DNA of 64,000 nucleotides, from the NCBI GenBank assembly GCA_965222115.1, contig CBDCTJ010000007.1:2176001-2240000 (forward strand), read 5' to 3'. The notes beneath the pieces are model-generated. The model saw nothing but the letters and a program-made list of their open reading frames with translations, was not told the origin of the DNA and ran no database searches. Position numbers and translations under genes: made by a program. Origin of the DNA: Planctomycetota bacterium. GTDB taxonomy: Bacteria > Planctomycetota > PLA2 > JAEUHO01. Numbering within the stretch: position 1 is the first letter of the stretch; every line of letters begins with the position of its first letter. Below are positions 1 through 64,000 of the stretch, piece after piece.

Positions 1-1
1 G

Positions 2-265
2 GCTCTCGCGCGCCTTGATCCTGCAGGCGTCCCCGCGGCCACCGCGAACCGCCTCAAACACCTTGCCGTGGCAGGGAATAGGGGCTCACGGCGGACGGCG
101 GTCGGCTGGCTGGCACGGCGGGCAGGACAGGCGCAGCGCGAGCGGGAGGACACCCTTGATAGCCGCATTCGTGCCGCCGCGGGCTTTCCATCCCCCGCCG
201 ATCGACCCGATTGGATTGGGGGCCATGAACCGGCCTTGCAGGAGCACGAGCCCGAGGCAAGATAG
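2..265 (+). CDS. 3' end of a hypothetical (possibly HEAT-like) protein running in from the left edge
   Basis: Frame 2 is open from the window start (ALARLDPAGVPAATANRLKHLAVAGNRGSRRTAVGWLARR...) to TAG at 263-265. Confidence 0.45.
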   Translation, partial: ALARLDPAGVPAATANRLKHLAVAGNRGSRRTAVGWLARRAGQAQREREDTLDSRIRAAAGFPSPADRPDWIGGHEPALQEHEPEAR

Positions 266-328
266 CCCGCCCGGTTTTGCGCCCCTCGGACGGTCGAGGG
301 TGTCACCGGCCAGGAGCTTGAGACGCAC

Positions 329-538
329 ATGAGTGGCAACGGTGGATTCAAGCAGCGGCAGGTTGCCCTGCACAACAAGGCCAATCAGCGTCGCAAGAAG
401 GCGAAGGCCAACATTGCGCGCATCCGCAACCAGTTTGAGGAAAAGGGGCAGACCTGGGATCCGGTGAACGACAGCAATCAACTCGCTGCGCTCAATCACC
501 ACGCGCGCCGCTACGTCACGCGCGCCCGCAAACCCTAA
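329..538 (+). CDS. Small basic hypothetical protein (69 aa)
   Basis: ATG preceded by AGGAG ~13 nt upstream; GC3-rich codons; Lys/Arg-rich helical sequence. Confidence 0.6.
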   Translation: MSGNGGFKQRQVALHNKANQRRKKAKANIARIRNQFEEKGQTWDPVNDSNQLAALNHHARRYVTRARKP

Positions 539-923
539 CAGCCGCGCACCACGCTTACGCCGCCCGAAGAATCCGGGCAATCTCCCGCTGCGACCTACCG
601 ATCCAGTAGGGTGATGACGATGCCGTCACCCCGTCTCTGGTCACGAATCGAGTCCGAACTCCCGTTGCCCTGCACGTGGGGACCGTGGCGGGGCCCTGCA
701 CGTGCGGACGGCCTGCTGCCAATGGCTGGCAACTCCCAAAACTCATTATTCGCGCTCGTGTGGCGAATGCACACCGACGGTCAACGTCTCAACTCGATAT
801 CTCGCCACCTCGTAGGATCGAAAGCGCTTCGACTGACGTCTCGGGCAAGTCCCTGGTTTCGCGAAGGCCAGCCGGAGTACCCGCCTCTTCACCTGCGCCA
901 GTAAAAAGATATACAGTGTTGGC

Positions 924-1406
924 ATGCGTGTACTGGCATGTCTTCTAACACTCGCGGTGGCTTGGCACGCGATTGCCTGCAGCCAGGAGTCTGGCACGAC
1001 GACACCCACTGTCGATCTTGAAGCAATTCAATCCGACTTGGTTGCGACCAATCGACTGCGTTGGGAACGCGGTATCAAACAACTTGTGGATGGAGGCGCG
1101 GCACACGTTTCGCGGTGGTCCTCCTGGCTCACCCATGAGAATCGCGCTGTGCGCGAAGGCGTTGCCCATGCATTGGGCGACATCGCACCCCAAGACGAGT
1201 CGATCGTGGACGCGCTCATCAAGGCCTTTGACGACACCGACGACTACGTGCGTTGGAAGGCTGCGCGTGCGCTCGGACGCATCGGCAAACCCGCGAAGAA
1301 GGCACTGCCCATGCTTCGCATTGCTGCTAACGCCGAACGTGAAGCCGAAATCGTACGCGCCATTTGCAAGAAATCGGTGCGGGAGATCGAAGAAAGCTCG
1401 CGCTAA
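924..1406 (+). CDS. HEAT-repeat lipoprotein
   Basis: Signal peptide ending AIAC (lipobox-like); repeats VREGVAHALGDI and VRWKAARALGRIG. Confidence 0.8.
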   Translation: MRVLACLLTLAVAWHAIACSQESGTTTPTVDLEAIQSDLVATNRLRWERGIKQLVDGGAAHVSRWSSWLTHENRAVREGVAHALGDIAPQDESIVDALIKAFDDTDDYVRWKAARALGRIGKPAKKALPMLRIAANAEREAEIVRAICKKSVREIEESSR

Positions 1407-2962
1407 ACTTTTGCTGGTTCCGCCGGCTTGCCGAATGCGCTGTGGACTTGCGTCTTGAATCCCTGCACCGCCGTGCGCTGCATGTAAAACGCCAAGCCGC
1501 GAAGGCCGCCGAGTTCTTCGCCACCGCCGGCGCGGCCGGGACCGCCGTGAATCATGGCAGGGAGCACCATGCCGGGGGGCAGAGACTGCTCGGCCATGCG
1601 ATCGCTTCCGGCCCAAATGCGACCATGCCAGGGGGCCATCGCGCGCGTAGCCGTGGCCATGAAGTCGTTATCGTTGGAATAAAGGCTCGAAACGAGGCAT
1701 CCGAGGCCGCGATTGGTTATGCGTGCCGCAGCTTCCGCGCTGCCGTCATAGGGAAGGATCGTGGCGACCGGGCCAAATACTTCCTCGTCGTGAATGATGT
1801 CGACCATCGGGTCACTAGCCTGCAGCAACGTGGGCTTGACGAAATAGCCTTTGCCCTGAACAGCGTCGGATCCACCGCACAGTAAGTCTGTGGCCGCGGC
1901 GAGCTTGTCGATGCCCGCGCGCACATCGCGAAGTTGCGCTGCACTCGCAAGCGGTCCCATCGTCGTCGCTTTGTCGGCGGGATCACCCACAACAATAGCT
2001 TCAAGCTCGGCCAGCAAATCCGTACGCACTTCGTCCACGCGATCCGTGGGTACCAAGATGCGTCGTACCGCCGTGCACTTTTGGCCGGTCTTCTGACGCA
2101 TATCGAGCGCGACGTTTCGAACAAAAAGGCGATAGGTCTCACTGCTGCTATCGGCATCTGGACCGAGGATGGCTGCATTGAGCGAATCGGCTTCCACATT
2201 GAAGCGCACATTGTGACGCAACACGTTTTCATTGGACTTGAGCTTGAGCGCCGTCCACGACGAACCCGTAAACGCCACGCAGTCCTGATGCCGCAGCGCA
2301 TCCAGCATGCCGTCGGGAATGCCCACCAAGAATTGGAACGCACCCTCCGGAAGCAACTTGCTCTCTGCGGCAATCTGCGCAATGCGCCACGCAACCATGG
2401 CGGTGGGGGTGCCGGGTTTTTCCACGACGGGCATACCAGCCAGTAGCGCGCACGCGGCTTTCTCCATCATGTTCCATGCGGGAAAGTTGAACGCATTGAT
2501 GTGTAGCGCTGCGCCTTCCAGCGGAACGGCAATGTGTTGCCCCCAAAAACGCGCCGTACGTCCAAGCTGAATACCGTCGCCGTCGCTCATGAACCCGCGT
2601 TCGGGCATCGACTTGGCGAAGTGGGCATAGGCCGCGAGCGTGCCCGTGGCACCGTCGATGTCGAACTTGCTGTCTTTACGCGTGGTGCCTGCGTTCTTAA
2701 TGGAGAGATCGATCAACTCTTCGCGGTGCTCGTAGATGGCACCGGAGAGCGCCTTGAGCATGGCGCCGCGTTCGTGAAACGTCATGGCGCGAAGCGCAGG
2801 CCCGCCTTTGGTTCGCGCATAATCGAGTACGTCGCCCATGTTGATGCCGCTGGCATCGCACTCGGCGATCACGTCTTCCGTGGTTGCGTTGTGCAGCGAG
2901 CGTGCTTTGCCAGAACCGTTGTGCCACGAACCGAGAATGTAGCTGGTGAGGCGCGTCGTCAT
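1403..2962 (-). CDS. Aldehyde dehydrogenase, PaaZ-N/BoxD (3,4-dehydroadipyl-CoA semialdehyde dehydrogenase) family, no MaoC domain
   Basis: Motifs HINAFNFPAW, FTGS, NVEADSLN, GQKCTA (catalytic Cys), EEVFGPV, HGGPGRAGGGEELGG; start MTTRLTSY at 2962 has a GGAGA RBS. Confidence 0.88.
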   Translation of the reverse strand: MTTRLTSYILGSWHNGSGKARSLHNATTEDVIAECDASGINMGDVLDYARTKGGPALRAMTFHERGAMLKALSGAIYEHREELIDLSIKNAGTTRKDSKFDIDGATGTLAAYAHFAKSMPERGFMSDGDGIQLGRTARFWGQHIAVPLEGAALHINAFNFPAWNMMEKAACALLAGMPVVEKPGTPTAMVAWRIAQIAAESKLLPEGAFQFLVGIPDGMLDALRHQDCVAFTGSSWTALKLKSNENVLRHNVRFNVEADSLNAAILGPDADSSSETYRLFVRNVALDMRQKTGQKCTAVRRILVPTDRVDEVRTDLLAELEAIVVGDPADKATTMGPLASAAQLRDVRAGIDKLAAATDLLCGGSDAVQGKGYFVKPTLLQASDPMVDIIHDEEVFGPVATILPYDGSAEAAARITNRGLGCLVSSLYSNDNDFMATATRAMAPWHGRIWAGSDRMAEQSLPPGMVLPAMIHGGPGRAGGGEELGGLRGLAFYMQRTAVQGFKTQVHSAFGKPAEPAKV

Positions 2963-3085
2963 GGGGGTCTCCATCGCACTACAAGGTCGGCGGAGACTGT
3001 ATCGGGACGGCGCATGGCCGCGGACAATGGTCGGGGACATTGGCCGGGGACTTCGGCAGGGGACGTTGGCGCGGTGGGAGGGGCG

Positions 3086-4150
3086 CTACTTCTTTGGCGG
3101 CGGATCGTCCTTCGCGGGCTTGGGCGGCCACACGGGATTGTCCCTGCTGCTCATCGGTGGCTCGGCACGTGCCTCATGGCGCCAGTCCCGAATCACGAGA
3201 TAGCGTTCATGCAGCCGGCGCTCCCAGGTGTCATCGGGCAGTTCGTAGGCGACGGACCATATTGCGGAAGGCGGCATCACTGCGTCTGCGTGTTGGCGCA
3301 AACTGGGATCGGCCAATGCCTCGGCCACCCACGGATCGCGATGAAGAAAGTACTCGGCCAGTCGCCCGCGGCGTTGCTGCTGAAACGTGCGCTCGCGCTC
3401 GCCGCTCGGATACACCACACGTCGCGTCAGAATAGGCATGACGCCTTTGGCGATCGCGGCGCCGAGACTCTTGAGCATGGAAAAGGACGAGTCAAACGAA
3501 TCCGACGAGTGTGTAAGCATCGACACCCCGCCGATTCCAAGTTGCTCTTTACGATGGGGCAAGGCGAAGCGCTCATCGGCCGCCTTCTTGAGCGCGGGGT
3601 AGAGGCTCGCATCGTGTGGCGCAAGTGCATCGTAGAGCGTTTGATGCCAATGCAGCGCGTCTTCATCAAAGCCGTATGCGGGTGCAAGTTGCGTCGAGGC
3701 ATCCATGTGCCACGCCATTGCCGGGGTCGTCGTCACGGCGAAGCGCAAAACCACCATGATGGAAGGCGCGTACGGATTGCGGGGATGAATTGCTGCCGTG
3801 AACGTGGCATGTCCGCGATCGGGAACAACTTTGGGCGCCTCGCGCGTTGCATCCACCGGCGGCTTGCCATAGGTGAACACCAAGTGGGCGCGTTCCAGGG
3901 CGTTGCCGCCTTCCACAATGAGCCTGCGCGAATGCGGTGTGACATCTTTTTGCTTCTTGACCTTGGTCGGGAGCTTCTTCCCCTTGGCCGGCTTCTTGTC
4001 GCCGTCGTTCAGAAGCGGAGCCGCCTCCTGTTCGGGGGTGTCCGGATCCTCGAAGATGTGTTTACTGTCCAGCGTCTCTAGTGCTTTGCGGAGTTCGCCC
4101 TGGAGCTCAAACATCCAGGCGGCCACGTCTTCGAGATGGGACAGGCTCAT
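3086..4150 (-). CDS. Divergent coproporphyrinogen III oxidase (HemF-like) protein
   Basis: EGGNALERA, IHPRNPYAPS, YPALKKAADERFALPHRKEQLGIGG, QQQRRGR match HemF blocks, but several hallmark motifs are altered. Confidence 0.7.
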   Translation of the reverse strand: MSLSHLEDVAAWMFELQGELRKALETLDSKHIFEDPDTPEQEAAPLLNDGDKKPAKGKKLPTKVKKQKDVTPHSRRLIVEGGNALERAHLVFTYGKPPVDATREAPKVVPDRGHATFTAAIHPRNPYAPSIMVVLRFAVTTTPAMAWHMDASTQLAPAYGFDEDALHWHQTLYDALAPHDASLYPALKKAADERFALPHRKEQLGIGGVSMLTHSSDSFDSSFSMLKSLGAAIAKGVMPILTRRVVYPSGERERTFQQQRRGRLAEYFLHRDPWVAEALADPSLRQHADAVMPPSAIWSVAYELPDDTWERRLHERYLVIRDWRHEARAEPPMSSRDNPVWPPKPAKDDPPPKK

Positions 4151-4160
4151 TGGAGTCTCA

Positions 4161-4847
4161 CTACGAGCTTACCGTCGGCGCAATGCATCCGCGGAACCAC
4201 TCACCCATGTCGCGAATTTGAGGGGGACACACTTGGTGGCCCATCGGGTAGGTCTTCCACTCGGCATGATGTCCACGTGCTACAACTTGTTCGTATGCAT
4301 CGCGTCCACGGGTGGGTGGCACCATGTCGTCCATCTCTCCGTGGCAGTGTAGGAAAGGCGTCGTGAGATTTGCCTCGACGTGTTCGGTTGCAAGACTGTC
4401 GGCATCCACCATATAGGTCGAGAGACACATGACGCCGGCGAGTTTTTCGTCGAGTCGCAGCGCAACATGCAATGCGATGGCGCCGCCCTGCGAAAATCCA
4501 GCCATCACAATGCGCTCACTTGGGACGCCCACCGCACGTTCCCGTTCATAGAGACGCAAGACGTGATCGGCCGAAGCGCGCACGCCATCCAAGTCGTGGC
4601 GACGCTTGAGATCGAGCGTTGTAATGTCGTACCAAGCGGGCATGACGAAGCCGCCATTGATCGTCACGGGGATGGCGGGAGCGTGGGGGAATACGAATCG
4701 CACGCCCCAAGCATCGGGAATGCCCAGCTCGGGAACGATGGGCTCAAAGTCGTGACCGTTGGCGCCGAGTCCGTGTAGCCAAATCACCGACGACTGCACG
4801 GGCCCGCTGGGATTCACCTCTACGCATGGAAGGAGTTCGCTGCTCAT
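4161..4847 (-). CDS. Carboxylesterase / phospholipase (alpha/beta hydrolase)
   Basis: IWLHGLGA, PVTINGGFVMPAWYDI, GFSQGG nucleophile elbow, HGEMD, MGH. Confidence 0.92.
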   Translation of the reverse strand: MSSELLPCVEVNPSGPVQSSVIWLHGLGANGHDFEPIVPELGIPDAWGVRFVFPHAPAIPVTINGGFVMPAWYDITTLDLKRRHDLDGVRASADHVLRLYERERAVGVPSERIVMAGFSQGGAIALHVALRLDEKLAGVMCLSTYMVDADSLATEHVEANLTTPFLHCHGEMDDMVPPTRGRDAYEQVVARGHHAEWKTYPMGHQVCPPQIRDMGEWFRGCIAPTVSS

Positions 4848-4942
4848 CGCACTACAGTAGCGCATCCGCCGCGGAGCGACTCGCCTTCCGCCGGTCAAGA
4901 CGTTCGATTCGACACTGCACGCACATCCCCAAAACGAGACCG

Positions 4943-6121
4943 ATGGATCCCGAGTACCAGAGCGAAATCAACCGCGACGTGGCGCCCGCTGCCCCGGGAG
5001 AATTTGCGCCACTCTCGCTCGGTCCGCTATCCATTTGGCCGCCCGTTGTGCTTGCACCCATGGCGGGCGTGACCAACTATCCATTTCGCAAGCTTTGTAA
5101 GCGATTCGGCGCCGGTCTCTACGTGAGCGAAATGATCACCGCGCGTGGGCTGGTCGAGGGGAATCCCGGTGCACTCAAAATCGCCGGATTCGGTCCCGAT
5201 GAACATCCACGTTCGATTCAAATCTACGGTGTTGAGCCTCGCTCGCTCGCCGAGGCCACCAAGCGGCTTGTGGGTGAGGGCAAGGTCGATCATGTGGACA
5301 TGAACTTCGGTTGTCCGGTTCGTAAAGTCACCTCAAAGGGAGGCGGAAGTGCGATCCCCGCCAAGCCCAAGCTCCTTCGACGACTTGTACATGCCGTCAC
5401 GACAAACGCGGGGGACGTTCCCGTCACGATCAAGTTTCGGAAGGGCATCAACGACGACTACCTGACTTATCGTGAAAGCGGGAAGATTGGAGAAGGCGAA
5501 GGCTGCGCGGCCGTCGCCCTTCATGCCCGTACGGCTGCAGAGCTTTATAGCGGTCACGCCGATTGGAATGCCATCACTGACCTCAAGGAGCACGTTTCCA
5601 TTCCTGTGTGGGGCAATGGCGACATCTGGGAGGCACAAGACGCTCTGCGCATGATGCGCCAAACCGGCTGTGATGGCGTCGTGGTAGGTCGTGGCTGTTT
5701 GGGCCGTCCGTGGCTGTTCCGCGACTTGGCCGATATGATGGACGGTCGTGAACCTCGAAATCCGCCAAACTTTGGTGAGTGCATCGACATCATGCTGGAG
5801 CACGCGCAGCTACTCGCCGATTGGTTTGGCGAAACGCATGGCGTGCGCATGAATCGCAAATTCACGACGTGGTACACCAAGAGTTTCCCTGGCAGCGCCA
5901 AGCTCCGTCCGCTCATGATGCACGCCAACACCGTCGAAGAACTCCGCGCAGTGGTTGCCGATGTCGATCGTGACGAACCGTTTCCACCGGCGGGCATGCG
6001 GGTTCGTCGCGGAAAGACGTCTCGAACACAAACGGTGCATTTACCGGATGGGTATTTGGATACGTTGGATGATGATCGACCGCCTGGGAAGGCGGCGGGT
6101 GTGTTGGTGTCGGGGGGCTGA
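4943..6121 (+). CDS. dusB: tRNA-dihydrouridine synthase B
   Basis: LAPMAGVT, SEMI, DMNFGCP, IKFRKG, LHARTA, GNGDI, VGRGCLGRPW. Confidence 0.92.
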   Translation: MDPEYQSEINRDVAPAAPGEFAPLSLGPLSIWPPVVLAPMAGVTNYPFRKLCKRFGAGLYVSEMITARGLVEGNPGALKIAGFGPDEHPRSIQIYGVEPRSLAEATKRLVGEGKVDHVDMNFGCPVRKVTSKGGGSAIPAKPKLLRRLVHAVTTNAGDVPVTIKFRKGINDDYLTYRESGKIGEGEGCAAVALHARTAAELYSGHADWNAITDLKEHVSIPVWGNGDIWEAQDALRMMRQTGCDGVVVGRGCLGRPWLFRDLADMMDGREPRNPPNFGECIDIMLEHAQLLADWFGETHGVRMNRKFTTWYTKSFPGSAKLRPLMMHANTVEELRAVVADVDRDEPFPPAGMRVRRGKTSRTQTVHLPDGYLDTLDDDRPPGKAAGVLVSGG

Positions 6122-6434
6122 GGGGCGCCTCTTGGGAGAAGAAGGCTCTTACCAAGGGCACCAAGTCCTCCAAGCGCTGCCGGAGGCTGTGACGATCGCC
6201 GTCATCGTGTTGAACCATGCGGTGGGAGGAGAAGAAGAGCCGCGCGCAGAGACGCAGAGCGCAAGCGACGATGAGCGCGATACTCGCATTCGTGGAACGG
6301 ACTGCAAGCGGGTCGTTTTCGTAAGAAGAAGCTCACACGAAGAGCACCAAGAAACGAAGGCGCAAGCGTCGGGGAGCGTGTCTTGGCGAGGTTGTGCGAA
6401 TAGGGGGTGAGACGCTCTTTGAAGAAGATGCCCT

Positions 6435-6479
6435 CACCAAGGGCACCAAGGGCACCAAGGGCACCAAGGCCACCAAGCG
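6435..6479 (+). repeat. Tandem 9-bp repeat (CACCAAGGG x3 plus two variant copies), partial copy at 6151-6165
   Basis: Read directly from sequence. Confidence 0.9.
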
Positions 6480-6529
6480 CAGCCCGATGTTCGGTTACGG
6501 CGATCAATGGGAATGGTGCAGGAGAATGC

Positions 6530-6823
6530 GGCTCCGAAGGAGCCAAAGCTGGTAGCTAAGGGTGAGCGAGGCGAACCCTGTGATAGCGCAGCGGCGCGAA
6601 ATCCTGGGTTTACGTTCCCACCCCAAGGCACCGCCCTGAATGGGCGGCGGAGACGTGAACACGATTCCATTGTCTCCTTGCAGAGCCGAGCTCGCACAGC
6701 GTGAACGTTGTTGGCGGTTCTATCCGCATTGTTCTCGGCGGGACATAGGTCACGAAGTTGGTGGGAGAAAACGCGGCTCGGGATCCCTAGATCCCCCCAA
6801 ATTGTGCCGCCCTGAATGGGCGG
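6530..6823. repeat. REP-like palindrome cluster
   Basis: Hairpin GGCTCC-GAA-GGAGCC (6530-6544); GTAG followed by AGGGT...ACCCT; CCGCCCTGAATGGGCGG twice (6631-6647, 6807-6823). Confidence 0.6.
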
Positions 6824-6854
6824 TGGACTCGATCGAAACGTCAGTGGCGTGCAA

Positions 6855-8931
6855 TTACCGGACCCAAGGATAAATCGTGTACGGACCATCGCGGTTCACG
6901 ATGTCTTCTTCGTTCAGCTTGATGAAGTGAATCATGTCACGGTAGTCGTTTTCCTTGGGGAGCAGCTTTGCGAAGCGTTTTAGGCGCGCGATCTTGAGAT
7001 CGCGATCGACTGTGGTTTCGTCTTTGGCTTTGTCGATCAGTTCATCGAGTAGCAATGAAACGGCGGGTTTCCTACGCAGCGACTCGTCTCTAAGGTGATC
7101 GGCAATCATTGGTTCGGCGTCTTCAATCACGTCGAGGACGAACTGGAGGTTCGCCTTGGAGGGCGTGTCGACGTAGAGCCTCCACACCGCGCCCGCGATA
7201 CGCTTCGGTCCTCTCGGATCGTGTTCTCGAATGATCTCGAGCAGGGGTTGGCTTGGCTCCTTCGAGAACCGTATGAGTAGCGATTCCACCTCCGCATCGG
7301 ACATGGGAGAGAGATTGTCGAGTAACGTCCACGGCCCGGGCGATGGCAGGAGGCCTGATGCTAGCGTTGGCAATGAGTCGAAGAGTCGTTTCCGCTGAGT
7401 GGGGTCGCGATGCAACCACCATGCGCCCTCGAGCGCCACGCTCGGGCGCTTGTCTTGAATGAAGCGCAAGGAGGAGCAAGGACTGTTGCTTGCGACGTGC
7501 TGCCTCTATCGTGGCAATGACCGCATGATGTTCGGAGGGACCGTGAATCAGCCGTTTCAACTGGTCAGCGCGTAACGGAGCCATCGCAATGGCATCGATT
7601 ACGCGTTGTGCAAACTTCGCGTTTTCTGTTCTACGGGCCGCCAATACATAGAGTCGAATGAGCTCTGACTTGGCCGCGTCTCCCATAGATGCCAACGCAA
7701 TACATGCGACTCGCGCCGTGGTGCGACAGTCATCCTTGGGCTTGGCATCAACGCGATCCCCGTCGCCGTGAAGTGTTTCGAGAAGGTGCGCGAGCTCTGC
7801 CTTGGGTACGGCACGGAAGCTGGATAGAAGTTGTAAGGCGCAGCCACGAATGTCTCGATTTGGGTCCACGAGTAGACCCACCAGGCGGTCCCGGTAGTGG
7901 TCGATTGCCTCCGGGTACGGTGGGTCAAGCCAGCGCGTCAACTGGCATGCCTTGTTGCGCACCCCATCATCAACATCGAAGAGTGCATTCAAGCACGTGG
8001 TGAATGCCGCGGCCGAATGTCCCAAGTGACAGAGCTCGCCAATAGCCAGCCTACGAAACTCAGGATCGGCATCTCTGGCCAGCTTTACGAATGCGGAAGC
8101 CGTGTCGTGCTCAACGAAGTAGGAAAGACCTCGCGCGGCGGCTAGTCGAACAACTTTTTCCTCACCCGTCGCCAACATGAGTTGCGACAGTTGCGGTATG
8201 AACTGCTTCCAATCTCCTTGAGGAACTACCCATGCCGCCATTTGCCGCACCCGTGGATTCTTGTCCTGTAGGCGATTCCGTAACGCTTGTTCTACATCGA
8301 TTCCCCGGCGCTTGCTCGTGCTGGCAAGACATGCGGTTGCCATCATGCGAACGCGCCAGTCTTGATCCGTTGACAGCGTCAGAAGTGAGTCTTCACTTCC
8401 ATGCACCTGATCCCTGAGCATTCGTGCCAGAGTATCAAATGGTGCCTCAGTGCCGAACACAGCCACTTCGGGCACGCCCAGTCCATGAAGCACGATGAGA
8501 AGTGGGCGCCACCACGATTGATTCCAACGTATCGGTTGGTCGGGAGCCGAACGATTTAAACTCCTGGGCAGGCGAGCCGCCAAGAGTTCGATGGCGTACC
8601 CCATCAGGCCCTCATCACTTGAGCGCATATACGGCAAAAGAAACTCAAAACACGCTTGTCCCCCCGGCGCAAGATTGTCAACGGCCTCCATTGCCAGTTG
8701 TCGATACTTCTTCGGAATGCGGCCGTATGCCATGTGCGGAGCAACTCGCGACCAACCGAGTTTGGCGATCTTTACCCAGGCTTCATGCTCGCCTTTGTCC
8801 AACCGCTCAAGCAACGTTCGAACCGTCGTGGCGTCTTCTTCGTTCGTGGCTTCCTTCGCAGTTGCCTCGCCACCGAAGAACACCGACGCGACCGCGAATA
8901 TGAGCACAAACACTGGTACGCGGACTAGCAC
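6855..8931 (-). pseudogene. Secreted HEAT-repeat protein split by an apparent frameshift near 7470-7500
   Basis: ORF 7123-8931 has a signal peptide and HEAT repeats (DWRVRMMA, NPRVRQMAA, DPEFRRLA) and turns junk-like after QQSLLLL; overlapping ORF 6855-7469 continues with protein-like helical sequence. Confidence 0.65.
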
Positions 8932-9120
8932 GGTGGGTACTCCCAGCTACAGCTGGATTCTACTCCGACGCATTGGCGCCGTCGGCGGATTGGCGCAACA
9001 GGTCCGTTCGATATGCATTCTCGCCCCAAGGTTCGTTCGAAATTGCCCGAGCTATCCAAGACGCGCGCCGGAATGTTGCTAAGCTAACGGTGCGCACCGA
9101 GCGCGTCGGAGGAAGTTGCG

Positions 9121-10524
9121 ATGAGATCCAGGCAACCAACGATTTCGGTGATTGTGCTACTGATGTTTGCCTTGCCGGCGGTTGTTGTAGCGGCGCCGAA
9201 GAAGAAGAAGTCACCAAAGAAGGGGAAGGTCACAGCGGTCAGTACATTTGAGGGATCGGACTGGGAAGAGCATGCCTACGCCGATGGATTGGACGTAAAG
9301 CGGATCAAGCGCGGCGATGAATATGCTCTTCGTTTGACGGTACCCGATGGCGCCGAGCAACCGCGTGTCATTCTCGATCCCACGCCTGCCGACATTCGAA
9401 AATTTCGAAGCATTCGCTTCTGGATCCGCGGCACGGGTGCAATGAATCCCAAACCGTACCTTCGCCTGATCAACGACGATGCTTGGTACATGGACGTTCG
9501 GCTGAAGGGAATTACGAGCGAATGGCAACGCATGGAAATTCGATTGGCCGCGATGCGGCCAAGTCAGGGATTTGATCCGGACCAAGTTTCAGGCGTTAGT
9601 TTCACATGGTTCGATGCCAAGGCCTGCACACTCGACGTCGACAACGTCGAGTTCGTGGAAGGTGAGGGGAACTGGCGGTATTCCGATAAAGAAATGTGTG
9701 AACAGTTCTTCGGCAAAGAACGCGCCAAGAAGGTTAGGAAGCAAAAGACCAAGCATTTTCAAATTTGGAGTGATACCAAGGCAGCTCGAAAGAAGTTTCC
9801 CAAAGAACTGGAGAAGACCTATGAGCGCATTCGATCGTGGCTGCAGCTTGAGGAGATGAAGAAGCCCCTTCCGGTCTACGTGTTCCAGAATCCCCAACTC
9901 TATTGGGACTTTTGCGCGCGCCATTTGGGGTGGAGCCGTCAAGAGGCTCAAGAATCGGCCGGTCACGGATCGGGTGAGTATTTCGCAACCTATTTCCAAG
10001 GGAACCGAACACCCACGGTCACGCACGAACTCACGCATGCGATGTTTGATCGCGCGGTGGGTTGGGGCGGGGGCTCCGCGTTCCAGGAAGGTGTCGCCGT
10101 CTACTGTGAAGAGCGTGACGCCAAGAAGAGTGCGGCGAAGTTGTTTTCGGCAACGTTACGAGGCGGGCGTCATGTCCCGCTCCGAGAGTTTCTTACCACG
10201 GAAATGCTCATTCGTTCCAATGACACGTCGGGTGGTGCTCGCACGGCAGACACGTTGTACGCGCAGGCCGGAGCGTTCTTTGAGTTCCTTGTTCGTTCCG
10301 AGTGGGCACGTGCGGACCATTCAGGTGAACTGAAAGGGAAGGTCAATCCCGTGGGACAATTGCCCCCGGCCATTCACCCGCGCATCGTGAAGATCGCGGA
10401 ATCCCGGGAAGTGGGCGACGCACTCATGCAGGTGATCGAGAAGCTCTTCGGCGTTTCGATTGAGGAGATGGAGAAAGCATGGGTTGCCTGGGGCGGTAAA
10501 CCCCCGAAGCCGCTCAAGAAGTAG
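9121..10524 (+). CDS. Secreted protein: carbohydrate-binding-like beta-sandwich plus HExxH metallopeptidase-like (DUF1570/peptidase MA-like) domain
   Basis: Signal peptide; IRFWIRG...WQRMEIRL...FDPDQVSGVSF...LDVDNVEF (CBM11/CIA30-like); THELTHA...FQEGVA.Y.E gluzincin-like pattern. Confidence 0.72.
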   Translation: MRSRQPTISVIVLLMFALPAVVVAAPKKKKSPKKGKVTAVSTFEGSDWEEHAYADGLDVKRIKRGDEYALRLTVPDGAEQPRVILDPTPADIRKFRSIRFWIRGTGAMNPKPYLRLINDDAWYMDVRLKGITSEWQRMEIRLAAMRPSQGFDPDQVSGVSFTWFDAKACTLDVDNVEFVEGEGNWRYSDKEMCEQFFGKERAKKVRKQKTKHFQIWSDTKAARKKFPKELEKTYERIRSWLQLEEMKKPLPVYVFQNPQLYWDFCARHLGWSRQEAQESAGHGSGEYFATYFQGNRTPTVTHELTHAMFDRAVGWGGGSAFQEGVAVYCEERDAKKSAAKLFSATLRGGRHVPLREFLTTEMLIRSNDTSGGARTADTLYAQAGAFFEFLVRSEWARADHSGELKGKVNPVGQLPPAIHPRIVKIAESREVGDALMQVIEKLFGVSIEEMEKAWVAWGGKPPKPLKK

Positions 10525-10620
10525 GGAGCAGATGCAGAGCATGCGTGACCAGGGAGTGCGCCTGAGTCGCTCGACCCTCCAAAACGCGCCCCTCCCTCGC
10601 GAACTTCGTATCGTCTCCCC

Positions 10621-11946
10621 ATGAAGACCAAGCTACAGATTGCTCTCGACCAAGTTGACCTTCACCGGGCGTTGCGCGCGGCGAAAGAAGCCGTAGCCGG
10701 TGGTGTCCACATTCTTGAAGTCGGTACGCCATTGCTCAAGGCCGAAGGCCTTTCGGCGATTCGGGAGCTTCGCAAGGCCTTTCCGAAGCACGACATTGTG
10801 TGCGACGGAAAGACGATGGATGCCGGTCGGCTCGAGTTGGAGGCGGCGGCAAAGGCAGGCGCGACGTGGGGGACGGTGCTTGGTGTGGCGTCGGACAGCA
10901 CGTTGAAGGAATGCGTTGAGGCTGGGCGCAACTACGGCATTTCGGTGCTTGTTGATTTGCTTGGTTGTGAAGACCCTGCCAGTCGGGCGAAATTCGCTGA
11001 GTCCATCGGTGCGAACGCGGTCAATGTGCACTGCCCGATCGACGATCAGGTGCGCGGACACGATCCGTTGGAAACCCTGCGAGCTGTGCGCTCTGCAGTG
11101 TCTATTCCTGTAACTGTTGCGGGGGGCATCAATGCTCGAACCGCGCCGGTCATGGTTGAGGCCGGGGCCGACGTGTTGATCGTGGGAGGGGCGATTACCA
11201 AAGCGAAGGATGCCGAAGTTGCAACACGCAGCATTCTCAAGGCAATGAAGTCCGGCAAAGCCGGCGAAAGTGACGTGGCCGATCGCGTGAGTTCCACCGA
11301 AGCCATGCGCAAGCTTCTGATTGAGGTATCGACGCCCAATATCAGCGACGCAATGCATCGTCATCCTTGTTGGTGGGGGCTTATGCATACGCAGCCCGAT
11401 GCGCGTATTGCCGGTCCGGCGGTGACGTGTCGTTCCGTACCGGGTGATTGGGCCAAACCCGTTGAAGCCATCGATCGCTGTGAGCCAGGGGACGTTCTTG
11501 TGATCGACGCCGGAGGCAAGCCGCCTGCGGTGTGGGGCGAGTTGGCGACGCACAGTGCCAAGAATCGCGGGCTCGCGGGTGTAGTGGTGCTGGGTGCCAT
11601 TCGGGATACGCGAGACATTCAGGAAATTGGCCTGCCGGTCTTCGCCACGACGCATTGTTCGCACGCCGGTGAGCCCAAGGGCTTCGGTGAAATGCAGGTT
11701 CGGCTCAGCTACGACGGCATCGACTGTCACCCCGGCGACTGGATTGTGGCCGATGCCGATGGCGTGATGGTGTTGCCCAAGCTGGAAGCCATTGAGATCG
11801 CCAATCGCGCCATGTACTGCCTCGAAGCAGAGAATCGAATCCGCGCGGAAATTCAGGGCGACGGCGGCACCCTCGCCGAGGTCGTGGATCTCTACAAATG
11901 GGAGAAGCAAGTCGTTTCTGGCGGGGACGCGCCGGGCGAGACGTAG
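10621..11946 (+). CDS. hxlA: 3-hexulose-6-phosphate synthase domain fused to RraA/HMG-aldolase-like domain
   Basis: N-term LQIALD, EVGTPL, DGKTMDAG, VAGGI, IVGGAI; C-term STPNISDAM, PGDVLVID, WGEL, GAIRD, PGDWIVADADGV. Confidence 0.85.
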   Translation: MKTKLQIALDQVDLHRALRAAKEAVAGGVHILEVGTPLLKAEGLSAIRELRKAFPKHDIVCDGKTMDAGRLELEAAAKAGATWGTVLGVASDSTLKECVEAGRNYGISVLVDLLGCEDPASRAKFAESIGANAVNVHCPIDDQVRGHDPLETLRAVRSAVSIPVTVAGGINARTAPVMVEAGADVLIVGGAITKAKDAEVATRSILKAMKSGKAGESDVADRVSSTEAMRKLLIEVSTPNISDAMHRHPCWWGLMHTQPDARIAGPAVTCRSVPGDWAKPVEAIDRCEPGDVLVIDAGGKPPAVWGELATHSAKNRGLAGVVVLGAIRDTRDIQEIGLPVFATTHCSHAGEPKGFGEMQVRLSYDGIDCHPGDWIVADADGVMVLPKLEAIEIANRAMYCLEAENRIRAEIQGDGGTLAEVVDLYKWEKQVVSGGDAPGET

Positions 11947-11978
11947 TCACCCGTGCCCTCCCTGTTTTACTGCGCGTC

Positions 11979-12197
11979 ATGAGTCGTATTTCCATCACCG
12001 TCAATGGCGACGCGCACGATTTCGCCACCGACCAGGGCGAGGCCACCGTGTCGCAATTGCTGACCCACTTGGAACTTGCCGACACGCGCGTGGCCGTCGA
12101 GGTCAACGGCGACATCGTCCCTCGCGATCGGCATCAAGCCCATGTGTTGCGTGACGGTGACCGCATTGAAATCGTAACCTTTGTTGGTGGAGGGTAG
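11979..12197 (+). CDS. thiS: Sulfur carrier protein ThiS
   Basis: [16 protein letters not shown]-terminal [10 protein letters not shown]; directly upstream of thiG. Confidence 0.93.
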
Positions 12198-12201
12198 CGC
12201 C

Positions 12202-12993
12202 GTGACGGATCAACCCCTGCGCGTCGGCACGCACACGTTTACGAGTCGCCTTTTCGTGGGCACGGGTAAGTACACGTCCAATGAAGAGACCGTGCAGGCC
12301 TTAGATGCGAGCGGGACGGAGTGTGTCACTGTTGCGCTTCGTCGCGTTGACCTCACGCGCAAAGATGGCGAGAACTTGCTCGATGCACTTGGGAATCGCT
12401 GGACGTTGCTGCCCAATACAGCGGGGTGTTTCACAGCCGATGAAGCCGTGCGCACATTGCGACTTGCACGCGAACTTGGCATTGCCGATCTTGTGAAGCT
12501 TGAGGTGTTATCCGATCCCAAGACGCTTTTGCCGGATGTGATCGAGACATTGAACGCGCTCGAGACATTGGTGAAGGAGGATTTCTCTGTGTTGGTCTAC
12601 ACCAACGACGACCTCGTCACCGCGCGCAAGCTTGAAGATGCTGGTGCGGCAGCCGTAATGCCCCTTGGCAGTGCCATTGGCTCGGGATTGGGGATTCTCA
12701 ACCCCTACAACTTGGAGCGCATTGTAGAGCAGGCGTCGGTGCCCATCATTGTGGACGCGGGCGTTGGCACGGCGTCGGATGTTGCGGTTGCCATGGAACT
12801 CGGCTGCGACGGTGTGTTGCTCAATACAGGCATTGCGAAAGCCGACAATCCGATCCTCATGGCTGCAGCAATGCGCGATGCGTGTGTCGCGGGTAGAAAC
12901 GCCTTCTTGGCAGGCCGAATGCCCAAGGGCGGTGCGTCACCTTCTAGCCCCACGACGGGCGTTGTGGCGCCTAAGGCACCGGCGCGCGCGTAA
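12202..12993 (+). CDS. thiG: Thiazole synthase
   Basis: [45 protein letters not shown]. Confidence 0.96.
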
Positions 12994-13997
12994 TGCAGCG
13001 TATTCTTTGTTTGCTACTCGCATGCCTGTTCGTCCTAACGTGTGCGCAGCCATGCGTGGCGAAGGAGGCACCAACGCCGGAACCGAAGTCTGAGGTGACG
13101 GTGCCCGCAGACGATAGTGAAGGCGCGAAGCGGAAGGCGCCGCTTCTAACGCAGCGTCAGTTTTCCAGTGTGCTTGAGCATGGTCCAGCGGGCAACTATC
13201 TGTTGGCGATGCTCTTCCTGAAATACGCACTTGCAGCGCTTGGACTGTTCTTCTTGATTCAGTGGATTCGTGAGTCCAAGCCAATGGGCGTCCCCGTCCT
13301 GACGCATGGGCCAACAACACCGCTCGAACTTGGTGACGGTATATGGATCGTCTTGGGCGCCCTCATATTGCCATCGTTCGTGCTCCTCGCACTTGGCCAT
13401 TCGCAAGACGATCCACTCATTGAGCGCCGTGCGCGCGAGTTCGCCGCCTCGTTCGCTGTGGGGATTCCCATCGTGGCGCTCGTCACCATGCGCCGTTGGC
13501 GGCTTACGAAGTCGCGCTTGCCGTCATGGGGTAGCGCACTCAACATTGGGTTTCAAGGGTTGTGCGTGGGTACGTTTTTCATGTTGGGCATCGCCCTCCT
13601 GACTGCACAAATTATGGCCGCGACAGGGCACCAACCCCGTGTCCAGCGTCTCGTTCAAGAGGGGCTATCCAGTTCCACCGTGTCGTGGATGGTCGCCGCG
13701 TTTGGCGTCTTCGTTGCACCACTGGTCGAGGAAGTGTTGTTTCGAGGATTGTTGTATCCGGCGCTCAAAACTGCGTTTGCCAAGATCGATCGGCCCGCCG
13801 TTTGGTCGGCCATTGTCACGTCCTTTGTCTTTGCTTTGATTCACGGCAGCCTTACCGCATTCGGGCCGCTCTTTGCCCTCGCCATGGTGCTCGCTTGGGT
13901 CATGGAAAAAACGAATAGTTTGGCGGCGTGTGTGTTGCTCCATGCCATGAACAACGTGATTGCCGCCATGCCCCAAGTGCTGCATCACATCGCGTAA
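12993..13997 (+). CDS. CPBP (Abi/CAAX) family intramembrane glutamic endopeptidase
   Basis: Multiple TM segments; APLVEEVLFRG, FALIH, LHAMNN. Confidence 0.88.
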   Translation: MQRILCLLLACLFVLTCAQPCVAKEAPTPEPKSEVTVPADDSEGAKRKAPLLTQRQFSSVLEHGPAGNYLLAMLFLKYALAALGLFFLIQWIRESKPMGVPVLTHGPTTPLELGDGIWIVLGALILPSFVLLALGHSQDDPLIERRAREFAASFAVGIPIVALVTMRRWRLTKSRLPSWGSALNIGFQGLCVGTFFMLGIALLTAQIMAATGHQPRVQRLVQEGLSSSTVSWMVAAFGVFVAPLVEEVLFRGLLYPALKTAFAKIDRPAVWSAIVTSFVFALIHGSLTAFGPLFALAMVLAWVMEKTNSLAACVLLHAMNNVIAAMPQVLHHIA

Positions 13998-14013
13998 TTC
14001 GAGGAGACGTATT

Positions 14014-14571
14014 GTGAACGCATCCCCCGGTGGTTCGCGGCTCCGAAAGGCGCGACTCCTGCGCGTAAAGCAGGCCTATGTGGCTGACTCGGCCACCGTC
14101 ACAGCGGAAGTGATCCTGGGTCAGGACACCAACATTTGGTACGGGGTCATGATCCGCGGGGATGATGCGGCGATCACGATTGGGCATCGTACCAATGTGC
14201 AGGATGGCACCGTTGTGCATGTAGATCCCGGTGCACCCAACGTGATTGGCAATGACGTCACCATTGGCCACGGCGCGGTTGTTCACGGTGTAGAAGTTGG
14301 ATCGTACTCCTTGATCGCCATGGGCGCGATTCTGTTGGGCGGCAGCAAAATTGGCGAGGGCAGCATCGTTGGCGCGGGTGCCGTCGTACTTGAGAACGCC
14401 GTCATTCCACCCTACAGCTTGGTTGTGGGCACGCCGGGCAAGGTGGTTCGGACTCTGGATCCCGGAGAGCGTAAGCGATCGGCGATTGCCCATGCGGCGG
14501 GGTATGTTGAGCAGGCGCGGCGCCATGCGCGAGGTGATTGGGACAACATGATTTCGGCCTTGAAGGGGTGA
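14014..14571 (+). CDS. Gamma carbonic anhydrase family (YrdA/CaiE-like) hexapeptide protein
   Basis: IRGD, TNVQDGTVVH, VTIGHGAVVHG; GAGGAG RBS before GTG at 14014. Confidence 0.9.
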   Translation: MNASPGGSRLRKARLLRVKQAYVADSATVTAEVILGQDTNIWYGVMIRGDDAAITIGHRTNVQDGTVVHVDPGAPNVIGNDVTIGHGAVVHGVEVGSYSLIAMGAILLGGSKIGEGSIVGAGAVVLENAVIPPYSLVVGTPGKVVRTLDPGERKRSAIAHAAGYVEQARRHARGDWDNMISALKG

Positions 14572-14669
14572 ACGGCTTCAACACGTCCTGAGTCTTAATC
14601 CTTCTCCTGAACCGTATCCGTATCCCGTCCCAACCAAACACGTTGACCAACCCAAGTCGGGGTCAGGCG

Positions 14670-15164
14670 CTAAACCCACATACCGGTGATCTTGGCTTCA
14701 ACGCCGAGTTTCGTGGGGGCCGAACCCAAGAACCCCTGTGTGTCAAACACCGCGCGCCGGGGGCGAATCTCCATTCGCTGCCCGACGATGATGAGTCGCT
14801 CAGGGGGCACCACCGTCGAGCGAAACTTCACATTGTCGATGCCACCGAATCCGAAGATGCGATCCTTGTACTTGTCGCCGTCATAGATCTGATGGACGAA
14901 CCACGAACACAGTTGTGCCGCACATTCCAGCATAAGTACGCCGGGCATGAGCGGGCGACCGGGGCAGTGACCCCGTGACCACCAGATATCTTCGGGGATG
15001 TCCAGGACACCAACGGCAATACCCGTCTCTAGATCGAAGTGGCAGATGTGACTGAGTTGTTCAAATTCGTATCGCTGCGGATTGTGTTTACGAATGTCTT
15101 CGATCGAAACGGCGACCTTGTCGAGGTCGATCGTCGAAATGTCGAACAGTGCTTTCCGCGGCAT
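14670..15164 (-). CDS. fabZ: 3-hydroxyacyl-ACP dehydratase (FabZ/FabA hotdog fold)
   Basis: NPQRYEF, GHCPGRPLMPGVLMLECAAQ, IDNVKFR; GGAGG RBS. Confidence 0.85.
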   Translation of the reverse strand: MPRKALFDISTIDLDKVAVSIEDIRKHNPQRYEFEQLSHICHFDLETGIAVGVLDIPEDIWWSRGHCPGRPLMPGVLMLECAAQLCSWFVHQIYDGDKYKDRIFGFGGIDNVKFRSTVVPPERLIIVGQRMEIRPRRAVFDTQGFLGSAPTKLGVEAKITGMWV

Positions 15165-15292
15165 ACACCACCTCCGAGGGCGGGAGCTTACGGCACCGCG
15201 ACCGGAGTTCGAAACGACGCGCCGGAGTCGATTCACGCTTCTCGCGACTTCCGATGGAACAACCACGATGCGACCGTTGGTATGCTTCAGAA

Positions 15293-16717
15293 ATGAGAAT
15301 CATTCATCGCCGCGGTGCCCTCGGATTGCTTGTCGCGACGCTAACAATCGTTGCTGGATGCGGTGGTGGCGGCAGTGACGATGAGGTCGCGTCGCCCGCG
15401 CTCGATACACGCCTCAATACCGACCCCGCCGGCGCGGAACTCAGCCAAACTCCCACCATTTGCTGCGACGGCAATCACGTGTACGTGGCGTGGTCAGATC
15501 GGCGCGACGGCGGCCTCGACATTCGTTTCAATCGATCGCTGGACTGGGGCCAGAGCTGGCTCGCGACGGACCTCAGACTCGACACCGACGCGATCGGCGC
15601 CGCAGGGTCCACGGTGCCCGCCCTCTGCTGCAATGGCAACAACGTGTATGCGTGTTGGCACGACGAGCGCAATGGCTTTGGCGACATCTACTTCAATGTG
15701 TCTCGCGATGCCGGTGCGAGTTTCCTGAGCAGTGACATCCGTCTCGACACGTCGTCCATCGGTTCGACGCGCAGTCGCGAACCGCAGATCTGCTGTGCCG
15801 GCGATACGGTGTACGTGGTTTGGGAGGACAATCGAAACGGCGGTTGGGATATCTACTTCAATCGTTCGCTCGATGGCGGTACGACGTGGCTTGCCAGTGA
15901 CGTGCGGATCAATACGGATGCGGCAGGGGCAGACAACGCGCGTTCCCCGCAAATCGCGTGCGTTGGTACCACCGTGTTCATTGCGTGGGAAGATGAACGG
16001 GACGGCGGCAATGATGTGAGGTTTTCGCGTTCGCTTGATCGCGGTGCCACGTGGTCCACGTCGGACACGCGCATCAACGTGGGAACGGCGGCGGGCGGGT
16101 TCGTCACGTCCTTCTCGCTCAGAGCATCAGGAAATGTTGTGGCCGTTGCTTGGGGCGATATGCGGTCGGGCATGGCCGATATCTATGTGAATCGCAGCGC
16201 CAATCAGGGCGCCACGTGGTTTCTCAATGATGTGCGCGTAAACGAGGGGACCGCGGGCGCGAACCACTCGCACAGCGTTGATACGTGTATGTTTGCCGAT
16301 CAGCTCTATGTTGTGTGGGCCGACGATCGAAATGGCTTGGACGACATCTACTTCAATCGTTCGCTGGACGGTGGCGTGTCGTGGATCGCCAATGACATTC
16401 GGCTGGAATCCGACACGCCCGGCGCCTATACATCGACGTTGCCCACCATTGCCTGTGATCAAGATCGTGTGAGCGTTGCGTGGTACGACAACCGCTTTGG
16501 CGCCCAGGATATCTTTCTCAATCACTCGCCGGATCGAGGTGGATCGTGGCTCATCGAAGAGGAGCGCGTCGATGATGATCCGGCGGGATCGGGCCATTCG
16601 TTGCAGCCCAAGGCGTGTAGCGAAGGCAGTCGCGTGTGGGTCACATGGACCGATCAGCGTGACGGTCCGGGCGATGTCTACTTGCGAGCCGCCGACTTTG
16701 GCACCTTGGGGATCTAG
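15293..16717 (+). CDS. Asp-box/BNR-repeat beta-propeller lipoprotein (8 blades)
   Basis: Lipobox VAGC; eight ~58-aa repeats with W.D.R.G..D[IV] and SxDxGxxW Asp-boxes (the last repeat is truncated before the box). Confidence 0.85.
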   Translation: MRIIHRRGALGLLVATLTIVAGCGGGGSDDEVASPALDTRLNTDPAGAELSQTPTICCDGNHVYVAWSDRRDGGLDIRFNRSLDWGQSWLATDLRLDTDAIGAAGSTVPALCCNGNNVYACWHDERNGFGDIYFNVSRDAGASFLSSDIRLDTSSIGSTRSREPQICCAGDTVYVVWEDNRNGGWDIYFNRSLDGGTTWLASDVRINTDAAGADNARSPQIACVGTTVFIAWEDERDGGNDVRFSRSLDRGATWSTSDTRINVGTAAGGFVTSFSLRASGNVVAVAWGDMRSGMADIYVNRSANQGATWFLNDVRVNEGTAGANHSHSVDTCMFADQLYVVWADDRNGLDDIYFNRSLDGGVSWIANDIRLESDTPGAYTSTLPTIACDQDRVSVAWYDNRFGAQDIFLNHSPDRGGSWLIEEERVDDDPAGSGHSLQPKACSEGSRVWVTWTDQRDGPGDVYLRAADFGTLGI

Positions 16718-16731
16718 GACTGAGAATTCGG

Positions 16732-16737
16732 TATAAT
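16732..16737 (+). promoter_or_regulatory. Possible sigma70 -10 box for the downstream gene
   Basis: Perfect TATAAT ~40 nt upstream of the ATG at 16779; no convincing -35. Confidence 0.35.
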
Positions 16738-16778
16738 CACCGGTCATTCGCAGTCGCTTGATTGGTCAGGAGGCGTCC

Positions 16779-17711
16779 ATGGTTGCTTTTTCGCGTCGAC
16801 CGCTCATACATAAACGCAGCGCGTTTTACATATTCCTACTCTTGATGCTTACTGGGGGTTTCACCGTAGACAACCGTGCCTTGGCCGAGGAAGACGAGAA
16901 GAAGGAAGAGAAGGAAGAAGAGTACGACGACGACAAGGATCCCTTTGCCGATTCGCCCGATAGCAAGATGGAAGTGCCTGCCGAGAAGAAGACCAAGAAG
17001 GATTCCTTTGAGGAGGAAAAGCCTCCCGTCCTTCGCGAGATGGAGAGCGACGAGGCGAAGCCGCTTACCGATGCACTAAAAAAGGCTGCCAAGAAAAAGG
17101 ATGCCGCCCCGGCCTTGAAGGCGATTGCCGCCTTGGCAAAGGTCAAGCACGAGAGCTTTGCCAAGCCACTCATCAAGCTCCTGTCGCACGACAGTAGTAA
17201 AGTGGCGTCAGAGGCGGCGCTTGCGCTTAGCTATCGCTGCGACGACGCCAAGTTGCGTAAGAAATTGTGGAAGGCCTCCTACGGGCACAATGCCAACAAG
17301 CGCCGCTACCGAGTGAAGGGAAAATTCTTGCGCATGCTTGCGCGCATGGGCATCACGATCGACGCGCGACAATACAAAGATGTTGAACGCGACTTCCGTG
17401 CAATCAATGGCAATCCCTCGGAGTCGGCGGGTAAAGCCTTTGCGGACTTTGCGTGGTACGCAGGCACCGTCAAGGACAAGCGCTTTGCACGTGCGTTGGC
17501 CGAGCAGCTCGATGAGCCGGCACCGGCGGATGTCAACTCGCCCAGCAACCCCCCGGCAAGCTGGTGGGAGAAGAAGTGGAATATGTGGAAGGAGTGCCGC
17601 GCTGGCGCCGCGCGGGCGCTGCGGCAGATTACCGGCAAGGAGTTTGAGAAGACCGCTGAGGCGAAGAAGTGGATCAAGGGGCCCGGGAAGAAGCTCGGAT
17701 TCGATTGGTAA
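16779..17711 (+). CDS. Secreted HEAT-repeat protein with acidic N-terminal segment
   Basis: AGGAGG RBS; signal peptide ending ALA; LIKLLSHDSSKVASEAALAL; C-terminal ALRQITGKEF....W. Confidence 0.75.
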   Translation: MVAFSRRPLIHKRSAFYIFLLLMLTGGFTVDNRALAEEDEKKEEKEEEYDDDKDPFADSPDSKMEVPAEKKTKKDSFEEEKPPVLREMESDEAKPLTDALKKAAKKKDAAPALKAIAALAKVKHESFAKPLIKLLSHDSSKVASEAALALSYRCDDAKLRKKLWKASYGHNANKRRYRVKGKFLRMLARMGITIDARQYKDVERDFRAINGNPSESAGKAFADFAWYAGTVKDKRFARALAEQLDEPAPADVNSPSNPPASWWEKKWNMWKECRAGAARALRQITGKEFEKTAEAKKWIKGPGKKLGFDW

Positions 17712-17773
17712 CCACACGTTAGCGTTTTGTTTTATATCTGTTCGCCGCTCGCCGATCGAGGGCGGCGCGCATT

Positions 17774-17936
17774 GCTCCGGGGTTCCCTTTCGGGGTCCTG
17801 GATTACATACTGCATTTGGCTTAGACGAACCGACCGGGGTCAGTCACATCGGCATTGGGGACGGCGGGAAGAAAGCCCTCCCACGGTGTAGCCGGTAGTC
17901 CCATACGGGTCGTTGACCATGCGTGGAACCCGGAGC
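17774..17936 (-). ncRNA. Candidate structured ncRNA (long imperfect rod, 6S RNA-like)
   Basis: Ends pair (GCUCCGGGUUCC / GGAACCCCGGAGC); nested helices GCAU/AUGC, CGACC/GGUCG, CGGC/GCCG, GGGAGG/CUUCCC; G-U pairs favour the minus strand; TATATA just upstream on minus. Confidence 0.4.
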
Positions 17937-18116
17937 CGGGCGGCGTCTGCTATATACTTTTGTCCCATCCCGATTTTGTGACTGCGCGCTCCCAACCGTG
18001 GGGGTGTGTCAGCGGTTGCAGTAGGCAATCGGGTTGCATCTACCTACGCCCACGCCGGGATGTAACCATTTTGGATTCGTCGTGGGTCGTCGAATGACCG
18101 TGTCTCCGGAGACTCT

Positions 18117-20378
18117 ATGAAGCTTCAGTCATGCCCTAAATGCCAAGCGCAATTCGATGTATCTGAATTTCCGCGCGGCCACCAGTTTGCTTGTGGGGCT
18201 TGCGGACACGTGATCACGGCACACGCAACGGCTAGGCCGCAAGCGGCAGGTACTGCTCGCTCACGTGCGCCAAAGGGCAGAGCGCCTGCAGGTAGAGCGC
18301 CTACAGGTCGCACGAGCGGAAGTGGGCGCGCACCACGCGGCGGCACGGCCCGTAGTTCGTCGCGTGGATCGGCATCCGGTCGTGTGCCCGGTTCAGGGTC
18401 GGCAAGACGTGCGCCGTCAGGCGGCTCGCCCGCGAGAGGCAACCGTGGACCACAGTTTCAGCCGCGTCAGCGGGGCGGCAGTACGAAAGCGGGCGCACCC
18501 GCGCGTCGCGCGGCAAGCGGCGCCACTGCCACACGCGCAACGTCGCGGCGACGAGGCAGAGGCGGCGACGATGACTACGCGTCAAGTCGAGGACGCGATC
18601 GAGGTCGTCGCGCATCGTCGGGACCGAATAAGGCGTTGTTGTTTGGCGGCTTGGCAGCGGTTGTCCTTGCAGGTGTGTTGCTAGCCGTACTCGGTGGCGA
18701 CAAGGGTGAGGGCCAGGGCGACACCAGTGGTACCAATCAAGCCGGCACTTCGCCCAATGGCGGCGGCACGGCTGTCGTAGCGGAAACTCCCAAAGAAACC
18801 ATCCGCGACGTCATGGCCGACTTTGGCACCGCGTCGATGGTCACCAAGAAGAAGTTCCAGGACGTGATCGCCCGCGTGAAAGCGGCTTCGGGCGACGAAC
18901 AAGGCCGCAAGAATGCCCTCAATAAGGTCTACAGTGAGTTCATTAAGGGCCCGGGATTCGATGACGATGAAGCCCGCGCGGCGCTTGGGTATATGAAGTT
19001 TGACTACGAAGTCAATATCGACATCGAAGACCACGACATGGACTACATCCGCGGCGCCCTGGCCGCATCCAAGCGCAAGTGGTTCCCGCCCGAAGACAAA
19101 GAGGCCTACCAGCAAGCCTTGGAAGCCAAGCGTAAGACGGAGTTGCACGAAGAGCGTTACGGCAACGAGCGCCTCTTTCGACTGGGCATCGATACCCGCA
19201 ACGACATTGCGACCAACTCCGAATTCAAGGAATATCACTTTGCAAGCGAGTGGAAGGCGCCGTTTATGGTGTGCTACGCCTCCAAAGAGCGCGTTTCGGA
19301 ATACGACCTCCTGTCCATTGAAGATCCGGCCGAACGCAAAGCCAAAGCCGAGGAGCTTCGTCGCAAGCGCAAGGCGTGGGAGCCCTTCCTGAAGGAGAAG
19401 GCGACCATTCTTAAAGACCTGTATGACGAGTGGTTGAATCGCTTTAAGGAACCACTGCGTCTCAAGGACCTAGCCAGCGCCTATGGCGGACGCGACGATC
19501 TAAAGCCCGGCAAGCGCTCCTACACCGATGGATGCCCGCTTGTCGTCTGGATCTTTTCGGACAAGGCCGCCTTTGATGATTATCACAAGAAGGAAGGGGT
19601 GGATTTGCCACCCGGCGTTGCTGGCTACTTCTCGCCCAAGACGGGCTGGGTGTATCTCTTCGACGAAGAGGACAGTAAGGAGGCCCGTCGCTTCGAGGTC
19701 AACAAGAACGTGCACGAAGGCGTACACCAACTTGAGTATTGGTTCACGCGACAACGTTTGGAGTGGGGCTATCCGCCACACGGCCAAGACTTCTTTGGTG
19801 AAGGCATCGCCGAGTGGCTGGGCGCCGTCAAGATGGGCGCGGATCGAAAGCTGGAATACATCGACGTCAATCTGACGCGGCTTTCGAGCATGAAACAGAC
19901 GCAACGGATCTTCAAGGAACAATATAAGAAGGACTACCCCATCTTTCCGCTTGAGAACTTGAGTTCCTTCGGGTCCTACGCCCAGGCACAGAACTGGGGC
20001 GCCGCCAAGTGGGGTGTGTCGCAACAATTTGTGATGGGCATCTTTTATGAGCAATCGTGGGCCGCGGTGTACTTCCTCACGGAATATGAAAATGGCAAGT
20101 ACCGCAAGCGCTTCGATAAGATGTTTGATTTGATCCTGCATGGCTTTGGTGGGCGCAAGACGGGCCAAGCATTCCGCGAGGCATTTGGGATCGAAGACGA
20201 AGAAGATTGGGAAGAAATCGAAGAGGAGTGGACGGACTACATCAACGACGTACTGTTGAAAATGCCGACCGCCCCCTACAAGTACGACCCACCCGATCGC
20301 CGCGATACCGGTTGGTATAAGAACAAAAACTCAAACAAGAACAGCGCCGGCGGCACGACGGTGAAGAAGGACAATTAG
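18117..20378 (+). CDS. Zn-ribbon + RG/SA-rich linker + TM + periplasmic DUF1570-like HExxH domain protein
   Basis: CPKC..CGAC; ~135-aa low-complexity linker; TM LLFGGLAAVVLAGVLLAVLG; VAGYF, HEGVHQL, FGEGIAEW, YEQSWA. Confidence 0.8.
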   Translation: MKLQSCPKCQAQFDVSEFPRGHQFACGACGHVITAHATARPQAAGTARSRAPKGRAPAGRAPTGRTSGSGRAPRGGTARSSSRGSASGRVPGSGSARRAPSGGSPARGNRGPQFQPRQRGGSTKAGAPARRAASGATATRATSRRRGRGGDDDYASSRGRDRGRRASSGPNKALLFGGLAAVVLAGVLLAVLGGDKGEGQGDTSGTNQAGTSPNGGGTAVVAETPKETIRDVMADFGTASMVTKKKFQDVIARVKAASGDEQGRKNALNKVYSEFIKGPGFDDDEARAALGYMKFDYEVNIDIEDHDMDYIRGALAASKRKWFPPEDKEAYQQALEAKRKTELHEERYGNERLFRLGIDTRNDIATNSEFKEYHFASEWKAPFMVCYASKERVSEYDLLSIEDPAERKAKAEELRRKRKAWEPFLKEKATILKDLYDEWLNRFKEPLRLKDLASAYGGRDDLKPGKRSYTDGCPLVVWIFSDKAAFDDYHKKEGVDLPPGVAGYFSPKTGWVYLFDEEDSKEARRFEVNKNVHEGVHQLEYWFTRQRLEWGYPPHGQDFFGEGIAEWLGAVKMGADRKLEYIDVNLTRLSSMKQTQRIFKEQYKKDYPIFPLENLSSFGSYAQAQNWGAAKWGVSQQFVMGIFYEQSWAAVYFLTEYENGKYRKRFDKMFDLILHGFGGRKTGQAFREAFGIEDEEDWEEIEEEWTDYINDVLLKMPTAPYKYDPPDRRDTGWYKNKNSNKNSAGGTTVKKDN

Positions 20379-20543
20379 CGCCACGCCGTTGCGTTTGCAC
20401 CCTGACCTAGGAGCGCGTCTCCGAGAGGGTTGTGGTTGAACCGCTCAGGACGAACGTCGTTTCGTCATAGTGGGCGTTGGGTCCGCGGCCTTGTGGGCGC
20501 GTGCGGACAACGGGTCCCTTGCTCGCGGTAGAACGGTCCTTCC

Positions 20544-22940
20544 ATGATGAACTCCGTACCGTCTTCTGATTCAGGTACGCCCAGCTCGAAACCACGCAGC
20601 CAAGGGTCCTCTGGCGACTATCCGGCGCGATCCACCGGCACCGACACCACCAATGGATGGGGTGTCTCGCGGTGGTGGGTCGTGGCATTGATCCTCGGCT
20701 TGGTTGTGGCCGCGGCGCACGGTCGCGCGGTTCGTGATGCGTGGTTGCTTGATGACGTTCGACTCGTCCGCGGCGCCCCGTCCATCGTTGCGGGTGCATC
20801 AGGTATCACTGACTTGATGGCACGGCCTACGCCCGCCGGCGTATTCGAACCCGCGACCTACCGACCGCTTGCCATGACGAGCCTAGCGCTTAACCGTGCA
20901 GTCAACCGCGATGTGCCGGTAGACAGCAAAGGCACTTGGATCTACGTGATCAATCTTGTGCTTTACACGCTCTGTGGCCTTGTGCTTGCCCTCTTGCTCT
21001 ATCGCGTGCTCAGATTCAGGCAGCCGGTATACGAACACGCGGGACGCCATGTTGCGATAGCCGTCGTGAGTGCGATTGTGTTCCTTGCTCATCCACTGAT
21101 TGCTGAACCCTTGAGTCGCGCTGTGGGTCGCGCGGATGTTCTTGCAGCGCTATTCGTCCTGCTCTCACTGTTCTTGTGGCAGCGCGTCCGCAGTGGTGAA
21201 ATCGCGTGGCTCCCCGTACTGGCGCTTTCCTGGTTTGCGGCACTCCTTAGTCACGAAGCCGTGTTGCTGCTTCCGGTCGCGGTACTGCTCTTGGATCCGT
21301 GGTTGGCACCGCGGGCCGCGAAAGGGCCCTGGCTAGAAGCCATGGTGTATTTGCTTCCCACGATTCTGTATTTCCTCATGGGCGGCATGGTTCCGCGCAC
21401 ATTACCTGGAATTGCAGAGGCACCTTGGATCGATCACCTGCTCGTTGGCGTTGACGGCTGGTGGACCAATGTGCTGTCGTGGTGGGTTCCATCCCGTGTT
21501 CCGGTGGATGCCAGCCATGCCTTGCCCATCGCCAGCCACCCCGTGTACTCGTATGGGGCCATTGCTTGCGGCGCAGCCATCGCACTTATCGCGCTGCTAG
21601 GGTTGACATTGTCAAGATCGTCTAAGGTGGCGGCGCGCATTCGATTCGCGCTCGGTGTCGCGGTGTGGGGCGTTGCGGTGGCGTGTTGCATGCCTACGGG
21701 CGCCGCGCACGGTCCTCGATTCGCCATGCTCGGCCTCTTACCGCTTGCCGCAGTTGTTGCGGGTCTCCTCGCAGCCTGCGCGGGCTCGGCGCGGCGCCCT
21801 TGGGTAGTTGTCGTCCCAGTTGCTCTTGTCGTGGCTTCGCTCGTTTGGTTGTCACGCAATCAGCATGCAGCCTTTGCAAACGATGCGAGCACGATGACCT
21901 ACGTACTCGAAGAGGATCCGCTTGAGACGGGTGCGATCGCACGTTTGGTCCGCCATCACCGACTGGCCGCCAACGAGACGCGCAACGCCATGAGCGAATT
22001 GTCCATCGTTGCCCGTCCTTCCCGGGACACGCGGAAAAATCCATTGATGCCGTTTGAGGAAGGCTATGCCCGGCAACAGCTTGAAACCGAGTTGCGTCAC
22101 CACGTTACGCAGGCACGTGCGTGGGCGAAACATCTGGAACGCGTTCCAGAGGCCAACGAGTTGCCCGACATGGTTCGTGAACGCGGTCTGCTCATGCTCG
22201 AACGCTCTCGAACTGCAGAAGCGTTGCAACTGCTCAAGCGCGCCGCAACACTCGATCCGTTACTAAAGCAAAGTAAGGGGCGTATCCAAGCCGCGGTAGG
22301 CACACCGCGCGCAAGGCTGACGGCGGAAATGCTGCGCGGTATCGGGCGTTGCCACGTGGCGTTGGGGCAGGGCAAAGACGCGATCGAGCCCTATTCGTTT
22401 GCCGTCGAATTGGATCCCACCTCGGTTCGCGGCTTGTTGGAAGCCGGAGCCGCGCTCGTCAAGCACGGCGCTGTACAGAAAGGGCTGGACGCATTTGAGC
22501 AGGCCCGCCGCAGCGCCAAGACCCCAGCGGAACGTGGTCGCATCCAAGAACGCATTCGCCTCCAACGCACGTCTGCACGCGTGGCCGCGCGTGTTGAGTT
22601 GAACCTAGGAACACGTGCCGTCGACAAAGGGGACCAGAAGGACGCGCTGCTCCACTTCAAACGCGCGATTGAAATCGATCCAACCTATCCCAAGGCACTA
22701 CTCGAGGCCGGTTGGATTACTGGACATTGGTTTGGCAAGTACCAAGAGGCGCATGCCCTTCTCGATCGAGCCGAGTCATTGCTCGTCAAGGACGGTTCTC
22801 CTACCGCCATGAAGCAACTCGACAGCGTTCGCGAACGTCGTGCCCTCTTGATTGACCAAAAGCGCGAGGAAGATGCCGAGGAGCGGCGCGAAATCGAACG
22901 CGAGTCTCGCAATGCGTCGGATTCGGACAAAAACAAGTAA
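20544..22940 (+). CDS. TMTC-like GT-C membrane protein with C-terminal TPRs
   Basis: LLDD after TM1, YRPL, HPL.AE....VGRADVL, LLSHEA; ~10 TMs followed by TPR repeats. Confidence 0.78.
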   Translation: MMNSVPSSDSGTPSSKPRSQGSSGDYPARSTGTDTTNGWGVSRWWVVALILGLVVAAAHGRAVRDAWLLDDVRLVRGAPSIVAGASGITDLMARPTPAGVFEPATYRPLAMTSLALNRAVNRDVPVDSKGTWIYVINLVLYTLCGLVLALLLYRVLRFRQPVYEHAGRHVAIAVVSAIVFLAHPLIAEPLSRAVGRADVLAALFVLLSLFLWQRVRSGEIAWLPVLALSWFAALLSHEAVLLLPVAVLLLDPWLAPRAAKGPWLEAMVYLLPTILYFLMGGMVPRTLPGIAEAPWIDHLLVGVDGWWTNVLSWWVPSRVPVDASHALPIASHPVYSYGAIACGAAIALIALLGLTLSRSSKVAARIRFALGVAVWGVAVACCMPTGAAHGPRFAMLGLLPLAAVVAGLLAACAGSARRPWVVVVPVALVVASLVWLSRNQHAAFANDASTMTYVLEEDPLETGAIARLVRHHRLAANETRNAMSELSIVARPSRDTRKNPLMPFEEGYARQQLETELRHHVTQARAWAKHLERVPEANELPDMVRERGLLMLERSRTAEALQLLKRAATLDPLLKQSKGRIQAAVGTPRARLTAEMLRGIGRCHVALGQGKDAIEPYSFAVELDPTSVRGLLEAGAALVKHGAVQKGLDAFEQARRSAKTPAERGRIQERIRLQRTSARVAARVELNLGTRAVDKGDQKDALLHFKRAIEIDPTYPKALLEAGWITGHWFGKYQEAHALLDRAESLLVKDGSPTAMKQLDSVRERRALLIDQKREEDAEERREIERESRNASDSDKNK

Positions 22941-22950
22941 CGCTTCGTTG

Positions 22951-23376
22951 CTAGTTGGAATCTTCGTCGTCTTCGACGATCTCGTCCGGACGCAACGAAG
23001 GCGGCAACGCATCGGCCATGGCGCGAATTGAGTCCTCGTCCCCAATGGCGTTGTAGCACTGTCGGGCATCGATGATGCGCCCACGCTCGATCGCGCGTTT
23101 GGCGCACGAACGAAATTGTTCGTCAGAAACCGGCACGCCGATGCGTTTCACACTGAGCAAATGAAAACTGTCGCCTTCTCGAAGTGCCCAGTCGATCTCG
23201 GCGGGTGCGTCGAGCGCGTCCAGGTGCCGTTCGAACAGCAACAGGGCCTCGGAGTGTCGTCCCGCAGCGCGCAATGCGTCGGCCACGGCCTGTCGCCTTT
23301 TGGGATCGTCTTGTTCGCCGTACTTGAGCTCTCGCATCTGAAGTGCATGCGGTATTGAGGCGTTTCGACGTGCCAT
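22951..23376 (-). CDS. Hypothetical helical protein (141 aa)
   Basis: Coherent helical ORF filling the gap between the converging and diverging neighbours; TPR-like end. Confidence 0.6.
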   Translation of the reverse strand: MARRNASIPHALQMRELKYGEQDDPKRRQAVADALRAAGRHSEALLLFERHLDALDAPAEIDWALREGDSFHLLSVKRIGVPVSDEQFRSCAKRAIERGRIIDARQCYNAIGDEDSIRAMADALPPSLRPDEIVEDDEDSN

Positions 23377-23621
23377 GATGAGTGAACCCTCGAGGTCGAG
23401 CCGCACGGGCCGACTCACATGAGGGTGCCAGCCAATTCCTGGTCCGGGGGAAGATTTCCGTCTCGATACCTGTCCAGGTTAGCGGCCCGGTGCGTCAGAA
23501 GTGAACCAATGGGCCCCTTTGACACATCGCCCTACGGACGTAAACTGGTGCCAGATAACGATCTAGGGCGTTCGACGGTCTCGGCTTGGACGAGTGACGG
23601 GCAGTCGAACCCGGAGTCGCC

Positions 23622-24194
23622 ATGGTTCCTCCTCTTCCCCCCGATTCCTCCAGCCGCGGCCCTTCCAATCAAGAAGAATCTCATCAAGAAGAAGGTCCGC
23701 ACGGGCAGGGGGGCTCTAGCGACCGCGGTCACCCCCCACCAGCGGACACGGCGAGCCCGTCCGATGGCAAACCAAGCACGTCGCCCGCTTCGCGTTCGTC
23801 GCGAACGATTACGAAGAAGGAACTCGTGGCACGCATTGCTGACCGCACGGGTCAAACCAAAGTGGTGGCCAAGGACGTGATCCAGCTCTTTCTCGACGAG
23901 ATTGTGCGCGAACTCTCGATGGGCAACCGTCTTGAGTTTCGCGAGTTTGGTGTGTTTGAGGTCAAGGAGCGCGCCCCGCGGCTGGCGCAAAATCCTGTGA
24001 CGCTAGAGAAGGTGCAGGTTCCGGCAAAGAAAGTCGTCAAATTCAAAGTCGGGCGGCTCATGCGCCTGCGTGTTGCGGAGGGCGCGCCTGCGGCGAAGGA
24101 AGTTTCGGTCGATCGTGACTCGAATGGCAGTGACGCGCCGAATGCATCCTCCGATTCCCCCTCCAATGCGATGCCCGGAAATTCAAAGGAGTAG
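23622..24194 (+). CDS. HU/IHF family DNA-binding protein with disordered N- and C-terminal extensions
   Basis: ITKKELV.RIA, LEFREFGVFEV.ER.PR.AQNP.T.E.V.VPA..VVKFKVG; GGAG RBS. Confidence 0.9.
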   Translation: MVPPLPPDSSSRGPSNQEESHQEEGPHGQGGSSDRGHPPPADTASPSDGKPSTSPASRSSRTITKKELVARIADRTGQTKVVAKDVIQLFLDEIVRELSMGNRLEFREFGVFEVKERAPRLAQNPVTLEKVQVPAKKVVKFKVGRLMRLRVAEGAPAAKEVSVDRDSNGSDAPNASSDSPSNAMPGNSKE

Positions 24195-24389
24195 CACCCC
24201 GTTCAAACGATCCGAGTCCTCGCTTCGTGCCCCGCGTGGCGTCGCGATGTTCGATTTCGTTTCCGTTTCGAATAGAGCACGGCGACCTGCGGCGCTCGTA
24301 CACGTTGGTAGGTGTGGAGCATCGCCGAGGCCGCGTATGGATACGCCGCGTAGCCTGAGCAATTTCGCCCGAGTCGTAGAAAGGTCGTT

Positions 24390-25595
24390 ATGGAAATCCG
24401 TTTCTGCACCATTTGCAATGAGTCGATTCCCGACACCGATTTTGAGGCAAGCCGCGCCTTCGTAGCTGGCGGCAAGAGTCAGCATGTTGCGTGCGCCATG
24501 ACGCAAGCCACTGAGCGAAAGGGGACGCGTTCGTGGTTACCATTGTTGTTAGGACTCTATGCCGCAGGTGTCGCCACCTATTTGTTGGTGGGGCACCTCC
24601 AGGCCAAGAACGCGCCCAAGGAGGATGTGCCAAAGGTTAGCGAGGCCGTGGAATCTCGTATTCAGACCGTGACCAAGCAATACGTGGATGCATCCGAACG
24701 ACGGAGCATGGAGCTTGGAAAGGAGCGCCTCGGTGCCTTGGAAACCTCTTTAACTGAGGATTTCGAGGCGCGCCTGTCGGGCGAGTGGAAAGACCGCCTT
24801 GGTAAAGAATTCAAGGCGGGCGAAAAGCGCGTGCAAGACCTACAAATCGCAGTGGACAAGCGAACGGGTGCGTTAGAAACGCGTTCGACCGCGCTAGAAA
24901 CCGAAATGGCGCGACTGGACGGCTGGATTCGTCAACTTCAAGAGCAGGCTCGGCAACTGGCAATGGCCGGCGCGAGCAGAAAGTCGGATGACGACGGCAA
25001 GGGAGATGACCCGCAGCCGACACCGGAGAACGGCGGTTCGGATTCGCCCAAACTTACGCCCGCGCAGGCGGCGGCCGAGGCCAATGCGCTTCGCAAGGCC
25101 GTGTCGCTTCATATCGATCTGCTCGAGGACACCGATGAGGACCTTGCCTATACGGGCACAACGGAACTCGCCCGGATTCCGGTATTGCGTGGTGGGGGGC
25201 AGGATTACCTCGATCTCTTGAAAGAGTGGAAGCTTAATCTATCTGCACCACCCAATGCCACGCTCGTGGCTCAGTTGGAGCGCGAGGCCGGTGCGGCGCT
25301 GCTCAAGACGCTGAAGGCGACAAAGAAGGGTAAGTGGCTTCGGTTGGGATCGGCTGTGGCGTTGGGTGAACTGCGCCATGCCGATGCGGTACCTACACTC
25401 ATCGATGTCTTGCAGGACAAAAAGGAATCGCTACGCGCAGCGTCCGGCGAAGCCTTGCACAAGATTACCGGCCAGAGTTTCGATTTCGACGCCGCCATGC
25501 AAAAGCAAGAGCGTCGCAATGTTCAACGCAAGTACGAAGCGTGGTGGAAAGCCAATGAAGAGAGCGTTCGTACCCGGTTGCAACAGCCCAAGTAG
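24390..25595 (+). CDS. Zn-finger (CxxC...HxxC) + TM + coiled-coil + HEAT-repeat protein
   Basis: FCTICNESIP..HVAC; TM WLPLLLGLYAAGVATYLLV; heptad-rich segment; ALGELR..DAVPTLIDVLQD; ALHKITGQSF. Confidence 0.75.
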   Translation: MEIRFCTICNESIPDTDFEASRAFVAGGKSQHVACAMTQATERKGTRSWLPLLLGLYAAGVATYLLVGHLQAKNAPKEDVPKVSEAVESRIQTVTKQYVDASERRSMELGKERLGALETSLTEDFEARLSGEWKDRLGKEFKAGEKRVQDLQIAVDKRTGALETRSTALETEMARLDGWIRQLQEQARQLAMAGASRKSDDDGKGDDPQPTPENGGSDSPKLTPAQAAAEANALRKAVSLHIDLLEDTDEDLAYTGTTELARIPVLRGGGQDYLDLLKEWKLNLSAPPNATLVAQLEREAGAALLKTLKATKKGKWLRLGSAVALGELRHADAVPTLIDVLQDKKESLRAASGEALHKITGQSFDFDAAMQKQERRNVQRKYEAWWKANEESVRTRLQQPK

Positions 25596-25615
25596 GTTAG
25601 GTCAACCGACAAGCC

Positions 25616-25762
25616 ATGCATGATGGTGCCCCTGAATCGCCGTCTCGCCGAGTCGCGACTTCCTGCTCGCGGCGGAAGGCACTCAAATTCTGGATTACGC
25701 TCGTGTTGGCCGCGATCGCATCACTGCTCGTCTTGCGGATGGTCACATCGGGACCGAGCTAG
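25616..25762 (+). CDS. Putative 48-aa single-pass membrane microprotein (below the ORF-track cutoff)
   Basis: MHDGAPESPSRRVATSCSRRKALKFWITLVLAAIASLLVLRMVTSGPS: basic patch then a ~17-aa hydrophobic run; starts 20 nt after the upstream stop. Confidence 0.45.
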   Translation: MHDGAPESPSRRVATSCSRRKALKFWITLVLAAIASLLVLRMVTSGPS

Positions 25763-25786
25763 CAGTTCATGAATAATCCGGGCTAG
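25759..25786. mobile_element. Possible IS/MITE footprint: 20 bp flanked by a CTAG direct repeat
   Basis: CTAG-CAGTTCATGAATAATCCGGG-CTAG; near copy on the opposite strand at 42248-42266. Confidence 0.35.
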
Positions 25787-25990
25787 GAACCACCACGTCA
25801 ATCGCTTTGCGTTTCACCCTGTGGGATCCACATGACCGCCGAAACACGTTCCTGCGAGCATGCCGCAGCCGCTCCATGGGGTCGTTGCCCTATGAATTTG
25901 GTAGTCTTAGCGCCCGCACTTTGAGGGGGATGGTTGATGGCCGGGCCGACCGGCCGCCTCATTCATCCTCACGATTTCGGAGCCGAGTAC

Positions 25991-28072
25991 ATGCGACGAG
26001 CCTCACCCTCATCCCTCCATTTGCCGCAAACATTGCAGACGCGAACGTTTCAGACAATGATCCACGTCGGTCTTGTCGCACTTCTTGGATCGGTGCTATT
26101 GTCCGGATCGCGCATCGAAGCGAAAGATGGGTCGTCGGCGACCGCGCTCAATTTTAGCGCCACGGGTTATGCGGTGCTCGACCCCTCGCACCTCAGCCTC
26201 TACAGAATAAATGATGAACGGCTCATGCACGGCATCCTCGAATGCTTGACCGTCATCGACCCCGAATCAGGCAAGGCCAAGCCAGCCGCAGCGGAATCGT
26301 GGACGCTGGCTGCCGATCGCCGCACATGGACATTCCATCTGCGTAAGAATGCTGTGTGGAGCGATGGCTCGCCCGTGACCACCGAAGATTTTTTGCGCTC
26401 GTGGACTCGTACGCTCTACAGCATGGAAAAGTCGCCGTGGCGATACTTGTTTCGCCCCATCAAAGGATGCAGCGCCATCCTGGATCAGGGCGCGAAGGCA
26501 AAGGCACTCAGTCGATTGCGTTCCAAGCTTAAAACGCTCAAGAATCAGTTCAGTGGCAAAGAGGCAATTCCCGGGGAACGAATCAATAGCGAAATCGATA
26601 ACTTGGGCGTTCGACCGCATCTACGAGGGTTCAAGTCCAAGGCCGTGCGCAAGCTCGCCAAGTTGGGCGAAGGTGACACCTACTCATTAGAGTCCATTGA
26701 TCCGGCACGCGATGCGCTCAAGAAGCTAAGTAAGACGCTGAAGCTCGCATCGCGTGAGGCTTATGCCGCGTTTGGGAAGACGCAAGGCGTGGTTGCCAAA
26801 GACAAGTACACCTTCGAGATCACTACCGAGTGGTATTGCCCGTCGCTACCCGATCTCTTGTCTCGCGCCGCGTTTGCGCCTCTCCATAAGGGGTATGCCG
26901 ATAAACGTTCCAAGTTCTTTCAACCCGAAAACTACGTGTGCAATGGTCCCTATACGCTTGCGGGTCGCGGTGCCGAAAAGAAGAATCCTGATAGCGACTT
27001 CGACATTTTGTCGGTCGTAGAACTCACGAAGAACCCCAAGTACAACGGGCCATGGTTGGCCAAGCTCGGGCGCGTGATGTGCCTCACCGACCAGAAATAC
27101 GAAGATGACCATGTTGAGTTTAGCAATGGCAAGCTCGACTGGGTGCCGTGTGACGCTCGCGAATATCCAAACGTTGGCGATAAGAAGAAGCCCGAAACGA
27201 ACGAGCGAAAGAGAATCGTGGGCACAAAGGGGTTTACGACGTACGAGACGCCAACCACGGTGTACTTGCAGTTTCGCTGCGATCGCGCGCCCTTTGACAA
27301 GAAGGACGCGCGCGAGGCGTTTGCGGCCGCAGTTGACCGCGCCGCCGTTGCGAAACAGTACTGGCCCGTCGCCACACCCGCCACGCGCATCGTTCCCCCC
27401 AACGTATTCGGCCGTCACGATGCCGTCGTGGGGCCGAGCGTAAATGCATCGCGCGCGAAGTCGGTGTTCTCTAAACTGGGCTTTACCGTCGATACTTGGT
27501 TCGAACTTAAGTACTACGAAGGCGCAGGCAACGCGGAGGCGATTAGCCACTGCATCCAGCATTGGAAGAACCTGTTTAAGGTCATCGATCCGGGAAGCAC
27601 CATCGTCTCGTATCCGGATATACAGAGCGCGCTTCGATCGGGTGACTACTACTGCATGCTTGTTACCAATCGCGGCACCGTGAACGACGCCTTCGCGTAC
27701 CTCGGTGGATTTCATTCAAAGAATGCCGACAGTGGGCTCGGCTGGTATGACGAGACCTTCGACGCCCTGATCGATGGTGCGCGCAACCCAGATACCATCG
27801 CGGCCGATGCCGAGGCCTATGTACAACGCATCGGTATGCCAGAGCTCAAGTCCTTGGTGTCTGCGGCCTCGGGCTCTGAAGAGGCGGCCAACGCCCTCCG
27901 AACACGCCTCTTGGGCGAAGCCGAGAAGCGGCTGATGAGCGAATATGTGATCGTTCCCTTGGTCTATCTCAAGGAGGCGGCGCTGGTCGGCAACATCAAG
28001 GGCGGCACAAGTCCCGCCGCCCGAAGCAATCCCGCCTTTCCCGGCGTCTATTTGCCAGCAGTAGCCAAGTAA
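25991..28072 (+). CDS. oppA: Peptide ABC transporter substrate-binding protein (SBP family 5), divergent
   Basis: PAAAESW...D.RTWTFHLR....WSDGSPVT.EDF..SW; NGPY; EAEKRLM....IVPL; start codon uncertain. Confidence 0.82.
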   Translation: MRRASPSSLHLPQTLQTRTFQTMIHVGLVALLGSVLLSGSRIEAKDGSSATALNFSATGYAVLDPSHLSLYRINDERLMHGILECLTVIDPESGKAKPAAAESWTLAADRRTWTFHLRKNAVWSDGSPVTTEDFLRSWTRTLYSMEKSPWRYLFRPIKGCSAILDQGAKAKALSRLRSKLKTLKNQFSGKEAIPGERINSEIDNLGVRPHLRGFKSKAVRKLAKLGEGDTYSLESIDPARDALKKLSKTLKLASREAYAAFGKTQGVVAKDKYTFEITTEWYCPSLPDLLSRAAFAPLHKGYADKRSKFFQPENYVCNGPYTLAGRGAEKKNPDSDFDILSVVELTKNPKYNGPWLAKLGRVMCLTDQKYEDDHVEFSNGKLDWVPCDAREYPNVGDKKKPETNERKRIVGTKGFTTYETPTTVYLQFRCDRAPFDKKDAREAFAAAVDRAAVAKQYWPVATPATRIVPPNVFGRHDAVVGPSVNASRAKSVFSKLGFTVDTWFELKYYEGAGNAEAISHCIQHWKNLFKVIDPGSTIVSYPDIQSALRSGDYYCMLVTNRGTVNDAFAYLGGFHSKNADSGLGWYDETFDALIDGARNPDTIAADAEAYVQRIGMPELKSLVSAASGSEEAANALRTRLLGEAEKRLMSEYVIVPLVYLKEAALVGNIKGGTSPAARSNPAFPGVYLPAVAK

Positions 28073-28180
28073 CGCGCCCATGTCTGTGGACCGTTTGGCC
28101 ACGCGTTCGAACCAACGTTCGACCATACGCACGACTTCGACGGGACGAACACTCTCGCTACGATAGGCCCGGGAGGCGGC

Positions 28181-30433
28181 ATGTATCGCACAGTCATCGG
28201 TATCGCCGTCGCGTTGGCCATCGGGCTCGGCATCGTCGGTCTCACCTTCTCCGCCAACCGCGACGAACCGGCGGATTTCGTGTTCGCCAACGGTACAGAG
28301 CCCAAGAGCCTTGATCCGCACATCATGACGGGGCAGCCCGAGGGACGAATTGCGACCGCGCTATTTGAGGGGCTCGCCTATCGAGACCCCAAGTCGCTGG
28401 AACCCGTGCCGGGTATGGCGAAGTCGTGGAGCGTATCCAGTGACGGACGAACGTACACATTCAAGATGCGGCCCGGCGTCACGTGGAATGATGGCACGCC
28501 CATCACGGCGGAAGACTTCGCCTATTCGTGGCGTCGATTACAGGAACCCGAACTCGCTTCCGAATACGCCTACTTCATGCACATGATCAAGTGGGCCGCT
28601 GAGTACAACACCTATGAGGGCAATGTCTTTGCCTTGATTGGATTGCCACCAGCGAAGAACACAGAAGAGGACAAGCGAGAGGCCGACGAGCAGCGCCGTG
28701 CGCTAACGAAGATCGCCGATCGCTATTTGGCCAGCCACGATGTACAGGCTGCGCGCGCCGAACTGAACGCGTGGACGAAATTGCGCAAGGCCGAGAAACG
28801 TCAAGACGTGGATGGGACGATGCGTTCCGTTCCCATTCGAGGCGTAATCCATGCGTTGGATGAACTCATTGGACGTAGCGATGGGCCGGTGGATCGCGAC
28901 GCGTGGATCAAGTTCATGGAACGGCAGCGCCTTGCGCAAGCCATCAAGAACACCAAGCAAGTTGAGTTGCAGCAAGCGCTTGCGGCGTCCGATCAGCAAT
29001 GGCCAATCGCAAAGCTCACGGAAATTCGAGGCGCCCTGATTATCGAGGCGTTGACACGCTGGTCTCAGTGGATTGTCGCCGACCAGCGTTTTGGCAAAAC
29101 CGAAGGCGTATTCGCACCGGACCCGAGCACGCTGATCGTTGAGTTGCGCGCGCCCACACCCTATTTTCTGGAAGTTGTTTCCTTCTATTCTGCGCTTCCG
29201 GTGCCCAAGCACGTCGTTGACGTGGAGGGCAACAACGATGACTGGTTTCGACACGAAAAAATTGTATCCAATGGACCCTTCGAGATGGTCGCCTGGCGCG
29301 TAAACGATCGGATTCGTCTCAAGCGGAGCAAGACCTATTGGAGCCGCAAAACGGTTCGCATTGAGACGATCGACGCGTTGCCCATCTCGGATGCGACGGC
29401 AGCGCTCAACTTGTACCTGACAGATGAACTTGATTGGGCGCAGAGTCCGCCACCGGACGTTATTGATGTGCTAAAGACGCGCGAGGACTTTCGCACCACC
29501 GCGGCATTGGGGACCTACTACTACCGATTTAACTGCACGAAACCTCCCTTTAGCAGCGCGCACGTTCGTCTGGCCACATGCATGGCGGTAAACCGCGACG
29601 AGATCGTCAAGGGCGTCCTTCGGGGCGGCCAAGAACCAGCGATCCATTTCGTTCCACCCGGCATTCCCGCCTACGAGCCGCCACCGTCTCGCATCCGGTT
29701 CGATCCCGATGCGGCCCGTACATTGTTCAAAGAAGGCCTTGCTGAGTTCAAGAATGACGATGGCACGCCCATGTACCCCGATGGCGTTGTGAAGCAGACA
29801 CTCCATCTACTGTACAACACCAACGAAGTGCATTCGAAAGTTGCGGACACGGTTGCCGATCATCTCTACAAACATCTCGGCCTGCGTGTAAAGCCCATCA
29901 ATCAGGAATGGCAAGCGTACCAAGTTACGACGCGGGCCCTGGACTACGATCTCGCTCGAGCGGCGTGGATCGGCGACTACATGGATCCCAATACCTTCTT
30001 GGACATGTGGGAAACCAACGGCGGAAACAACCAGACGGGTTGGTCGAGTCCTATCTACGATCAGTTGCTTCGATTTGGGAAGGATCCTGAACAGTTTCTG
30101 GCGGTCGCCGAGCAGTGGATTCCTAAGTTGAAGGAACCCGAGCGGATGCAGGAAGCTGTTGCGTTGGCGTCGGATGCAGAGACACGAGGGAAAGGGCTTG
30201 CCGCGCTGCGCATGCAGTGTTTTCGGGAGGCCGAAGCAATCCTTTTTCAGGATCAATTTCCAATCATGCCGCTTTACTACTACGTGTGGCAGAGCATGGT
30301 GAGTCCGCGCGTGCGTGGATGGTACGAGTACTGCCTGTTCCCAGATGGTTCTAAGAAACCGAATATGAAAGACATTCATCCGCTCCGGGGAATCTGGATC
30401 GATCAAGGTAGCAACGCGGGGTCGAGCAAATGA
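28181..30433 (+). CDS. oppA: Peptide ABC transporter substrate-binding protein OppA
   Basis: NGTEPKSLDP, LFEGL, PGMAKSW, SNGPF, WIGDYMDPNTFL, NNQTGW, PIMPLYYY; GGAGG RBS. Confidence 0.92.
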   Translation: MYRTVIGIAVALAIGLGIVGLTFSANRDEPADFVFANGTEPKSLDPHIMTGQPEGRIATALFEGLAYRDPKSLEPVPGMAKSWSVSSDGRTYTFKMRPGVTWNDGTPITAEDFAYSWRRLQEPELASEYAYFMHMIKWAAEYNTYEGNVFALIGLPPAKNTEEDKREADEQRRALTKIADRYLASHDVQAARAELNAWTKLRKAEKRQDVDGTMRSVPIRGVIHALDELIGRSDGPVDRDAWIKFMERQRLAQAIKNTKQVELQQALAASDQQWPIAKLTEIRGALIIEALTRWSQWIVADQRFGKTEGVFAPDPSTLIVELRAPTPYFLEVVSFYSALPVPKHVVDVEGNNDDWFRHEKIVSNGPFEMVAWRVNDRIRLKRSKTYWSRKTVRIETIDALPISDATAALNLYLTDELDWAQSPPPDVIDVLKTREDFRTTAALGTYYYRFNCTKPPFSSAHVRLATCMAVNRDEIVKGVLRGGQEPAIHFVPPGIPAYEPPPSRIRFDPDAARTLFKEGLAEFKNDDGTPMYPDGVVKQTLHLLYNTNEVHSKVADTVADHLYKHLGLRVKPINQEWQAYQVTTRALDYDLARAAWIGDYMDPNTFLDMWETNGGNNQTGWSSPIYDQLLRFGKDPEQFLAVAEQWIPKLKEPERMQEAVALASDAETRGKGLAALRMQCFREAEAILFQDQFPIMPLYYYVWQSMVSPRVRGWYEYCLFPDGSKKPNMKDIHPLRGIWIDQGSNAGSSK

Positions 30434-31626
30434 GGCGCGCACCGGTCGGTGTGATCGTTCTCGGCGTACTTGCGTTGACGATTCTCGGGGTTGTAGGCAA
30501 GTTCGTGGGGTGGACCGAGGCGCTTGTACTTCTCGGCGGCATGTTACTGCTGACGGCCACCGTGTGGTTGTCACCTTTTGCCTCGCGTGTCTTGGGGTCG
30601 CTCTACGCGGCCGCACTCACGTTTGTCATTGCACGTCTCATGTGGGGTATCGAAATTGGCCTAGGACTTGCCGCACTTGTCGGAATTGCCGCATGGTTCT
30701 TGCTGGGTGTCCGCGTGCATCGGCGCATCTGTTTCATGATCCCCAGTCTCGTGTTGCTTATCTTTGTAACGTGCATCCTCATGTACAGTGCCCCGGGTAG
30801 CCCCTTCGCATCCGAGCGCGTCCAATCCGATCAAGTCCGCGCGGCGCAGGAGCGAAAGTTCGACATTTCCGATAGCGCATTAGGGTTCTTCACCAATTAC
30901 ATCACGCGCCTTGTGACCACCGGATCGATGGGAAAATCGACGACGGTGCAGGGGCGAACGGTCAATGAACTGCTCTTGCCGGCGCTACCCGTGAGTGTGT
31001 CACTTGGTTTGTTGGCGCTTATTCTCGCGATTGGGATTGGCCTCTTTCTTGGCATTCGGGCGGGGCTGCGCCCCAATTCCTTTGCCGACTTCACCAGCAT
31101 GGGCGTGGCGCTGGTAGGCGTGTCGCTTCCGAATTTTGTGATTGGTGCCACGCTCATTCTCATTTTCGCGCTCAAATTGGGATGGTTACCTTCTGCAGGG
31201 TGGGGCGGCTACCGCCACTTGGTTTTGCCAGCGATCACGTTGGCGTTGCCCTATGCGGCGTACATCGCCCGCTTGGCCAGAACGGGCACGATTGATGTGA
31301 TGCGTCAAGACTTCATTCGAACGGCCCGCGCCAAGGGACTGCCGGACCGTGCGGTCGTGCTGAAGCACGCGCTCAAGGGAGCCATTTTACCCGTCGTATC
31401 CTTTCTCGGCCCCGCCGCGGCCGGCATCATGACCGGGTCGTTCGTCGTGGAGAAGCTGTTTAACATTCCGGGCATGGGCCAGTGGTTTGTGAACGGCGCC
31501 ATCAATCGGGACTTCTCGGTCGTGCTGGGAACGGCCATCATCTACTTTTCGATGATTACGTTCTTTAACCTTGCTGTCGACTTCGCATACGCATGGCTCG
31601 ATCCCCGAACGAGGGAGGACCTGTGA
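30430..31626 (+). CDS. oppB: Oligopeptide ABC permease OppB with extra N-terminal TMs
   Basis: APGSPF, LPAITLAL, DFIRTARAKGL (EAA loop), GSFVVEKLFNIPGMG, DPR. Confidence 0.93.
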   Translation: MRRAPVGVIVLGVLALTILGVVGKFVGWTEALVLLGGMLLLTATVWLSPFASRVLGSLYAAALTFVIARLMWGIEIGLGLAALVGIAAWFLLGVRVHRRICFMIPSLVLLIFVTCILMYSAPGSPFASERVQSDQVRAAQERKFDISDSALGFFTNYITRLVTTGSMGKSTTVQGRTVNELLLPALPVSVSLGLLALILAIGIGLFLGIRAGLRPNSFADFTSMGVALVGVSLPNFVIGATLILIFALKLGWLPSAGWGGYRHLVLPAITLALPYAAYIARLARTGTIDVMRQDFIRTARAKGLPDRAVVLKHALKGAILPVVSFLGPAAAGIMTGSFVVEKLFNIPGMGQWFVNGAINRDFSVVLGTAIIYFSMITFFNLAVDFAYAWLDPRTREDL

Positions 31627-32546
31627 CTCACAACGGATCACCGCCTGGCGCCACCCGCGATGGCGTCACAGTGGATATCGCCCACGGACGAAGCCTTGGC
31701 CAGGATGCCTGGCGACGTCTGCGCAAGAACCGCTTTGCCATGTTCGGGCTCGCCGTGTTTTTGTTGTTGGCGCTGGCGTGTTTTCTTCTGCCGGTGTTGT
31801 TCAAGATGGATTACGGCACGACAACGCCATCGCGCGCGTGGCTGTCTCCGCTTGAGGACGGTGCAGGGATATTCGGTACCGACGGTCTTGGACGCGACTA
31901 CCTTGCGCGGGTGCTTAAGGGTGGGCAGATTTCGATCATGGTCGGCATCGTTGCCACACTCGTGTCCATTGTGATCGGCGTCTTGTACGGTTCCATCAGC
32001 GGCTACTTCGGCGGCAAGGTCGATGAAGTCATGATGCGTATCGTCGATTTCTTGTATGGCATTCCCTACATGTTTCTTGTCATCCTCATCATGCTTATGT
32101 TTGGCAAAGAGAGCCGAGGCGAGGCGCTCCCCATATTCGTCGGGCTCGGACTCGTCCAGTGGCTGACGATGGCGCGCATCGTTCGAGGCCAGGTATTGAC
32201 GCTCCGCAATCAAGACTTCATCGAGGCTGCCAAGGCCATCGGTGTGAGTGACGCCCGTATTCTACGAAAGCACATTATTCCAAATCTATTGGGCGTCGTG
32301 ATCGTGTTCGCAACGCTTACCGTCCCCGCAGTCATTATCTTGGAGTCGTTTCTGTCTTACTTGGGGCTGGGTGTTGAACTTTCGTGGGGCAAGCTCGTCT
32401 CCGAGGCTGTGAAAGTCGTCAATCCCATCAACTCCTATTGGTGGCTGCTCTTCTTCCCCAGCCTCTTCCTGGGCCTCACGCTCTTCTGCCTCAATTTCTT
32501 CGGTGATGGCCTCAGCTTCGCCCTCGACCCCAAGTCCAAGCGCTAG
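31623..32546 (+). CDS. oppC: Oligopeptide ABC permease OppC
   Basis: SLGQDAWRRLRKN, FGTDGLGRD, ARIVRGQVL, FIEAAKAIG, ESFLSYLGLG, GDGL...LDP. Confidence 0.94.
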   Translation: MTHNGSPPGATRDGVTVDIAHGRSLGQDAWRRLRKNRFAMFGLAVFLLLALACFLLPVLFKMDYGTTTPSRAWLSPLEDGAGIFGTDGLGRDYLARVLKGGQISIMVGIVATLVSIVIGVLYGSISGYFGGKVDEVMMRIVDFLYGIPYMFLVILIMLMFGKESRGEALPIFVGLGLVQWLTMARIVRGQVLTLRNQDFIEAAKAIGVSDARILRKHIIPNLLGVVIVFATLTVPAVIILESFLSYLGLGVELSWGKLVSEAVKVVNPINSYWWLLFFPSLFLGLTLFCLNFFGDGLSFALDPKSKR

Positions 32547-32663
32547 TGCGCCACAAAAGCCTGGATTTTGTGGCGCATCGGCCAACCTCGTGCGCCAAGA
32601 AAACCAGGTATATTTGGCGCACAGAACTCGCGACGCGCCACAGAAACCAGGTATTTCTGGCGC
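32547..32663. repeat. Three tandem imperfect palindromes GCGCCA-N~17-TGGCGC
   Basis: 32547-32577 (12-bp perfect stem), 32590-32622, 32635-32663; each has a central CCWGG. Confidence 0.85.
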
Positions 32664-32676
32664 ATGAGGAGGATCG

Positions 32677-33078
32677 ATGAGTCAGGTGGAGCGTGAGATT
32701 GTGGCGACGGAGAAGGCGCCGGCGGCGATTGGTCCCTATTCGCAGGCTACGGCATGGGGTGAGCTGGTGTTTGCCGCAGGGCAGATCGCGCTCGATCCTT
32801 CATCGGGTGAGCTTGTGGGCGACGGGGACGTGGCGCGAGAGACCGAGCAAGCGCTTCGCAACCTTCGGGCGGTGCTTGAAGCGGCGGGATCGTCGATTGG
32901 GGATGTGCTTCGCTGCGATGTGTATCTGGCAGACATGAACGACTTTGCTGCCATGAATGCCGTGTACGAACGCCACTTCGACGCCCATCCGCCAGCGCGC
33001 GTGACTGTAGAGGCGGCCGCGCTTCCTCGCGGCGTGCGTGTCGAGATTGCTGCAATTGCTGCGCGGCGCGCACCCTAG
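32677..33078 (+). CDS. ridA: RidA/YjgF/UK114 family imine deaminase
   Basis: APAAIGPYSQA, AGQI, DMNDFAAMNAVY, PPAR, LP...VEI; GAGGAGG RBS. Confidence 0.93.
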   Translation: MSQVEREIVATEKAPAAIGPYSQATAWGELVFAAGQIALDPSSGELVGDGDVARETEQALRNLRAVLEAAGSSIGDVLRCDVYLADMNDFAAMNAVYERHFDAHPPARVTVEAAALPRGVRVEIAAIAARRAP

Positions 33079-33261
33079 CGAACAGACGTCTGTCGCCAAC
33101 CTTGGTCCTGCTCGCTGCCGTGCCGACACACGTCAACTGCATTGAACCGTGATGGGCCGGGGACACGAATGCGGGGCGTTGTCCATTCGGGCGGGATACG
33201 GGAACGTGTAGGACCGACGTTCAATCGTGAAGGTGCGGCCGAGGAACGGTAGGATGCCAGC

Positions 33262-33999
33262 GTGAGCCAAGCAACCACCCAGTTGGATCTCGTGTTCTTT
33301 GACTTGGACGACACGCTCTACAGCACCACGGAGTTCTCGCGTCGCGCCCGCATTAACGCCGTGCAGAAGATGATCGATCACGGTCTCCAGATTTCACTCG
33401 ATGAAGGCGTTGCGGAACTCAGCGAAGTAGTCGCCGAGTTTTCAAGCAACTATCCCGAGCACTTTGCGCGGCTCCTGGATCGACTGGGTCCCGAGATGTA
33501 CAAAGGTCACAATCCCGCGGTAGTGATCGCCGCAGGCGTGGTTGGATACCACACTACCAAAGTGACCGACATGGAGGTGCTTCCCGATGTGCGGCCCTTG
33601 CTTGAGCGCCTGCAGCAGTCGAGCATTCGGTTGGGTGTCATCAGCGCCGGCCTTCAAGTCAAACAAGCCGAGAAGCTCATTCGCCTCGATGTGTTGAAGT
33701 ACTTTTGCCCAACCGCGATCTTCTTTAGCGATCAAGTGGGGGTGAGCAAACCCAACCCCAAGATCTTCTCCAAAGCGTGCGAAGCCGTGGGTGTAGAACC
33801 GACCCGCGCCATGTACGTGGGGGATCGACCGGGGCACGACGTGGCGCCCGCCAGTACGATTGGAATGAAGACCGTGCACTACACCGGCGCACGCGGAAAA
33901 TACCATCGCCATCCAGCACCGGTGCAAGCCGATCATCAGTTGTCAGATATGCGCGATCTTGCGCCCATTCTCAAAGAGCGTTACCACCTACCGGTTTAG
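33262..33999 (+). CDS. HAD-superfamily hydrolase (subfamily IA)
   Basis: FFDLDDTL, Q.EKLIRL, KPNP, YVGDR..HD. Confidence 0.88.
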   Translation: MSQATTQLDLVFFDLDDTLYSTTEFSRRARINAVQKMIDHGLQISLDEGVAELSEVVAEFSSNYPEHFARLLDRLGPEMYKGHNPAVVIAAGVVGYHTTKVTDMEVLPDVRPLLERLQQSSIRLGVISAGLQVKQAEKLIRLDVLKYFCPTAIFFSDQVGVSKPNPKIFSKACEAVGVEPTRAMYVGDRPGHDVAPASTIGMKTVHYTGARGKYHRHPAPVQADHQLSDMRDLAPILKERYHLPV

Positions 34000-34204
34000 G
34001 CATCGTGCTCAAGCTCCCCGTGTACAAGACCCCGATCGCATTCTGCCGCGCTGCGCACTGATGGATCGATGCAGATGTTGAATGCGAACCGCTTGTCGAT
34101 CGCGCCCCATGACGTTCCAAAAATGAACATGGCCCCGAGCCGCAAACTGCTCGGGGCCATCTTCGCTTGACGACGCGCAAAGGCGCATCGTGCGCTCAAT
34201 GCGC

Positions 34205-37045
34205 TTAGCGCATGAACTTCTCTTCCTGCTCGGTGAGATCGGTGATCTCGGCGCGCACGATGATCATCAGGTGGCTGACTTCATCGCTGCGGCCCTTACG
34301 GCTGAAAAGGAAGCTAAGCAACGGGATCTTGCCAAGGAAGGGGATCTCGCTCTGGCGGTCTACCGTGCGAATGTCCTTCAACCCGCCGATCACGATTGTG
34401 CCTTGGTCGGGCACGCGCACCGTGGTGCGAACCTGCTGGAGGCGCAGCTCGGGCAACTGAATGATGACCGGGGCGAACGATGAGGCGAGCGACGTTGCGA
34501 ACTCTTGGATGGGACGACGAAGGCGTGCCACCGTGGGCTGCAACTCAAGCGTGATGTAGCGACGGTCGTTGGAGACCGTGGGGCGTACGTCGAGCGTGAG
34601 GCCGTCCTGAATGATGCCCACAATCGGGTCAGCGATGAAGGAGGTCTGTGCGACCTCTACGTCGAAGTCCTGAATGTAGGAGATCTGATTCACCATCGTC
34701 AGGTTGGCGCGCTGCGTGTTGTAGACCGTTACGATAGGTGCGGTCAACGTGCGAGCGCTCAAAGACTTCTCCGTGGCTCGAACAATCATCGAGACCTCGG
34801 TGTCGTCGATGATGCTCATAGAGAGCGTGGCGCCACCGACGCTTGAGAGCACTTCGCCAAGCGGATTGTCGAAAATGTTCTCGGTACGTCCGCGGAAGTC
34901 GCCGTCCTGACCATCGTTGAAGTAGGCACCGGCGGAGGGCGGCAGTGCCGCACCCGTAGCCAGACCCGCGCCACCGTTGTCAAAACCTGCTGACGCCGCG
35001 TCTTCCAGACCGTTCGTGACGTCATCGAGGTTGACGAGCGTGCCGGGATTGGCACCCGCAACACCGTTGTTACCACCGAGGCCGCGGAAATCGACACCCA
35101 CGTCCTTCAGGAAGTTTTCGCTGACTTCAAGGAACCGGCTCTCGACCGTGACGACGATGCCAGCAAAGCCCCGCAAGTCGTCGAGGAAGTTGGCCACGCG
35201 CTGCTGAATGTCGGCGTTGGCCGTAACCACAAGATTTTGCTGACCTTGCGGAGCGATCTCGGCGCCTTCGGTCTCTTCCCAATACTTGGGCGATACCGCG
35301 CCCTTGATGAGCTCAATCAACTCGTCGGCCTGGCCGTAGGGGAAGATGGGCTCTTCAGACTCGGTTCCGAATAGCGGCGTTTCTTCATTGGCAAGATCAT
35401 CGGGACCCACCAAACGAATGGTGGGGGGAATGAAATCGGTCAAGCCCGACGTGAGGTCGGCGACCGGGTGGATTTCCACCTGGAACTTCTTGTCCTGATA
35501 CTCCTTGGAAGTGAAGACGATGATGTTGCCCTTGGGCGTCCAAATCACGTTTTCATCGCCCGAGTGCGAGCGCAACATTTCGAGCACCTGCTTGAGCGGT
35601 GCGTCTTGCACAACCAAGTTGGCAACCTTGGACTCATTTACGGACGAAGCGATTCGCGCGTCGACCATGATGTTGATACCGGTCTGAACACGAAGCGTGC
35701 TGATGACTTCACCAAACGCGCGGTCGTTGACGTCGAGGTTGACCATCGTGTTGCCGACGCGTGCCATGAGCTCGGCGGCTTCGGGATCGTCGTCTTGTTC
35801 GTTGAACGTGGGGCGTGAGGACTTGCGCAGATCCGTGATCTTGTCCCAGAACTTGCGGCTGGGCCACACAAGGATCTTGTCTTGCGGAATGCGCGTGGCC
35901 TGAATGTCGTCCATCCACTCGCGGAAGGCCTGCTTTTCTCGCTTGAGGTAGTCTACTTCCAACTGGTTGTGGCGAGCGCGCTCAGCGGCTTCACGAAGGT
36001 CTTGCGCCTTGGTGTTGTCGGGCTGCTCTTCCAGGATCTTTTCAGCGTACGCGATCGCGCTCACATAGTCGTCGCGATCGAATGCCTTGACCGCCGCACC
36101 CATCCACTGTTCAAGACGCTCAAGCTCAGCCAGGAGTTGCTGCTCTTCTTCCTTCGCCATTTCGGCAAGGGCGTCTTCGATGGCGCTTTGGCGTGCTTCC
36201 TTTTCGGCGGCTTCCTTCTGCGCCTTTGCTTGGCGGAGGCCGTTTTGTGCGTCGGACTCGATGGAACCCCACTCAACCTGGAAGGGCGATGTGTTGATGA
36301 TGAACAACGAGTCTTGGAACGCCTCAATCGCGTCGTCGTAGCGCTCATTGGTGAGGTGCATACGACCTACGTTGTTGAGCTTGCCCGCTTTGGTGCGTTG
36401 CTCTTCAATGCGCACCTTGGCGTTGAGCGCACGGCTCTTGGCGTAGTCGTCGGCGGCGTTGGCGCGGCTGCCAAGCATGGACATAACTTCGCGCATCATG
36501 AACTTGGCTTCGGCGTTGTCGGGAGAGATCTCCATCGCCTCACGCAAACGATCGCGCGCGTCGAGGTATTCGCCATTACGCATGTGGACGCGTGCGGCAT
36601 TGACCTTGCTCTGTGCCAAGAACCGTTCGCGGTCGGCTGTGGCCGCCGCGGGATCTACTGCCGGGGGGCCTTCCATGGGCGGGCCGCCATAAACAGGCAT
36701 CTCGTCGGTGAGCACCTTCTTGACGTCATCGGACGCGTCGCTATCGGATCCAAACACGCCTTTGGCCGGCGCGTCAGAATCGATTGCAACTGATCCCTTG
36801 GTTTCCGATTTCTTCGTATCCGCCTTATTCGAATCAGCGAGTCCGGTGGCTTTGGGACTGCTGCTCTTGTCAGCGAGCGTGCGCGTGGAATCGCCGCTTG
36901 CATCAAGCACGTCATTCAAGGAACGAGAGCGACATGAAGAAAGTCCAACCGTAAGCAAGACTGCAAATGCAACGACGCCAAGCGTGTGTGCGATTGCAGT
37001 GGTTGAACGGACTCGCCGCGAGAAAGTCATGGCAGTGCGCGTCAT
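34205..37045 (-). CDS. Secretin-family outer membrane protein B (lipoprotein, N-terminal TPRs)
   Basis: Lipobox LSSC; TPRs; N domains; VTVESRFLEV, AP.VTVYNTQRA, GLTLDVRPTVS.D.RYITL, TTVRVPD.GTIVIGG, IPFLGKIPLL..LF. Confidence 0.88.
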   Translation of the reverse strand: MTRTAMTFSRRVRSTTAIAHTLGVVAFAVLLTVGLSSCRSRSLNDVLDASGDSTRTLADKSSSPKATGLADSNKADTKKSETKGSVAIDSDAPAKGVFGSDSDASDDVKKVLTDEMPVYGGPPMEGPPAVDPAAATADRERFLAQSKVNAARVHMRNGEYLDARDRLREAMEISPDNAEAKFMMREVMSMLGSRANAADDYAKSRALNAKVRIEEQRTKAGKLNNVGRMHLTNERYDDAIEAFQDSLFIINTSPFQVEWGSIESDAQNGLRQAKAQKEAAEKEARQSAIEDALAEMAKEEEQQLLAELERLEQWMGAAVKAFDRDDYVSAIAYAEKILEEQPDNTKAQDLREAAERARHNQLEVDYLKREKQAFREWMDDIQATRIPQDKILVWPSRKFWDKITDLRKSSRPTFNEQDDDPEAAELMARVGNTMVNLDVNDRAFGEVISTLRVQTGINIMVDARIASSVNESKVANLVVQDAPLKQVLEMLRSHSGDENVIWTPKGNIIVFTSKEYQDKKFQVEIHPVADLTSGLTDFIPPTIRLVGPDDLANEETPLFGTESEEPIFPYGQADELIELIKGAVSPKYWEETEGAEIAPQGQQNLVVTANADIQQRVANFLDDLRGFAGIVVTVESRFLEVSENFLKDVGVDFRGLGGNNGVAGANPGTLVNLDDVTNGLEDAASAGFDNGGAGLATGAALPPSAGAYFNDGQDGDFRGRTENIFDNPLGEVLSSVGGATLSMSIIDDTEVSMIVRATEKSLSARTLTAPIVTVYNTQRANLTMVNQISYIQDFDVEVAQTSFIADPIVGIIQDGLTLDVRPTVSNDRRYITLELQPTVARLRRPIQEFATSLASSFAPVIIQLPELRLQQVRTTVRVPDQGTIVIGGLKDIRTVDRQSEIPFLGKIPLLSFLFSRKGRSDEVSHLMIIVRAEITDLTEQEEKFMR

Positions 37046-37372
37046 TGAAACGTCCACTCCGAGCGAGGCCACGTGTGGGGGCAAGTCGTCCGGATCGTGC
37101 AACGCGCGGATGCCTCCCTGCACCCGCGAGTCATCCGTTTGGACGGCTCACGCAACCGTTGAGCGGGGGGCCTTCCGCCGCTCAACCTGGGGCCGCGCCC
37201 TCCTTCGACGCGACCTCCTCCCTGTGCGTCATAGGACACTGGAACGTGGTCATGTCTTTGTCATAAGCACCCGGCATAAACCGATTTCTGGCGCTTTGCC
37301 GCGAATCCGTTCGTCACGCGCCTGTGTCGGTGGTCGCGTGGCAAACAGGCGCCTACGAACTCGGGCTATCCG

Positions 37373-39166
37373 TCAGCGACACGTTCTTGCGTGTTGTGCT
37401 TTTTGTCGGTTGGTGGTGCACAGTCGCTCTGCGCGATTGCATGCCGCACGTGCCTCTTTGTCCCGCCCGAGCTCCTTCAAGAATCTCGCTCGGAGCAGCT
37501 CGACTTGGCAGTCGGGCGCAGGCAGCTCACCTGCCAAATGCTCCAATCGATCGAGCATCTCATCTTCCCTACCCACACCATTGACCATGCACGCCATGAG
37601 CAATGTTGCGGGAGCCCGACGTCCCAGCGCCCATGAGCGAAGGTAGGCCGCCTCCGCGTGCGCGCTTGCTCGCGCATCACTCGCCGAGATGGCGTGTCGC
37701 CGAAGGGCTTCGGCTCGCCAGAAGTGTGCTTCGGCATTGTTCGTGTCTCGTTCGCATAATTGATCGAGTTCGTCCAAAATGCGGCTTGGGACGCCGACCG
37801 AGGGTGGCGTCCCACGAATGGCCGCAGCGATTTCGTCAAGCCGCTTGGCATCTGCCATGTGCTCATGCGGATCGAGCAACGACGCGTTCTTCTCGGGCGA
37901 CAGAAAGGGGGTGACTAGTGCCGCCCCGCCGTAGCCACTGGACGCGGTTGCGTGGGTCGCGCGGTCGCCTCGATCCAATGCGCGATAGGCGCCGAGCATG
38001 TGCCTGAACAATTCGAGTCCTTCGACGGTCGGATCCTCGGTTGTACTCGTCGAGGGTGTGTTGGGTAGCGACTCGATCCACCGTTGGCGACCGAGGCCGC
38101 TATCCACCAGTAGGCCACGTGTGGTTGCTACGCCCGAAAGTTGTGCCCAGCGATAGCGACTGTGAGCAAAGAGCGATTCCACGGGTAGCGCGGCATCGTT
38201 CGCGCGCGACGTCGCGAGCAGGTCAATCCCTGAGCCCGGCACAACGGAAGCGTCCCATGCGATCCCCGCGAGTCCGGCAATCGTGGGTGCAATGTCCTGC
38301 AAGCATGCGATGTCATTTCGATCGTGATCTCGTTGTTCTGCACCCGTAATAAACATGGGCACCCGGAGCACTTCACCGCTCAACAACATGCCGTGACTCT
38401 CTTCGCCAAGGGCACCCAACGCCTCACCGTGGTCCGCGGCAACAATAACCGTGACGTTTCCTCGACCCCGTTCCGCCAAGCCTGTCATCAAGTGGCCAAT
38501 GGCATGATCCATGGCGGCGATATCGCCCACGTAGCCACGCGGCGTGCGATACGGGCGATGGGGGTCAAAGAGATGAACCCACAAGAAAACGTTGCTGTTG
38601 GCTTGCACACCATCCAAGTGTGCCAATGTGGTTGCGACGGTGTCTTTTGCGGCGCGTTCCGGTACGTTCAACGACGTGAGATCGTCGAGGTTCCCGTCGT
38701 CATAGTGCGTAAAACCCTGTTGCAGGCCATAGCGCTTGGACAATACACCTGCCGAAACAAACGCAGCCGTGTGCCAACCCGCGCGACGAAGGCGTTCTTG
38801 GATCAGGGGATATCCCCGTGTCGTAGAACGGGGCAGCGGCGGGCTGGCATTGACGCGCACACCCGTTGCGGCGGGGGGCAGCGCACTGAGCATCGACAGG
38901 TGCGCTGGCAACGTTAGAGGCACAGGACTAAACGCGTGGCGAAATCGAACGGCGTCCTTCGCCAATTGATCCAAATTCGGAGTATCTAGCCCTTGAGGTG
39001 CCTTGTCACCCGCCAGGGCACGAATGTAGTCGTGTCGCAACGTATCCGGCGTGAGCAGGAGAATCGTCTTGCCGGACCCGACGGGCGCTTCGCCGACATC
39101 GCGATTCAACAACCAAAGTGCCGCCGCAATCCCAAGCGCTGCAAGTAGCAAGAAGACCCTACGCAT
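37373..39166 (-). CDS. Sulfatase-like alkaline phosphatase superfamily enzyme with C-terminal TPRs
   Basis: DTLRHD, PLTLPAH.S, HLFDPH, ADHGE, HG; N-terminal signal/TM; start uncertain. Confidence 0.85.
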   Translation of the reverse strand: MRRVFLLLAALGIAAALWLLNRDVGEAPVGSGKTILLLTPDTLRHDYIRALAGDKAPQGLDTPNLDQLAKDAVRFRHAFSPVPLTLPAHLSMLSALPPAATGVRVNASPPLPRSTTRGYPLIQERLRRAGWHTAAFVSAGVLSKRYGLQQGFTHYDDGNLDDLTSLNVPERAAKDTVATTLAHLDGVQANSNVFLWVHLFDPHRPYRTPRGYVGDIAAMDHAIGHLMTGLAERGRGNVTVIVAADHGEALGALGEESHGMLLSGEVLRVPMFITGAEQRDHDRNDIACLQDIAPTIAGLAGIAWDASVVPGSGIDLLATSRANDAALPVESLFAHSRYRWAQLSGVATTRGLLVDSGLGRQRWIESLPNTPSTSTTEDPTVEGLELFRHMLGAYRALDRGDRATHATASSGYGGAALVTPFLSPEKNASLLDPHEHMADAKRLDEIAAAIRGTPPSVGVPSRILDELDQLCERDTNNAEAHFWRAEALRRHAISASDARASAHAEAAYLRSWALGRRAPATLLMACMVNGVGREDEMLDRLEHLAGELPAPDCQVELLRARFLKELGRDKEARAACNRAERLCTTNRQKAQHARTCR

Positions 39167-39276
39167 GACGACGAAGGTAGGTCCCGCATCTTTGCGTATC
39201 AAGTCTCGATGTTACTCACCACGCGTTCCGACTCGGCATTGGGCTTGTTCACCGAAACCCTCCTCCGACCGGCATC

Positions 39277-39852
39277 TCACTGAGGCTTGCGCGTGCCCTC
39301 AAACACGACGTCTGTCACGCCCAGTCGCAAAAACTCGTTGATGATGGCCATAACATCGCCGTGTGGCACCGAGCCGCCGCGTGGTTCGGGTGCGACAATC
39401 TCGCCCTTTCGCTTGCCAGGCTCAACACCTTGAACTTGACGTTGCATCGAGTTGCGAAGCGCGGCCATGACCGCTTGGTAATCGCGCACGCGCACCGGTG
39501 ATTCATGTAGATGGCCGCGCCACTTCGTAGGTAACGCATACGTTCTTGGCAAGTGTCCCACGCGCATCACTGTGCGTTGCTGTTCAGTGCCTAGGTTGCG
39601 TACGAACACCTTGACCTTGCATGCGTCCAAGTCCTCGGCCGGTGTTGGTATCGACGCCATGCCGCGATCATGTGGCAATGCTGCATCGATGCGCGAATCG
39701 ATGTCCTTGAACTTGAGACTCAGTAGAAAGAAGATGATCAACTGAAACACGATGTCGATCATCGGCGTCATGTTGAGTTCACTGTCTTCGCCGGCCGCGG
39801 CACGTTTCCACGCGCCGACTGTTCCGGATCCCTGACCAATCGGTAGAGCCAT
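39277..39852 (-). CDS. exbD: ExbD/TolR-like protein (copy 3)
   Basis: ELNMTPMIDIVFQLIIFFLL TM with the conserved Asp; AGGAGAG RBS before MALPIG. Confidence 0.82.
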   Translation of the reverse strand: MALPIGQGSGTVGAWKRAAAGEDSELNMTPMIDIVFQLIIFFLLSLKFKDIDSRIDAALPHDRGMASIPTPAEDLDACKVKVFVRNLGTEQQRTVMRVGHLPRTYALPTKWRGHLHESPVRVRDYQAVMAALRNSMQRQVQGVEPGKRKGEIVAPEPRGGSVPHGDVMAIINEFLRLGVTDVVFEGTRKPQ

Positions 39853-39890
39853 AGCCCTCTCCTTTGCGACATATGGGTCGGACGCAATGA

Positions 39891-39932
39891 GGGTGGGGGG
39901 CGGGTCAGACGGGGGTGGGGGGCGGGTCAGAC
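39891..39932 (+). repeat. G-rich direct repeat GGGTGGGGGGCGGGTCAGAC x2
   Basis: Copies at 39891-39910 and 39913-39932. Confidence 0.85.
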
Positions 39933-39997
39933 GTTGCGAGAAGCCGTCAGCCTGGAATCGACCGACGGCATCGCATGTTTGTGGATGTTCGCGCTGG

Positions 39998-40636
39998 TTA
40001 CTTACCCTGTGCGCGCGCGGCACGTTCGGTGCTTGTGAGCGGCGTTGCTTTGCCCTCAAAGACCACGTCGGTGATGCCCAGCTTTAGATAGACATTGAGC
40101 ACGCCCATGACATCGCCATGGGGCACCGCCCCGCCTTTGGGTGGCGGCGCAACGATTTCGCCTTTGATTTTGGCGTTGTCTACCGTCTTGCCTTGGTCTT
40201 CGGCCGTATACGCGGCTTGAAGAGCGGCCACCACCTCGGGGCCGAGGCGCTTGCGAATGGCTTCGTAGAGCTGATTGAACTTGCTGTCGTACTCTTCAAC
40301 GCGAGCGGTGTTGTTGGCGGCCTCTTCCTTGGAGCGCCCTTTCCACTGCTTCGGCAAGAGAAAGATGTTCTTGCTGTTTTCAATCTTCATCATCGTGTGT
40401 TCGCTGGGCTTACCCAAGTCGCGCCGGAAGACCTTCACTTTGACCGTGTTGAGATCTTCGGGGAAGGTGGGCGTGGCTGCCATGCCACGATCCTTGGGCA
40501 ACATGCTGTCGATGCGACGATCGATGTTCTTGAACTTCAGACTCAGCAAGAAAAAGATGATCAACTGGAACACGATGTCAATCATCGGTGTCATGTTGAG
40601 TTCGGTATCTTCCGGTTCGGGGAGATTCAGTGCCAT
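39998..40636 (-). CDS. exbD: ExbD/TolR-like protein (copy 2)
   Basis: ELNMTPMIDIVFQLIIFFLL; extended periplasmic domain. Confidence 0.85.
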   Translation of the reverse strand: MALNLPEPEDTELNMTPMIDIVFQLIIFFLLSLKFKNIDRRIDSMLPKDRGMAATPTFPEDLNTVKVKVFRRDLGKPSEHTMMKIENSKNIFLLPKQWKGRSKEEAANNTARVEEYDSKFNQLYEAIRKRLGPEVVAALQAAYTAEDQGKTVDNAKIKGEIVAPPPKGGAVPHGDVMGVLNVYLKLGITDVVFEGKATPLTSTERAARAQGK

Positions 40637-40649
40637 CAGAGCCCCCTTT

Positions 40650-41156
40650 CTACTTCTCGTCTTCTTCGGGAAGTTTCTTCACCGAGAATTGTAGCTTGTA
40701 GACCTTGATGTCCTTGTGGGCGCACGCTTGCATCACCCACTGCACGTACTTCCACTTCGCGCCACGGTCGGCGTTGATCATGATCGGCACTTTGCTCGCG
40801 CCGTCTTCTTCACGCAGATCGGGGTCATTGCCAATCAGACCGCGCAGCGCGTCCTGAAGATTTTGAATGGCGTCGTCGGCGTCACCGGGATCTTCCGAGG
40901 AAAGATCAAACTCGCGATCGCGGAAAATGACCTTGCCGTCGCCCGTGAGGTTGACGGTAAAGCGCTTGACCTCGGCTTTGGGGTCTTCCTTGTCCTCATT
41001 GCCCATCGAGGCGATGGGAAGCTCCACCGGGAAGAACTCTTTCTGCGACAAGTCAATGGTGAGCATGAAAAACACGACCAAGAGGAAGGTCATGTCAATC
41101 ATGGGCGTCATGTTCATCTTGGCGTCTTCTGTTTCAATCAGAACAGGTGCTGCCAT
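40650..41156 (-). CDS. exbD: ExbD/TolR protein (copy 1, canonical)
   Basis: MNMTPMIDMTFLLVVFFM, VELP, IMINADRGAKW..V..VM..C. Confidence 0.9.
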   Translation of the reverse strand: MAAPVLIETEDAKMNMTPMIDMTFLLVVFFMLTIDLSQKEFFPVELPIASMGNEDKEDPKAEVKRFTVNLTGDGKVIFRDREFDLSSEDPGDADDAIQNLQDALRGLIGNDPDLREEDGASKVPIMINADRGAKWKYVQWVMQACAHKDIKVYKLQFSVKKLPEEDEK

Positions 41157-41266
41157 GCGTGGCTCCTCGATGTCGGGTCGGACGCCTGGAAATGATTCGC
41201 GCTTCTTGGTTTGTGGGTTTGTGCGCGGGGAGCGCGAACCCCCGCAACACTAGCGTATCAGGTCGT

Positions 41267-41959
41267 TTAGCGGCTGCGGAAGCGCTCGGTCATCTCTTCC
41301 AAGACTTCGGCGAAGTGGATGGAGATGCGTGTGGCCTTGTTTCGGAAGTATTGGTAGGCCGTAACCGCGGGAATCGCTACCAACAATCCCAAGAACGTGG
41401 TGACGAGCGCGGCAGAAATACCACCGGCAAGGTCGGCTGGCGTGACCTTGGCACCCTTTTCCACGATTGTTTCGAACGCCGTGATCATACCCGACACCGT
41501 ACCGAACAGGCCGAGCATGGGTGCCACGTTGGAGAGGAAGAGCATCCAGCTCACCTTTTGCTGCAGCTTGACCGCTTCCACGCCCGCGGCTGCATCGACG
41601 GCTTCCTTCACTTTGGGATAGCCTTCGTTCAATCGGGGCAGCCCCGCCGCCAACGAGCGCGTCACGAAGTTGGGCTCGGACTCGCAGAGTTCGAGTGCTT
41701 CTTGGTACTCGTCTTCTTCCAGCAATGCTTCCACCTCGTCGATGATCTCGGGGGGGCAGAGCTTGTCGGCGCGGACGTTTACGGCGTACTCAATAATGAG
41801 GGCCACCGTAGCGATGGACAGGGCGATAATCACCCAACCAATGGCGCCGCCATCCTCGAGAATGCCGCCGATGGACATCGCGTGAGCGTCGGGAGCAAAC
41901 GCCAAGGTGCATACCGAGGCGAAACCTAGTGAAACGATCAAAGTGCTGAGCTTGGGCAT
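41267..41959 (-). CDS. exbB: MotA/TolQ/ExbB proton channel subunit
   Basis: APMLGLFGTVSGMITAF, LAGGISAALVTTFLGLLVAIP; N-terminal signal ending AHA. Confidence 0.93.
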   Translation of the reverse strand: MPKLSTLIVSLGFASVCTLAFAPDAHAMSIGGILEDGGAIGWVIIALSIATVALIIEYAVNVRADKLCPPEIIDEVEALLEEDEYQEALELCESEPNFVTRSLAAGLPRLNEGYPKVKEAVDAAAGVEAVKLQQKVSWMLFLSNVAPMLGLFGTVSGMITAFETIVEKGAKVTPADLAGGISAALVTTFLGLLVAIPAVTAYQYFRNKATRISIHFAEVLEEMTERFRSR

Positions 41960-42369
41960 GGCCGCATGGACTCCGAAAACTGGGACCACGAGGGTTGGGT
42001 GAAAACGCGGAGGACTCCCTCGATTCCGTCCGCGACCAATACGTGAAATCCTGAACTGAATGTTCGTTGGTTGAAAATTCGTCGACCCGAGACGATTGAT
42101 TGGAGGGCGAGTGCTCCCAGCGTCGCTATCGCGCTACGAGAACCCGCCACCCAATTCGACGCGCGTCAGATGACGCTGCCGCCGATCTACCTGCCTCCGG
42201 GCGAGCCGAAGCGTACCCGATCGCAGGAAATGCCGCTACTTCCGGCGAGCCCGGATTAATCGTGAAGTACGCGCCGCGCCGTTTCCGGTGCGATGAACGT
42301 GGTTCATGAGCGTCTGGGATTCGATTGGATCTGGGATTGGATATCGCCCGGAATCGGATGTTGAGCGCC

Positions 42370-43842
42370 CTACTTGCTCGCCCAGCTCGTCTTGCCGAAA
42401 CGTTCCGACAGAAGACGCGTGGCGGAGGCCTTGAGACCCTCGTACATCTTGCGAACACCGGCGTCCTTTGCCGCGGCGGCCGCCTTTTCCGCCGCTTGGG
42501 CGAGGTAATAGCAGGCGCGACCCGACTGATCGGGGTCACCAAGCAGATACTTCACCGTAACGGCGCGAAATCGAATGATGGCTTCTGCGAATTGGCCTTC
42601 CTCGAGGAACGCACGGCCAATGCCATTGAGCACAATGGACTGGACGCGCGGATCGCGAGCGCCCGCTACAAGCGCGGCGAGACTCTCCTTCTTGAGCTTG
42701 CTGCCAAACTCCTCGCGGAGCGCTTCGGGCGAATTGCCCATCAAGAAGGTTCGCAACGATTGATAACCGGCCGCGTTGTTGGCCTTCTCTGCATCCGCCA
42801 TGCGAATAATCGCCATGCGGCTCCGCGCCAAACTGAAGAACCGCCCGTACTCCTTTTGGAAATATGGCAATGCCTCGTTTTCAAGACGGGTGCGCATCAC
42901 AGTGGCCGCGGCGTTATAGGCCGAGCTGGCTTTGTTCTTGTCGCCCTTTGCTTCTTCGATGGTGCCCAAGCCAACTTTTGCTTCATAAGCCCAGCGAGGA
43001 TGCAGTGGAACTTGAATTGCTGCCGAGTACAAGGCGTCAAATGCTTCGCGCGCCTCGTCGTACTTCTTCAACCCGACAAGCGTCAATGCCTTTACATGCA
43101 TGGCATGGGGATAGAAGCGACTCGCGCCGTCCTTGAACCGTTCCAGGAATCCACCTGTGGTTACACCCTTTTCTGCATCGGGGATAGGCATGTCGTCCAA
43201 GCACATGAGGACCTTTTGAAACAGGTCGAGGTCGTCGTTTTGCTTGGCCTTTTCGTAGAGGGCGCGCACGTAGTAATAGTGCGCGTATTCGGATTCCCAC
43301 GCGGGGCGCGCTTTCTTACCGGGAGGATCGCCCGCCGAGAAGGATGAGAACTTTTCATCGCCTGAATCGGGATCCTTATAGATCCCGCCACCGTGAACGC
43401 GTCGAAGTTGTTCAAGTGCTTCGTCATAGTTTCCACGACGAAGTTCACTAATCCCATTTTGAAGACGCTGGGAGTCGGCGCTGTCCTTGCGCTCGATGCG
43501 TTCCACAAGACGGGCCGGCACGCTCTCCTCGGCACCCTTGGGCCGCGTTCGGTATTTCACTTCTGCCCACGACTCGGAGGTGATCTCCGACGCGCGAATC
43601 GAACGTACGCGATTTGTGTTTGGATCGCGCGTGATGATCTCATCAGCCGCGGCTGTCGTGGCTGTGGCCCACACGGCCATCAGTGCCACGGCGGCTGTCA
43701 CACTTAAACGAGTCGTCACACTCGAACGAAACGTCGATTGCATGAATGATTTCATCGTTGGGGACATCCTTACGTGAGTCAAGGCGAATGCACTTCTGCG
43801 CGTCGTCGGACGGGGCGCGCGACCGTTGCTTTGCGAAGCCAT
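42370..43842 (-). CDS. Exported TPR protein (~460-490 aa)
   Basis: Signal peptide ending AAA-DE; small N-terminal beta domain then TPR-like helices; start may be at 43767 or later. Confidence 0.8.
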   Translation of the reverse strand: MASQSNGRAPRPTTRRSAFALTHVRMSPTMKSFMQSTFRSSVTTRLSVTAAVALMAVWATATTAAADEIITRDPNTNRVRSIRASEITSESWAEVKYRTRPKGAEESVPARLVERIERKDSADSQRLQNGISELRRGNYDEALEQLRRVHGGGIYKDPDSGDEKFSSFSAGDPPGKKARPAWESEYAHYYYVRALYEKAKQNDDLDLFQKVLMCLDDMPIPDAEKGVTTGGFLERFKDGASRFYPHAMHVKALTLVGLKKYDEAREAFDALYSAAIQVPLHPRWAYEAKVGLGTIEEAKGDKNKASSAYNAAATVMRTRLENEALPYFQKEYGRFFSLARSRMAIIRMADAEKANNAAGYQSLRTFLMGNSPEALREEFGSKLKKESLAALVAGARDPRVQSIVLNGIGRAFLEEGQFAEAIIRFRAVTVKYLLGDPDQSGRACYYLAQAAEKAAAAAKDAGVRKMYEGLKASATRLLSERFGKTSWASK

Positions 43843-46800
43843 CTAGTTATCTTCCGTGGCGGGCTGTGTGGAACCCGCTGCTTTCGGCATTGGGACCGTG
43901 TCCGCGGACATGCTGAGCTTCATACGTAGCGTCTCAATGCGCTTGCTCAGCGCGGTGAACTCCTCCGGGGTTTCCGGTCGAACGCCTACGCCCACCGTGG
44001 GGTCGCCCATCGCAAGGCGCTTGAGCAACCTTGTTGAGAGTTCAGCCTTCTCTTTGGCATCGCCGGAGTCACCGCTCACGCTTTGAAGCATTTCGGCCCA
44101 CTTGGTGGCGGCGGCGGCGCGAATGATCTGCGCGCTCCACCACTCGGCGCTTCCGTCTTCCACACCAAACTGACGCGACTTCACCAATCCCTCGCACAAA
44201 CGCAGGGCCTTGGGTTTGTCTTCCAGGCGCTCCGACTCGGAGTACACCCAGGCAAGCGCCAAGCGGAAGTCGATGGTGTCGTTGGCGTGCAACTTGTAAA
44301 ACGCAGAGTCGAATCCACAGGGGTGAAAACTGGCCACCACTTGCTTGGCTTCACGCTCGGGCTGAGCGCGTGTGACGTAGGTACGGAAGTGTTCGACGCC
44401 GGCGAGGTAGCGTCGGTTGGCCGCGTCATTGGCAAATACAGGCACCGCAAAGCCACCACTCTTGCCAAGTGTCTGCGCCACTTGCTTAAGTTCGGCCACG
44501 GTCTTGACTCGGGGCAGCACGTAGCGGCGACTGACATTGTCAACATTGCTTGTCCATCGCACGACCGCGTAATCGCCCTTGATATGTCCAACGAGCAAGT
44601 CCGTATTGGCGGAAACATTGGCAATACCCGCCTGCAAGCGCTCAAGCGCTTTACCGACAAGTTTCCTTCGTTCCTCGTTTGAATCGGCACGCCGTGCCAA
44701 CTCGTAATACACGGTCCCGAGCCATCCCGTGACCTCTTGGCGATCCGACTCTTTGGTGCCCTCAAAGTTCAAGTAATCCTCGGCCAACTCCTTGCACCGT
44801 TCCCAGTTCTCCTTGACTTCGGGCCGCAACTTGGCCGCCTTCAAATAGTTGTGGGCAAAGATCTTGACGTTTGCGGGGTTCTGCTTGACGCCCGACTTCT
44901 TGCGCTCGATGTAGAGACGGTAGTAGTAGCCCACAGAACGTGCACGCGGGTCATAGATCTTGAGCTTGAGTTCGGCCAACTCGTTGTCGAGCGCGGCCTT
45001 GCGCGTGATGAGTTCACCTTCTTCGGCCACAAACTTGTTGATCTTCTCGTTCAGGCGTTTGATGTCGGCCTTGGCTTCGGGAATGCCCTTGGATGCCTCT
45101 TCGAAGTCGGCTTTGGACACACCAAAGTCTTCGCCCTCCGTCTGCTGCTTCTCCCAGATTTTTATGGCCTGCTCGTATTTCCCGATCAGGTTCTTGACGT
45201 CACCGACGCGCTCACGCGCCTTGAAGATGAGATCACCCGTGGACTTGATTTTCTTGTTGAGCCCCATTGGCTGCTCACGGGTCCCGTACAACTCTTGCGT
45301 AATCTCGCGAATGCGCGTCTCAAACACCTTTGCTTTGCCGGCAAAGTGCTTGGCCATGGAACTCGTGATGCTGTCAAGTCGCGGGTAGGTGGCATCGGCT
45401 TCGATAAGCTGCGTTAAGTACCGTTCGGCCTTGTCTACCTCACCCTTGCCAATGTGGGCAAGCACGAGGTGGCCAAGCGTGCCGGCGTAGATCTGCTTCT
45501 GACCGCCACTGCCGTTTTTGAACTGGCTATACTTGGCGTGAAAGCCATCCAAGGTCTTGAGGATCTCGTCGAACTGTTCCTGTTTGTAGTGCGCCTCCGC
45601 TTTCCAATAGAGCGCCTCGCCAAGAGCCGCCTGACGCCGACTGGCAACCGTAGCGAACTTGGCAGCCTGGTCCTTGGCCTCCTTGGAGTTCCAGTAGGCG
45701 GTCGCAGCCTCGAATGCCTTTAGGCTGCCATTCCAGTCATCTTGCTCGTGGGCAACGCGCATGAGCTGTACCCATGCCGCGTCTTGTCGCGGGTGGGAGG
45801 GGTCTTGCGTTACTTGCTTGAACAACGGAATGGAATCTTGATACGCCTTCTTCCAGCCCGACGCCTTAGTGCGTTTCTGCTTACGTGCCTTGCTCAGTGC
45901 CTCGCGGGCTTCATCCCAAATCGTGCGGGCACCCGAAGGATGGTTGGGGTAGTCGGTTTGGAAACTCTTACGAATATCGGCGAAGCGTTTCCGGTAGGCC
46001 TCGTCGCCGGTGAGTTCATAGAGTTGCTTCCATTTGCGCATGGCCGTCTGGCGGAAGTTGCCCATGGCGATCATGTTCTGATCGGTCGCCGTACCGTCGG
46101 TCGGCAACAAGCCGTCCATCCAGATTTCATGCAGCGCGTCATACGCCAGAGCACAACCAACGAGGTCGCCGCTTGATTCGGCGGCTCTGGCAATCTTCTG
46201 CCATGACGGAACAATGAGTTCCTTGATGGACGCTTCGTCTTTGTTGGAGGCGAGGATCGCTTCTTGGAACGTGCTTATGGCTTCATCCCACTTTTCTTGG
46301 GCGTAGAAACTCTTGCCGATGCGCTCCAACACCTTGGGGTCGGCGCGGCTTGCCCCCCCGCTACCGCCCATCACGATTTCTTGAAGCAATGCGTTGGCAC
46401 GATTCTCAAGATAACCCTTTCCTTCGGTACGGGCGAACGCAGCAGCCTTGTTGGCATATTCGGTAGCCTCGGTGGTGCGTTCACGAAGAAGCTCAATGCG
46501 TGCCAATTCGATGAGGGCGAGTATGCCGTCGTCGTATTTGCCAGCGCGCGGCACGAGCTTGAGCATCTGTCCCACAACCTTGGACGCATCTTTGTAGAAA
46601 TTATAGCCCGCAATGCGGCCCGCTTGGCGGCACGTGCGCGCGTAGAGGTAGTAGCCGCGGCAGATGATCCGCTCTTCGTCGTTCGATACATTGTCCGTTT
46701 GCATGACGGTGTCGAACCACTCATTGGCAAAGCGGTAGTTTTCTTTCTTTTGCTCGTCATCCGTGGCGCATTTGGCCAACTCCACGTAGTTCTTCCCGTA

Positions 46801-47562
46801 GATCAACGCCGCGTGTACGGCAACAAGTTGTCCGTCTCGGAGCGTGATGTAGTCCTCAAGTGCATTGCCGGCGCTCTTGAATGCGTTGACCGCAGCTTCG
46901 CTGCAGCGTTCCATGACCAATGCGCGATAGTGTTGGCAGCGTACCCATTCAAACTGGGCGATCTCGGCGCGCAGGGGTGCGTCTTGGGCGTCGTGGCCCT
47001 CGCGCAAACCATCAAAGTATGAGATGGCCTTTTCCACCATGGATTTGGCATCGCTGATGACCGTCTCGACGTCGGTCTTGCGCTTCTTTAGACGCTCAGC
47101 GTCGGGGGCGAGCGTTTCGCGCGCCCAAATCACGAATCCCAATCGCGTGCGACCTGCGCTCATCTTGGCCTCAAGCGCGCGCGGGTGGCTGGGGTTGTTC
47201 TCTGCGAACTTCTCCATCGCCTGGCTCGCCTGCTCGTAGGCGGCAAGCACATCTTTGTAGGGCACGCTGGAGCGACCCCGCAAACCGTCAGCACGTTGAC
47301 TATCGAGACGCGCGAGGCCGTACCGCGCGAGTTCCTTTTGCTCGTCGGTGCCGGTCGCCAGGCTGTTTTCCAAAACTTGGCGTGCGTACACGAAGTAAAA
47401 GTCCTTACCCCTTCGCTTGCCAAGTTCTGCGAGTTTCTGGGCGAACTCGAAGTCATCTGCGCCGGCTTCTGCGTGGGGTTGCCATGCGGGACACGCCAAG
47501 GCGAGCGCCAACGCTAGGGATAGATAAATCGGGGTGCGAGCAACGCGTGACATGGAGTTCAT
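43843..47562 (-). CDS. Large exported TPR/coiled-coil protein (1239 aa)
   Basis: Signal peptide; many TPR-like repeats; long heptad segment (FETRIREIT...LDNELAELKLK). Confidence 0.85.
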   Translation of the reverse strand: MNSMSRVARTPIYLSLALALALACPAWQPHAEAGADDFEFAQKLAELGKRRGKDFYFVYARQVLENSLATGTDEQKELARYGLARLDSQRADGLRGRSSVPYKDVLAAYEQASQAMEKFAENNPSHPRALEAKMSAGRTRLGFVIWARETLAPDAERLKKRKTDVETVISDAKSMVEKAISYFDGLREGHDAQDAPLRAEIAQFEWVRCQHYRALVMERCSEAAVNAFKSAGNALEDYITLRDGQLVAVHAALIYGKNYVELAKCATDDEQKKENYRFANEWFDTVMQTDNVSNDEERIICRGYYLYARTCRQAGRIAGYNFYKDASKVVGQMLKLVPRAGKYDDGILALIELARIELLRERTTEATEYANKAAAFARTEGKGYLENRANALLQEIVMGGSGGASRADPKVLERIGKSFYAQEKWDEAISTFQEAILASNKDEASIKELIVPSWQKIARAAESSGDLVGCALAYDALHEIWMDGLLPTDGTATDQNMIAMGNFRQTAMRKWKQLYELTGDEAYRKRFADIRKSFQTDYPNHPSGARTIWDEAREALSKARKQKRTKASGWKKAYQDSIPLFKQVTQDPSHPRQDAAWVQLMRVAHEQDDWNGSLKAFEAATAYWNSKEAKDQAAKFATVASRRQAALGEALYWKAEAHYKQEQFDEILKTLDGFHAKYSQFKNGSGGQKQIYAGTLGHLVLAHIGKGEVDKAERYLTQLIEADATYPRLDSITSSMAKHFAGKAKVFETRIREITQELYGTREQPMGLNKKIKSTGDLIFKARERVGDVKNLIGKYEQAIKIWEKQQTEGEDFGVSKADFEEASKGIPEAKADIKRLNEKINKFVAEEGELITRKAALDNELAELKLKIYDPRARSVGYYYRLYIERKKSGVKQNPANVKIFAHNYLKAAKLRPEVKENWERCKELAEDYLNFEGTKESDRQEVTGWLGTVYYELARRADSNEERRKLVGKALERLQAGIANVSANTDLLVGHIKGDYAVVRWTSNVDNVSRRYVLPRVKTVAELKQVAQTLGKSGGFAVPVFANDAANRRYLAGVEHFRTYVTRAQPEREAKQVVASFHPCGFDSAFYKLHANDTIDFRLALAWVYSESERLEDKPKALRLCEGLVKSRQFGVEDGSAEWWSAQIIRAAAATKWAEMLQSVSGDSGDAKEKAELSTRLLKRLAMGDPTVGVGVRPETPEEFTALSKRIETLRMKLSMSADTVPMPKAAGSTQPATEDN

Positions 47563-47728
47563 GAGATAGGGGACCTCGCGGTACAGAAGCCGAATAGGAG
47601 ATACGCGCGAATAGAACCAGATCGCCCATGCTCATGGATTGGGATTCCATGAAGCGGGCGAAGCCTTACCCAGCGCGCACGTCGCGATCGCGCCGAAACG
47701 GCGCATGGAGATGTGCTCGCATCCAAGA

Positions 47729-47770
47729 ACACGTATCCCAGGACACGTATTTCGGGACACGTATTTCGGG
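47729..47770 (+). repeat. Short direct repeat ACACGTAT x3 (GGACACGTATTTCG x2)
   Basis: Read directly; intergenic, upstream of the TPR/exb genes. Confidence 0.7.
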
Positions 47771-48099
47771 TTACGAACGGCGGCATTCTAAGGATGCGCC
47801 CTCTGACGGTCAATGCGACCCAAGGCACCCGCCGCGATTGCTTCCCCAAAACCAAGCAGGACGACCCGAACTCAGAAACCCGAAGGGCAGCAATTCGACG
47901 GGCAGGGCATCCGCGCAAAACGAAGAAAGCCTCACCGCTTCACGGCGAGGCCAGAACGGGCGTCGGGTCGGACGACCTGCACAGCAGTATACACGTGAAT
48001 TCCAACGATGCAAGCCCGCATGACGATCGCGAGCATTGACGGCCTGTGGCGACTCGCAGCACCTGCCACCTCGCTTCCGCGAACCCAACAAAAATGAGC

Positions 48100-48131
48100 G
48101 AAGGCCTTGAACCCTTCGATTCAAGGCCTTC
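48100..48131. terminator. Intrinsic terminator after secretin A, possibly bidirectional
   Basis: GAAGGCCTTGAA-N8-TTCAAGGCCTTC perfect 12-bp stem; T-runs follow on both strands. Confidence 0.8.
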
Positions 48132-48172
48132 TTTTCGCCACTCGGACGGGTCTCGCTACATCCCCGGATCGA

Positions 48173-51100
48173 CTAGCCGCCGGGGATCATCATGGGCACG
48201 GGCTCCATCATGGGCATCATCGGATCACACGGCGAACAAGGCGGCGCGGGATTCACGATGACGGGCTCGCACGGATCGCACACGTTGCAGGGTGCGGGCG
48301 CGGGCTCCACCATGACCGGAGCAGCCACGGGGCAAGGCACCGGCTCGGCCGGAATGTTGCACTGACCGCCTTCGCAGTCATCGCAATCTTCAAAGTCCAC
48401 GATGGGCACGTAGTCGCGTACGTCGAGCGGGGGGATGTCCAAGTTGTCCTTGGGCTCGCGCTCGGACAGCGAGACAACATTCGCACGCACCAAGATCATC
48501 AGGTTGCGGCGATTGACGAAGTTGCCCTTTCGCGTGAGCAGCATCGAGAGAATCGGAATCTTGGAGAGAATCGGTACTCCGCTCTCACGCACATCCTTCT
48601 CGTAGAACTTCATGCCGCCGATCAGCAACGTGCCGCCATCGGGCATGGTCACTGTTGTGCGGACCTTGCTCACTCGCAACTCGGGAATCTGCAATGTGAC
48701 GGGTGCGTTGGCACCAATCGGGCCCGATGCCAAGTTCGTGGTGAACTCGCCGATGGGACGAACCACTGTGGCAACGGTGGGGCGCAGTTCAAGCTGAATG
48801 AAACGACGGTCTGCCGAGACAACCGGGCGCACATCCAATACGACACCTTCCTGAATGGTCTGGATGACCGGGTTGGCGATATTGGACGCCTGGGCAATCT
48901 CAACTTCGTAGTCCTGCACATACGAAATCTGGTTGAGCACCGACACGTTGGCGCGCTGCGTGTTGTAAACCGTAATGCGCGGTGCGGTAATCTCCTGGAT
49001 GCGCTCCGACTTCTCAACCGCGCGAAGAATGACTTCTACGGCGGTGTCATCGAGGTAGGTGTGCTGGAAGGAGAGGCCACCCGTGTTGCGCAAGCGGTCG
49101 GGATCGCCGAAGCGACGAACCACGGTGTCGAAGAGGTTCTCGACACGACCGGCGTACGCGCCGTCGGAGTTGTCGTTGTAGAAGATACCGGCGTCGTTTG
49201 CCGTACCGACCGAGCTGGGCTCGGGGTTGGTACCAAACGGGACACCTGACGGGTTCGCCGACGTGCCAAAGAACACGTCATCGATTACGACGGGCGGACC
49301 CGAACCCTGTGTCTGGACCGGATTGACGCCGCTACCCAAGCCACGCACGTCTACACCTACGTCGCGCAGGAAGTTGTCTTCCGCGGTGAGGAAGCGCACT
49401 TCGAGGTCCACGAGAATGCCGCTGTTTGCGCGCAACTGACGAAGCAAATCGGAAATCTGTGCGTGGATCGCGGGCGTATTGCGCACGATCAGGATGTTGT
49501 TGCGGGGCTCGATGCTGGCGGGCTCTTCCCAGGCCGGCTCACCACCAATGGTGGTCTTGATCAGTTCGACCAAGTTTTCCGCAGCAATGATGGGCTCGGG
49601 TTCGGGGAGCTCAGGGGGTTCGGGTGCTGCGAAGTTCGACGGGACAAGATTGATGTCTTGGCCGATGAAATTCTGAATGGCTACGGCGAGGTCCTTGACG
49701 TCGTAGTAGTCAAGCTTCATCGTCTCCTGAACTTCGTCGGGCATGCTGATGTAAATCACGCCGCCGCGCGGGCCCCAACGCAGGTCGTACTGGCTGGTGA
49801 GCACGTCGAGCAGGTTGTAGACACTCACGTCGTCGAGTTCGAGCGTGAGTTCGATCTCTTCACCCTTCTCATCGCGCACCTTCGGCGTGACGTGGAAGTT
49901 GAGACCGGTGTAGACGCGGAGGTACTCGACGGCGCGGTCGAGCGTGGCGCCTTCCCACACAAGGCCCTTGACGCGCTTCTTGCGAAGTACGGCCATGACG
50001 GCTTCATTGGCAACGTCGGTTTCGCCCACGTCGCTGTCGCCCACGGAACGAGGCGTGCGGATGGCGATGTCTTCCAACCAGTTATCGGGGAAGCGAACCA
50101 CGTCGATCTGAGGAAGGGCGCTGCGCTCGAGGTCGAGCATGATGCTCTTCCATTGGTTGTCAAAGCGACGACGGTTCTCTACCTGGTTCTTCATGTGTTC
50201 CGCGTCGTGCGACATCTCAATGATGCGATTCGCGTCACAGTTGCCGGGGTCGGAGCGCAAGATGTTCTTGGCGTAGGTGCGAGCGAGTTCGTATTCGCCA
50301 CGGCGGAAGGCGCGGTGTGCACCCTCAAACCAACTGCGGATACGCGCCATGCGTTGTTCGCGAATGCCCGCGAGTTCGATTTCCTTTTCTTCTTGGGCAT
50401 CACGAATCTGCTCTTGGCGGTTGCGACGCTCCAAGACTTCGGCTTGGTACGACGTGTTGTCAATCAAGTCGCGAATGGCGGCGGCGCTCGTTCCAAAGTC
50501 ACCGGTCTCGTCGTACCAAGAAATGATGGCCAAGGCTTTTTGGAATTCCTTGACGGCTTCCTTGTAACGCTCTTCACCGGCAAGTTGAGTACCGTTGTTC
50601 AGATGCTTGCGCACTTCAGTAGAGGCCTGATCGCGGCGCACTTGCGATACCGACGTGCGGTCTTCGTGGTACTGATCGGCAGTGGATGCACGGTTGGGAG
50701 AAAGGCCGTGCCAGCCTTCGCGGGCAGCTTCGCTCTGCGGATCAATCTGAAGCGCCTTATAGAAGAAGTCGCGCGCCGCGTCCAAATCGCCAACCTCAAC
50801 GGCCGCACGACCTTTCTTTACGTACTGTTCGACGAGGAACTGATTGCGGCTACTGATGACATTGCCCATGTCTTCGGGCGTCATGCCACCCGCGGGACCC
50901 GCGTCACCATTGTCTGGTGATGGGGCTGGTAGGCCTTCCATGGTTGGACTGCTTCCGGCTGCACTACCCGACGTATCACCTGTTACCGGTGCAATGGCCG
51001 GAACAACGGGTGCAGCGGGCTGCATGAATGGAATCGCAGCAGCGGCATGGTTGGCAGCCGTGGTCGCTTCGACAACTGTGCCGTGTACTGCGTTACCGGC

Positions 51101-51427
51101 TTTCTCCGCAACGCCATTTGCCAGAGTTGCAGGCTCGGGGAATGCACCCTCAGCCTTCTTCGCAGCGCGCTTTGCTGCATCCTTCACAGCAGATGCTGCT
51201 TCGGACGCAAGCGGTTGCGCCTTAGCGGGAACGGGCGGTGTCCCGTATTCGGACGCATCAGGCGCGGCATCGGAATCGGATCCGAAGATGCCTTTCTTGC
51301 TATCAGGCGCGTCGCTCTTAGACGTGGACGATGCCGTATCGAGATCGCCGGTAACCGACGGACTCTGACAACCGACCGAAATGAAAAGCATTCCAATGAA
51401 TGCAAGGAATGGGGCAATACGCTTCAT
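48173..51427 (-). CDS. Secretin-family outer membrane protein A (lipoprotein, TPRs, Cys/Pro-rich tail)
   Basis: Lipobox SVGC; TPRs; LVDLEVRFL, APRITVYNTQRA, GVVLDVRPVVSADRRFI.L, TTVTMPDGGTLLIGG, VPILSKIPIL. Confidence 0.88.
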   Translation of the reverse strand: MKRIAPFLAFIGMLFISVGCQSPSVTGDLDTASSTSKSDAPDSKKGIFGSDSDAAPDASEYGTPPVPAKAQPLASEAASAVKDAAKRAAKKAEGAFPEPATLANGVAEKAGNAVHGTVVEATTAANHAAAAIPFMQPAAPVVPAIAPVTGDTSGSAAGSSPTMEGLPAPSPDNGDAGPAGGMTPEDMGNVISSRNQFLVEQYVKKGRAAVEVGDLDAARDFFYKALQIDPQSEAAREGWHGLSPNRASTADQYHEDRTSVSQVRRDQASTEVRKHLNNGTQLAGEERYKEAVKEFQKALAIISWYDETGDFGTSAAAIRDLIDNTSYQAEVLERRNRQEQIRDAQEEKEIELAGIREQRMARIRSWFEGAHRAFRRGEYELARTYAKNILRSDPGNCDANRIIEMSHDAEHMKNQVENRRRFDNQWKSIMLDLERSALPQIDVVRFPDNWLEDIAIRTPRSVGDSDVGETDVANEAVMAVLRKKRVKGLVWEGATLDRAVEYLRVYTGLNFHVTPKVRDEKGEEIELTLELDDVSVYNLLDVLTSQYDLRWGPRGGVIYISMPDEVQETMKLDYYDVKDLAVAIQNFIGQDINLVPSNFAAPEPPELPEPEPIIAAENLVELIKTTIGGEPAWEEPASIEPRNNILIVRNTPAIHAQISDLLRQLRANSGILVDLEVRFLTAEDNFLRDVGVDVRGLGSGVNPVQTQGSGPPVVIDDVFFGTSANPSGVPFGTNPEPSSVGTANDAGIFYNDNSDGAYAGRVENLFDTVVRRFGDPDRLRNTGGLSFQHTYLDDTAVEVILRAVEKSERIQEITAPRITVYNTQRANVSVLNQISYVQDYEVEIAQASNIANPVIQTIQEGVVLDVRPVVSADRRFIQLELRPTVATVVRPIGEFTTNLASGPIGANAPVTLQIPELRVSKVRTTVTMPDGGTLLIGGMKFYEKDVRESGVPILSKIPILSMLLTRKGNFVNRRNLMILVRANVVSLSEREPKDNLDIPPLDVRDYVPIVDFEDCDDCEGGQCNIPAEPVPCPVAAPVMVEPAPAPCNVCDPCEPVIVNPAPPCSPCDPMMPMMEPVPMMIPGG

Positions 51428-51760
51428 CCCGAAATCCATCCTTTCGCTCGTAGACGATGGACGTTGCTATAGCGCATGCGGATCAACACCCGCACACGGT
51501 TCGCAACAATCACGAACGCTCCGGTTTGCGCAAAATGTGCAGTTGACTCAACTCGCGCACGGCCCCTGATTTAGGGGGGGTGTGCACCCAGTGGAATTCG
51601 CCTGCCTCTTACGCGAACCGCTCCTCCCTCCCTGGAGGATGCCTTCGCCGGTCGATATGGAAGTTTGAGCCTGTCATGTCCACGTCACCTGTACCCCCCG
51701 GAAATCGAGTCTTTTGGGGTATTGGCTTACCTATCACCCCCCTGACGTAGACTTCCGACC

Positions 51761-52567
51761 ATGACGTCGAACGACACATCCGGGGATCGCGCACTCGTGG
51801 AAGTGCTTGCTTGGATGCGACGCGCCGCGGGACCCATGCTGCCATCCGATCAACCTCCAATTGCATTTGGCGGGGCCGCATCCACGTCGATTTCAACCCG
51901 TGACCCATCCTCCGGCGTAGCTTCTGAGCAGCCTTCCACGTCCGTCAAAGCCCATCGTTCTGCGAGTTCAACGCCTTCGCTCTCCTCAGAGGAACGTAGT
52001 AATGCGATGCAACGATTGGCTGCGGACGCGGCGTCGTGCACCCGCTGCGTCTTGTGTGAGACCCGCAATCAGGTTGTGTTTGGTGAAGGCTCCCTCAAGC
52101 CCCGGTTGGTGGTCGTGGGCGAGGGGCCTGGCGCCAAGGAGGATCAGACGGGACGCCCATTTGTTGGGCCCGCAGGGCAGTTGTTGGACCGAATGTTGGC
52201 CGCGATTGGCTTGGATCGCACCTCGGTCTACATCTGCAATGTCGTCAAGTGTCGTCCGCCAAGCAACCGCGATCCGCGTCCGGGAGAGGTTGGCGCATGT
52301 CGTCCATTCCTCGATGAGCAATTGAGACTCCTAGATCCCGAGCTTGTGCTCACGGTGGGGGCGCCGGCAAGTCGCACGGTGCTTCAGACCCAGCGCGGAA
52401 TCACCAGCTTGCGGGGCCGCATTCACACGACGTCGCGCGGCCTACGCGTGCTCCCCACGTTTCATCCGGCCTATCTCTTGCGCAATCCCGCTGCAAAGCG
52501 CGATGCCTGGGCGGATATGAAGAAGGTCGCAGCGCTTCTGGAGATTGAGATTCCCAGCCGCAGATAG
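51761..52567 (+). CDS. udg: Uracil-DNA glycosylase family 4 (Fe-S)
   Basis: CTRC.L, VGEGPG..ED..GRPFVG.AG.LL, NVVKCRPP.NR.P, TFHPAYLLRNP. Confidence 0.93.
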   Translation: MTSNDTSGDRALVEVLAWMRRAAGPMLPSDQPPIAFGGAASTSISTRDPSSGVASEQPSTSVKAHRSASSTPSLSSEERSNAMQRLAADAASCTRCVLCETRNQVVFGEGSLKPRLVVVGEGPGAKEDQTGRPFVGPAGQLLDRMLAAIGLDRTSVYICNVVKCRPPSNRDPRPGEVGACRPFLDEQLRLLDPELVLTVGAPASRTVLQTQRGITSLRGRIHTTSRGLRVLPTFHPAYLLRNPAAKRDAWADMKKVAALLEIEIPSRR

Positions 52568-52725
52568 CATGATTTTATATGTATTTTGCAAATATATGCG
52601 GGTTAGCAGGGCAGCGGGGGCGTGGAATGGGCTCCGGGGGCGCAAAATGACGTCAATATGACCACCGAGGGGTTCACTACGCGCCCCCTCGCGCGCTTCA
52701 GACATCGCGCGGAGCGGGCGAGGGA

Positions 52726-55700
52726 GTGCAAGTGTCGCCCAGATCGCCAAATGTCACCGGATCCTCATCGAGTGGGTGGATTCGATACTTGCTGGGCCGA
52801 ATCGGGTCGAGTCAGGCTCGGTTGTATGCACTGGGATGTGCGACGCTCGCGCTACTTGTTCACTCCGGATTACGCGAGGGCGGCATTTGGCGCTATGACT
52901 CGCTCGACGCCGGTGACCGCTCGCTCTGGGCCAACGTGTCTGACTTTAGTGTTGGCAAAGAGGGGGGCTTCTTTCCGCTTCGCGATCTCAGCCTTTCGCT
53001 CGACCGTTGGCTCGCCACCGATCTCTTTGGACAGCGTGACGCGGTCGCGTGGGCTCATTCAGTTAGTTGGATACTCTTCGCCTGCGCGGTGTTGCTCTTT
53101 GTCTATCTGATGTACGACATCAGTAAGAACCGTGGCATTGCCGGCTTGGCTGGCTTATTCATGGCCACGCATCCTCTCTTTGTTGAAAGTGTCGCGTGGG
53201 TATCACGCCGTGGCGATGTGTTGGCGCTCGTGTTTTTATTTGCCGCGCACTTGCGTTGGCGATGGGGGCGCGAACGACAACAGTTGTTTCCTTTGGGCGC
53301 GTTGGTCTTGCTTGCAGCCGCTACACTTTCGCGCTCGTGGGCGTGCATGTATGGACTTGTGTTGTGGCTCGACGCGTGCATGGCCGCCAAAGAACACGAA
53401 GAGTCTAAGGCCAGCGACACAGTAGCCCTAGCGTCATCGCGCATCGTTCCACTTGTACTGCTTACGGTAGCGGGTGTTGCTTGGGAATTTTTGCGCCCTC
53501 GCAATTTGAGTGGCGCGACGTCCGTCGATGCGATGGAAGGTGCTACATCGAGTCTTGCGTCGTTTGTCTATGGGCTGATTGCACCGATTGGCCGTGCATT
53601 TGAGACGTTTCCAACACCGGGCGTCTCAACCATCCTCGCTGGATTGGGCGCCTTGGCGCTGCTTGTTTCATTGGTCCTCTTGATCGCTCGGCGCTCACGG
53701 TTGCGCGCAGTGATGGCGTTGGGGTTATGCATTTGGGTCGTGATGTGGCTTGGTCACAACGGTTGGTGGCCGTCGCGTTCGCCGGTATTTATGGATCACT
53801 ACGGTGCGCTCGCGCTGCCTGGATTGCTCGCCGTTGTAGCGGCCCTCCTGCGAGGTCCGCTTGCATGGCTTGGTGTTCTGGCCGCGTTGTTCTTTGGTTA
53901 TACGACGTGGCAGAGTTCGCCACGCTTTCGTAGCGACGAGGCGCTCCATACCCACGCGTTAGAGAATGGGGGCGGCGCACGTGCGTCGGTTGGGCTTGGC
54001 CGCGCGCTCATGCGTGGAACGTCGCCGGACTACACGCGTATCCTCGCGTTGAGCGATAGGGCCATCGCGTCGACCGAGGGCGGTGTGCTCGTAGCCGACG
54101 CAAACGCACTGCGCAGCCACGCGCTTTTCGGCTTGAATCGACCCGATGAGGCGCTGGATGCTGCAAATGCATCGGTGCGGCATGCTGAACGGCTCAGTGA
54201 CAACGTACGTGCCGTTACACGACGACGCACGCAGGCACGTGCACACGTAGGACGCGGGCGCTCATTGCAGGCCATAGGCGACACCTACTCTGCGCAAGAT
54301 GCGCTGCGACGCGCCGTCTTATTGGATCCAGACAACGCGTTGGCGCGACGAGCGTATGGATCGTTGTTGGCGTCGTCGCGAGACCCCAGCGCCATGCGTG
54401 AGGCCGTTACGCATTTACAGCGTGCGGTGGACTTGCGTCCGGAAGACGCCGCCTCGTCCATGGCGCTGGCCAATGCTCACACGCTGCTTGGCGATGGTCC
54501 GGCCGCAATCGCAGCCTTGGAACGCGCCATCGATCGTCACGGTCGTACGCCGGATTTGATTTACGCGCTCGCAAGCGTCCACATCCAGGCCACGCGCGAC
54601 TATGAACGTGCGCGTACACTGCTCCGCGAGTTGCAAGATGTCGCGCCACAGCACCCCAAGGGATCGCGCTTGCAGTGCGACCTGCACATGGCACGCGGGC
54701 GTACGCTATTTGATGAAGCACGAGCGAATCGCAAGGGGTACGCGGCTGCACTGGAGCAGTTTGACTTTGCGCTTGAGGCCGATTCCAAACGATGGGAAGC
54801 CCATATGTGGGCCGGGGATGTGCGCGCCGCGGAAGGACTCTACCCTCTCGCGGTCAATCGCTATCGCGACGCAAAGCAACTCGCGCCGGGCGAGCGTTGG
54901 ATCGCCGGTGCTGTGGCACGCGCACTCGCACTCGAGAGCGCTTGGCTCACGTCGCGGACGGACGATCCCGATGAGTTGCTGGCGGCCGCCGAGCGGTTGG
55001 CGCTTGCTTTGGACTCCGACGCCACGCGTATTGACTTGGGCTTTGCCCCTCTCGAAGATGAACTCGCAATTTTGCGTGAGGTCCGCGCCCATTTGCGCGG
55101 CGACGACGCCATTGTGAAACACCTTGCGGGCGGCGTCCTGTGTGGTGCTGCGTGCCTTGTGGCCGGGGATGAACGTGGCGCGGTCAAACACATTCTCACA
55201 ACGCTTCAGCGCATGACGGAACACGCAACGCCCGCACCATTGGTGGACGCATGTCTTCTGATGCGCGCGATTCTCTATGAGCGCACCGCCAACTTGGACG
55301 AGGCACGCCGTGACTATGACATGCTCCGTGATCGCCGATCGGACGATGTATTGCCCAAGCTGCGCTTGCTGCAAATCGAGCTGCGTGCGGCGATAGCGCG
55401 TCGCAAAACGGCCGAGGGCTTCCCGGATGAAAAGGAGACGCTGAAGAAACGTTCCGAGGAAGTTGCAAGGACAGCGGCTCGCATTGTGGCGTTTGCTGAT
55501 AGGCATCGCGCGTCGACGTCGGCGGGTCTTCTTGCTGTTGAAGCCGAGATGCATCAACGACGTTGGACGCCTGCCCTTGCACGACTCAATGACCTCGTGG
55601 AACGTTTCTGCGAACGCGAGGGTAAGGCGCCAGCGCAAGGCTGCTCGTCGGTGTATCGCGGCTACAACATGGTGTACTTGGATCAGTATCTACAGAACGC

Positions 55701-56901
55701 CGATGTGTCGTTGCTTCGCGCGGGGCATGCGGCCGTGGCCAAGGCACTACGACTCGATCGGCGTGACGCGCGAGCTCTGCTTGATGCCGCGCGGCTGGCG
55801 CGCATTGGACAGAACCCGCGGCAAGCATTGAAGCTCGCCCGCGAAGCGTATGGCTATGAGATCAAGCGTGGTGGTCCCGCCGCGCGGCTCTTGGCAGACC
55901 TGCATGTGCAAATGGGCGAGAAGGCCTTGGAGGATGGCCGAGCCGACATCGTCGAGCGCGCCATACGCGATGCGCGAACCGTGGATGCGTCTCATGCAGG
56001 CAGCTACCTCTTGCAAGCCAAGTTAATGTTGAAGATCCGCAAGATGACGATGCGCGAGCGGTACAACCGCGCCATTCAGGTTGCGCTGCGTGCTAAGGAG
56101 TTGGAACCCACCAACAACAAGGTCAATTCGTTCCTCGCGCAGTGTTACAAGATCAAAGGCACGGAGGCGCTGCTAGCGATGAGTGGTGTCCGTCGGCCCA
56201 AGAAGCCTGAGACTGCAAAGGACTGGTCCACGTTATCGGACGACGAACAAGAACGTCGCCGAGAGGCATGGCAAACCTATGTCACGGAGACCATGCCCGC
56301 GAAACGACGCCAATGGCGCGCACGTGCGGTGGACTATATGCACCAAGCACTTGTCTTGGATCCGCGAGCGGACGATGCGGAAGAAACACGCAAACGAGTC
56401 GAAGAGCTCAAGGCTACCGATCCCGAAGCGCGGTTCGAGCGCCGTCAGTTGGCGCAAAAGGCCTACGAGCGTGCCGAGTCGCTGCGCAGCCAAGGTAAGC
56501 CCATTCGCGCGTTTCACGCCTACGAACGTGCTGTGGAACTTCATCCGCGCTTCGAGCGTGCCCACTTTCGTCTGGCGCAAGTGGCCTACAAGAGCATTTT
56601 CGGGTTGCGCGCAAGCGACAAGAAGGAACGTGCCACCATCGACCGGCTTATTACGCGCGCGTTTCAATCCCTGCAGGTCTTGGATCAAATCGATCCATTC
56701 GACCGCTTTCCCGAACGTTGGCTCTACCGCGGTCTACTCAACCGTTGGCTCTACCGCGCCGACAAGCAGGAAGAAGCCAAGGTTGCTGCTATGCGTGCCT
56801 ACACGCGCTTTTTGCGTCTAAAGGAAGTTGCACGCGCCGATGCGGATAAGAACACCGAGATCGCAACGGCGCATTTGCGCATCCTCGAAGAGTCCAAGTG
56901 A
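52726..56901 (+). CDS. TMTC-like multi-TM protein with very long TPR array (1391 aa)
   Basis: FFPLRDLS..LD, HPLFVESVAWVSRRGDVL; ~10 TMs then ~950 aa of TPR-like repeats. Confidence 0.78.
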   Translation: MQVSPRSPNVTGSSSSGWIRYLLGRIGSSQARLYALGCATLALLVHSGLREGGIWRYDSLDAGDRSLWANVSDFSVGKEGGFFPLRDLSLSLDRWLATDLFGQRDAVAWAHSVSWILFACAVLLFVYLMYDISKNRGIAGLAGLFMATHPLFVESVAWVSRRGDVLALVFLFAAHLRWRWGRERQQLFPLGALVLLAAATLSRSWACMYGLVLWLDACMAAKEHEESKASDTVALASSRIVPLVLLTVAGVAWEFLRPRNLSGATSVDAMEGATSSLASFVYGLIAPIGRAFETFPTPGVSTILAGLGALALLVSLVLLIARRSRLRAVMALGLCIWVVMWLGHNGWWPSRSPVFMDHYGALALPGLLAVVAALLRGPLAWLGVLAALFFGYTTWQSSPRFRSDEALHTHALENGGGARASVGLGRALMRGTSPDYTRILALSDRAIASTEGGVLVADANALRSHALFGLNRPDEALDAANASVRHAERLSDNVRAVTRRRTQARAHVGRGRSLQAIGDTYSAQDALRRAVLLDPDNALARRAYGSLLASSRDPSAMREAVTHLQRAVDLRPEDAASSMALANAHTLLGDGPAAIAALERAIDRHGRTPDLIYALASVHIQATRDYERARTLLRELQDVAPQHPKGSRLQCDLHMARGRTLFDEARANRKGYAAALEQFDFALEADSKRWEAHMWAGDVRAAEGLYPLAVNRYRDAKQLAPGERWIAGAVARALALESAWLTSRTDDPDELLAAAERLALALDSDATRIDLGFAPLEDELAILREVRAHLRGDDAIVKHLAGGVLCGAACLVAGDERGAVKHILTTLQRMTEHATPAPLVDACLLMRAILYERTANLDEARRDYDMLRDRRSDDVLPKLRLLQIELRAAIARRKTAEGFPDEKETLKKRSEEVARTAARIVAFADRHRASTSAGLLAVEAEMHQRRWTPALARLNDLVERFCEREGKAPAQGCSSVYRGYNMVYLDQYLQNADVSLLRAGHAAVAKALRLDRRDARALLDAARLARIGQNPRQALKLAREAYGYEIKRGGPAARLLADLHVQMGEKALEDGRADIVERAIRDARTVDASHAGSYLLQAKLMLKIRKMTMRERYNRAIQVALRAKELEPTNNKVNSFLAQCYKIKGTEALLAMSGVRRPKKPETAKDWSTLSDDEQERRREAWQTYVTETMPAKRRQWRARAVDYMHQALVLDPRADDAEETRKRVEELKATDPEARFERRQLAQKAYERAESLRSQGKPIRAFHAYERAVELHPRFERAHFRLAQVAYKSIFGLRASDKKERATIDRLITRAFQSLQVLDQIDPFDRFPERWLYRGLLNRWLYRADKQEEAKVAAMRAYTRFLRLKEVARADADKNTEIATAHLRILEESK

Positions 56902-56913
56902 GGGTTCGTAACG

Positions 56914-57651
56914 ATGGCAACCGCGGGTGACACGCGTGGCAGGGGACCGCAGCGCGCTTTCGTCGAATCGCTGCCCTCAAGTGGCGCAGTGCGTCTCTCA
57001 CCCGAGGAGTCCCACCATCTCTGTCGCACACGTCGCGTGGCACAAGGGGCAACCGTTGTGCTCTTCGATGGCGAAGGCGCAACCATGCGCGGCACCTTGG
57101 TCCACGCAGACGGACGCGCAGCCGTTGTCGAGTTGGATGCGCCCTATCCCGATCGTGAACCCGCGGTTCGCGTGCACATCGCCGCCGCCGTGCCCGAACC
57201 CGCGCGTGCCGATCACATGATTGCCACCATGGCGGAACTCGGCGTGTGGAGTTATCAACCCACGCAATTTGAACGGATGCACCCCAAGCGTATTGAGCTC
57301 GTACAACGGCGCGGGGAGCGCTGGACGAAAATGACGCGAGAAGCGGCGAAGGTCAATGGGCGTAGCCGACTCATGGAGATCCGCGAGGTTTTGAGATTTC
57401 GAGAGCTCAGACTTCACGACTCGATTGTTTTGGATCCATCGCCTGACGTGCCGCCACTCGCAAGCGTAATTCGCCGTGACGCATCTAGCGCGATGCTCGT
57501 GATTGGTCCCGAAGGTGGGCTTACGCCGGGGGAGCTTGAGCATGCGCGCGAGCAAAAGGCGCGTCTCGCTAACCTGGGCGCGCCCGTCTTGCGTATCGAA
57601 ACTGCGGCACTCGCAGCGGCGGCCATCGCGCTATCCACGCCGCGGGGATAG
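56914..57651 (+). CDS. rsmE: 16S rRNA m3U1498 methyltransferase
   Basis: HHL..TRR, LFDG.G, ELGV, IGPEGG, LG..VLRIETAA. Confidence 0.9.
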   Translation: MATAGDTRGRGPQRAFVESLPSSGAVRLSPEESHHLCRTRRVAQGATVVLFDGEGATMRGTLVHADGRAAVVELDAPYPDREPAVRVHIAAAVPEPARADHMIATMAELGVWSYQPTQFERMHPKRIELVQRRGERWTKMTREAAKVNGRSRLMEIREVLRFRELRLHDSIVLDPSPDVPPLASVIRRDASSAMLVIGPEGGLTPGELEHAREQKARLANLGAPVLRIETAALAAAAIALSTPRG

Positions 57652-57654
57652 GCT

Positions 57655-59673
57655 TTGTCGGTGCACGTTTCAAACCTCCGCCTGTTCATCACAACGCCCG
57701 GCGTGGCGGAACGTGTCTATGACTTGGTGGAGGGCGAGGCCATCTTTGGGCGCGACGAAAGCGTGACCATTCCGGTCGCAGATCGCACGTTGAGCCGCAA
57801 ACATTGCCGAATGTACATGGGGGCTGATGGCTGGCGCGTGACGGACCTCGGTTCAAAGAACGGGACGTTTCTAAATGGCGCTGTGATTCTCGACGAACGC
57901 GTGCGCTCCGGGGACAGCGTTGAGATTGGCGAGACGCGCATAGCCGTACACGACATTGAGACGACGGGTGCGGGCGCTGATATTCGCGCCCACGAACATT
58001 CGGCGCGCCTGTCAATTGAGAAGCCTGTCCCGCCGGGTCGTGCCGAGGCCGCCCACCACCGTGAGATTCGCGCGCTCAATCACCTCATGACGCTGAATGA
58101 GAAGATTAATGCGCTCGATAGCGAAGATCGATTGCTCGACGGCATCTTGGATGCCGCTATTGAACTGACTGAGGCCGCGCGCGGCTTTCTGCTAATTCGC
58201 CAAGAGGATCACTTTGTTGTGCGTCGCGCGCGTCTGCCCGATCACCGCGATATGGCCGATGCGGAAGGAAACTTTTCCGTGAGCGTTGCCACGGAAGTGA
58301 TTCGCAGCGGCAATGCCATGCTTTCTGAAGATCTGCAGCACGATCCCCGCTTTGAGGGGAGCGGAAGTGTGGCCAACTTGGACTTGCGCTCGCTCGTGTG
58401 TGTCCCCTTGCGCTCGTCCAAAGAAGTCTTTGGCGCTGTGTATCTCGACAATAGTTACGCCGAAGGGACGTTTGATGGTTGGGACGTGCGCATGCTCGAA
58501 GGCTTTGCGAGTCTCGCGTCGATTGCGATTCGCAACGCGAGGCAGCGCAAGGACATGGCGAAGCATCGGCGCGAAGCGGTGCGCCAAGCCCGTCGCATTG
58601 AACGCCTCAATGAACGTCTGCGTAAAGCGCTCAAGGTTCGCACCGACGCGCTTCGCCGCGCGCGTGAAGATCTCGCCAAGCAGGCCGATCAGTTTGGCTT
58701 GCGGTATCGCTACGAAAACGTGATTGGACGCAGTCCCGCCATGCAGGCCGTGTTGCGTACCGTGGATCGCATCACCGACCTCACCATTCCCGTCATGATC
58801 ATTGGTGAGTCCGGCACGGGCAAAGAACTCATTGCGCGAGCCATGCACTTCAACTCGGACCGTCGCGGTGAGCGATTGGTAAGCGAAAACTGCGCCGCCA
58901 TACCCGCCGCATTGGTCGAAAGTGAGTTCTTTGGTCACAAGAAGGGCGCGTTTACGGGCGCCGATCGCGATCACGTAGGGCTGTTTGAACAAGCCCATGC
59001 CGGCACGCTCTTCCTGGACGAGGTGGGGGAGATGCCCGCCGAACTCCAGAAGAAGTTCTTGCGTGTGTTGGAAGAAGGCAGCGTCCGTCGTTTGGGAAGC
59101 AAGCGCCTGCGGTCAATTGACGTACGACTCATCAGCGCCACCAACCGCAACATTGGGTCCATGTTGCAAAACGGACAGTTTCGAGAAGATCTCTATTACC
59201 GCATCGCCGGCGTCGTGATCGAGTTGCCGCCGCTGCGTGAACGCCGTCAAGACATTCCGGCGCTCGTGGCTCACTTCCTCGCCTCGGAAGGGGAAGAAGC
59301 CAGTCGCATCACCATCGATCGCGCCACGATGGATTTACTGGTGGCCTTTGACTGGCCCGGCAATGTCCGCGAACTTCGCAACGAAGTGCAGCGCCTCGTC
59401 GCCGTCCAGCGCGCGGGTGTTGTTCAACCGGCGCACTTAAGCGCACGCATTTTGAACTACGAGCCCAGCGATCCCGATGACGTACCCGAGGGCGGTCTCA
59501 AGACGATGGTGGAAGACTTGGAACGCCGCGTCCTGCGGGCCGCACTCACGCGCCATGAGTGGAATAAGAGCCGCACCGCGCGCGAACTCGGCCTCAGCCG
59601 CCTCGGCCTGCGCAAAAAGATCGAACGCTACGGCATCGACAGCGAAGAACCGCCCAAAGGTGTAAATGTGTAA
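57655..59673 (+). CDS. FHA-GAF sigma54-dependent enhancer-binding protein (Fis HTH)
   Basis: FHA (GR, SRKH, DLGSKNGTFLNG); GAF (SLVCVPL, GAVYLD); GESGTGKE, GAFTGA, FLDEVGE, FREDLYYR, WPGNVREL. Confidence 0.93.
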   Translation: MSVHVSNLRLFITTPGVAERVYDLVEGEAIFGRDESVTIPVADRTLSRKHCRMYMGADGWRVTDLGSKNGTFLNGAVILDERVRSGDSVEIGETRIAVHDIETTGAGADIRAHEHSARLSIEKPVPPGRAEAAHHREIRALNHLMTLNEKINALDSEDRLLDGILDAAIELTEAARGFLLIRQEDHFVVRRARLPDHRDMADAEGNFSVSVATEVIRSGNAMLSEDLQHDPRFEGSGSVANLDLRSLVCVPLRSSKEVFGAVYLDNSYAEGTFDGWDVRMLEGFASLASIAIRNARQRKDMAKHRREAVRQARRIERLNERLRKALKVRTDALRRAREDLAKQADQFGLRYRYENVIGRSPAMQAVLRTVDRITDLTIPVMIIGESGTGKELIARAMHFNSDRRGERLVSENCAAIPAALVESEFFGHKKGAFTGADRDHVGLFEQAHAGTLFLDEVGEMPAELQKKFLRVLEEGSVRRLGSKRLRSIDVRLISATNRNIGSMLQNGQFREDLYYRIAGVVIELPPLRERRQDIPALVAHFLASEGEEASRITIDRATMDLLVAFDWPGNVRELRNEVQRLVAVQRAGVVQPAHLSARILNYEPSDPDDVPEGGLKTMVEDLERRVLRAALTRHEWNKSRTARELGLSRLGLRKKIERYGIDSEEPPKGVNV

Positions 59674-62600
59674 TGAGAAGGCGTTGCTTCATGAGGGGTT
59701 CATTTGTAATTGTTGTACGCAGTCTTTTGCTCATGGCGTTTACGTCCCTCGTGCAGGTGATTGATGCGCCTCCGGCCAGCGCAAAGGAAGATGCGGCCAA
59801 ACTCGAAGCCAAGATTGCCAAAATCGATTATTCGAATCTGAACCCGTTTGGCTTTCGGTCGTTTGAGCGATGGTACGGAACCAACCGCACCGAGCGCACG
59901 AATTCAATAAAAGCGATAGACCTCGGTCTCGACTGGATCGCAGCCCAACAAGTGAAGGACGGCAGTTTTCGTCACGACGACGACAAGAGCGTGAATGAAG
60001 GGTTTCGGTCAGGTGTGACCGCGCTTTGCGCGCTAGCGATGATGGGACGAGGGCGCAACGGCCGCGATGGAAACTCCCATGATGCTGTCCTGGTCCGCGC
60101 CTTGGGATATCTGGTGAACAACCAAGCTGAAAATGGTGCCATTGGTTGGGACAAGTCCTTCGGCCATTCAATCTATAACCATGCATTCGCCGCGCTCGCC
60201 CTCGTCGAGGCGTTCGGATTATCCGGCGACCACAAATGGCGCGCCCCCGCGCAGCGCGCATTGGACTTTCTCGCCTTGGCCAGAAATCCCTATTTTGGCT
60301 GGCGATATGGGATTCGTACGGGAGAGGTAGATACCTCCGTGTCTTGCTGCTGCGTACTCGCCATACTCGCGGCCAAGCGAGTCAATCGTGCGGCCATTGC
60401 GAATGGGTTTGCGTCGCCACTTCGGGTGGATGAGCCTGCGCTGGAAGGTGTGAAGGCCTGGCTCGACAAGATTGTCGATCCCGATTACGGCGCTGCGGGA
60501 TACGTCGTTCGCGGTCAAAGCGGCAGAGGATACAAGGGCGACGTACCGCGAGACCCCGAAACGAACCTGGACGCCAATACCGCATCTGCTCTGCTCTACT
60601 TCACCCATATCTATAACTATGAGCCGCGCAGACTGCAGAAAGAGAAATTGCCAAAACTCATGACCGACCGGTGTCTGTCAAACCTCCCCCGTTGGCAGTC
60701 GGGTCGGGCTGACTACTACTACTGGTTTTTCGCGACAACAGCGTTTGCGCGCCTCGGCGGAAAGGCATGGGATACGTGGCGCGAAGCGCTCAACAAGGTA
60801 TTACTGACGAACCAGATTCTGGAAAAGCCGACTTACCGAGGTTCATGGGATCCGATCGGCGTGTGGTCCAGTCACGGGGGACGCTTGTATTCGACCGCCA
60901 TGGCGGTACTTGCGCTTGAGGCACCCGCGCGCACGATTGATCATCGCTTGAAGGCGAGCATGGTTGTCTCGCTCATCAAGGACAAGACGTCTTCGCATCT
61001 GGCATCCAGATCGATAGTGTCGTGGTTCATCAATCATCGCGCCTACAAAACTAAATCGAAAGACATCGATCAAATCATACGCGCGGCGTGCAAGCACAAA
61101 CACGTGTCGGTCCGAATCGCAGGAATTGAGGCTCCGCGTCATCCGGATCAGCTGAGCGGGGGCATCAAGAGTGCGATTCGACGCTGCCTTTCCGATACCG
61201 ATTCGCGTGTTCGGGTTGCGGCTGTGCTTGCCGTGCGGCGGCTCATGCCCAAGCACAAGAAGTTGTCAGAGTGGCTGGCCACCGCGGCAAAAGACAAGGA
61301 TCCGAGTGTCCGCACCGCTGCAACGATCGACATCGCATTGGGTCGCGATGAAGTCGCGAAGCGACTCGGCATTCTGTCCGGGCTGGCCGCCAACGATCCC
61401 TGGGCTCGTGCGTGTTCGCTTTTTTCTGCTCAAGATTCTCTGAGTGACTCCAAGGCGCTAACGTCCCATGCCGTAGCAGCTCTGGGCAGCCAGCATGAAT
61501 CAATCGTTCGAGCTGGTCTTATGACGCTACACACCTTGCCCAAGCCCGAAGCGATGGAGCTCGCTCCGATTGAGGCGCTTCTTGCCCGAAACAGCCCCTG
61601 GATTCGCCTTGATGCGTGCAAAGCTCTCCTTCACGTACAGCCAACGAAAGGAAACGAACGCGTCCTCTCCACCTTGCAGGACCTGATTACGTCCGAAGAT
61701 CTGGCCGTCGTTGCCGCCGCCATGGATGTTCTGCATCGCATCGGTGGACTCGAGAAGGTGAACGAGTTTCTGTTGGTGAGGCTTCTGCGTGGCCCCGACC
61801 ACGAAGTACGTCGGATGGTCATTGACGAGTTGGGTCGTCGTAAGAGCAAACGAGACAACACCGTGCGGAATCTCGCGCTGATTCGTTACTCGTCCCTGCG
61901 AGAAGCGGAACGCGTTCATGCTGCTTCCGCGCATTCGAAGGCCGGGTTTACGGAAGAACAAGTGCTCGATATCGTCGCTCGTGGACTGCGCGCAGCCGAC
62001 ACGCGTATGCTTGCGACGGAGGCCTTGATCATGGCTGGGTCGGCGTCGATTCCCGCGCTGCTGCGCGAGCTGAATCACGCGGACAACAAGAATCCCTTGC
62101 CGGTCTTGCACGCACTTCAGCATTTAGGATTTGGTGCTAGCGGTGCCGTGCTGCCGCTACGGGCGTATCTCGCGACCGTGAAGGACGACAGAGTCAAGTC
62201 TGAAGTCATTACAACGTTGATTGCAACCGGAGATGACACTCACAACGTTCAATCGCTCCCCAAGGCACTCAATGCGGGGTTTGATCGCTTGGGGCTGCGC
62301 CGATCCATACTCAGCTATCGACAGAAGCTGCGCACGGAACCACAGACCGTGAAAGCTCTCTGCGAGGCCTACAAGGCGTCGGCAGATCCCAAGGTGCGTG
62401 CGACAGCACTTTTTGTATTGATCGATCACGCGTGGACCCATCCCGATGCGATGGACGTGTGCGTGGATGCCGCATGGAGTCATCCCGATGCGCATGTTCG
62501 ATGGGTCGCGCTCTTTATCGCACTGCAGACACCCAAGAAGAAGGACAAGCACCTGCGCGCGATTGTGCTTGGGCTGTCCGACGAGGACCCCCGCGTGCGT

Positions 62601-63023
62601 TCGCTCTGCGCCGAGCACATTGGAATCGGCTGGCGCATCTCAAAGGCAACAATCGATCAGCTCTTGCGTGCCATGGAGTCATCCATTCCTGCGGCGAGGC
62701 GCGCCGTAGGCAGGCTTCTCAAGAAACACGCGAAACAAGCGGTTCCTGCCTTGATCGATGCGTGGAAGCGAGGCGTACACAAAATCGGTGCGGCACGCGC
62801 GGCGGGCTGGTGCGGCCCCGAATCCTTCGAGACGATTCAACAGTGGCTGTTGGATCCCGATGCCAAGTCTCGCATCGCCGCGGCTCACGGCATGGGCGTG
62901 CTGATTCAGGGCAATCGCGTACCTCATGCGCCAGAGTTGATCTTGAAACGAATGCAATCGGAGGCGGATCCTGCCGTGCGTGAAGCCCTCGTTCGGGCTC
63001 TATGGGGACATATTGGCAAGTAG
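59673..63023 (+). CDS. Secreted prenyltransferase/squalene-cyclase-fold domain + HEAT-repeat protein
   Basis: QW-like repeats (QQVKDGSF, NQAENGAI, GWRY, GSWDP), YYWFF, GGRLYSTA; C-terminal HEAT repeats (DSRVRVAA, DPSVRTAA, DPRVRS). Confidence 0.82.
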   Translation: MRRRCFMRGSFVIVVRSLLLMAFTSLVQVIDAPPASAKEDAAKLEAKIAKIDYSNLNPFGFRSFERWYGTNRTERTNSIKAIDLGLDWIAAQQVKDGSFRHDDDKSVNEGFRSGVTALCALAMMGRGRNGRDGNSHDAVLVRALGYLVNNQAENGAIGWDKSFGHSIYNHAFAALALVEAFGLSGDHKWRAPAQRALDFLALARNPYFGWRYGIRTGEVDTSVSCCCVLAILAAKRVNRAAIANGFASPLRVDEPALEGVKAWLDKIVDPDYGAAGYVVRGQSGRGYKGDVPRDPETNLDANTASALLYFTHIYNYEPRRLQKEKLPKLMTDRCLSNLPRWQSGRADYYYWFFATTAFARLGGKAWDTWREALNKVLLTNQILEKPTYRGSWDPIGVWSSHGGRLYSTAMAVLALEAPARTIDHRLKASMVVSLIKDKTSSHLASRSIVSWFINHRAYKTKSKDIDQIIRAACKHKHVSVRIAGIEAPRHPDQLSGGIKSAIRRCLSDTDSRVRVAAVLAVRRLMPKHKKLSEWLATAAKDKDPSVRTAATIDIALGRDEVAKRLGILSGLAANDPWARACSLFSAQDSLSDSKALTSHAVAALGSQHESIVRAGLMTLHTLPKPEAMELAPIEALLARNSPWIRLDACKALLHVQPTKGNERVLSTLQDLITSEDLAVVAAAMDVLHRIGGLEKVNEFLLVRLLRGPDHEVRRMVIDELGRRKSKRDNTVRNLALIRYSSLREAERVHAASAHSKAGFTEEQVLDIVARGLRAADTRMLATEALIMAGSASIPALLRELNHADNKNPLPVLHALQHLGFGASGAVLPLRAYLATVKDDRVKSEVITTLIATGDDTHNVQSLPKALNAGFDRLGLRRSILSYRQKLRTEPQTVKALCEAYKASADPKVRATALFVLIDHAWTHPDAMDVCVDAAWSHPDAHVRWVALFIALQTPKKKDKHLRAIVLGLSDEDPRVRSLCAEHIGIGWRISKATIDQLLRAMESSIPAARRAVGRLLKKHAKQAVPALIDAWKRGVHKIGAARAAGWCGPESFETIQQWLLDPDAKSRIAAAHGMGVLIQGNRVPHAPELILKRMQSEADPAVREALVRALWGHIGK

Positions 63024-63050
63024 GTCTCGATCGAGACCCATGCGTAGCTG

Positions 63051-63998
63051 CTATCCGCCTCCCGTAACACTCGCTTTCGCCGGTTCGGGTTTGCGGTCGT
63101 TGGGGATGGCGCGCAGCGAGGTTTTGTCGAGCAGCAAGATCAAGGTGTGCATTGCCGTGACATAGGCTTCAGTACGTCCGCGTGAAAGGCCGCCTTTCTT
63201 GGAATCATTTGACGAAGCGGGCAGCGCATCGCGGCAGATGCATTCAAAGGACCCATTGTCGGATTGATGTTTGATCATGCGTGCAAAGAACGTCTCTCGA
63301 AACCGGTCCCAGGCCGTATTGCCGCGTGCGCGAAAGAGAAAGGCGGCCAGCATAAAGTTGTAGGTCGCTGACCCATGGCCTTCGGTGAGGTATTCCATCC
63401 CGTCGTCAACGAACTCGAGCGCGCGCGACATCTCCACATCACGCCAACCTATGCCCAAGATGTGCATGGCCCACGCTGCGCCGGCTGCACGGCTTACACC
63501 GGTGAGTGCTTTGTGGGCACTGCGTTGGCTCGGATCGTAGGGAAAGTTGCCATTGGCGTGTTCGGCATACTTGAAGTAGCGAATTGCGCGCTCAAGGGCT
63601 TCATTGCCGACGGCATCGATCTTCTTAGTTGCCGCATTCTTAGTAGGCGGTAGGGGAGCGACCGCATTTGACATATGTAGCGCGGGTGCCACGAGGTTGG
63701 TCGTCGACACGAGCGTATCGGCGTACATCCCGTAGCCATCCATGGGATCCGGGCCGCGCGGCTTGCCTTTGTCCTTCACAATGCCGTGGCCCCATCCTCC
63801 GTTTTCGGCCTGGGCGCGAATCAGAATGGCGTTGATCTTCGCAAGAGACGCCCTCGCGGCACGTTTCTTGATTCCGCGCGCGTGGCACTCGGCAAAGAAC
63901 ACGGCCGACATGGCCAAGGGCCAAGTGAATTGCACAAGCTTACTGGAGCTGATGGATCCATTACGTTCCGGGATCATTGCCGGGTCGGCGAGTTTGGT
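63051..63998 (-). CDS. C-terminal part of a prenyltransferase-fold (alpha/alpha toroid) protein running off the right edge
   Basis: Frame is open to the window end; AQAENGGWGH, ANGNFPY, HQSDNGSF repeats. Confidence 0.7.
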   Translation of the reverse strand, partial: TKLADPAMIPERNGSISSSKLVQFTWPLAMSAVFFAECHARGIKKRAARASLAKINAILIRAQAENGGWGHGIVKDKGKPRGPDPMDGYGMYADTLVSTTNLVAPALHMSNAVAPLPPTKNAATKKIDAVGNEALERAIRYFKYAEHANGNFPYDPSQRSAHKALTGVSRAAGAAWAMHILGIGWRDVEMSRALEFVDDGMEYLTEGHGSATYNFMLAAFLFRARGNTAWDRFRETFFARMIKHQSDNGSFECICRDALPASSNDSKKGGLSRGRTEAYVTAMHTLILLLDKTSLRAIPNDRKPEPAKASVTGGG

Positions 63999-64000
63999 CG

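Follow-up and report, generated by a model that had tools for sequence, protein, structure and literature searches.

The window, the whole 64-kb stretch of DNA that was analysed, contains nine ORFs on the minus strand where the original prediction had located them, and inspection of ORFs together with Pfam and NCBIfam searches bore out the predicted co-orientation and gene order. Gene content was called with these two databases and export signals were read from the sequences by eye. The following genes and features are present:

48173..51439, minus strand: secA, lipoprotein TPR-secretin A, 1088 aa (Pfam Secretin and TPR)
48100..48131, minus strand: terminator-like hairpin directly 3' of secA, 14-bp stem and then a T run (pattern match only)
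47785..47813, minus strand: sigma-70-like promoter match 5' of TPR1239, 10 of 12 hexamer positions (pattern match only)
43843..47562, minus strand: TPR-L (TPR1239), periplasmic, 1239 aa (Pfam TPR)
42370..43842, minus strand: TPR-M (TPR490), periplasmic, 490 aa (Pfam TPR)
41267..41989, minus strand: exbB/tolQ-like proton channel (PF01618 MotA_ExbB, 94.1 bits)
40650..41156, minus strand: exbD1, canonical TolR/ExbD-like (PF02472, 67 bits, full length)
39998..40636, minus strand: exbD2, TolR/ExbD-like with an insertion (PF02472, 31.9 bits, N-terminal TM part only)
39277..39852, minus strand: exbD3, paralog of exbD2 (PF02472, 33.8 bits, N-terminal TM part only)
37373..39202, minus strand: alkaline-phosphatase-superfamily ('sulfatase-like') enzyme (PF00884, 78.9 bits; PF01663, 42.5 bits)
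34205..37123, minus strand: secB, lipoprotein TPR-secretin B, 972 aa (Pfam Secretin and TPR)
34129..34160, minus strand: terminator-like hairpin 3' of secB, 12-bp stem (9 GC pairs) plus T run (pattern match only)

A terminator had been predicted after secA and a hairpin with a T run does occur there, but the total number of terminator- and promoter-type matches in the region is not above shuffled expectation. The terminator-like hairpins and the promoter-like site argue for several putative transcripts in the cluster. Its intergenic gaps contain no ORF conserved among relatives and match no Rfam family. Profile and motif searches of the genome agreed with the predicted absence of ATPase, prepilin, platform, TonB and TonB-dependent receptor genes from the window: none of the 8 T2SSE ATPase matches, the 12 prepilin motif matches or the 2 TonB-dependent receptors of the genome, nor its single TonB_C match, falls inside, and Pfam detected no T2SSF platform in 25 further large ORFs from the window.

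In SecA, a lipobox signal and a low-complexity linker precede TPR repeats and N0/N1-like domains, followed by the secretin domain (residues 807-989, 90.5 bits in Pfam) and a Cys/Pro-rich tail; its second Met is encoded at 51427, the end coordinate of the original prediction. The secretin domain of SecB, which likely starts near 37045, comprises residues 784-961 (94.9 bits in Pfam). Lipobox-type signals were read in both proteins, in line with the export signals that had been predicted, and a strict regular expression recovered lipobox-like signals in 19 of 33 secA and 18 of 31 secB orthologs. The TPR part of SecB weakly matches the pilotin families Tgl and PilW of NCBIfam, and such matches in the TPR lipoprotein part N-terminal to the secretin domain suggest a pilotin-secretin fusion. 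For SecA, the best NCBIfam match is the Amuc_1098 family (97.6 bits versus a cut-off of 750), and its best matches remain under every equivalog cut-off. Grouping with typical GspD or PilQ, an outcome that would have spoken against the original prediction, was not observed. The secretin tree contains a secA clade of 34 rows (support 98) and, as its sister (support 96), a secB clade of 33 rows (support 99); the two have parallel topologies within and are split from PilQ, GspD and the small secretins of the same genome with support 99. Both paralogs keep conserved gate-region sequence and full secretin domains phylum-wide. By their phylogeny, secA and secB are ancient sister paralogs, distinct from the genome's own PilQ and GspD.

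Between the secretins lies the only ExbD set of the genome, together with its sole MotA/ExbB-family gene (one match in a whole-genome profile search), for which Met11 at position 41959 is the likely start. ExbB homologs were found at E ≤ 0.001 in 120 of 121 genomes of the phylum. The best NCBIfam matches were TolQ for ExbB (84 bits) and TolR for ExbD1 (40.5 bits); the ExbB and ExbD models ranked behind them, with the ExbB equivalog scoring 47.5 versus a cut-off of 206.2. ExbD2 and ExbD3 exceed the Pfam ExbD cut-off of 25.4 bits, and the three paralogs represent two structural types. ExbD2 carries a helical insertion within its periplasmic domain (AF2 pLDDT 82.7), and its TM aspartate D20 is invariant in an alignment of 36 sequences (A1), which includes ExbD3 (likely starting at 39852, within an ORF open as far as 40059). 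The ExbD2 model superimposes in VIA-align on ExbD 8vgd_B with a Z of 8.0 (rmsd 1.9 over 72 residues) and on TolR 5by4 with a Z of 7.4.

According to a reading of its sequence, TPR-L is an all-helical TPR/coiled-coil protein with a signal peptide. It is present in 22 of 24 genomes of the same family, distant loci have an ORF of 950-1150 aa at its position, and it stays with exbB where the secretins sit elsewhere. TPR-M, always immediately 5' of exbB, combines a conserved N-terminal six-strand beta domain with a TPR solenoid (AF2 pLDDT 93.9); Foldseek returned generic TPR matches for the model, hhalign related it to the distant ortholog of locus L047 with a probability of 96.7, and its orthologs conserve a signal-peptidase-I-like site, A-x-A|DEI, a further export signal of the kind predicted. 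The Tol-like scores, together with a faint YbgF/CpoB match in TPR1239 (25.1 bits in NCBIfam), could be taken to mean that a TolQR-like motor and a CpoB-like TPR protein tether or constrict the outer membrane across the wide periplasm of planctomycetes, with the lipoprotein secretins as anchors and not conduits. TolB_N has no match in the genome, so canonical Tol-Pal is lacking and a substitute is conceivable, and 'press stud-like' connections between outer and cytoplasmic membranes are described in Planctomycetes (PMC5394234). Such an analogue of Tol-Pal is nonetheless very unlikely: all Tol equivalog scores are far under their cut-offs, the cluster has no Pal/OmpA gene (some 960 kb separate it from the two OmpA-domain genes), and full secretin domains with conserved gate regions exceed the needs of an anchor.

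The gene next to secB had been predicted to encode a 'sulfatase-like-TPR' protein. Its sulfatase-like character is confirmed by PF00884, whereas no TPR family of Pfam was matched at E ≤ 0.01; the C-terminus looks helical by eye. The protein is membrane-tethered and has Thr at the nucleophile position, all 23 full-length orthologs contain the motifs T[LV]P[AGS]H and DHG, and a lipobox is present in several orthologs. Also conserved beside the cluster are genes for a family-4 UDG (same orientation as the cluster in 10 cases, opposite in 8) and a HAD phosphatase (same in 20, opposite in 4), both apparently unrelated enzymes; the latter adjoins secB even in broken-up loci. Because these neighbours are equally conserved, adjacency alone is no proof of shared function in this lineage.

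A neighbourhood survey was performed on 37 loci, 17 from the same family and 20 from genomes spread over 17 other families. All 37 show the order S-L-M-B-D(2-5)-(P)-S, with core genes co-oriented and collinear. Secretins lie on both sides of the motor in 13 of the 20 distant loci, on one side in 5 and on neither in 2; contig ends cut 2 of the 5 one-sided loci. When flanking was defined as a secretin within 12 kb of ExbB, ExbB was found between two such secretins in 33 of 121 Planctomycetota genomes (from 22 families, also in other classes) and next to a secretin on a single side in another 27. The class of the window comprises only families f1 and f2, and therefore most genomes with flanked ExbB belong to other classes. 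All these counts overstate the support because related genomes are not independent. In genome G103, a 1619-aa TPR-secretin, related by hhalign to the secB family over its C-terminal 840 aa with a probability of 100, is encoded 32 bp 5' of exbB-exbD-exbD, and a separate TPR-L or TPR-M gene is absent. G129 has a cluster-type ExbB adjoining a secretin and a second ExbB adjoining a TonB_C gene. Synteny of secretins, exbB, exbD and TPR genes, whose lack of conservation would have contradicted the original prediction, thus extends far beyond the family, and judged from these genomes the gene order is old and the module anciently conserved across Planctomycetota.

Some lineages separate the parts. 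G037 and G125 keep secA...sulfatase-like-secB-HAD with the motor absent, secretins are in tandem in G039 (TPR-L accompanying exbB-exbD) and dispersed in G043, G104 and G079, and the L-M-B-D-D block is intact in G037, G043 and G104. TPR-L/M genes were detected near the best ExbB in 3 of the 4 genomes that carry their secretins at another place and in only 3 of 16 genomes without such secretins.

Further candidate partners are encoded outside the window. Just beyond it, 15-26 kb past secA, are genes for a PilM-PilN fusion, a membrane protein with two FHA domains, a TPR protein and three pseudopilin-like proteins. The PilM-like gene, 15 kb away, matches the Amuc_1101 family (135.5 versus a cut-off of 650 in NCBIfam); the FHA domains match the GltG model, the only such match there. 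As raw genome counts, uncorrected for relatedness, the distance between a PilM-like locus and the cluster exbB is 16-28 kb in 11 of 16 genomes with both on one contig, and among 121 genomes 71 have PilM-like and secretin genes, 19 only the secretin, 7 only PilM and 24 neither. ATPases had been suspected elsewhere, and all 8 T2SSE matches lie outside the window; two PilB/PilC sets have no secretin of their own, PilQ is part of a pilM-...-secretin operon and GspD of a complete T2SS locus. The genome's TonB_C gene and two receptors are distant from the cluster, whose motor presumably also energises them because it is the only ExbB/ExbD set in the genome. TonB_C occurs in 93 of 121 genomes and in most cluster genomes checked; it was not found in cluster genomes G048 and G147.

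It is quite conceivable, if doubtful, that motor and secretins are not coupled at all, exbB-exbD and TPR genes being a general Ton/Tol-like energiser and the secretins ports of ATPase-driven type IV filament systems, with adjacency reflecting inherited synteny or loose co-regulation. The single motor set with a possibly ordinary Ton role, the PilM-N/pseudopilin locus that tracks the secretins, the spare PilB/PilC sets, the equally conserved UDG and HAD genes, the lineages in which block and secretins are apart and the hairpin 3' of secA all fit such independence. It accounts poorly for a co-oriented motor placed exactly between paralogous secretins in so many distant loci and families, for the 32-bp spacing in G103, for TPR-L/M-type motor blocks being mostly undetected in lineages without these secretins, and for PilQ and GspD already serving one T4P alignment operon and the T2SS.

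A strict, ATPase-independent version of the machine originally proposed, in which the proton motor alone would drive export or uptake through the secretin pores via TPR scaffolds, appears improbable. Conserved synteny, the compact secretin-exbB-exbD-exbD arrangement of G103 and the lack of ATPase, platform or prepilin genes in cluster and window favour it, as does the CCCP-sensitive periplasmic uptake of GFP and 10-40 kDa dextran in Planctomycetes by a route described as unknown (PMC5394234). However, CCCP sensitivity does not tell PMF from ATP depletion, the cluster has no TonB/TolA-like transducer, and neither the sulfatase-like protein nor TPR490 has the conserved His of the SHLS motif (PMC12204202) in its N-terminal hydrophobic segment. 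With the PilM/pseudopilin locus linked, PilB/PilC sets to spare and a motor presumably shared with TonB, replacement of an ATPase by PMF is unsupported. What stands of the proposed coupling is that motor, TPR proteins and secretins are functionally linked, a reasonable inference because synteny is conserved and the secretins form clades of their own.

We tentatively favour, at a probability of roughly 0.45, a conserved module of motor, scaffolds and secretins that are probably coupled in function, which hints at a so far undescribed machine spanning the envelope. With gene content, folds, conservation, co-orientation and paralogy established, it is coupling, physical contacts and transport direction that we infer, from comparative genomics. 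All cluster genes would serve one trans-envelope apparatus, in which two self-piloted secretin paralogs (lipoprotein and TPR fused to secretin) bracket a motor block and, after it, a periplasmic alkaline-phosphatase-superfamily enzyme. The block is composed of a TolQ/ExbB-like channel, TPR-L, TPR-M and TolR/ExbD-like subunits, of which one or more are canonical and one or more bear the insertion. An inner-membrane proton motor of the 5:2 type, whose long periplasmic partners would be TPR-M and TPR-L, would act either on the two secretin pores of the outer membrane or beside them, for instance in gating, in assembly, or in moving a fibre or cargo. The secretins would probably also be outer ports of the nearby PVC-type pilus/pseudopilus system (Amuc_1098/Amuc_1101-like), which would draw on PilB-type ATPases encoded elsewhere, and the same motor would have to feed TonB and two TonB-dependent receptors. 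There is a precedent for Ton-type energy mattering in a secretin/T4P process: deletion of tonB2 in A. baumannii lowered transformation from 1.48e-6 to 1.73e-8, and the report of this result also refers to a TonB homolog of P. aeruginosa in connection with T4P assembly (PMC8811193).

Like the Ton system, the cluster combines a channel of the MotA/ExbB family with ExbD-family subunits whose TM aspartate is conserved, and the genome's TonB_C gene and receptors have no other motor; it differs in having three ExbD paralogs of two types, flanked by secretins instead of receptors, and in that no locus has a TonB gene within the cluster or close to it. Similarly, Tol-Pal shares the top-scoring equivalogs TolQ and TolR and a TPR protein at the CpoB position, but TolA, TolB and an adjoining Pal are missing here and scores are under cut-off. 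The Agl-Glt gliding machinery of Myxococcus has one TolQ-like and two TolR-like subunits with TPR and outer-membrane partners. The cluster likewise has several TolR-like genes to a single channel gene, and periplasmic partners that contain TPRs, but it lacks a GltG/GltJ-type TonB-like transducer, and its outer-membrane parts are secretins instead of Glt beta-barrels.

In the published TPR/TolQ/TolR/vWA system, a TPR gene directly 5' of a TolQ-like gene is followed by two different TolR-like genes, an order repeated here (TPR490-exbB-exbD1-exbD2/3) and in all planctomycete loci compared. The window cluster differs by a second giant TPR protein, the alkaline-phosphatase-superfamily enzyme and two flanking secretins, which do not occur in the text of the paper on that system, and by lacking a vWA protein; vWA genes are near ExbB in planctomycete loci L049 and L080. 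Finally, with T4P/T2SS secretins served by TPR lipoprotein pilotins (PilQ with PilF/PilW/Tgl), the cluster shares the C-terminal secretin domain and, in its N-terminal TPR lipoprotein part, a weak likeness to Tgl/PilW, and SecA best matches Amuc_1098, and the nearby PilM-like protein matches Amuc_1101, of the Akkermansia Amuc_1098-1102 pili-like cluster (PMC5332112). In contrast to these systems, scores are far under cut-offs, no pilMNOP or gspE/F/G genes adjoin the cluster, and two secretin paralogs are kept with a proton-motor block between them.

Nine co-oriented ORFs on the minus strand, spanning 34205-51439 of the window, were found in the source genome (4.55 Mb, 7 contigs, 90% complete; the window is G000:C7:2176001-2240000), and Pfam and NCBIfam searches bore out the nine-gene row of the original prediction.

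Genes of the cluster (window coordinates; domains according to Pfam/NCBIfam)
48173-51439, minus strand: secA, TPR repeats and a secretin domain
43843-47562, minus strand: TPR1239 (TPR-L), TPR repeats
42370-43842, minus strand: TPR490 (TPR-M), TPR repeats
41267-41989, minus strand: exbB, MotA_ExbB domain
40650-41156, minus strand: exbD1, ExbD domain over the full length
39998-40636, minus strand: exbD2, ExbD domain matched in the TM part only
39277-39852, minus strand: exbD3, ExbD domain matched in the TM part only
37373-39202, minus strand: sulfatase-like gene, Sulfatase/Phosphodiest fold
34205-37123, minus strand: secB, TPR repeats and a secretin domain

No cluster protein reached the cut-offs of the NCBIfam equivalog models for GspD, PilQ, MshL, Amuc_1098, TolQ, ExbB or TolR. 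Hairpins resembling terminators are present 3' of secA, where a terminator had already been noted, and also 3' of secB, and a promoter-like site lies 5' of TPR1239. In the four intergenic gaps no conserved small ORF was detected by tblastx, blastn gave just two short matches, and 0 Rfam families were found.

The exbB product belongs to the ExbB/TolQ/MotA channel family (94.1 bits to PF01618, cut-off 22.9), and ExbD1, ExbD2 and ExbD3 match PF02472 with 67, 31.9 and 33.8 bits, respectively (cut-off 25.4). The TM aspartate D20 is invariant across an alignment of 36 ExbD2/ExbD3 relatives. When the AF2 model of ExbD2 (pLDDT 82.7) was searched with Foldseek, nothing was returned at E <= 0.001 and TolR appeared at rank 29, but a second look with VIA matched the model to ExbD (8vgd_B; Z 8.0, rmsd 1.9, 72 aligned residues) and to TolR (5by4; Z 7.4), with the structural match extending across the helical insertion. 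ExbD2 and ExbD3 both qualify as full homologs of TolR/ExbD. The number of exbD genes varies from 2 to 5 per cluster, one of exbD1 type and at least one of exbD2 type being found in nearly all loci uncut there. In the whole source genome, the single MotA/ExbB match and all three ExbD matches fall inside this cluster, and no flagellar stator was found in this 90% complete assembly. Because it is the only motor of the genome, the cluster motor may also serve, and thus be shared with, a TonB encoded elsewhere. The ExbB score against the Ton equivalog is 47.5 (cut-off 206.2) and TonB_C is absent from the cluster; the sole TonB_C gene of the genome lies beside a TonB-dependent receptor at position 217803 of the same contig (C7), some 2 Mb from the cluster; the other receptor is located elsewhere. 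Of the 121 genomes, 93 have TonB_C, among them most of those with the cluster, a co-occurrence that does not separate the hypotheses.

Both flanking proteins carry a C-terminal secretin domain (PF00263; 90.5 bits for secA and 94.9 bits for secB, cut-off 27.5) and a lipobox signal; with a strict regular expression, lipobox-like signals were recognized in 19/33 secA and 18/31 secB orthologs. Their TPR parts weakly match the pilotin families Tgl and PilW (NCBIfam), for which reason secA and secB look, at the level of sequence, like apparent pilotin-secretin fusions. Assignments to three described secretin families were rejected. Scores to the T2SS secretin GspD (TIGR02517) were 69.5 and 79.8 bits with a cut-off of 351.35, and the window holds no T2SSE or T2SSF gene, as the original prediction had stated for secretion ATPases and platform proteins; the complete T2SS locus of the genome has its own secretin of 877 aa. 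For the T4P secretin PilQ (TIGR02515) 70.3 and 65.3 bits were obtained (cut-off 284.35), and a pilM-...-secretin operon is located elsewhere in the genome (L065). Similarly, scores of 97.6 and 74.9 bits were obtained with the Amuc_1098 family (NF042912; cut-off 750), and a PilM-like gene lies 15 kb past secA, not adjacent to it. In a FastTree phylogeny of 78 secretins, the secA clade (34 rows, support 98) is sister to the secB clade (33 rows, support 99) with a joint support of 96, and the internal topologies of the two clades run in parallel. Rather than joining GspD or PilQ, the grouping named beforehand as telling against the proposed machine, secA and secB are split with support 99 from PilQ, GspD and two small secretins of the source genome, while the secretins of three loci (L039, L040, L077) form a separate clade of their own. 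Because all outgroups stem from a single genome and long branches are flagged, the position of secA and secB among the known classes of secretins is provisional. In one compared genome (G059:C50:176-2668) the upstream secretin is in two pieces, a possible frameshift or assembly error.

TPR490 has a conserved processing-like site (A-x-A|DEI), and its model (pLDDT 93.9) consists of a six-strand beta domain and a TPR solenoid. Foldseek matched just generic TPR solenoids; a periplasmic scaffold of the C. jejuni flagellum at rank 10 (9hmf_K) was judged an analogy with no relationship. An ESM Atlas search yielded TPR clusters only, mostly labelled Planctomycetota. Positional equivalents of TPR490 in distant loci are homologous (hhalign probabilities 96.7 and 56.5), and those of TPR1239, which is present in 22/24 genomes of the same family, are ORFs of 950-1150 aa with TPR matches in 4/7 of those scanned. 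The gene between exbD3 and secB had been described as a sulfatase-like TPR protein; the sulfatase-like domain (PF00884) is present, but the TPR tail is without any Pfam support. Formylglycine-dependent sulfatases have the nucleophile signature C/S-x-P-x-R. In the cluster protein this segment reads T-L-P-A-H, and an identity as formylglycine sulfatase was rejected. T[LV]P[AGS]H and DHG are kept in 23/23 full-length orthologs, several of which are lipoproteins. Judging from these motifs, the protein belongs to the alkaline-phosphatase superfamily and has Thr in place of the nucleophile; its activity as a sulfatase is doubtful. In one relative (G008; L017, 4423-6278) the gene is split over two frames, possibly by a frameshift or an assembly error.

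The arrangement proved to be conserved far more deeply than could have been known when synteny of secretin, exbB, exbD and TPR genes in relatives was proposed as a check. One gene order was found throughout 17 loci of the same family (tblastn), nine of them complete from secA to secB and the others cut by contig ends. Of the 121 genomes drawn from the whole phylum, 120 gave an ExbB match. When 10 kb on either side of the best ExbB were inspected in 20 genomes of 17 other families, secretins were present on both sides in 13, on one side in 5 (2 of them at contig ends) and on neither in 2. The core genes are co-oriented in 37/37 loci, in the order secretin, TPR-L, TPR-M, exbB, exbD genes, optional sulfatase-like gene, secretin. 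SecB-grade secretins (E <= 1e-40) occur in 90/121 genomes. Joining the coordinates of 120 of 150 ExbB matches with those of all 150 secretin matches gives, as lower bounds, at least 33 genomes (22 families) in which ExbB is flanked by secretins on both sides within 12 kb and at least 27 with a secretin on one side; among the matches listed, secretins are not near a listed ExbB in 27 genomes and another 27 are without a listed secretin. Since the class of the window holds only two families (f1 and f2), most flanked genomes belong to other classes.

Such deep synteny might exist without any coupling between motor and secretins; this is the main rival explanation, possible if on the doubtful side, and several genomes in which the block is broken count against a tight machine. 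In G037 and G125, secA, the sulfatase-like gene, secB and the HAD hydrolase gene are kept without the motor, in G039 the order is UDG-secA-secB-HAD, and in G043, G104 and G079 the secretins are dispersed. L-M-B-D-D remains united in G037, G043 and G104, and in G039 TPR-L stays with exbB-exbD; therefore TPR-L and TPR-M travel with the motor and not with the secretins. Also counting against a tight machine, the family 4 uracil-DNA glycosylase (UDG) and the HAD phosphatase are deeply conserved neighbours too, in varying orientation relative to the cluster (UDG 10 same, 8 opposite; HAD 20 same, 4 opposite). These and other genes of the window are as follows.

Further genes of the window
51761-52567, plus strand: family-4 uracil-DNA glycosylase, extended N-terminally by 90 aa, flanks the cluster
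33262-33999, plus strand: TIGR02253-type HAD hydrolase, flanks the cluster; adjoins secB even in broken clusters (L082, L086)
52726-56901, plus strand: 1391-aa TPR protein adjoining UDG, weak PilW, Tgl and PrsT matches; faint homologs near the cluster in L039 and L075
57655-59673, plus strand: sigma-54 activator with FHA and GAF domains, 6 kb from secA
59673-63023: HEAT-repeat giants beside the sigma-54 activator
25934-32546, plus strand: two family-5 solute-binding proteins of unusual length (712 and 750 aa), then two oligopeptide-type ABC permeases
10621-11946, plus strand: OMP-decarboxylase/HUMPS-like domain fused to an RraA-like aldolase domain

Several comparative results argue for coupling beyond adjacency. 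In G103 (L101, 4817-9676) only 32 bp separate the gene of a 1619-aa TPR-secretin from exbB-exbD-exbD downstream of it; L and M do not occur there as genes of their own, and recG follows the locus. The C-terminal 840 aa of this secretin fall within the secB family, and about 780 extra N-terminal residues consist of TPR/coiled-coil. That this extension equals TPR-L, as a Rosetta-stone argument would have it, was not detectable (hhalign probability 5.8). Genes of L/M type were detected close to the best ExbB in 3 of 16 genomes lacking these secretins, one of the 16 loci having too little upstream sequence, and in 3/4 genomes with secretins located elsewhere. In G129, one ExbB of cluster type adjoins a secretin, and another lies next to TonB_C. 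A complex prediction of TPR490 with residues 160-660 of secB scored 0.00, which is no answer and counts neither way. On balance, we favour, with a probability of roughly 0.45 and thus at slightly under even odds, a conserved module of motor, scaffold and twin secretins that are truly coupled in function, for which we infer all physical contacts as well as the direction of transport.

Secretins are known to work with cytoplasmic ATPases. The source genome has 7 secretin-domain matches, and its 8 T2SSE ATPase matches all lie outside the window, in keeping with the earlier caveat that ATPases may be encoded elsewhere. Pfam searches of the ORFs surrounding the other secretins and ATPases revealed the pilM-...-secretin operon, the complete T2SS locus that includes a secretin, two PilB/PilT/PilC sets lacking one, an orphan ATPase fused to a receiver domain and three small orphan secretins. 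A type IV filament-like locus without ATPase or secretin (L088; G000:C7:2240001-2259900), which likewise counts against a tight machine, begins 1 base past the end of the window. It encodes a protein of 933 aa that has one TM helix and two FHA domains, a PilM-PilN fusion of 644 aa, a 319-aa protein of no identity, a 1039-aa TPR protein, three pseudopilin-like proteins, of which one contains a LamG domain, and a PPIase. The PilM-PilN fusion matches the Amuc_1101 family with 135.5 bits (cut-off 650). Orthologs of this PilM occur in 78/121 genomes; 71 genomes have both PilM and the secretin, 19 only the secretin, 7 only PilM and 24 neither (Fisher test, kinship being ignored). In 11/16 same-contig cases such a PilM lies 16-28 kb from the cluster exbB, a proximity that is not universal, the distance being 0.28-2 Mb in G135, G095, G125 and G140. 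In Akkermansia, the secretin Amuc_1098 and the FtsA/PilM-like Amuc_1101 are encoded in a pili-like cluster, as described in passages of PMC5332112. Deletion of tonB2 in A. baumannii cuts transformation about 85-fold, and a TonB homolog of P. aeruginosa is cited as taking part in T4P assembly (both in passages of PMC8811193). The original idea of a proton motor in place of an ATPase was not upheld; instead, the module probably works alongside an ATPase-driven PVC-type pilus system.

For ExbBD/TolQR motors, the known mode of action is by way of TonB or TolA, with receptors or Pal as targets. Should the coupling be real, the cluster would represent a new wiring of two familiar modules, with the motor and giant TPR partners placed between secretin genes, in an arrangement that spans many families and several classes of Planctomycetota. 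If it is not, the data still define a phylum-wide family pair of self-piloted TPR-secretins and a TPR-L/TPR-M/TolQ/TolR1/TolR2 motor block, and provide a cautionary example of deep synteny without common function.

A more far-reaching proposal, which we consider improbable, is that the cluster encodes the core both of the crateriform structures of planctomycetes and of the energy-dependent route by which whole macromolecules enter the periplasm. According to passages of PMC5394234, the planctomycetal periplasm takes up GFP and dextran in a CCCP-sensitive manner, and there are two kinds of crateriform structures with fibres, their composition being unknown. The two secretin paralogs would then form the outer membrane rings in the two crateriform types, 'large' and 'small' (with 12-nm and 6-nm fibres), TPR-L and TPR-M might be the 'press-stud' link over the wide periplasm to the TolQR-type motor, and proton flow could power the gating, or the reeling-in of polymers bound to fibres. 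The tie between these phenomena and the cluster is speculation, and no such secretin was detected at E <= 1e-40 in 31/121 genomes, including five of family f5. If true, it would amount to a secretin-based import route in a phylum largely lacking polymer uptake in the style of SusCD/TonB receptors. The cluster also offers candidate genes for two open questions, the composition of crateriform structures and the energy-dependent passage of intact polymers through the outer membrane.

With regard to known motor systems, the cluster differs from Tol-Pal, TolQ scoring 84 (cut-off 221) and TolR 40.5 (cut-off 127.3) with the equivalog models. With 0 TolB_N matches in the 90% complete genome, a canonical Tol-Pal system was not found, and the two OmpA-domain genes are confined to C7:1252-1254 kb, distant from the cluster. 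Literature searches, with a coverage that did not extend to the supplements of PMC12204202, returned no published description of this cluster. PMC12204202 describes PVC modules composed of 'TPR - tolQ-like - two heterologous tolR-like' genes together with vWA proteins as putative transducers. Unlike these modules as described there, none of the nine window proteins has a VWA match, and inspection by eye of the hydrophobic N-terminal stretches in the sulfatase-like protein and TPR490 revealed no His-bearing SHLS-like helix. One compared genome (G082; L080, 11395-17693) has, downstream of a secretin-1038aa-TPR-M-exbB-exbDx3 block, a second motor locus, where a 415-aa fusion of a TIG domain with ExbB is encoded together with a TPR protein of 890 aa and a vWA protein of 825 aa; this locus resembles the published PVC vWA class. 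Like the PVC module, exbB is followed by at least two exbD genes in the window and in all 35 loci with exbB and downstream sequence, and TPR-M or its positional equivalent stands upstream of exbB in the loci compared. Among published systems, the PVC TPR-TolQ-TolR-TolR-vWA module is the closest kind.
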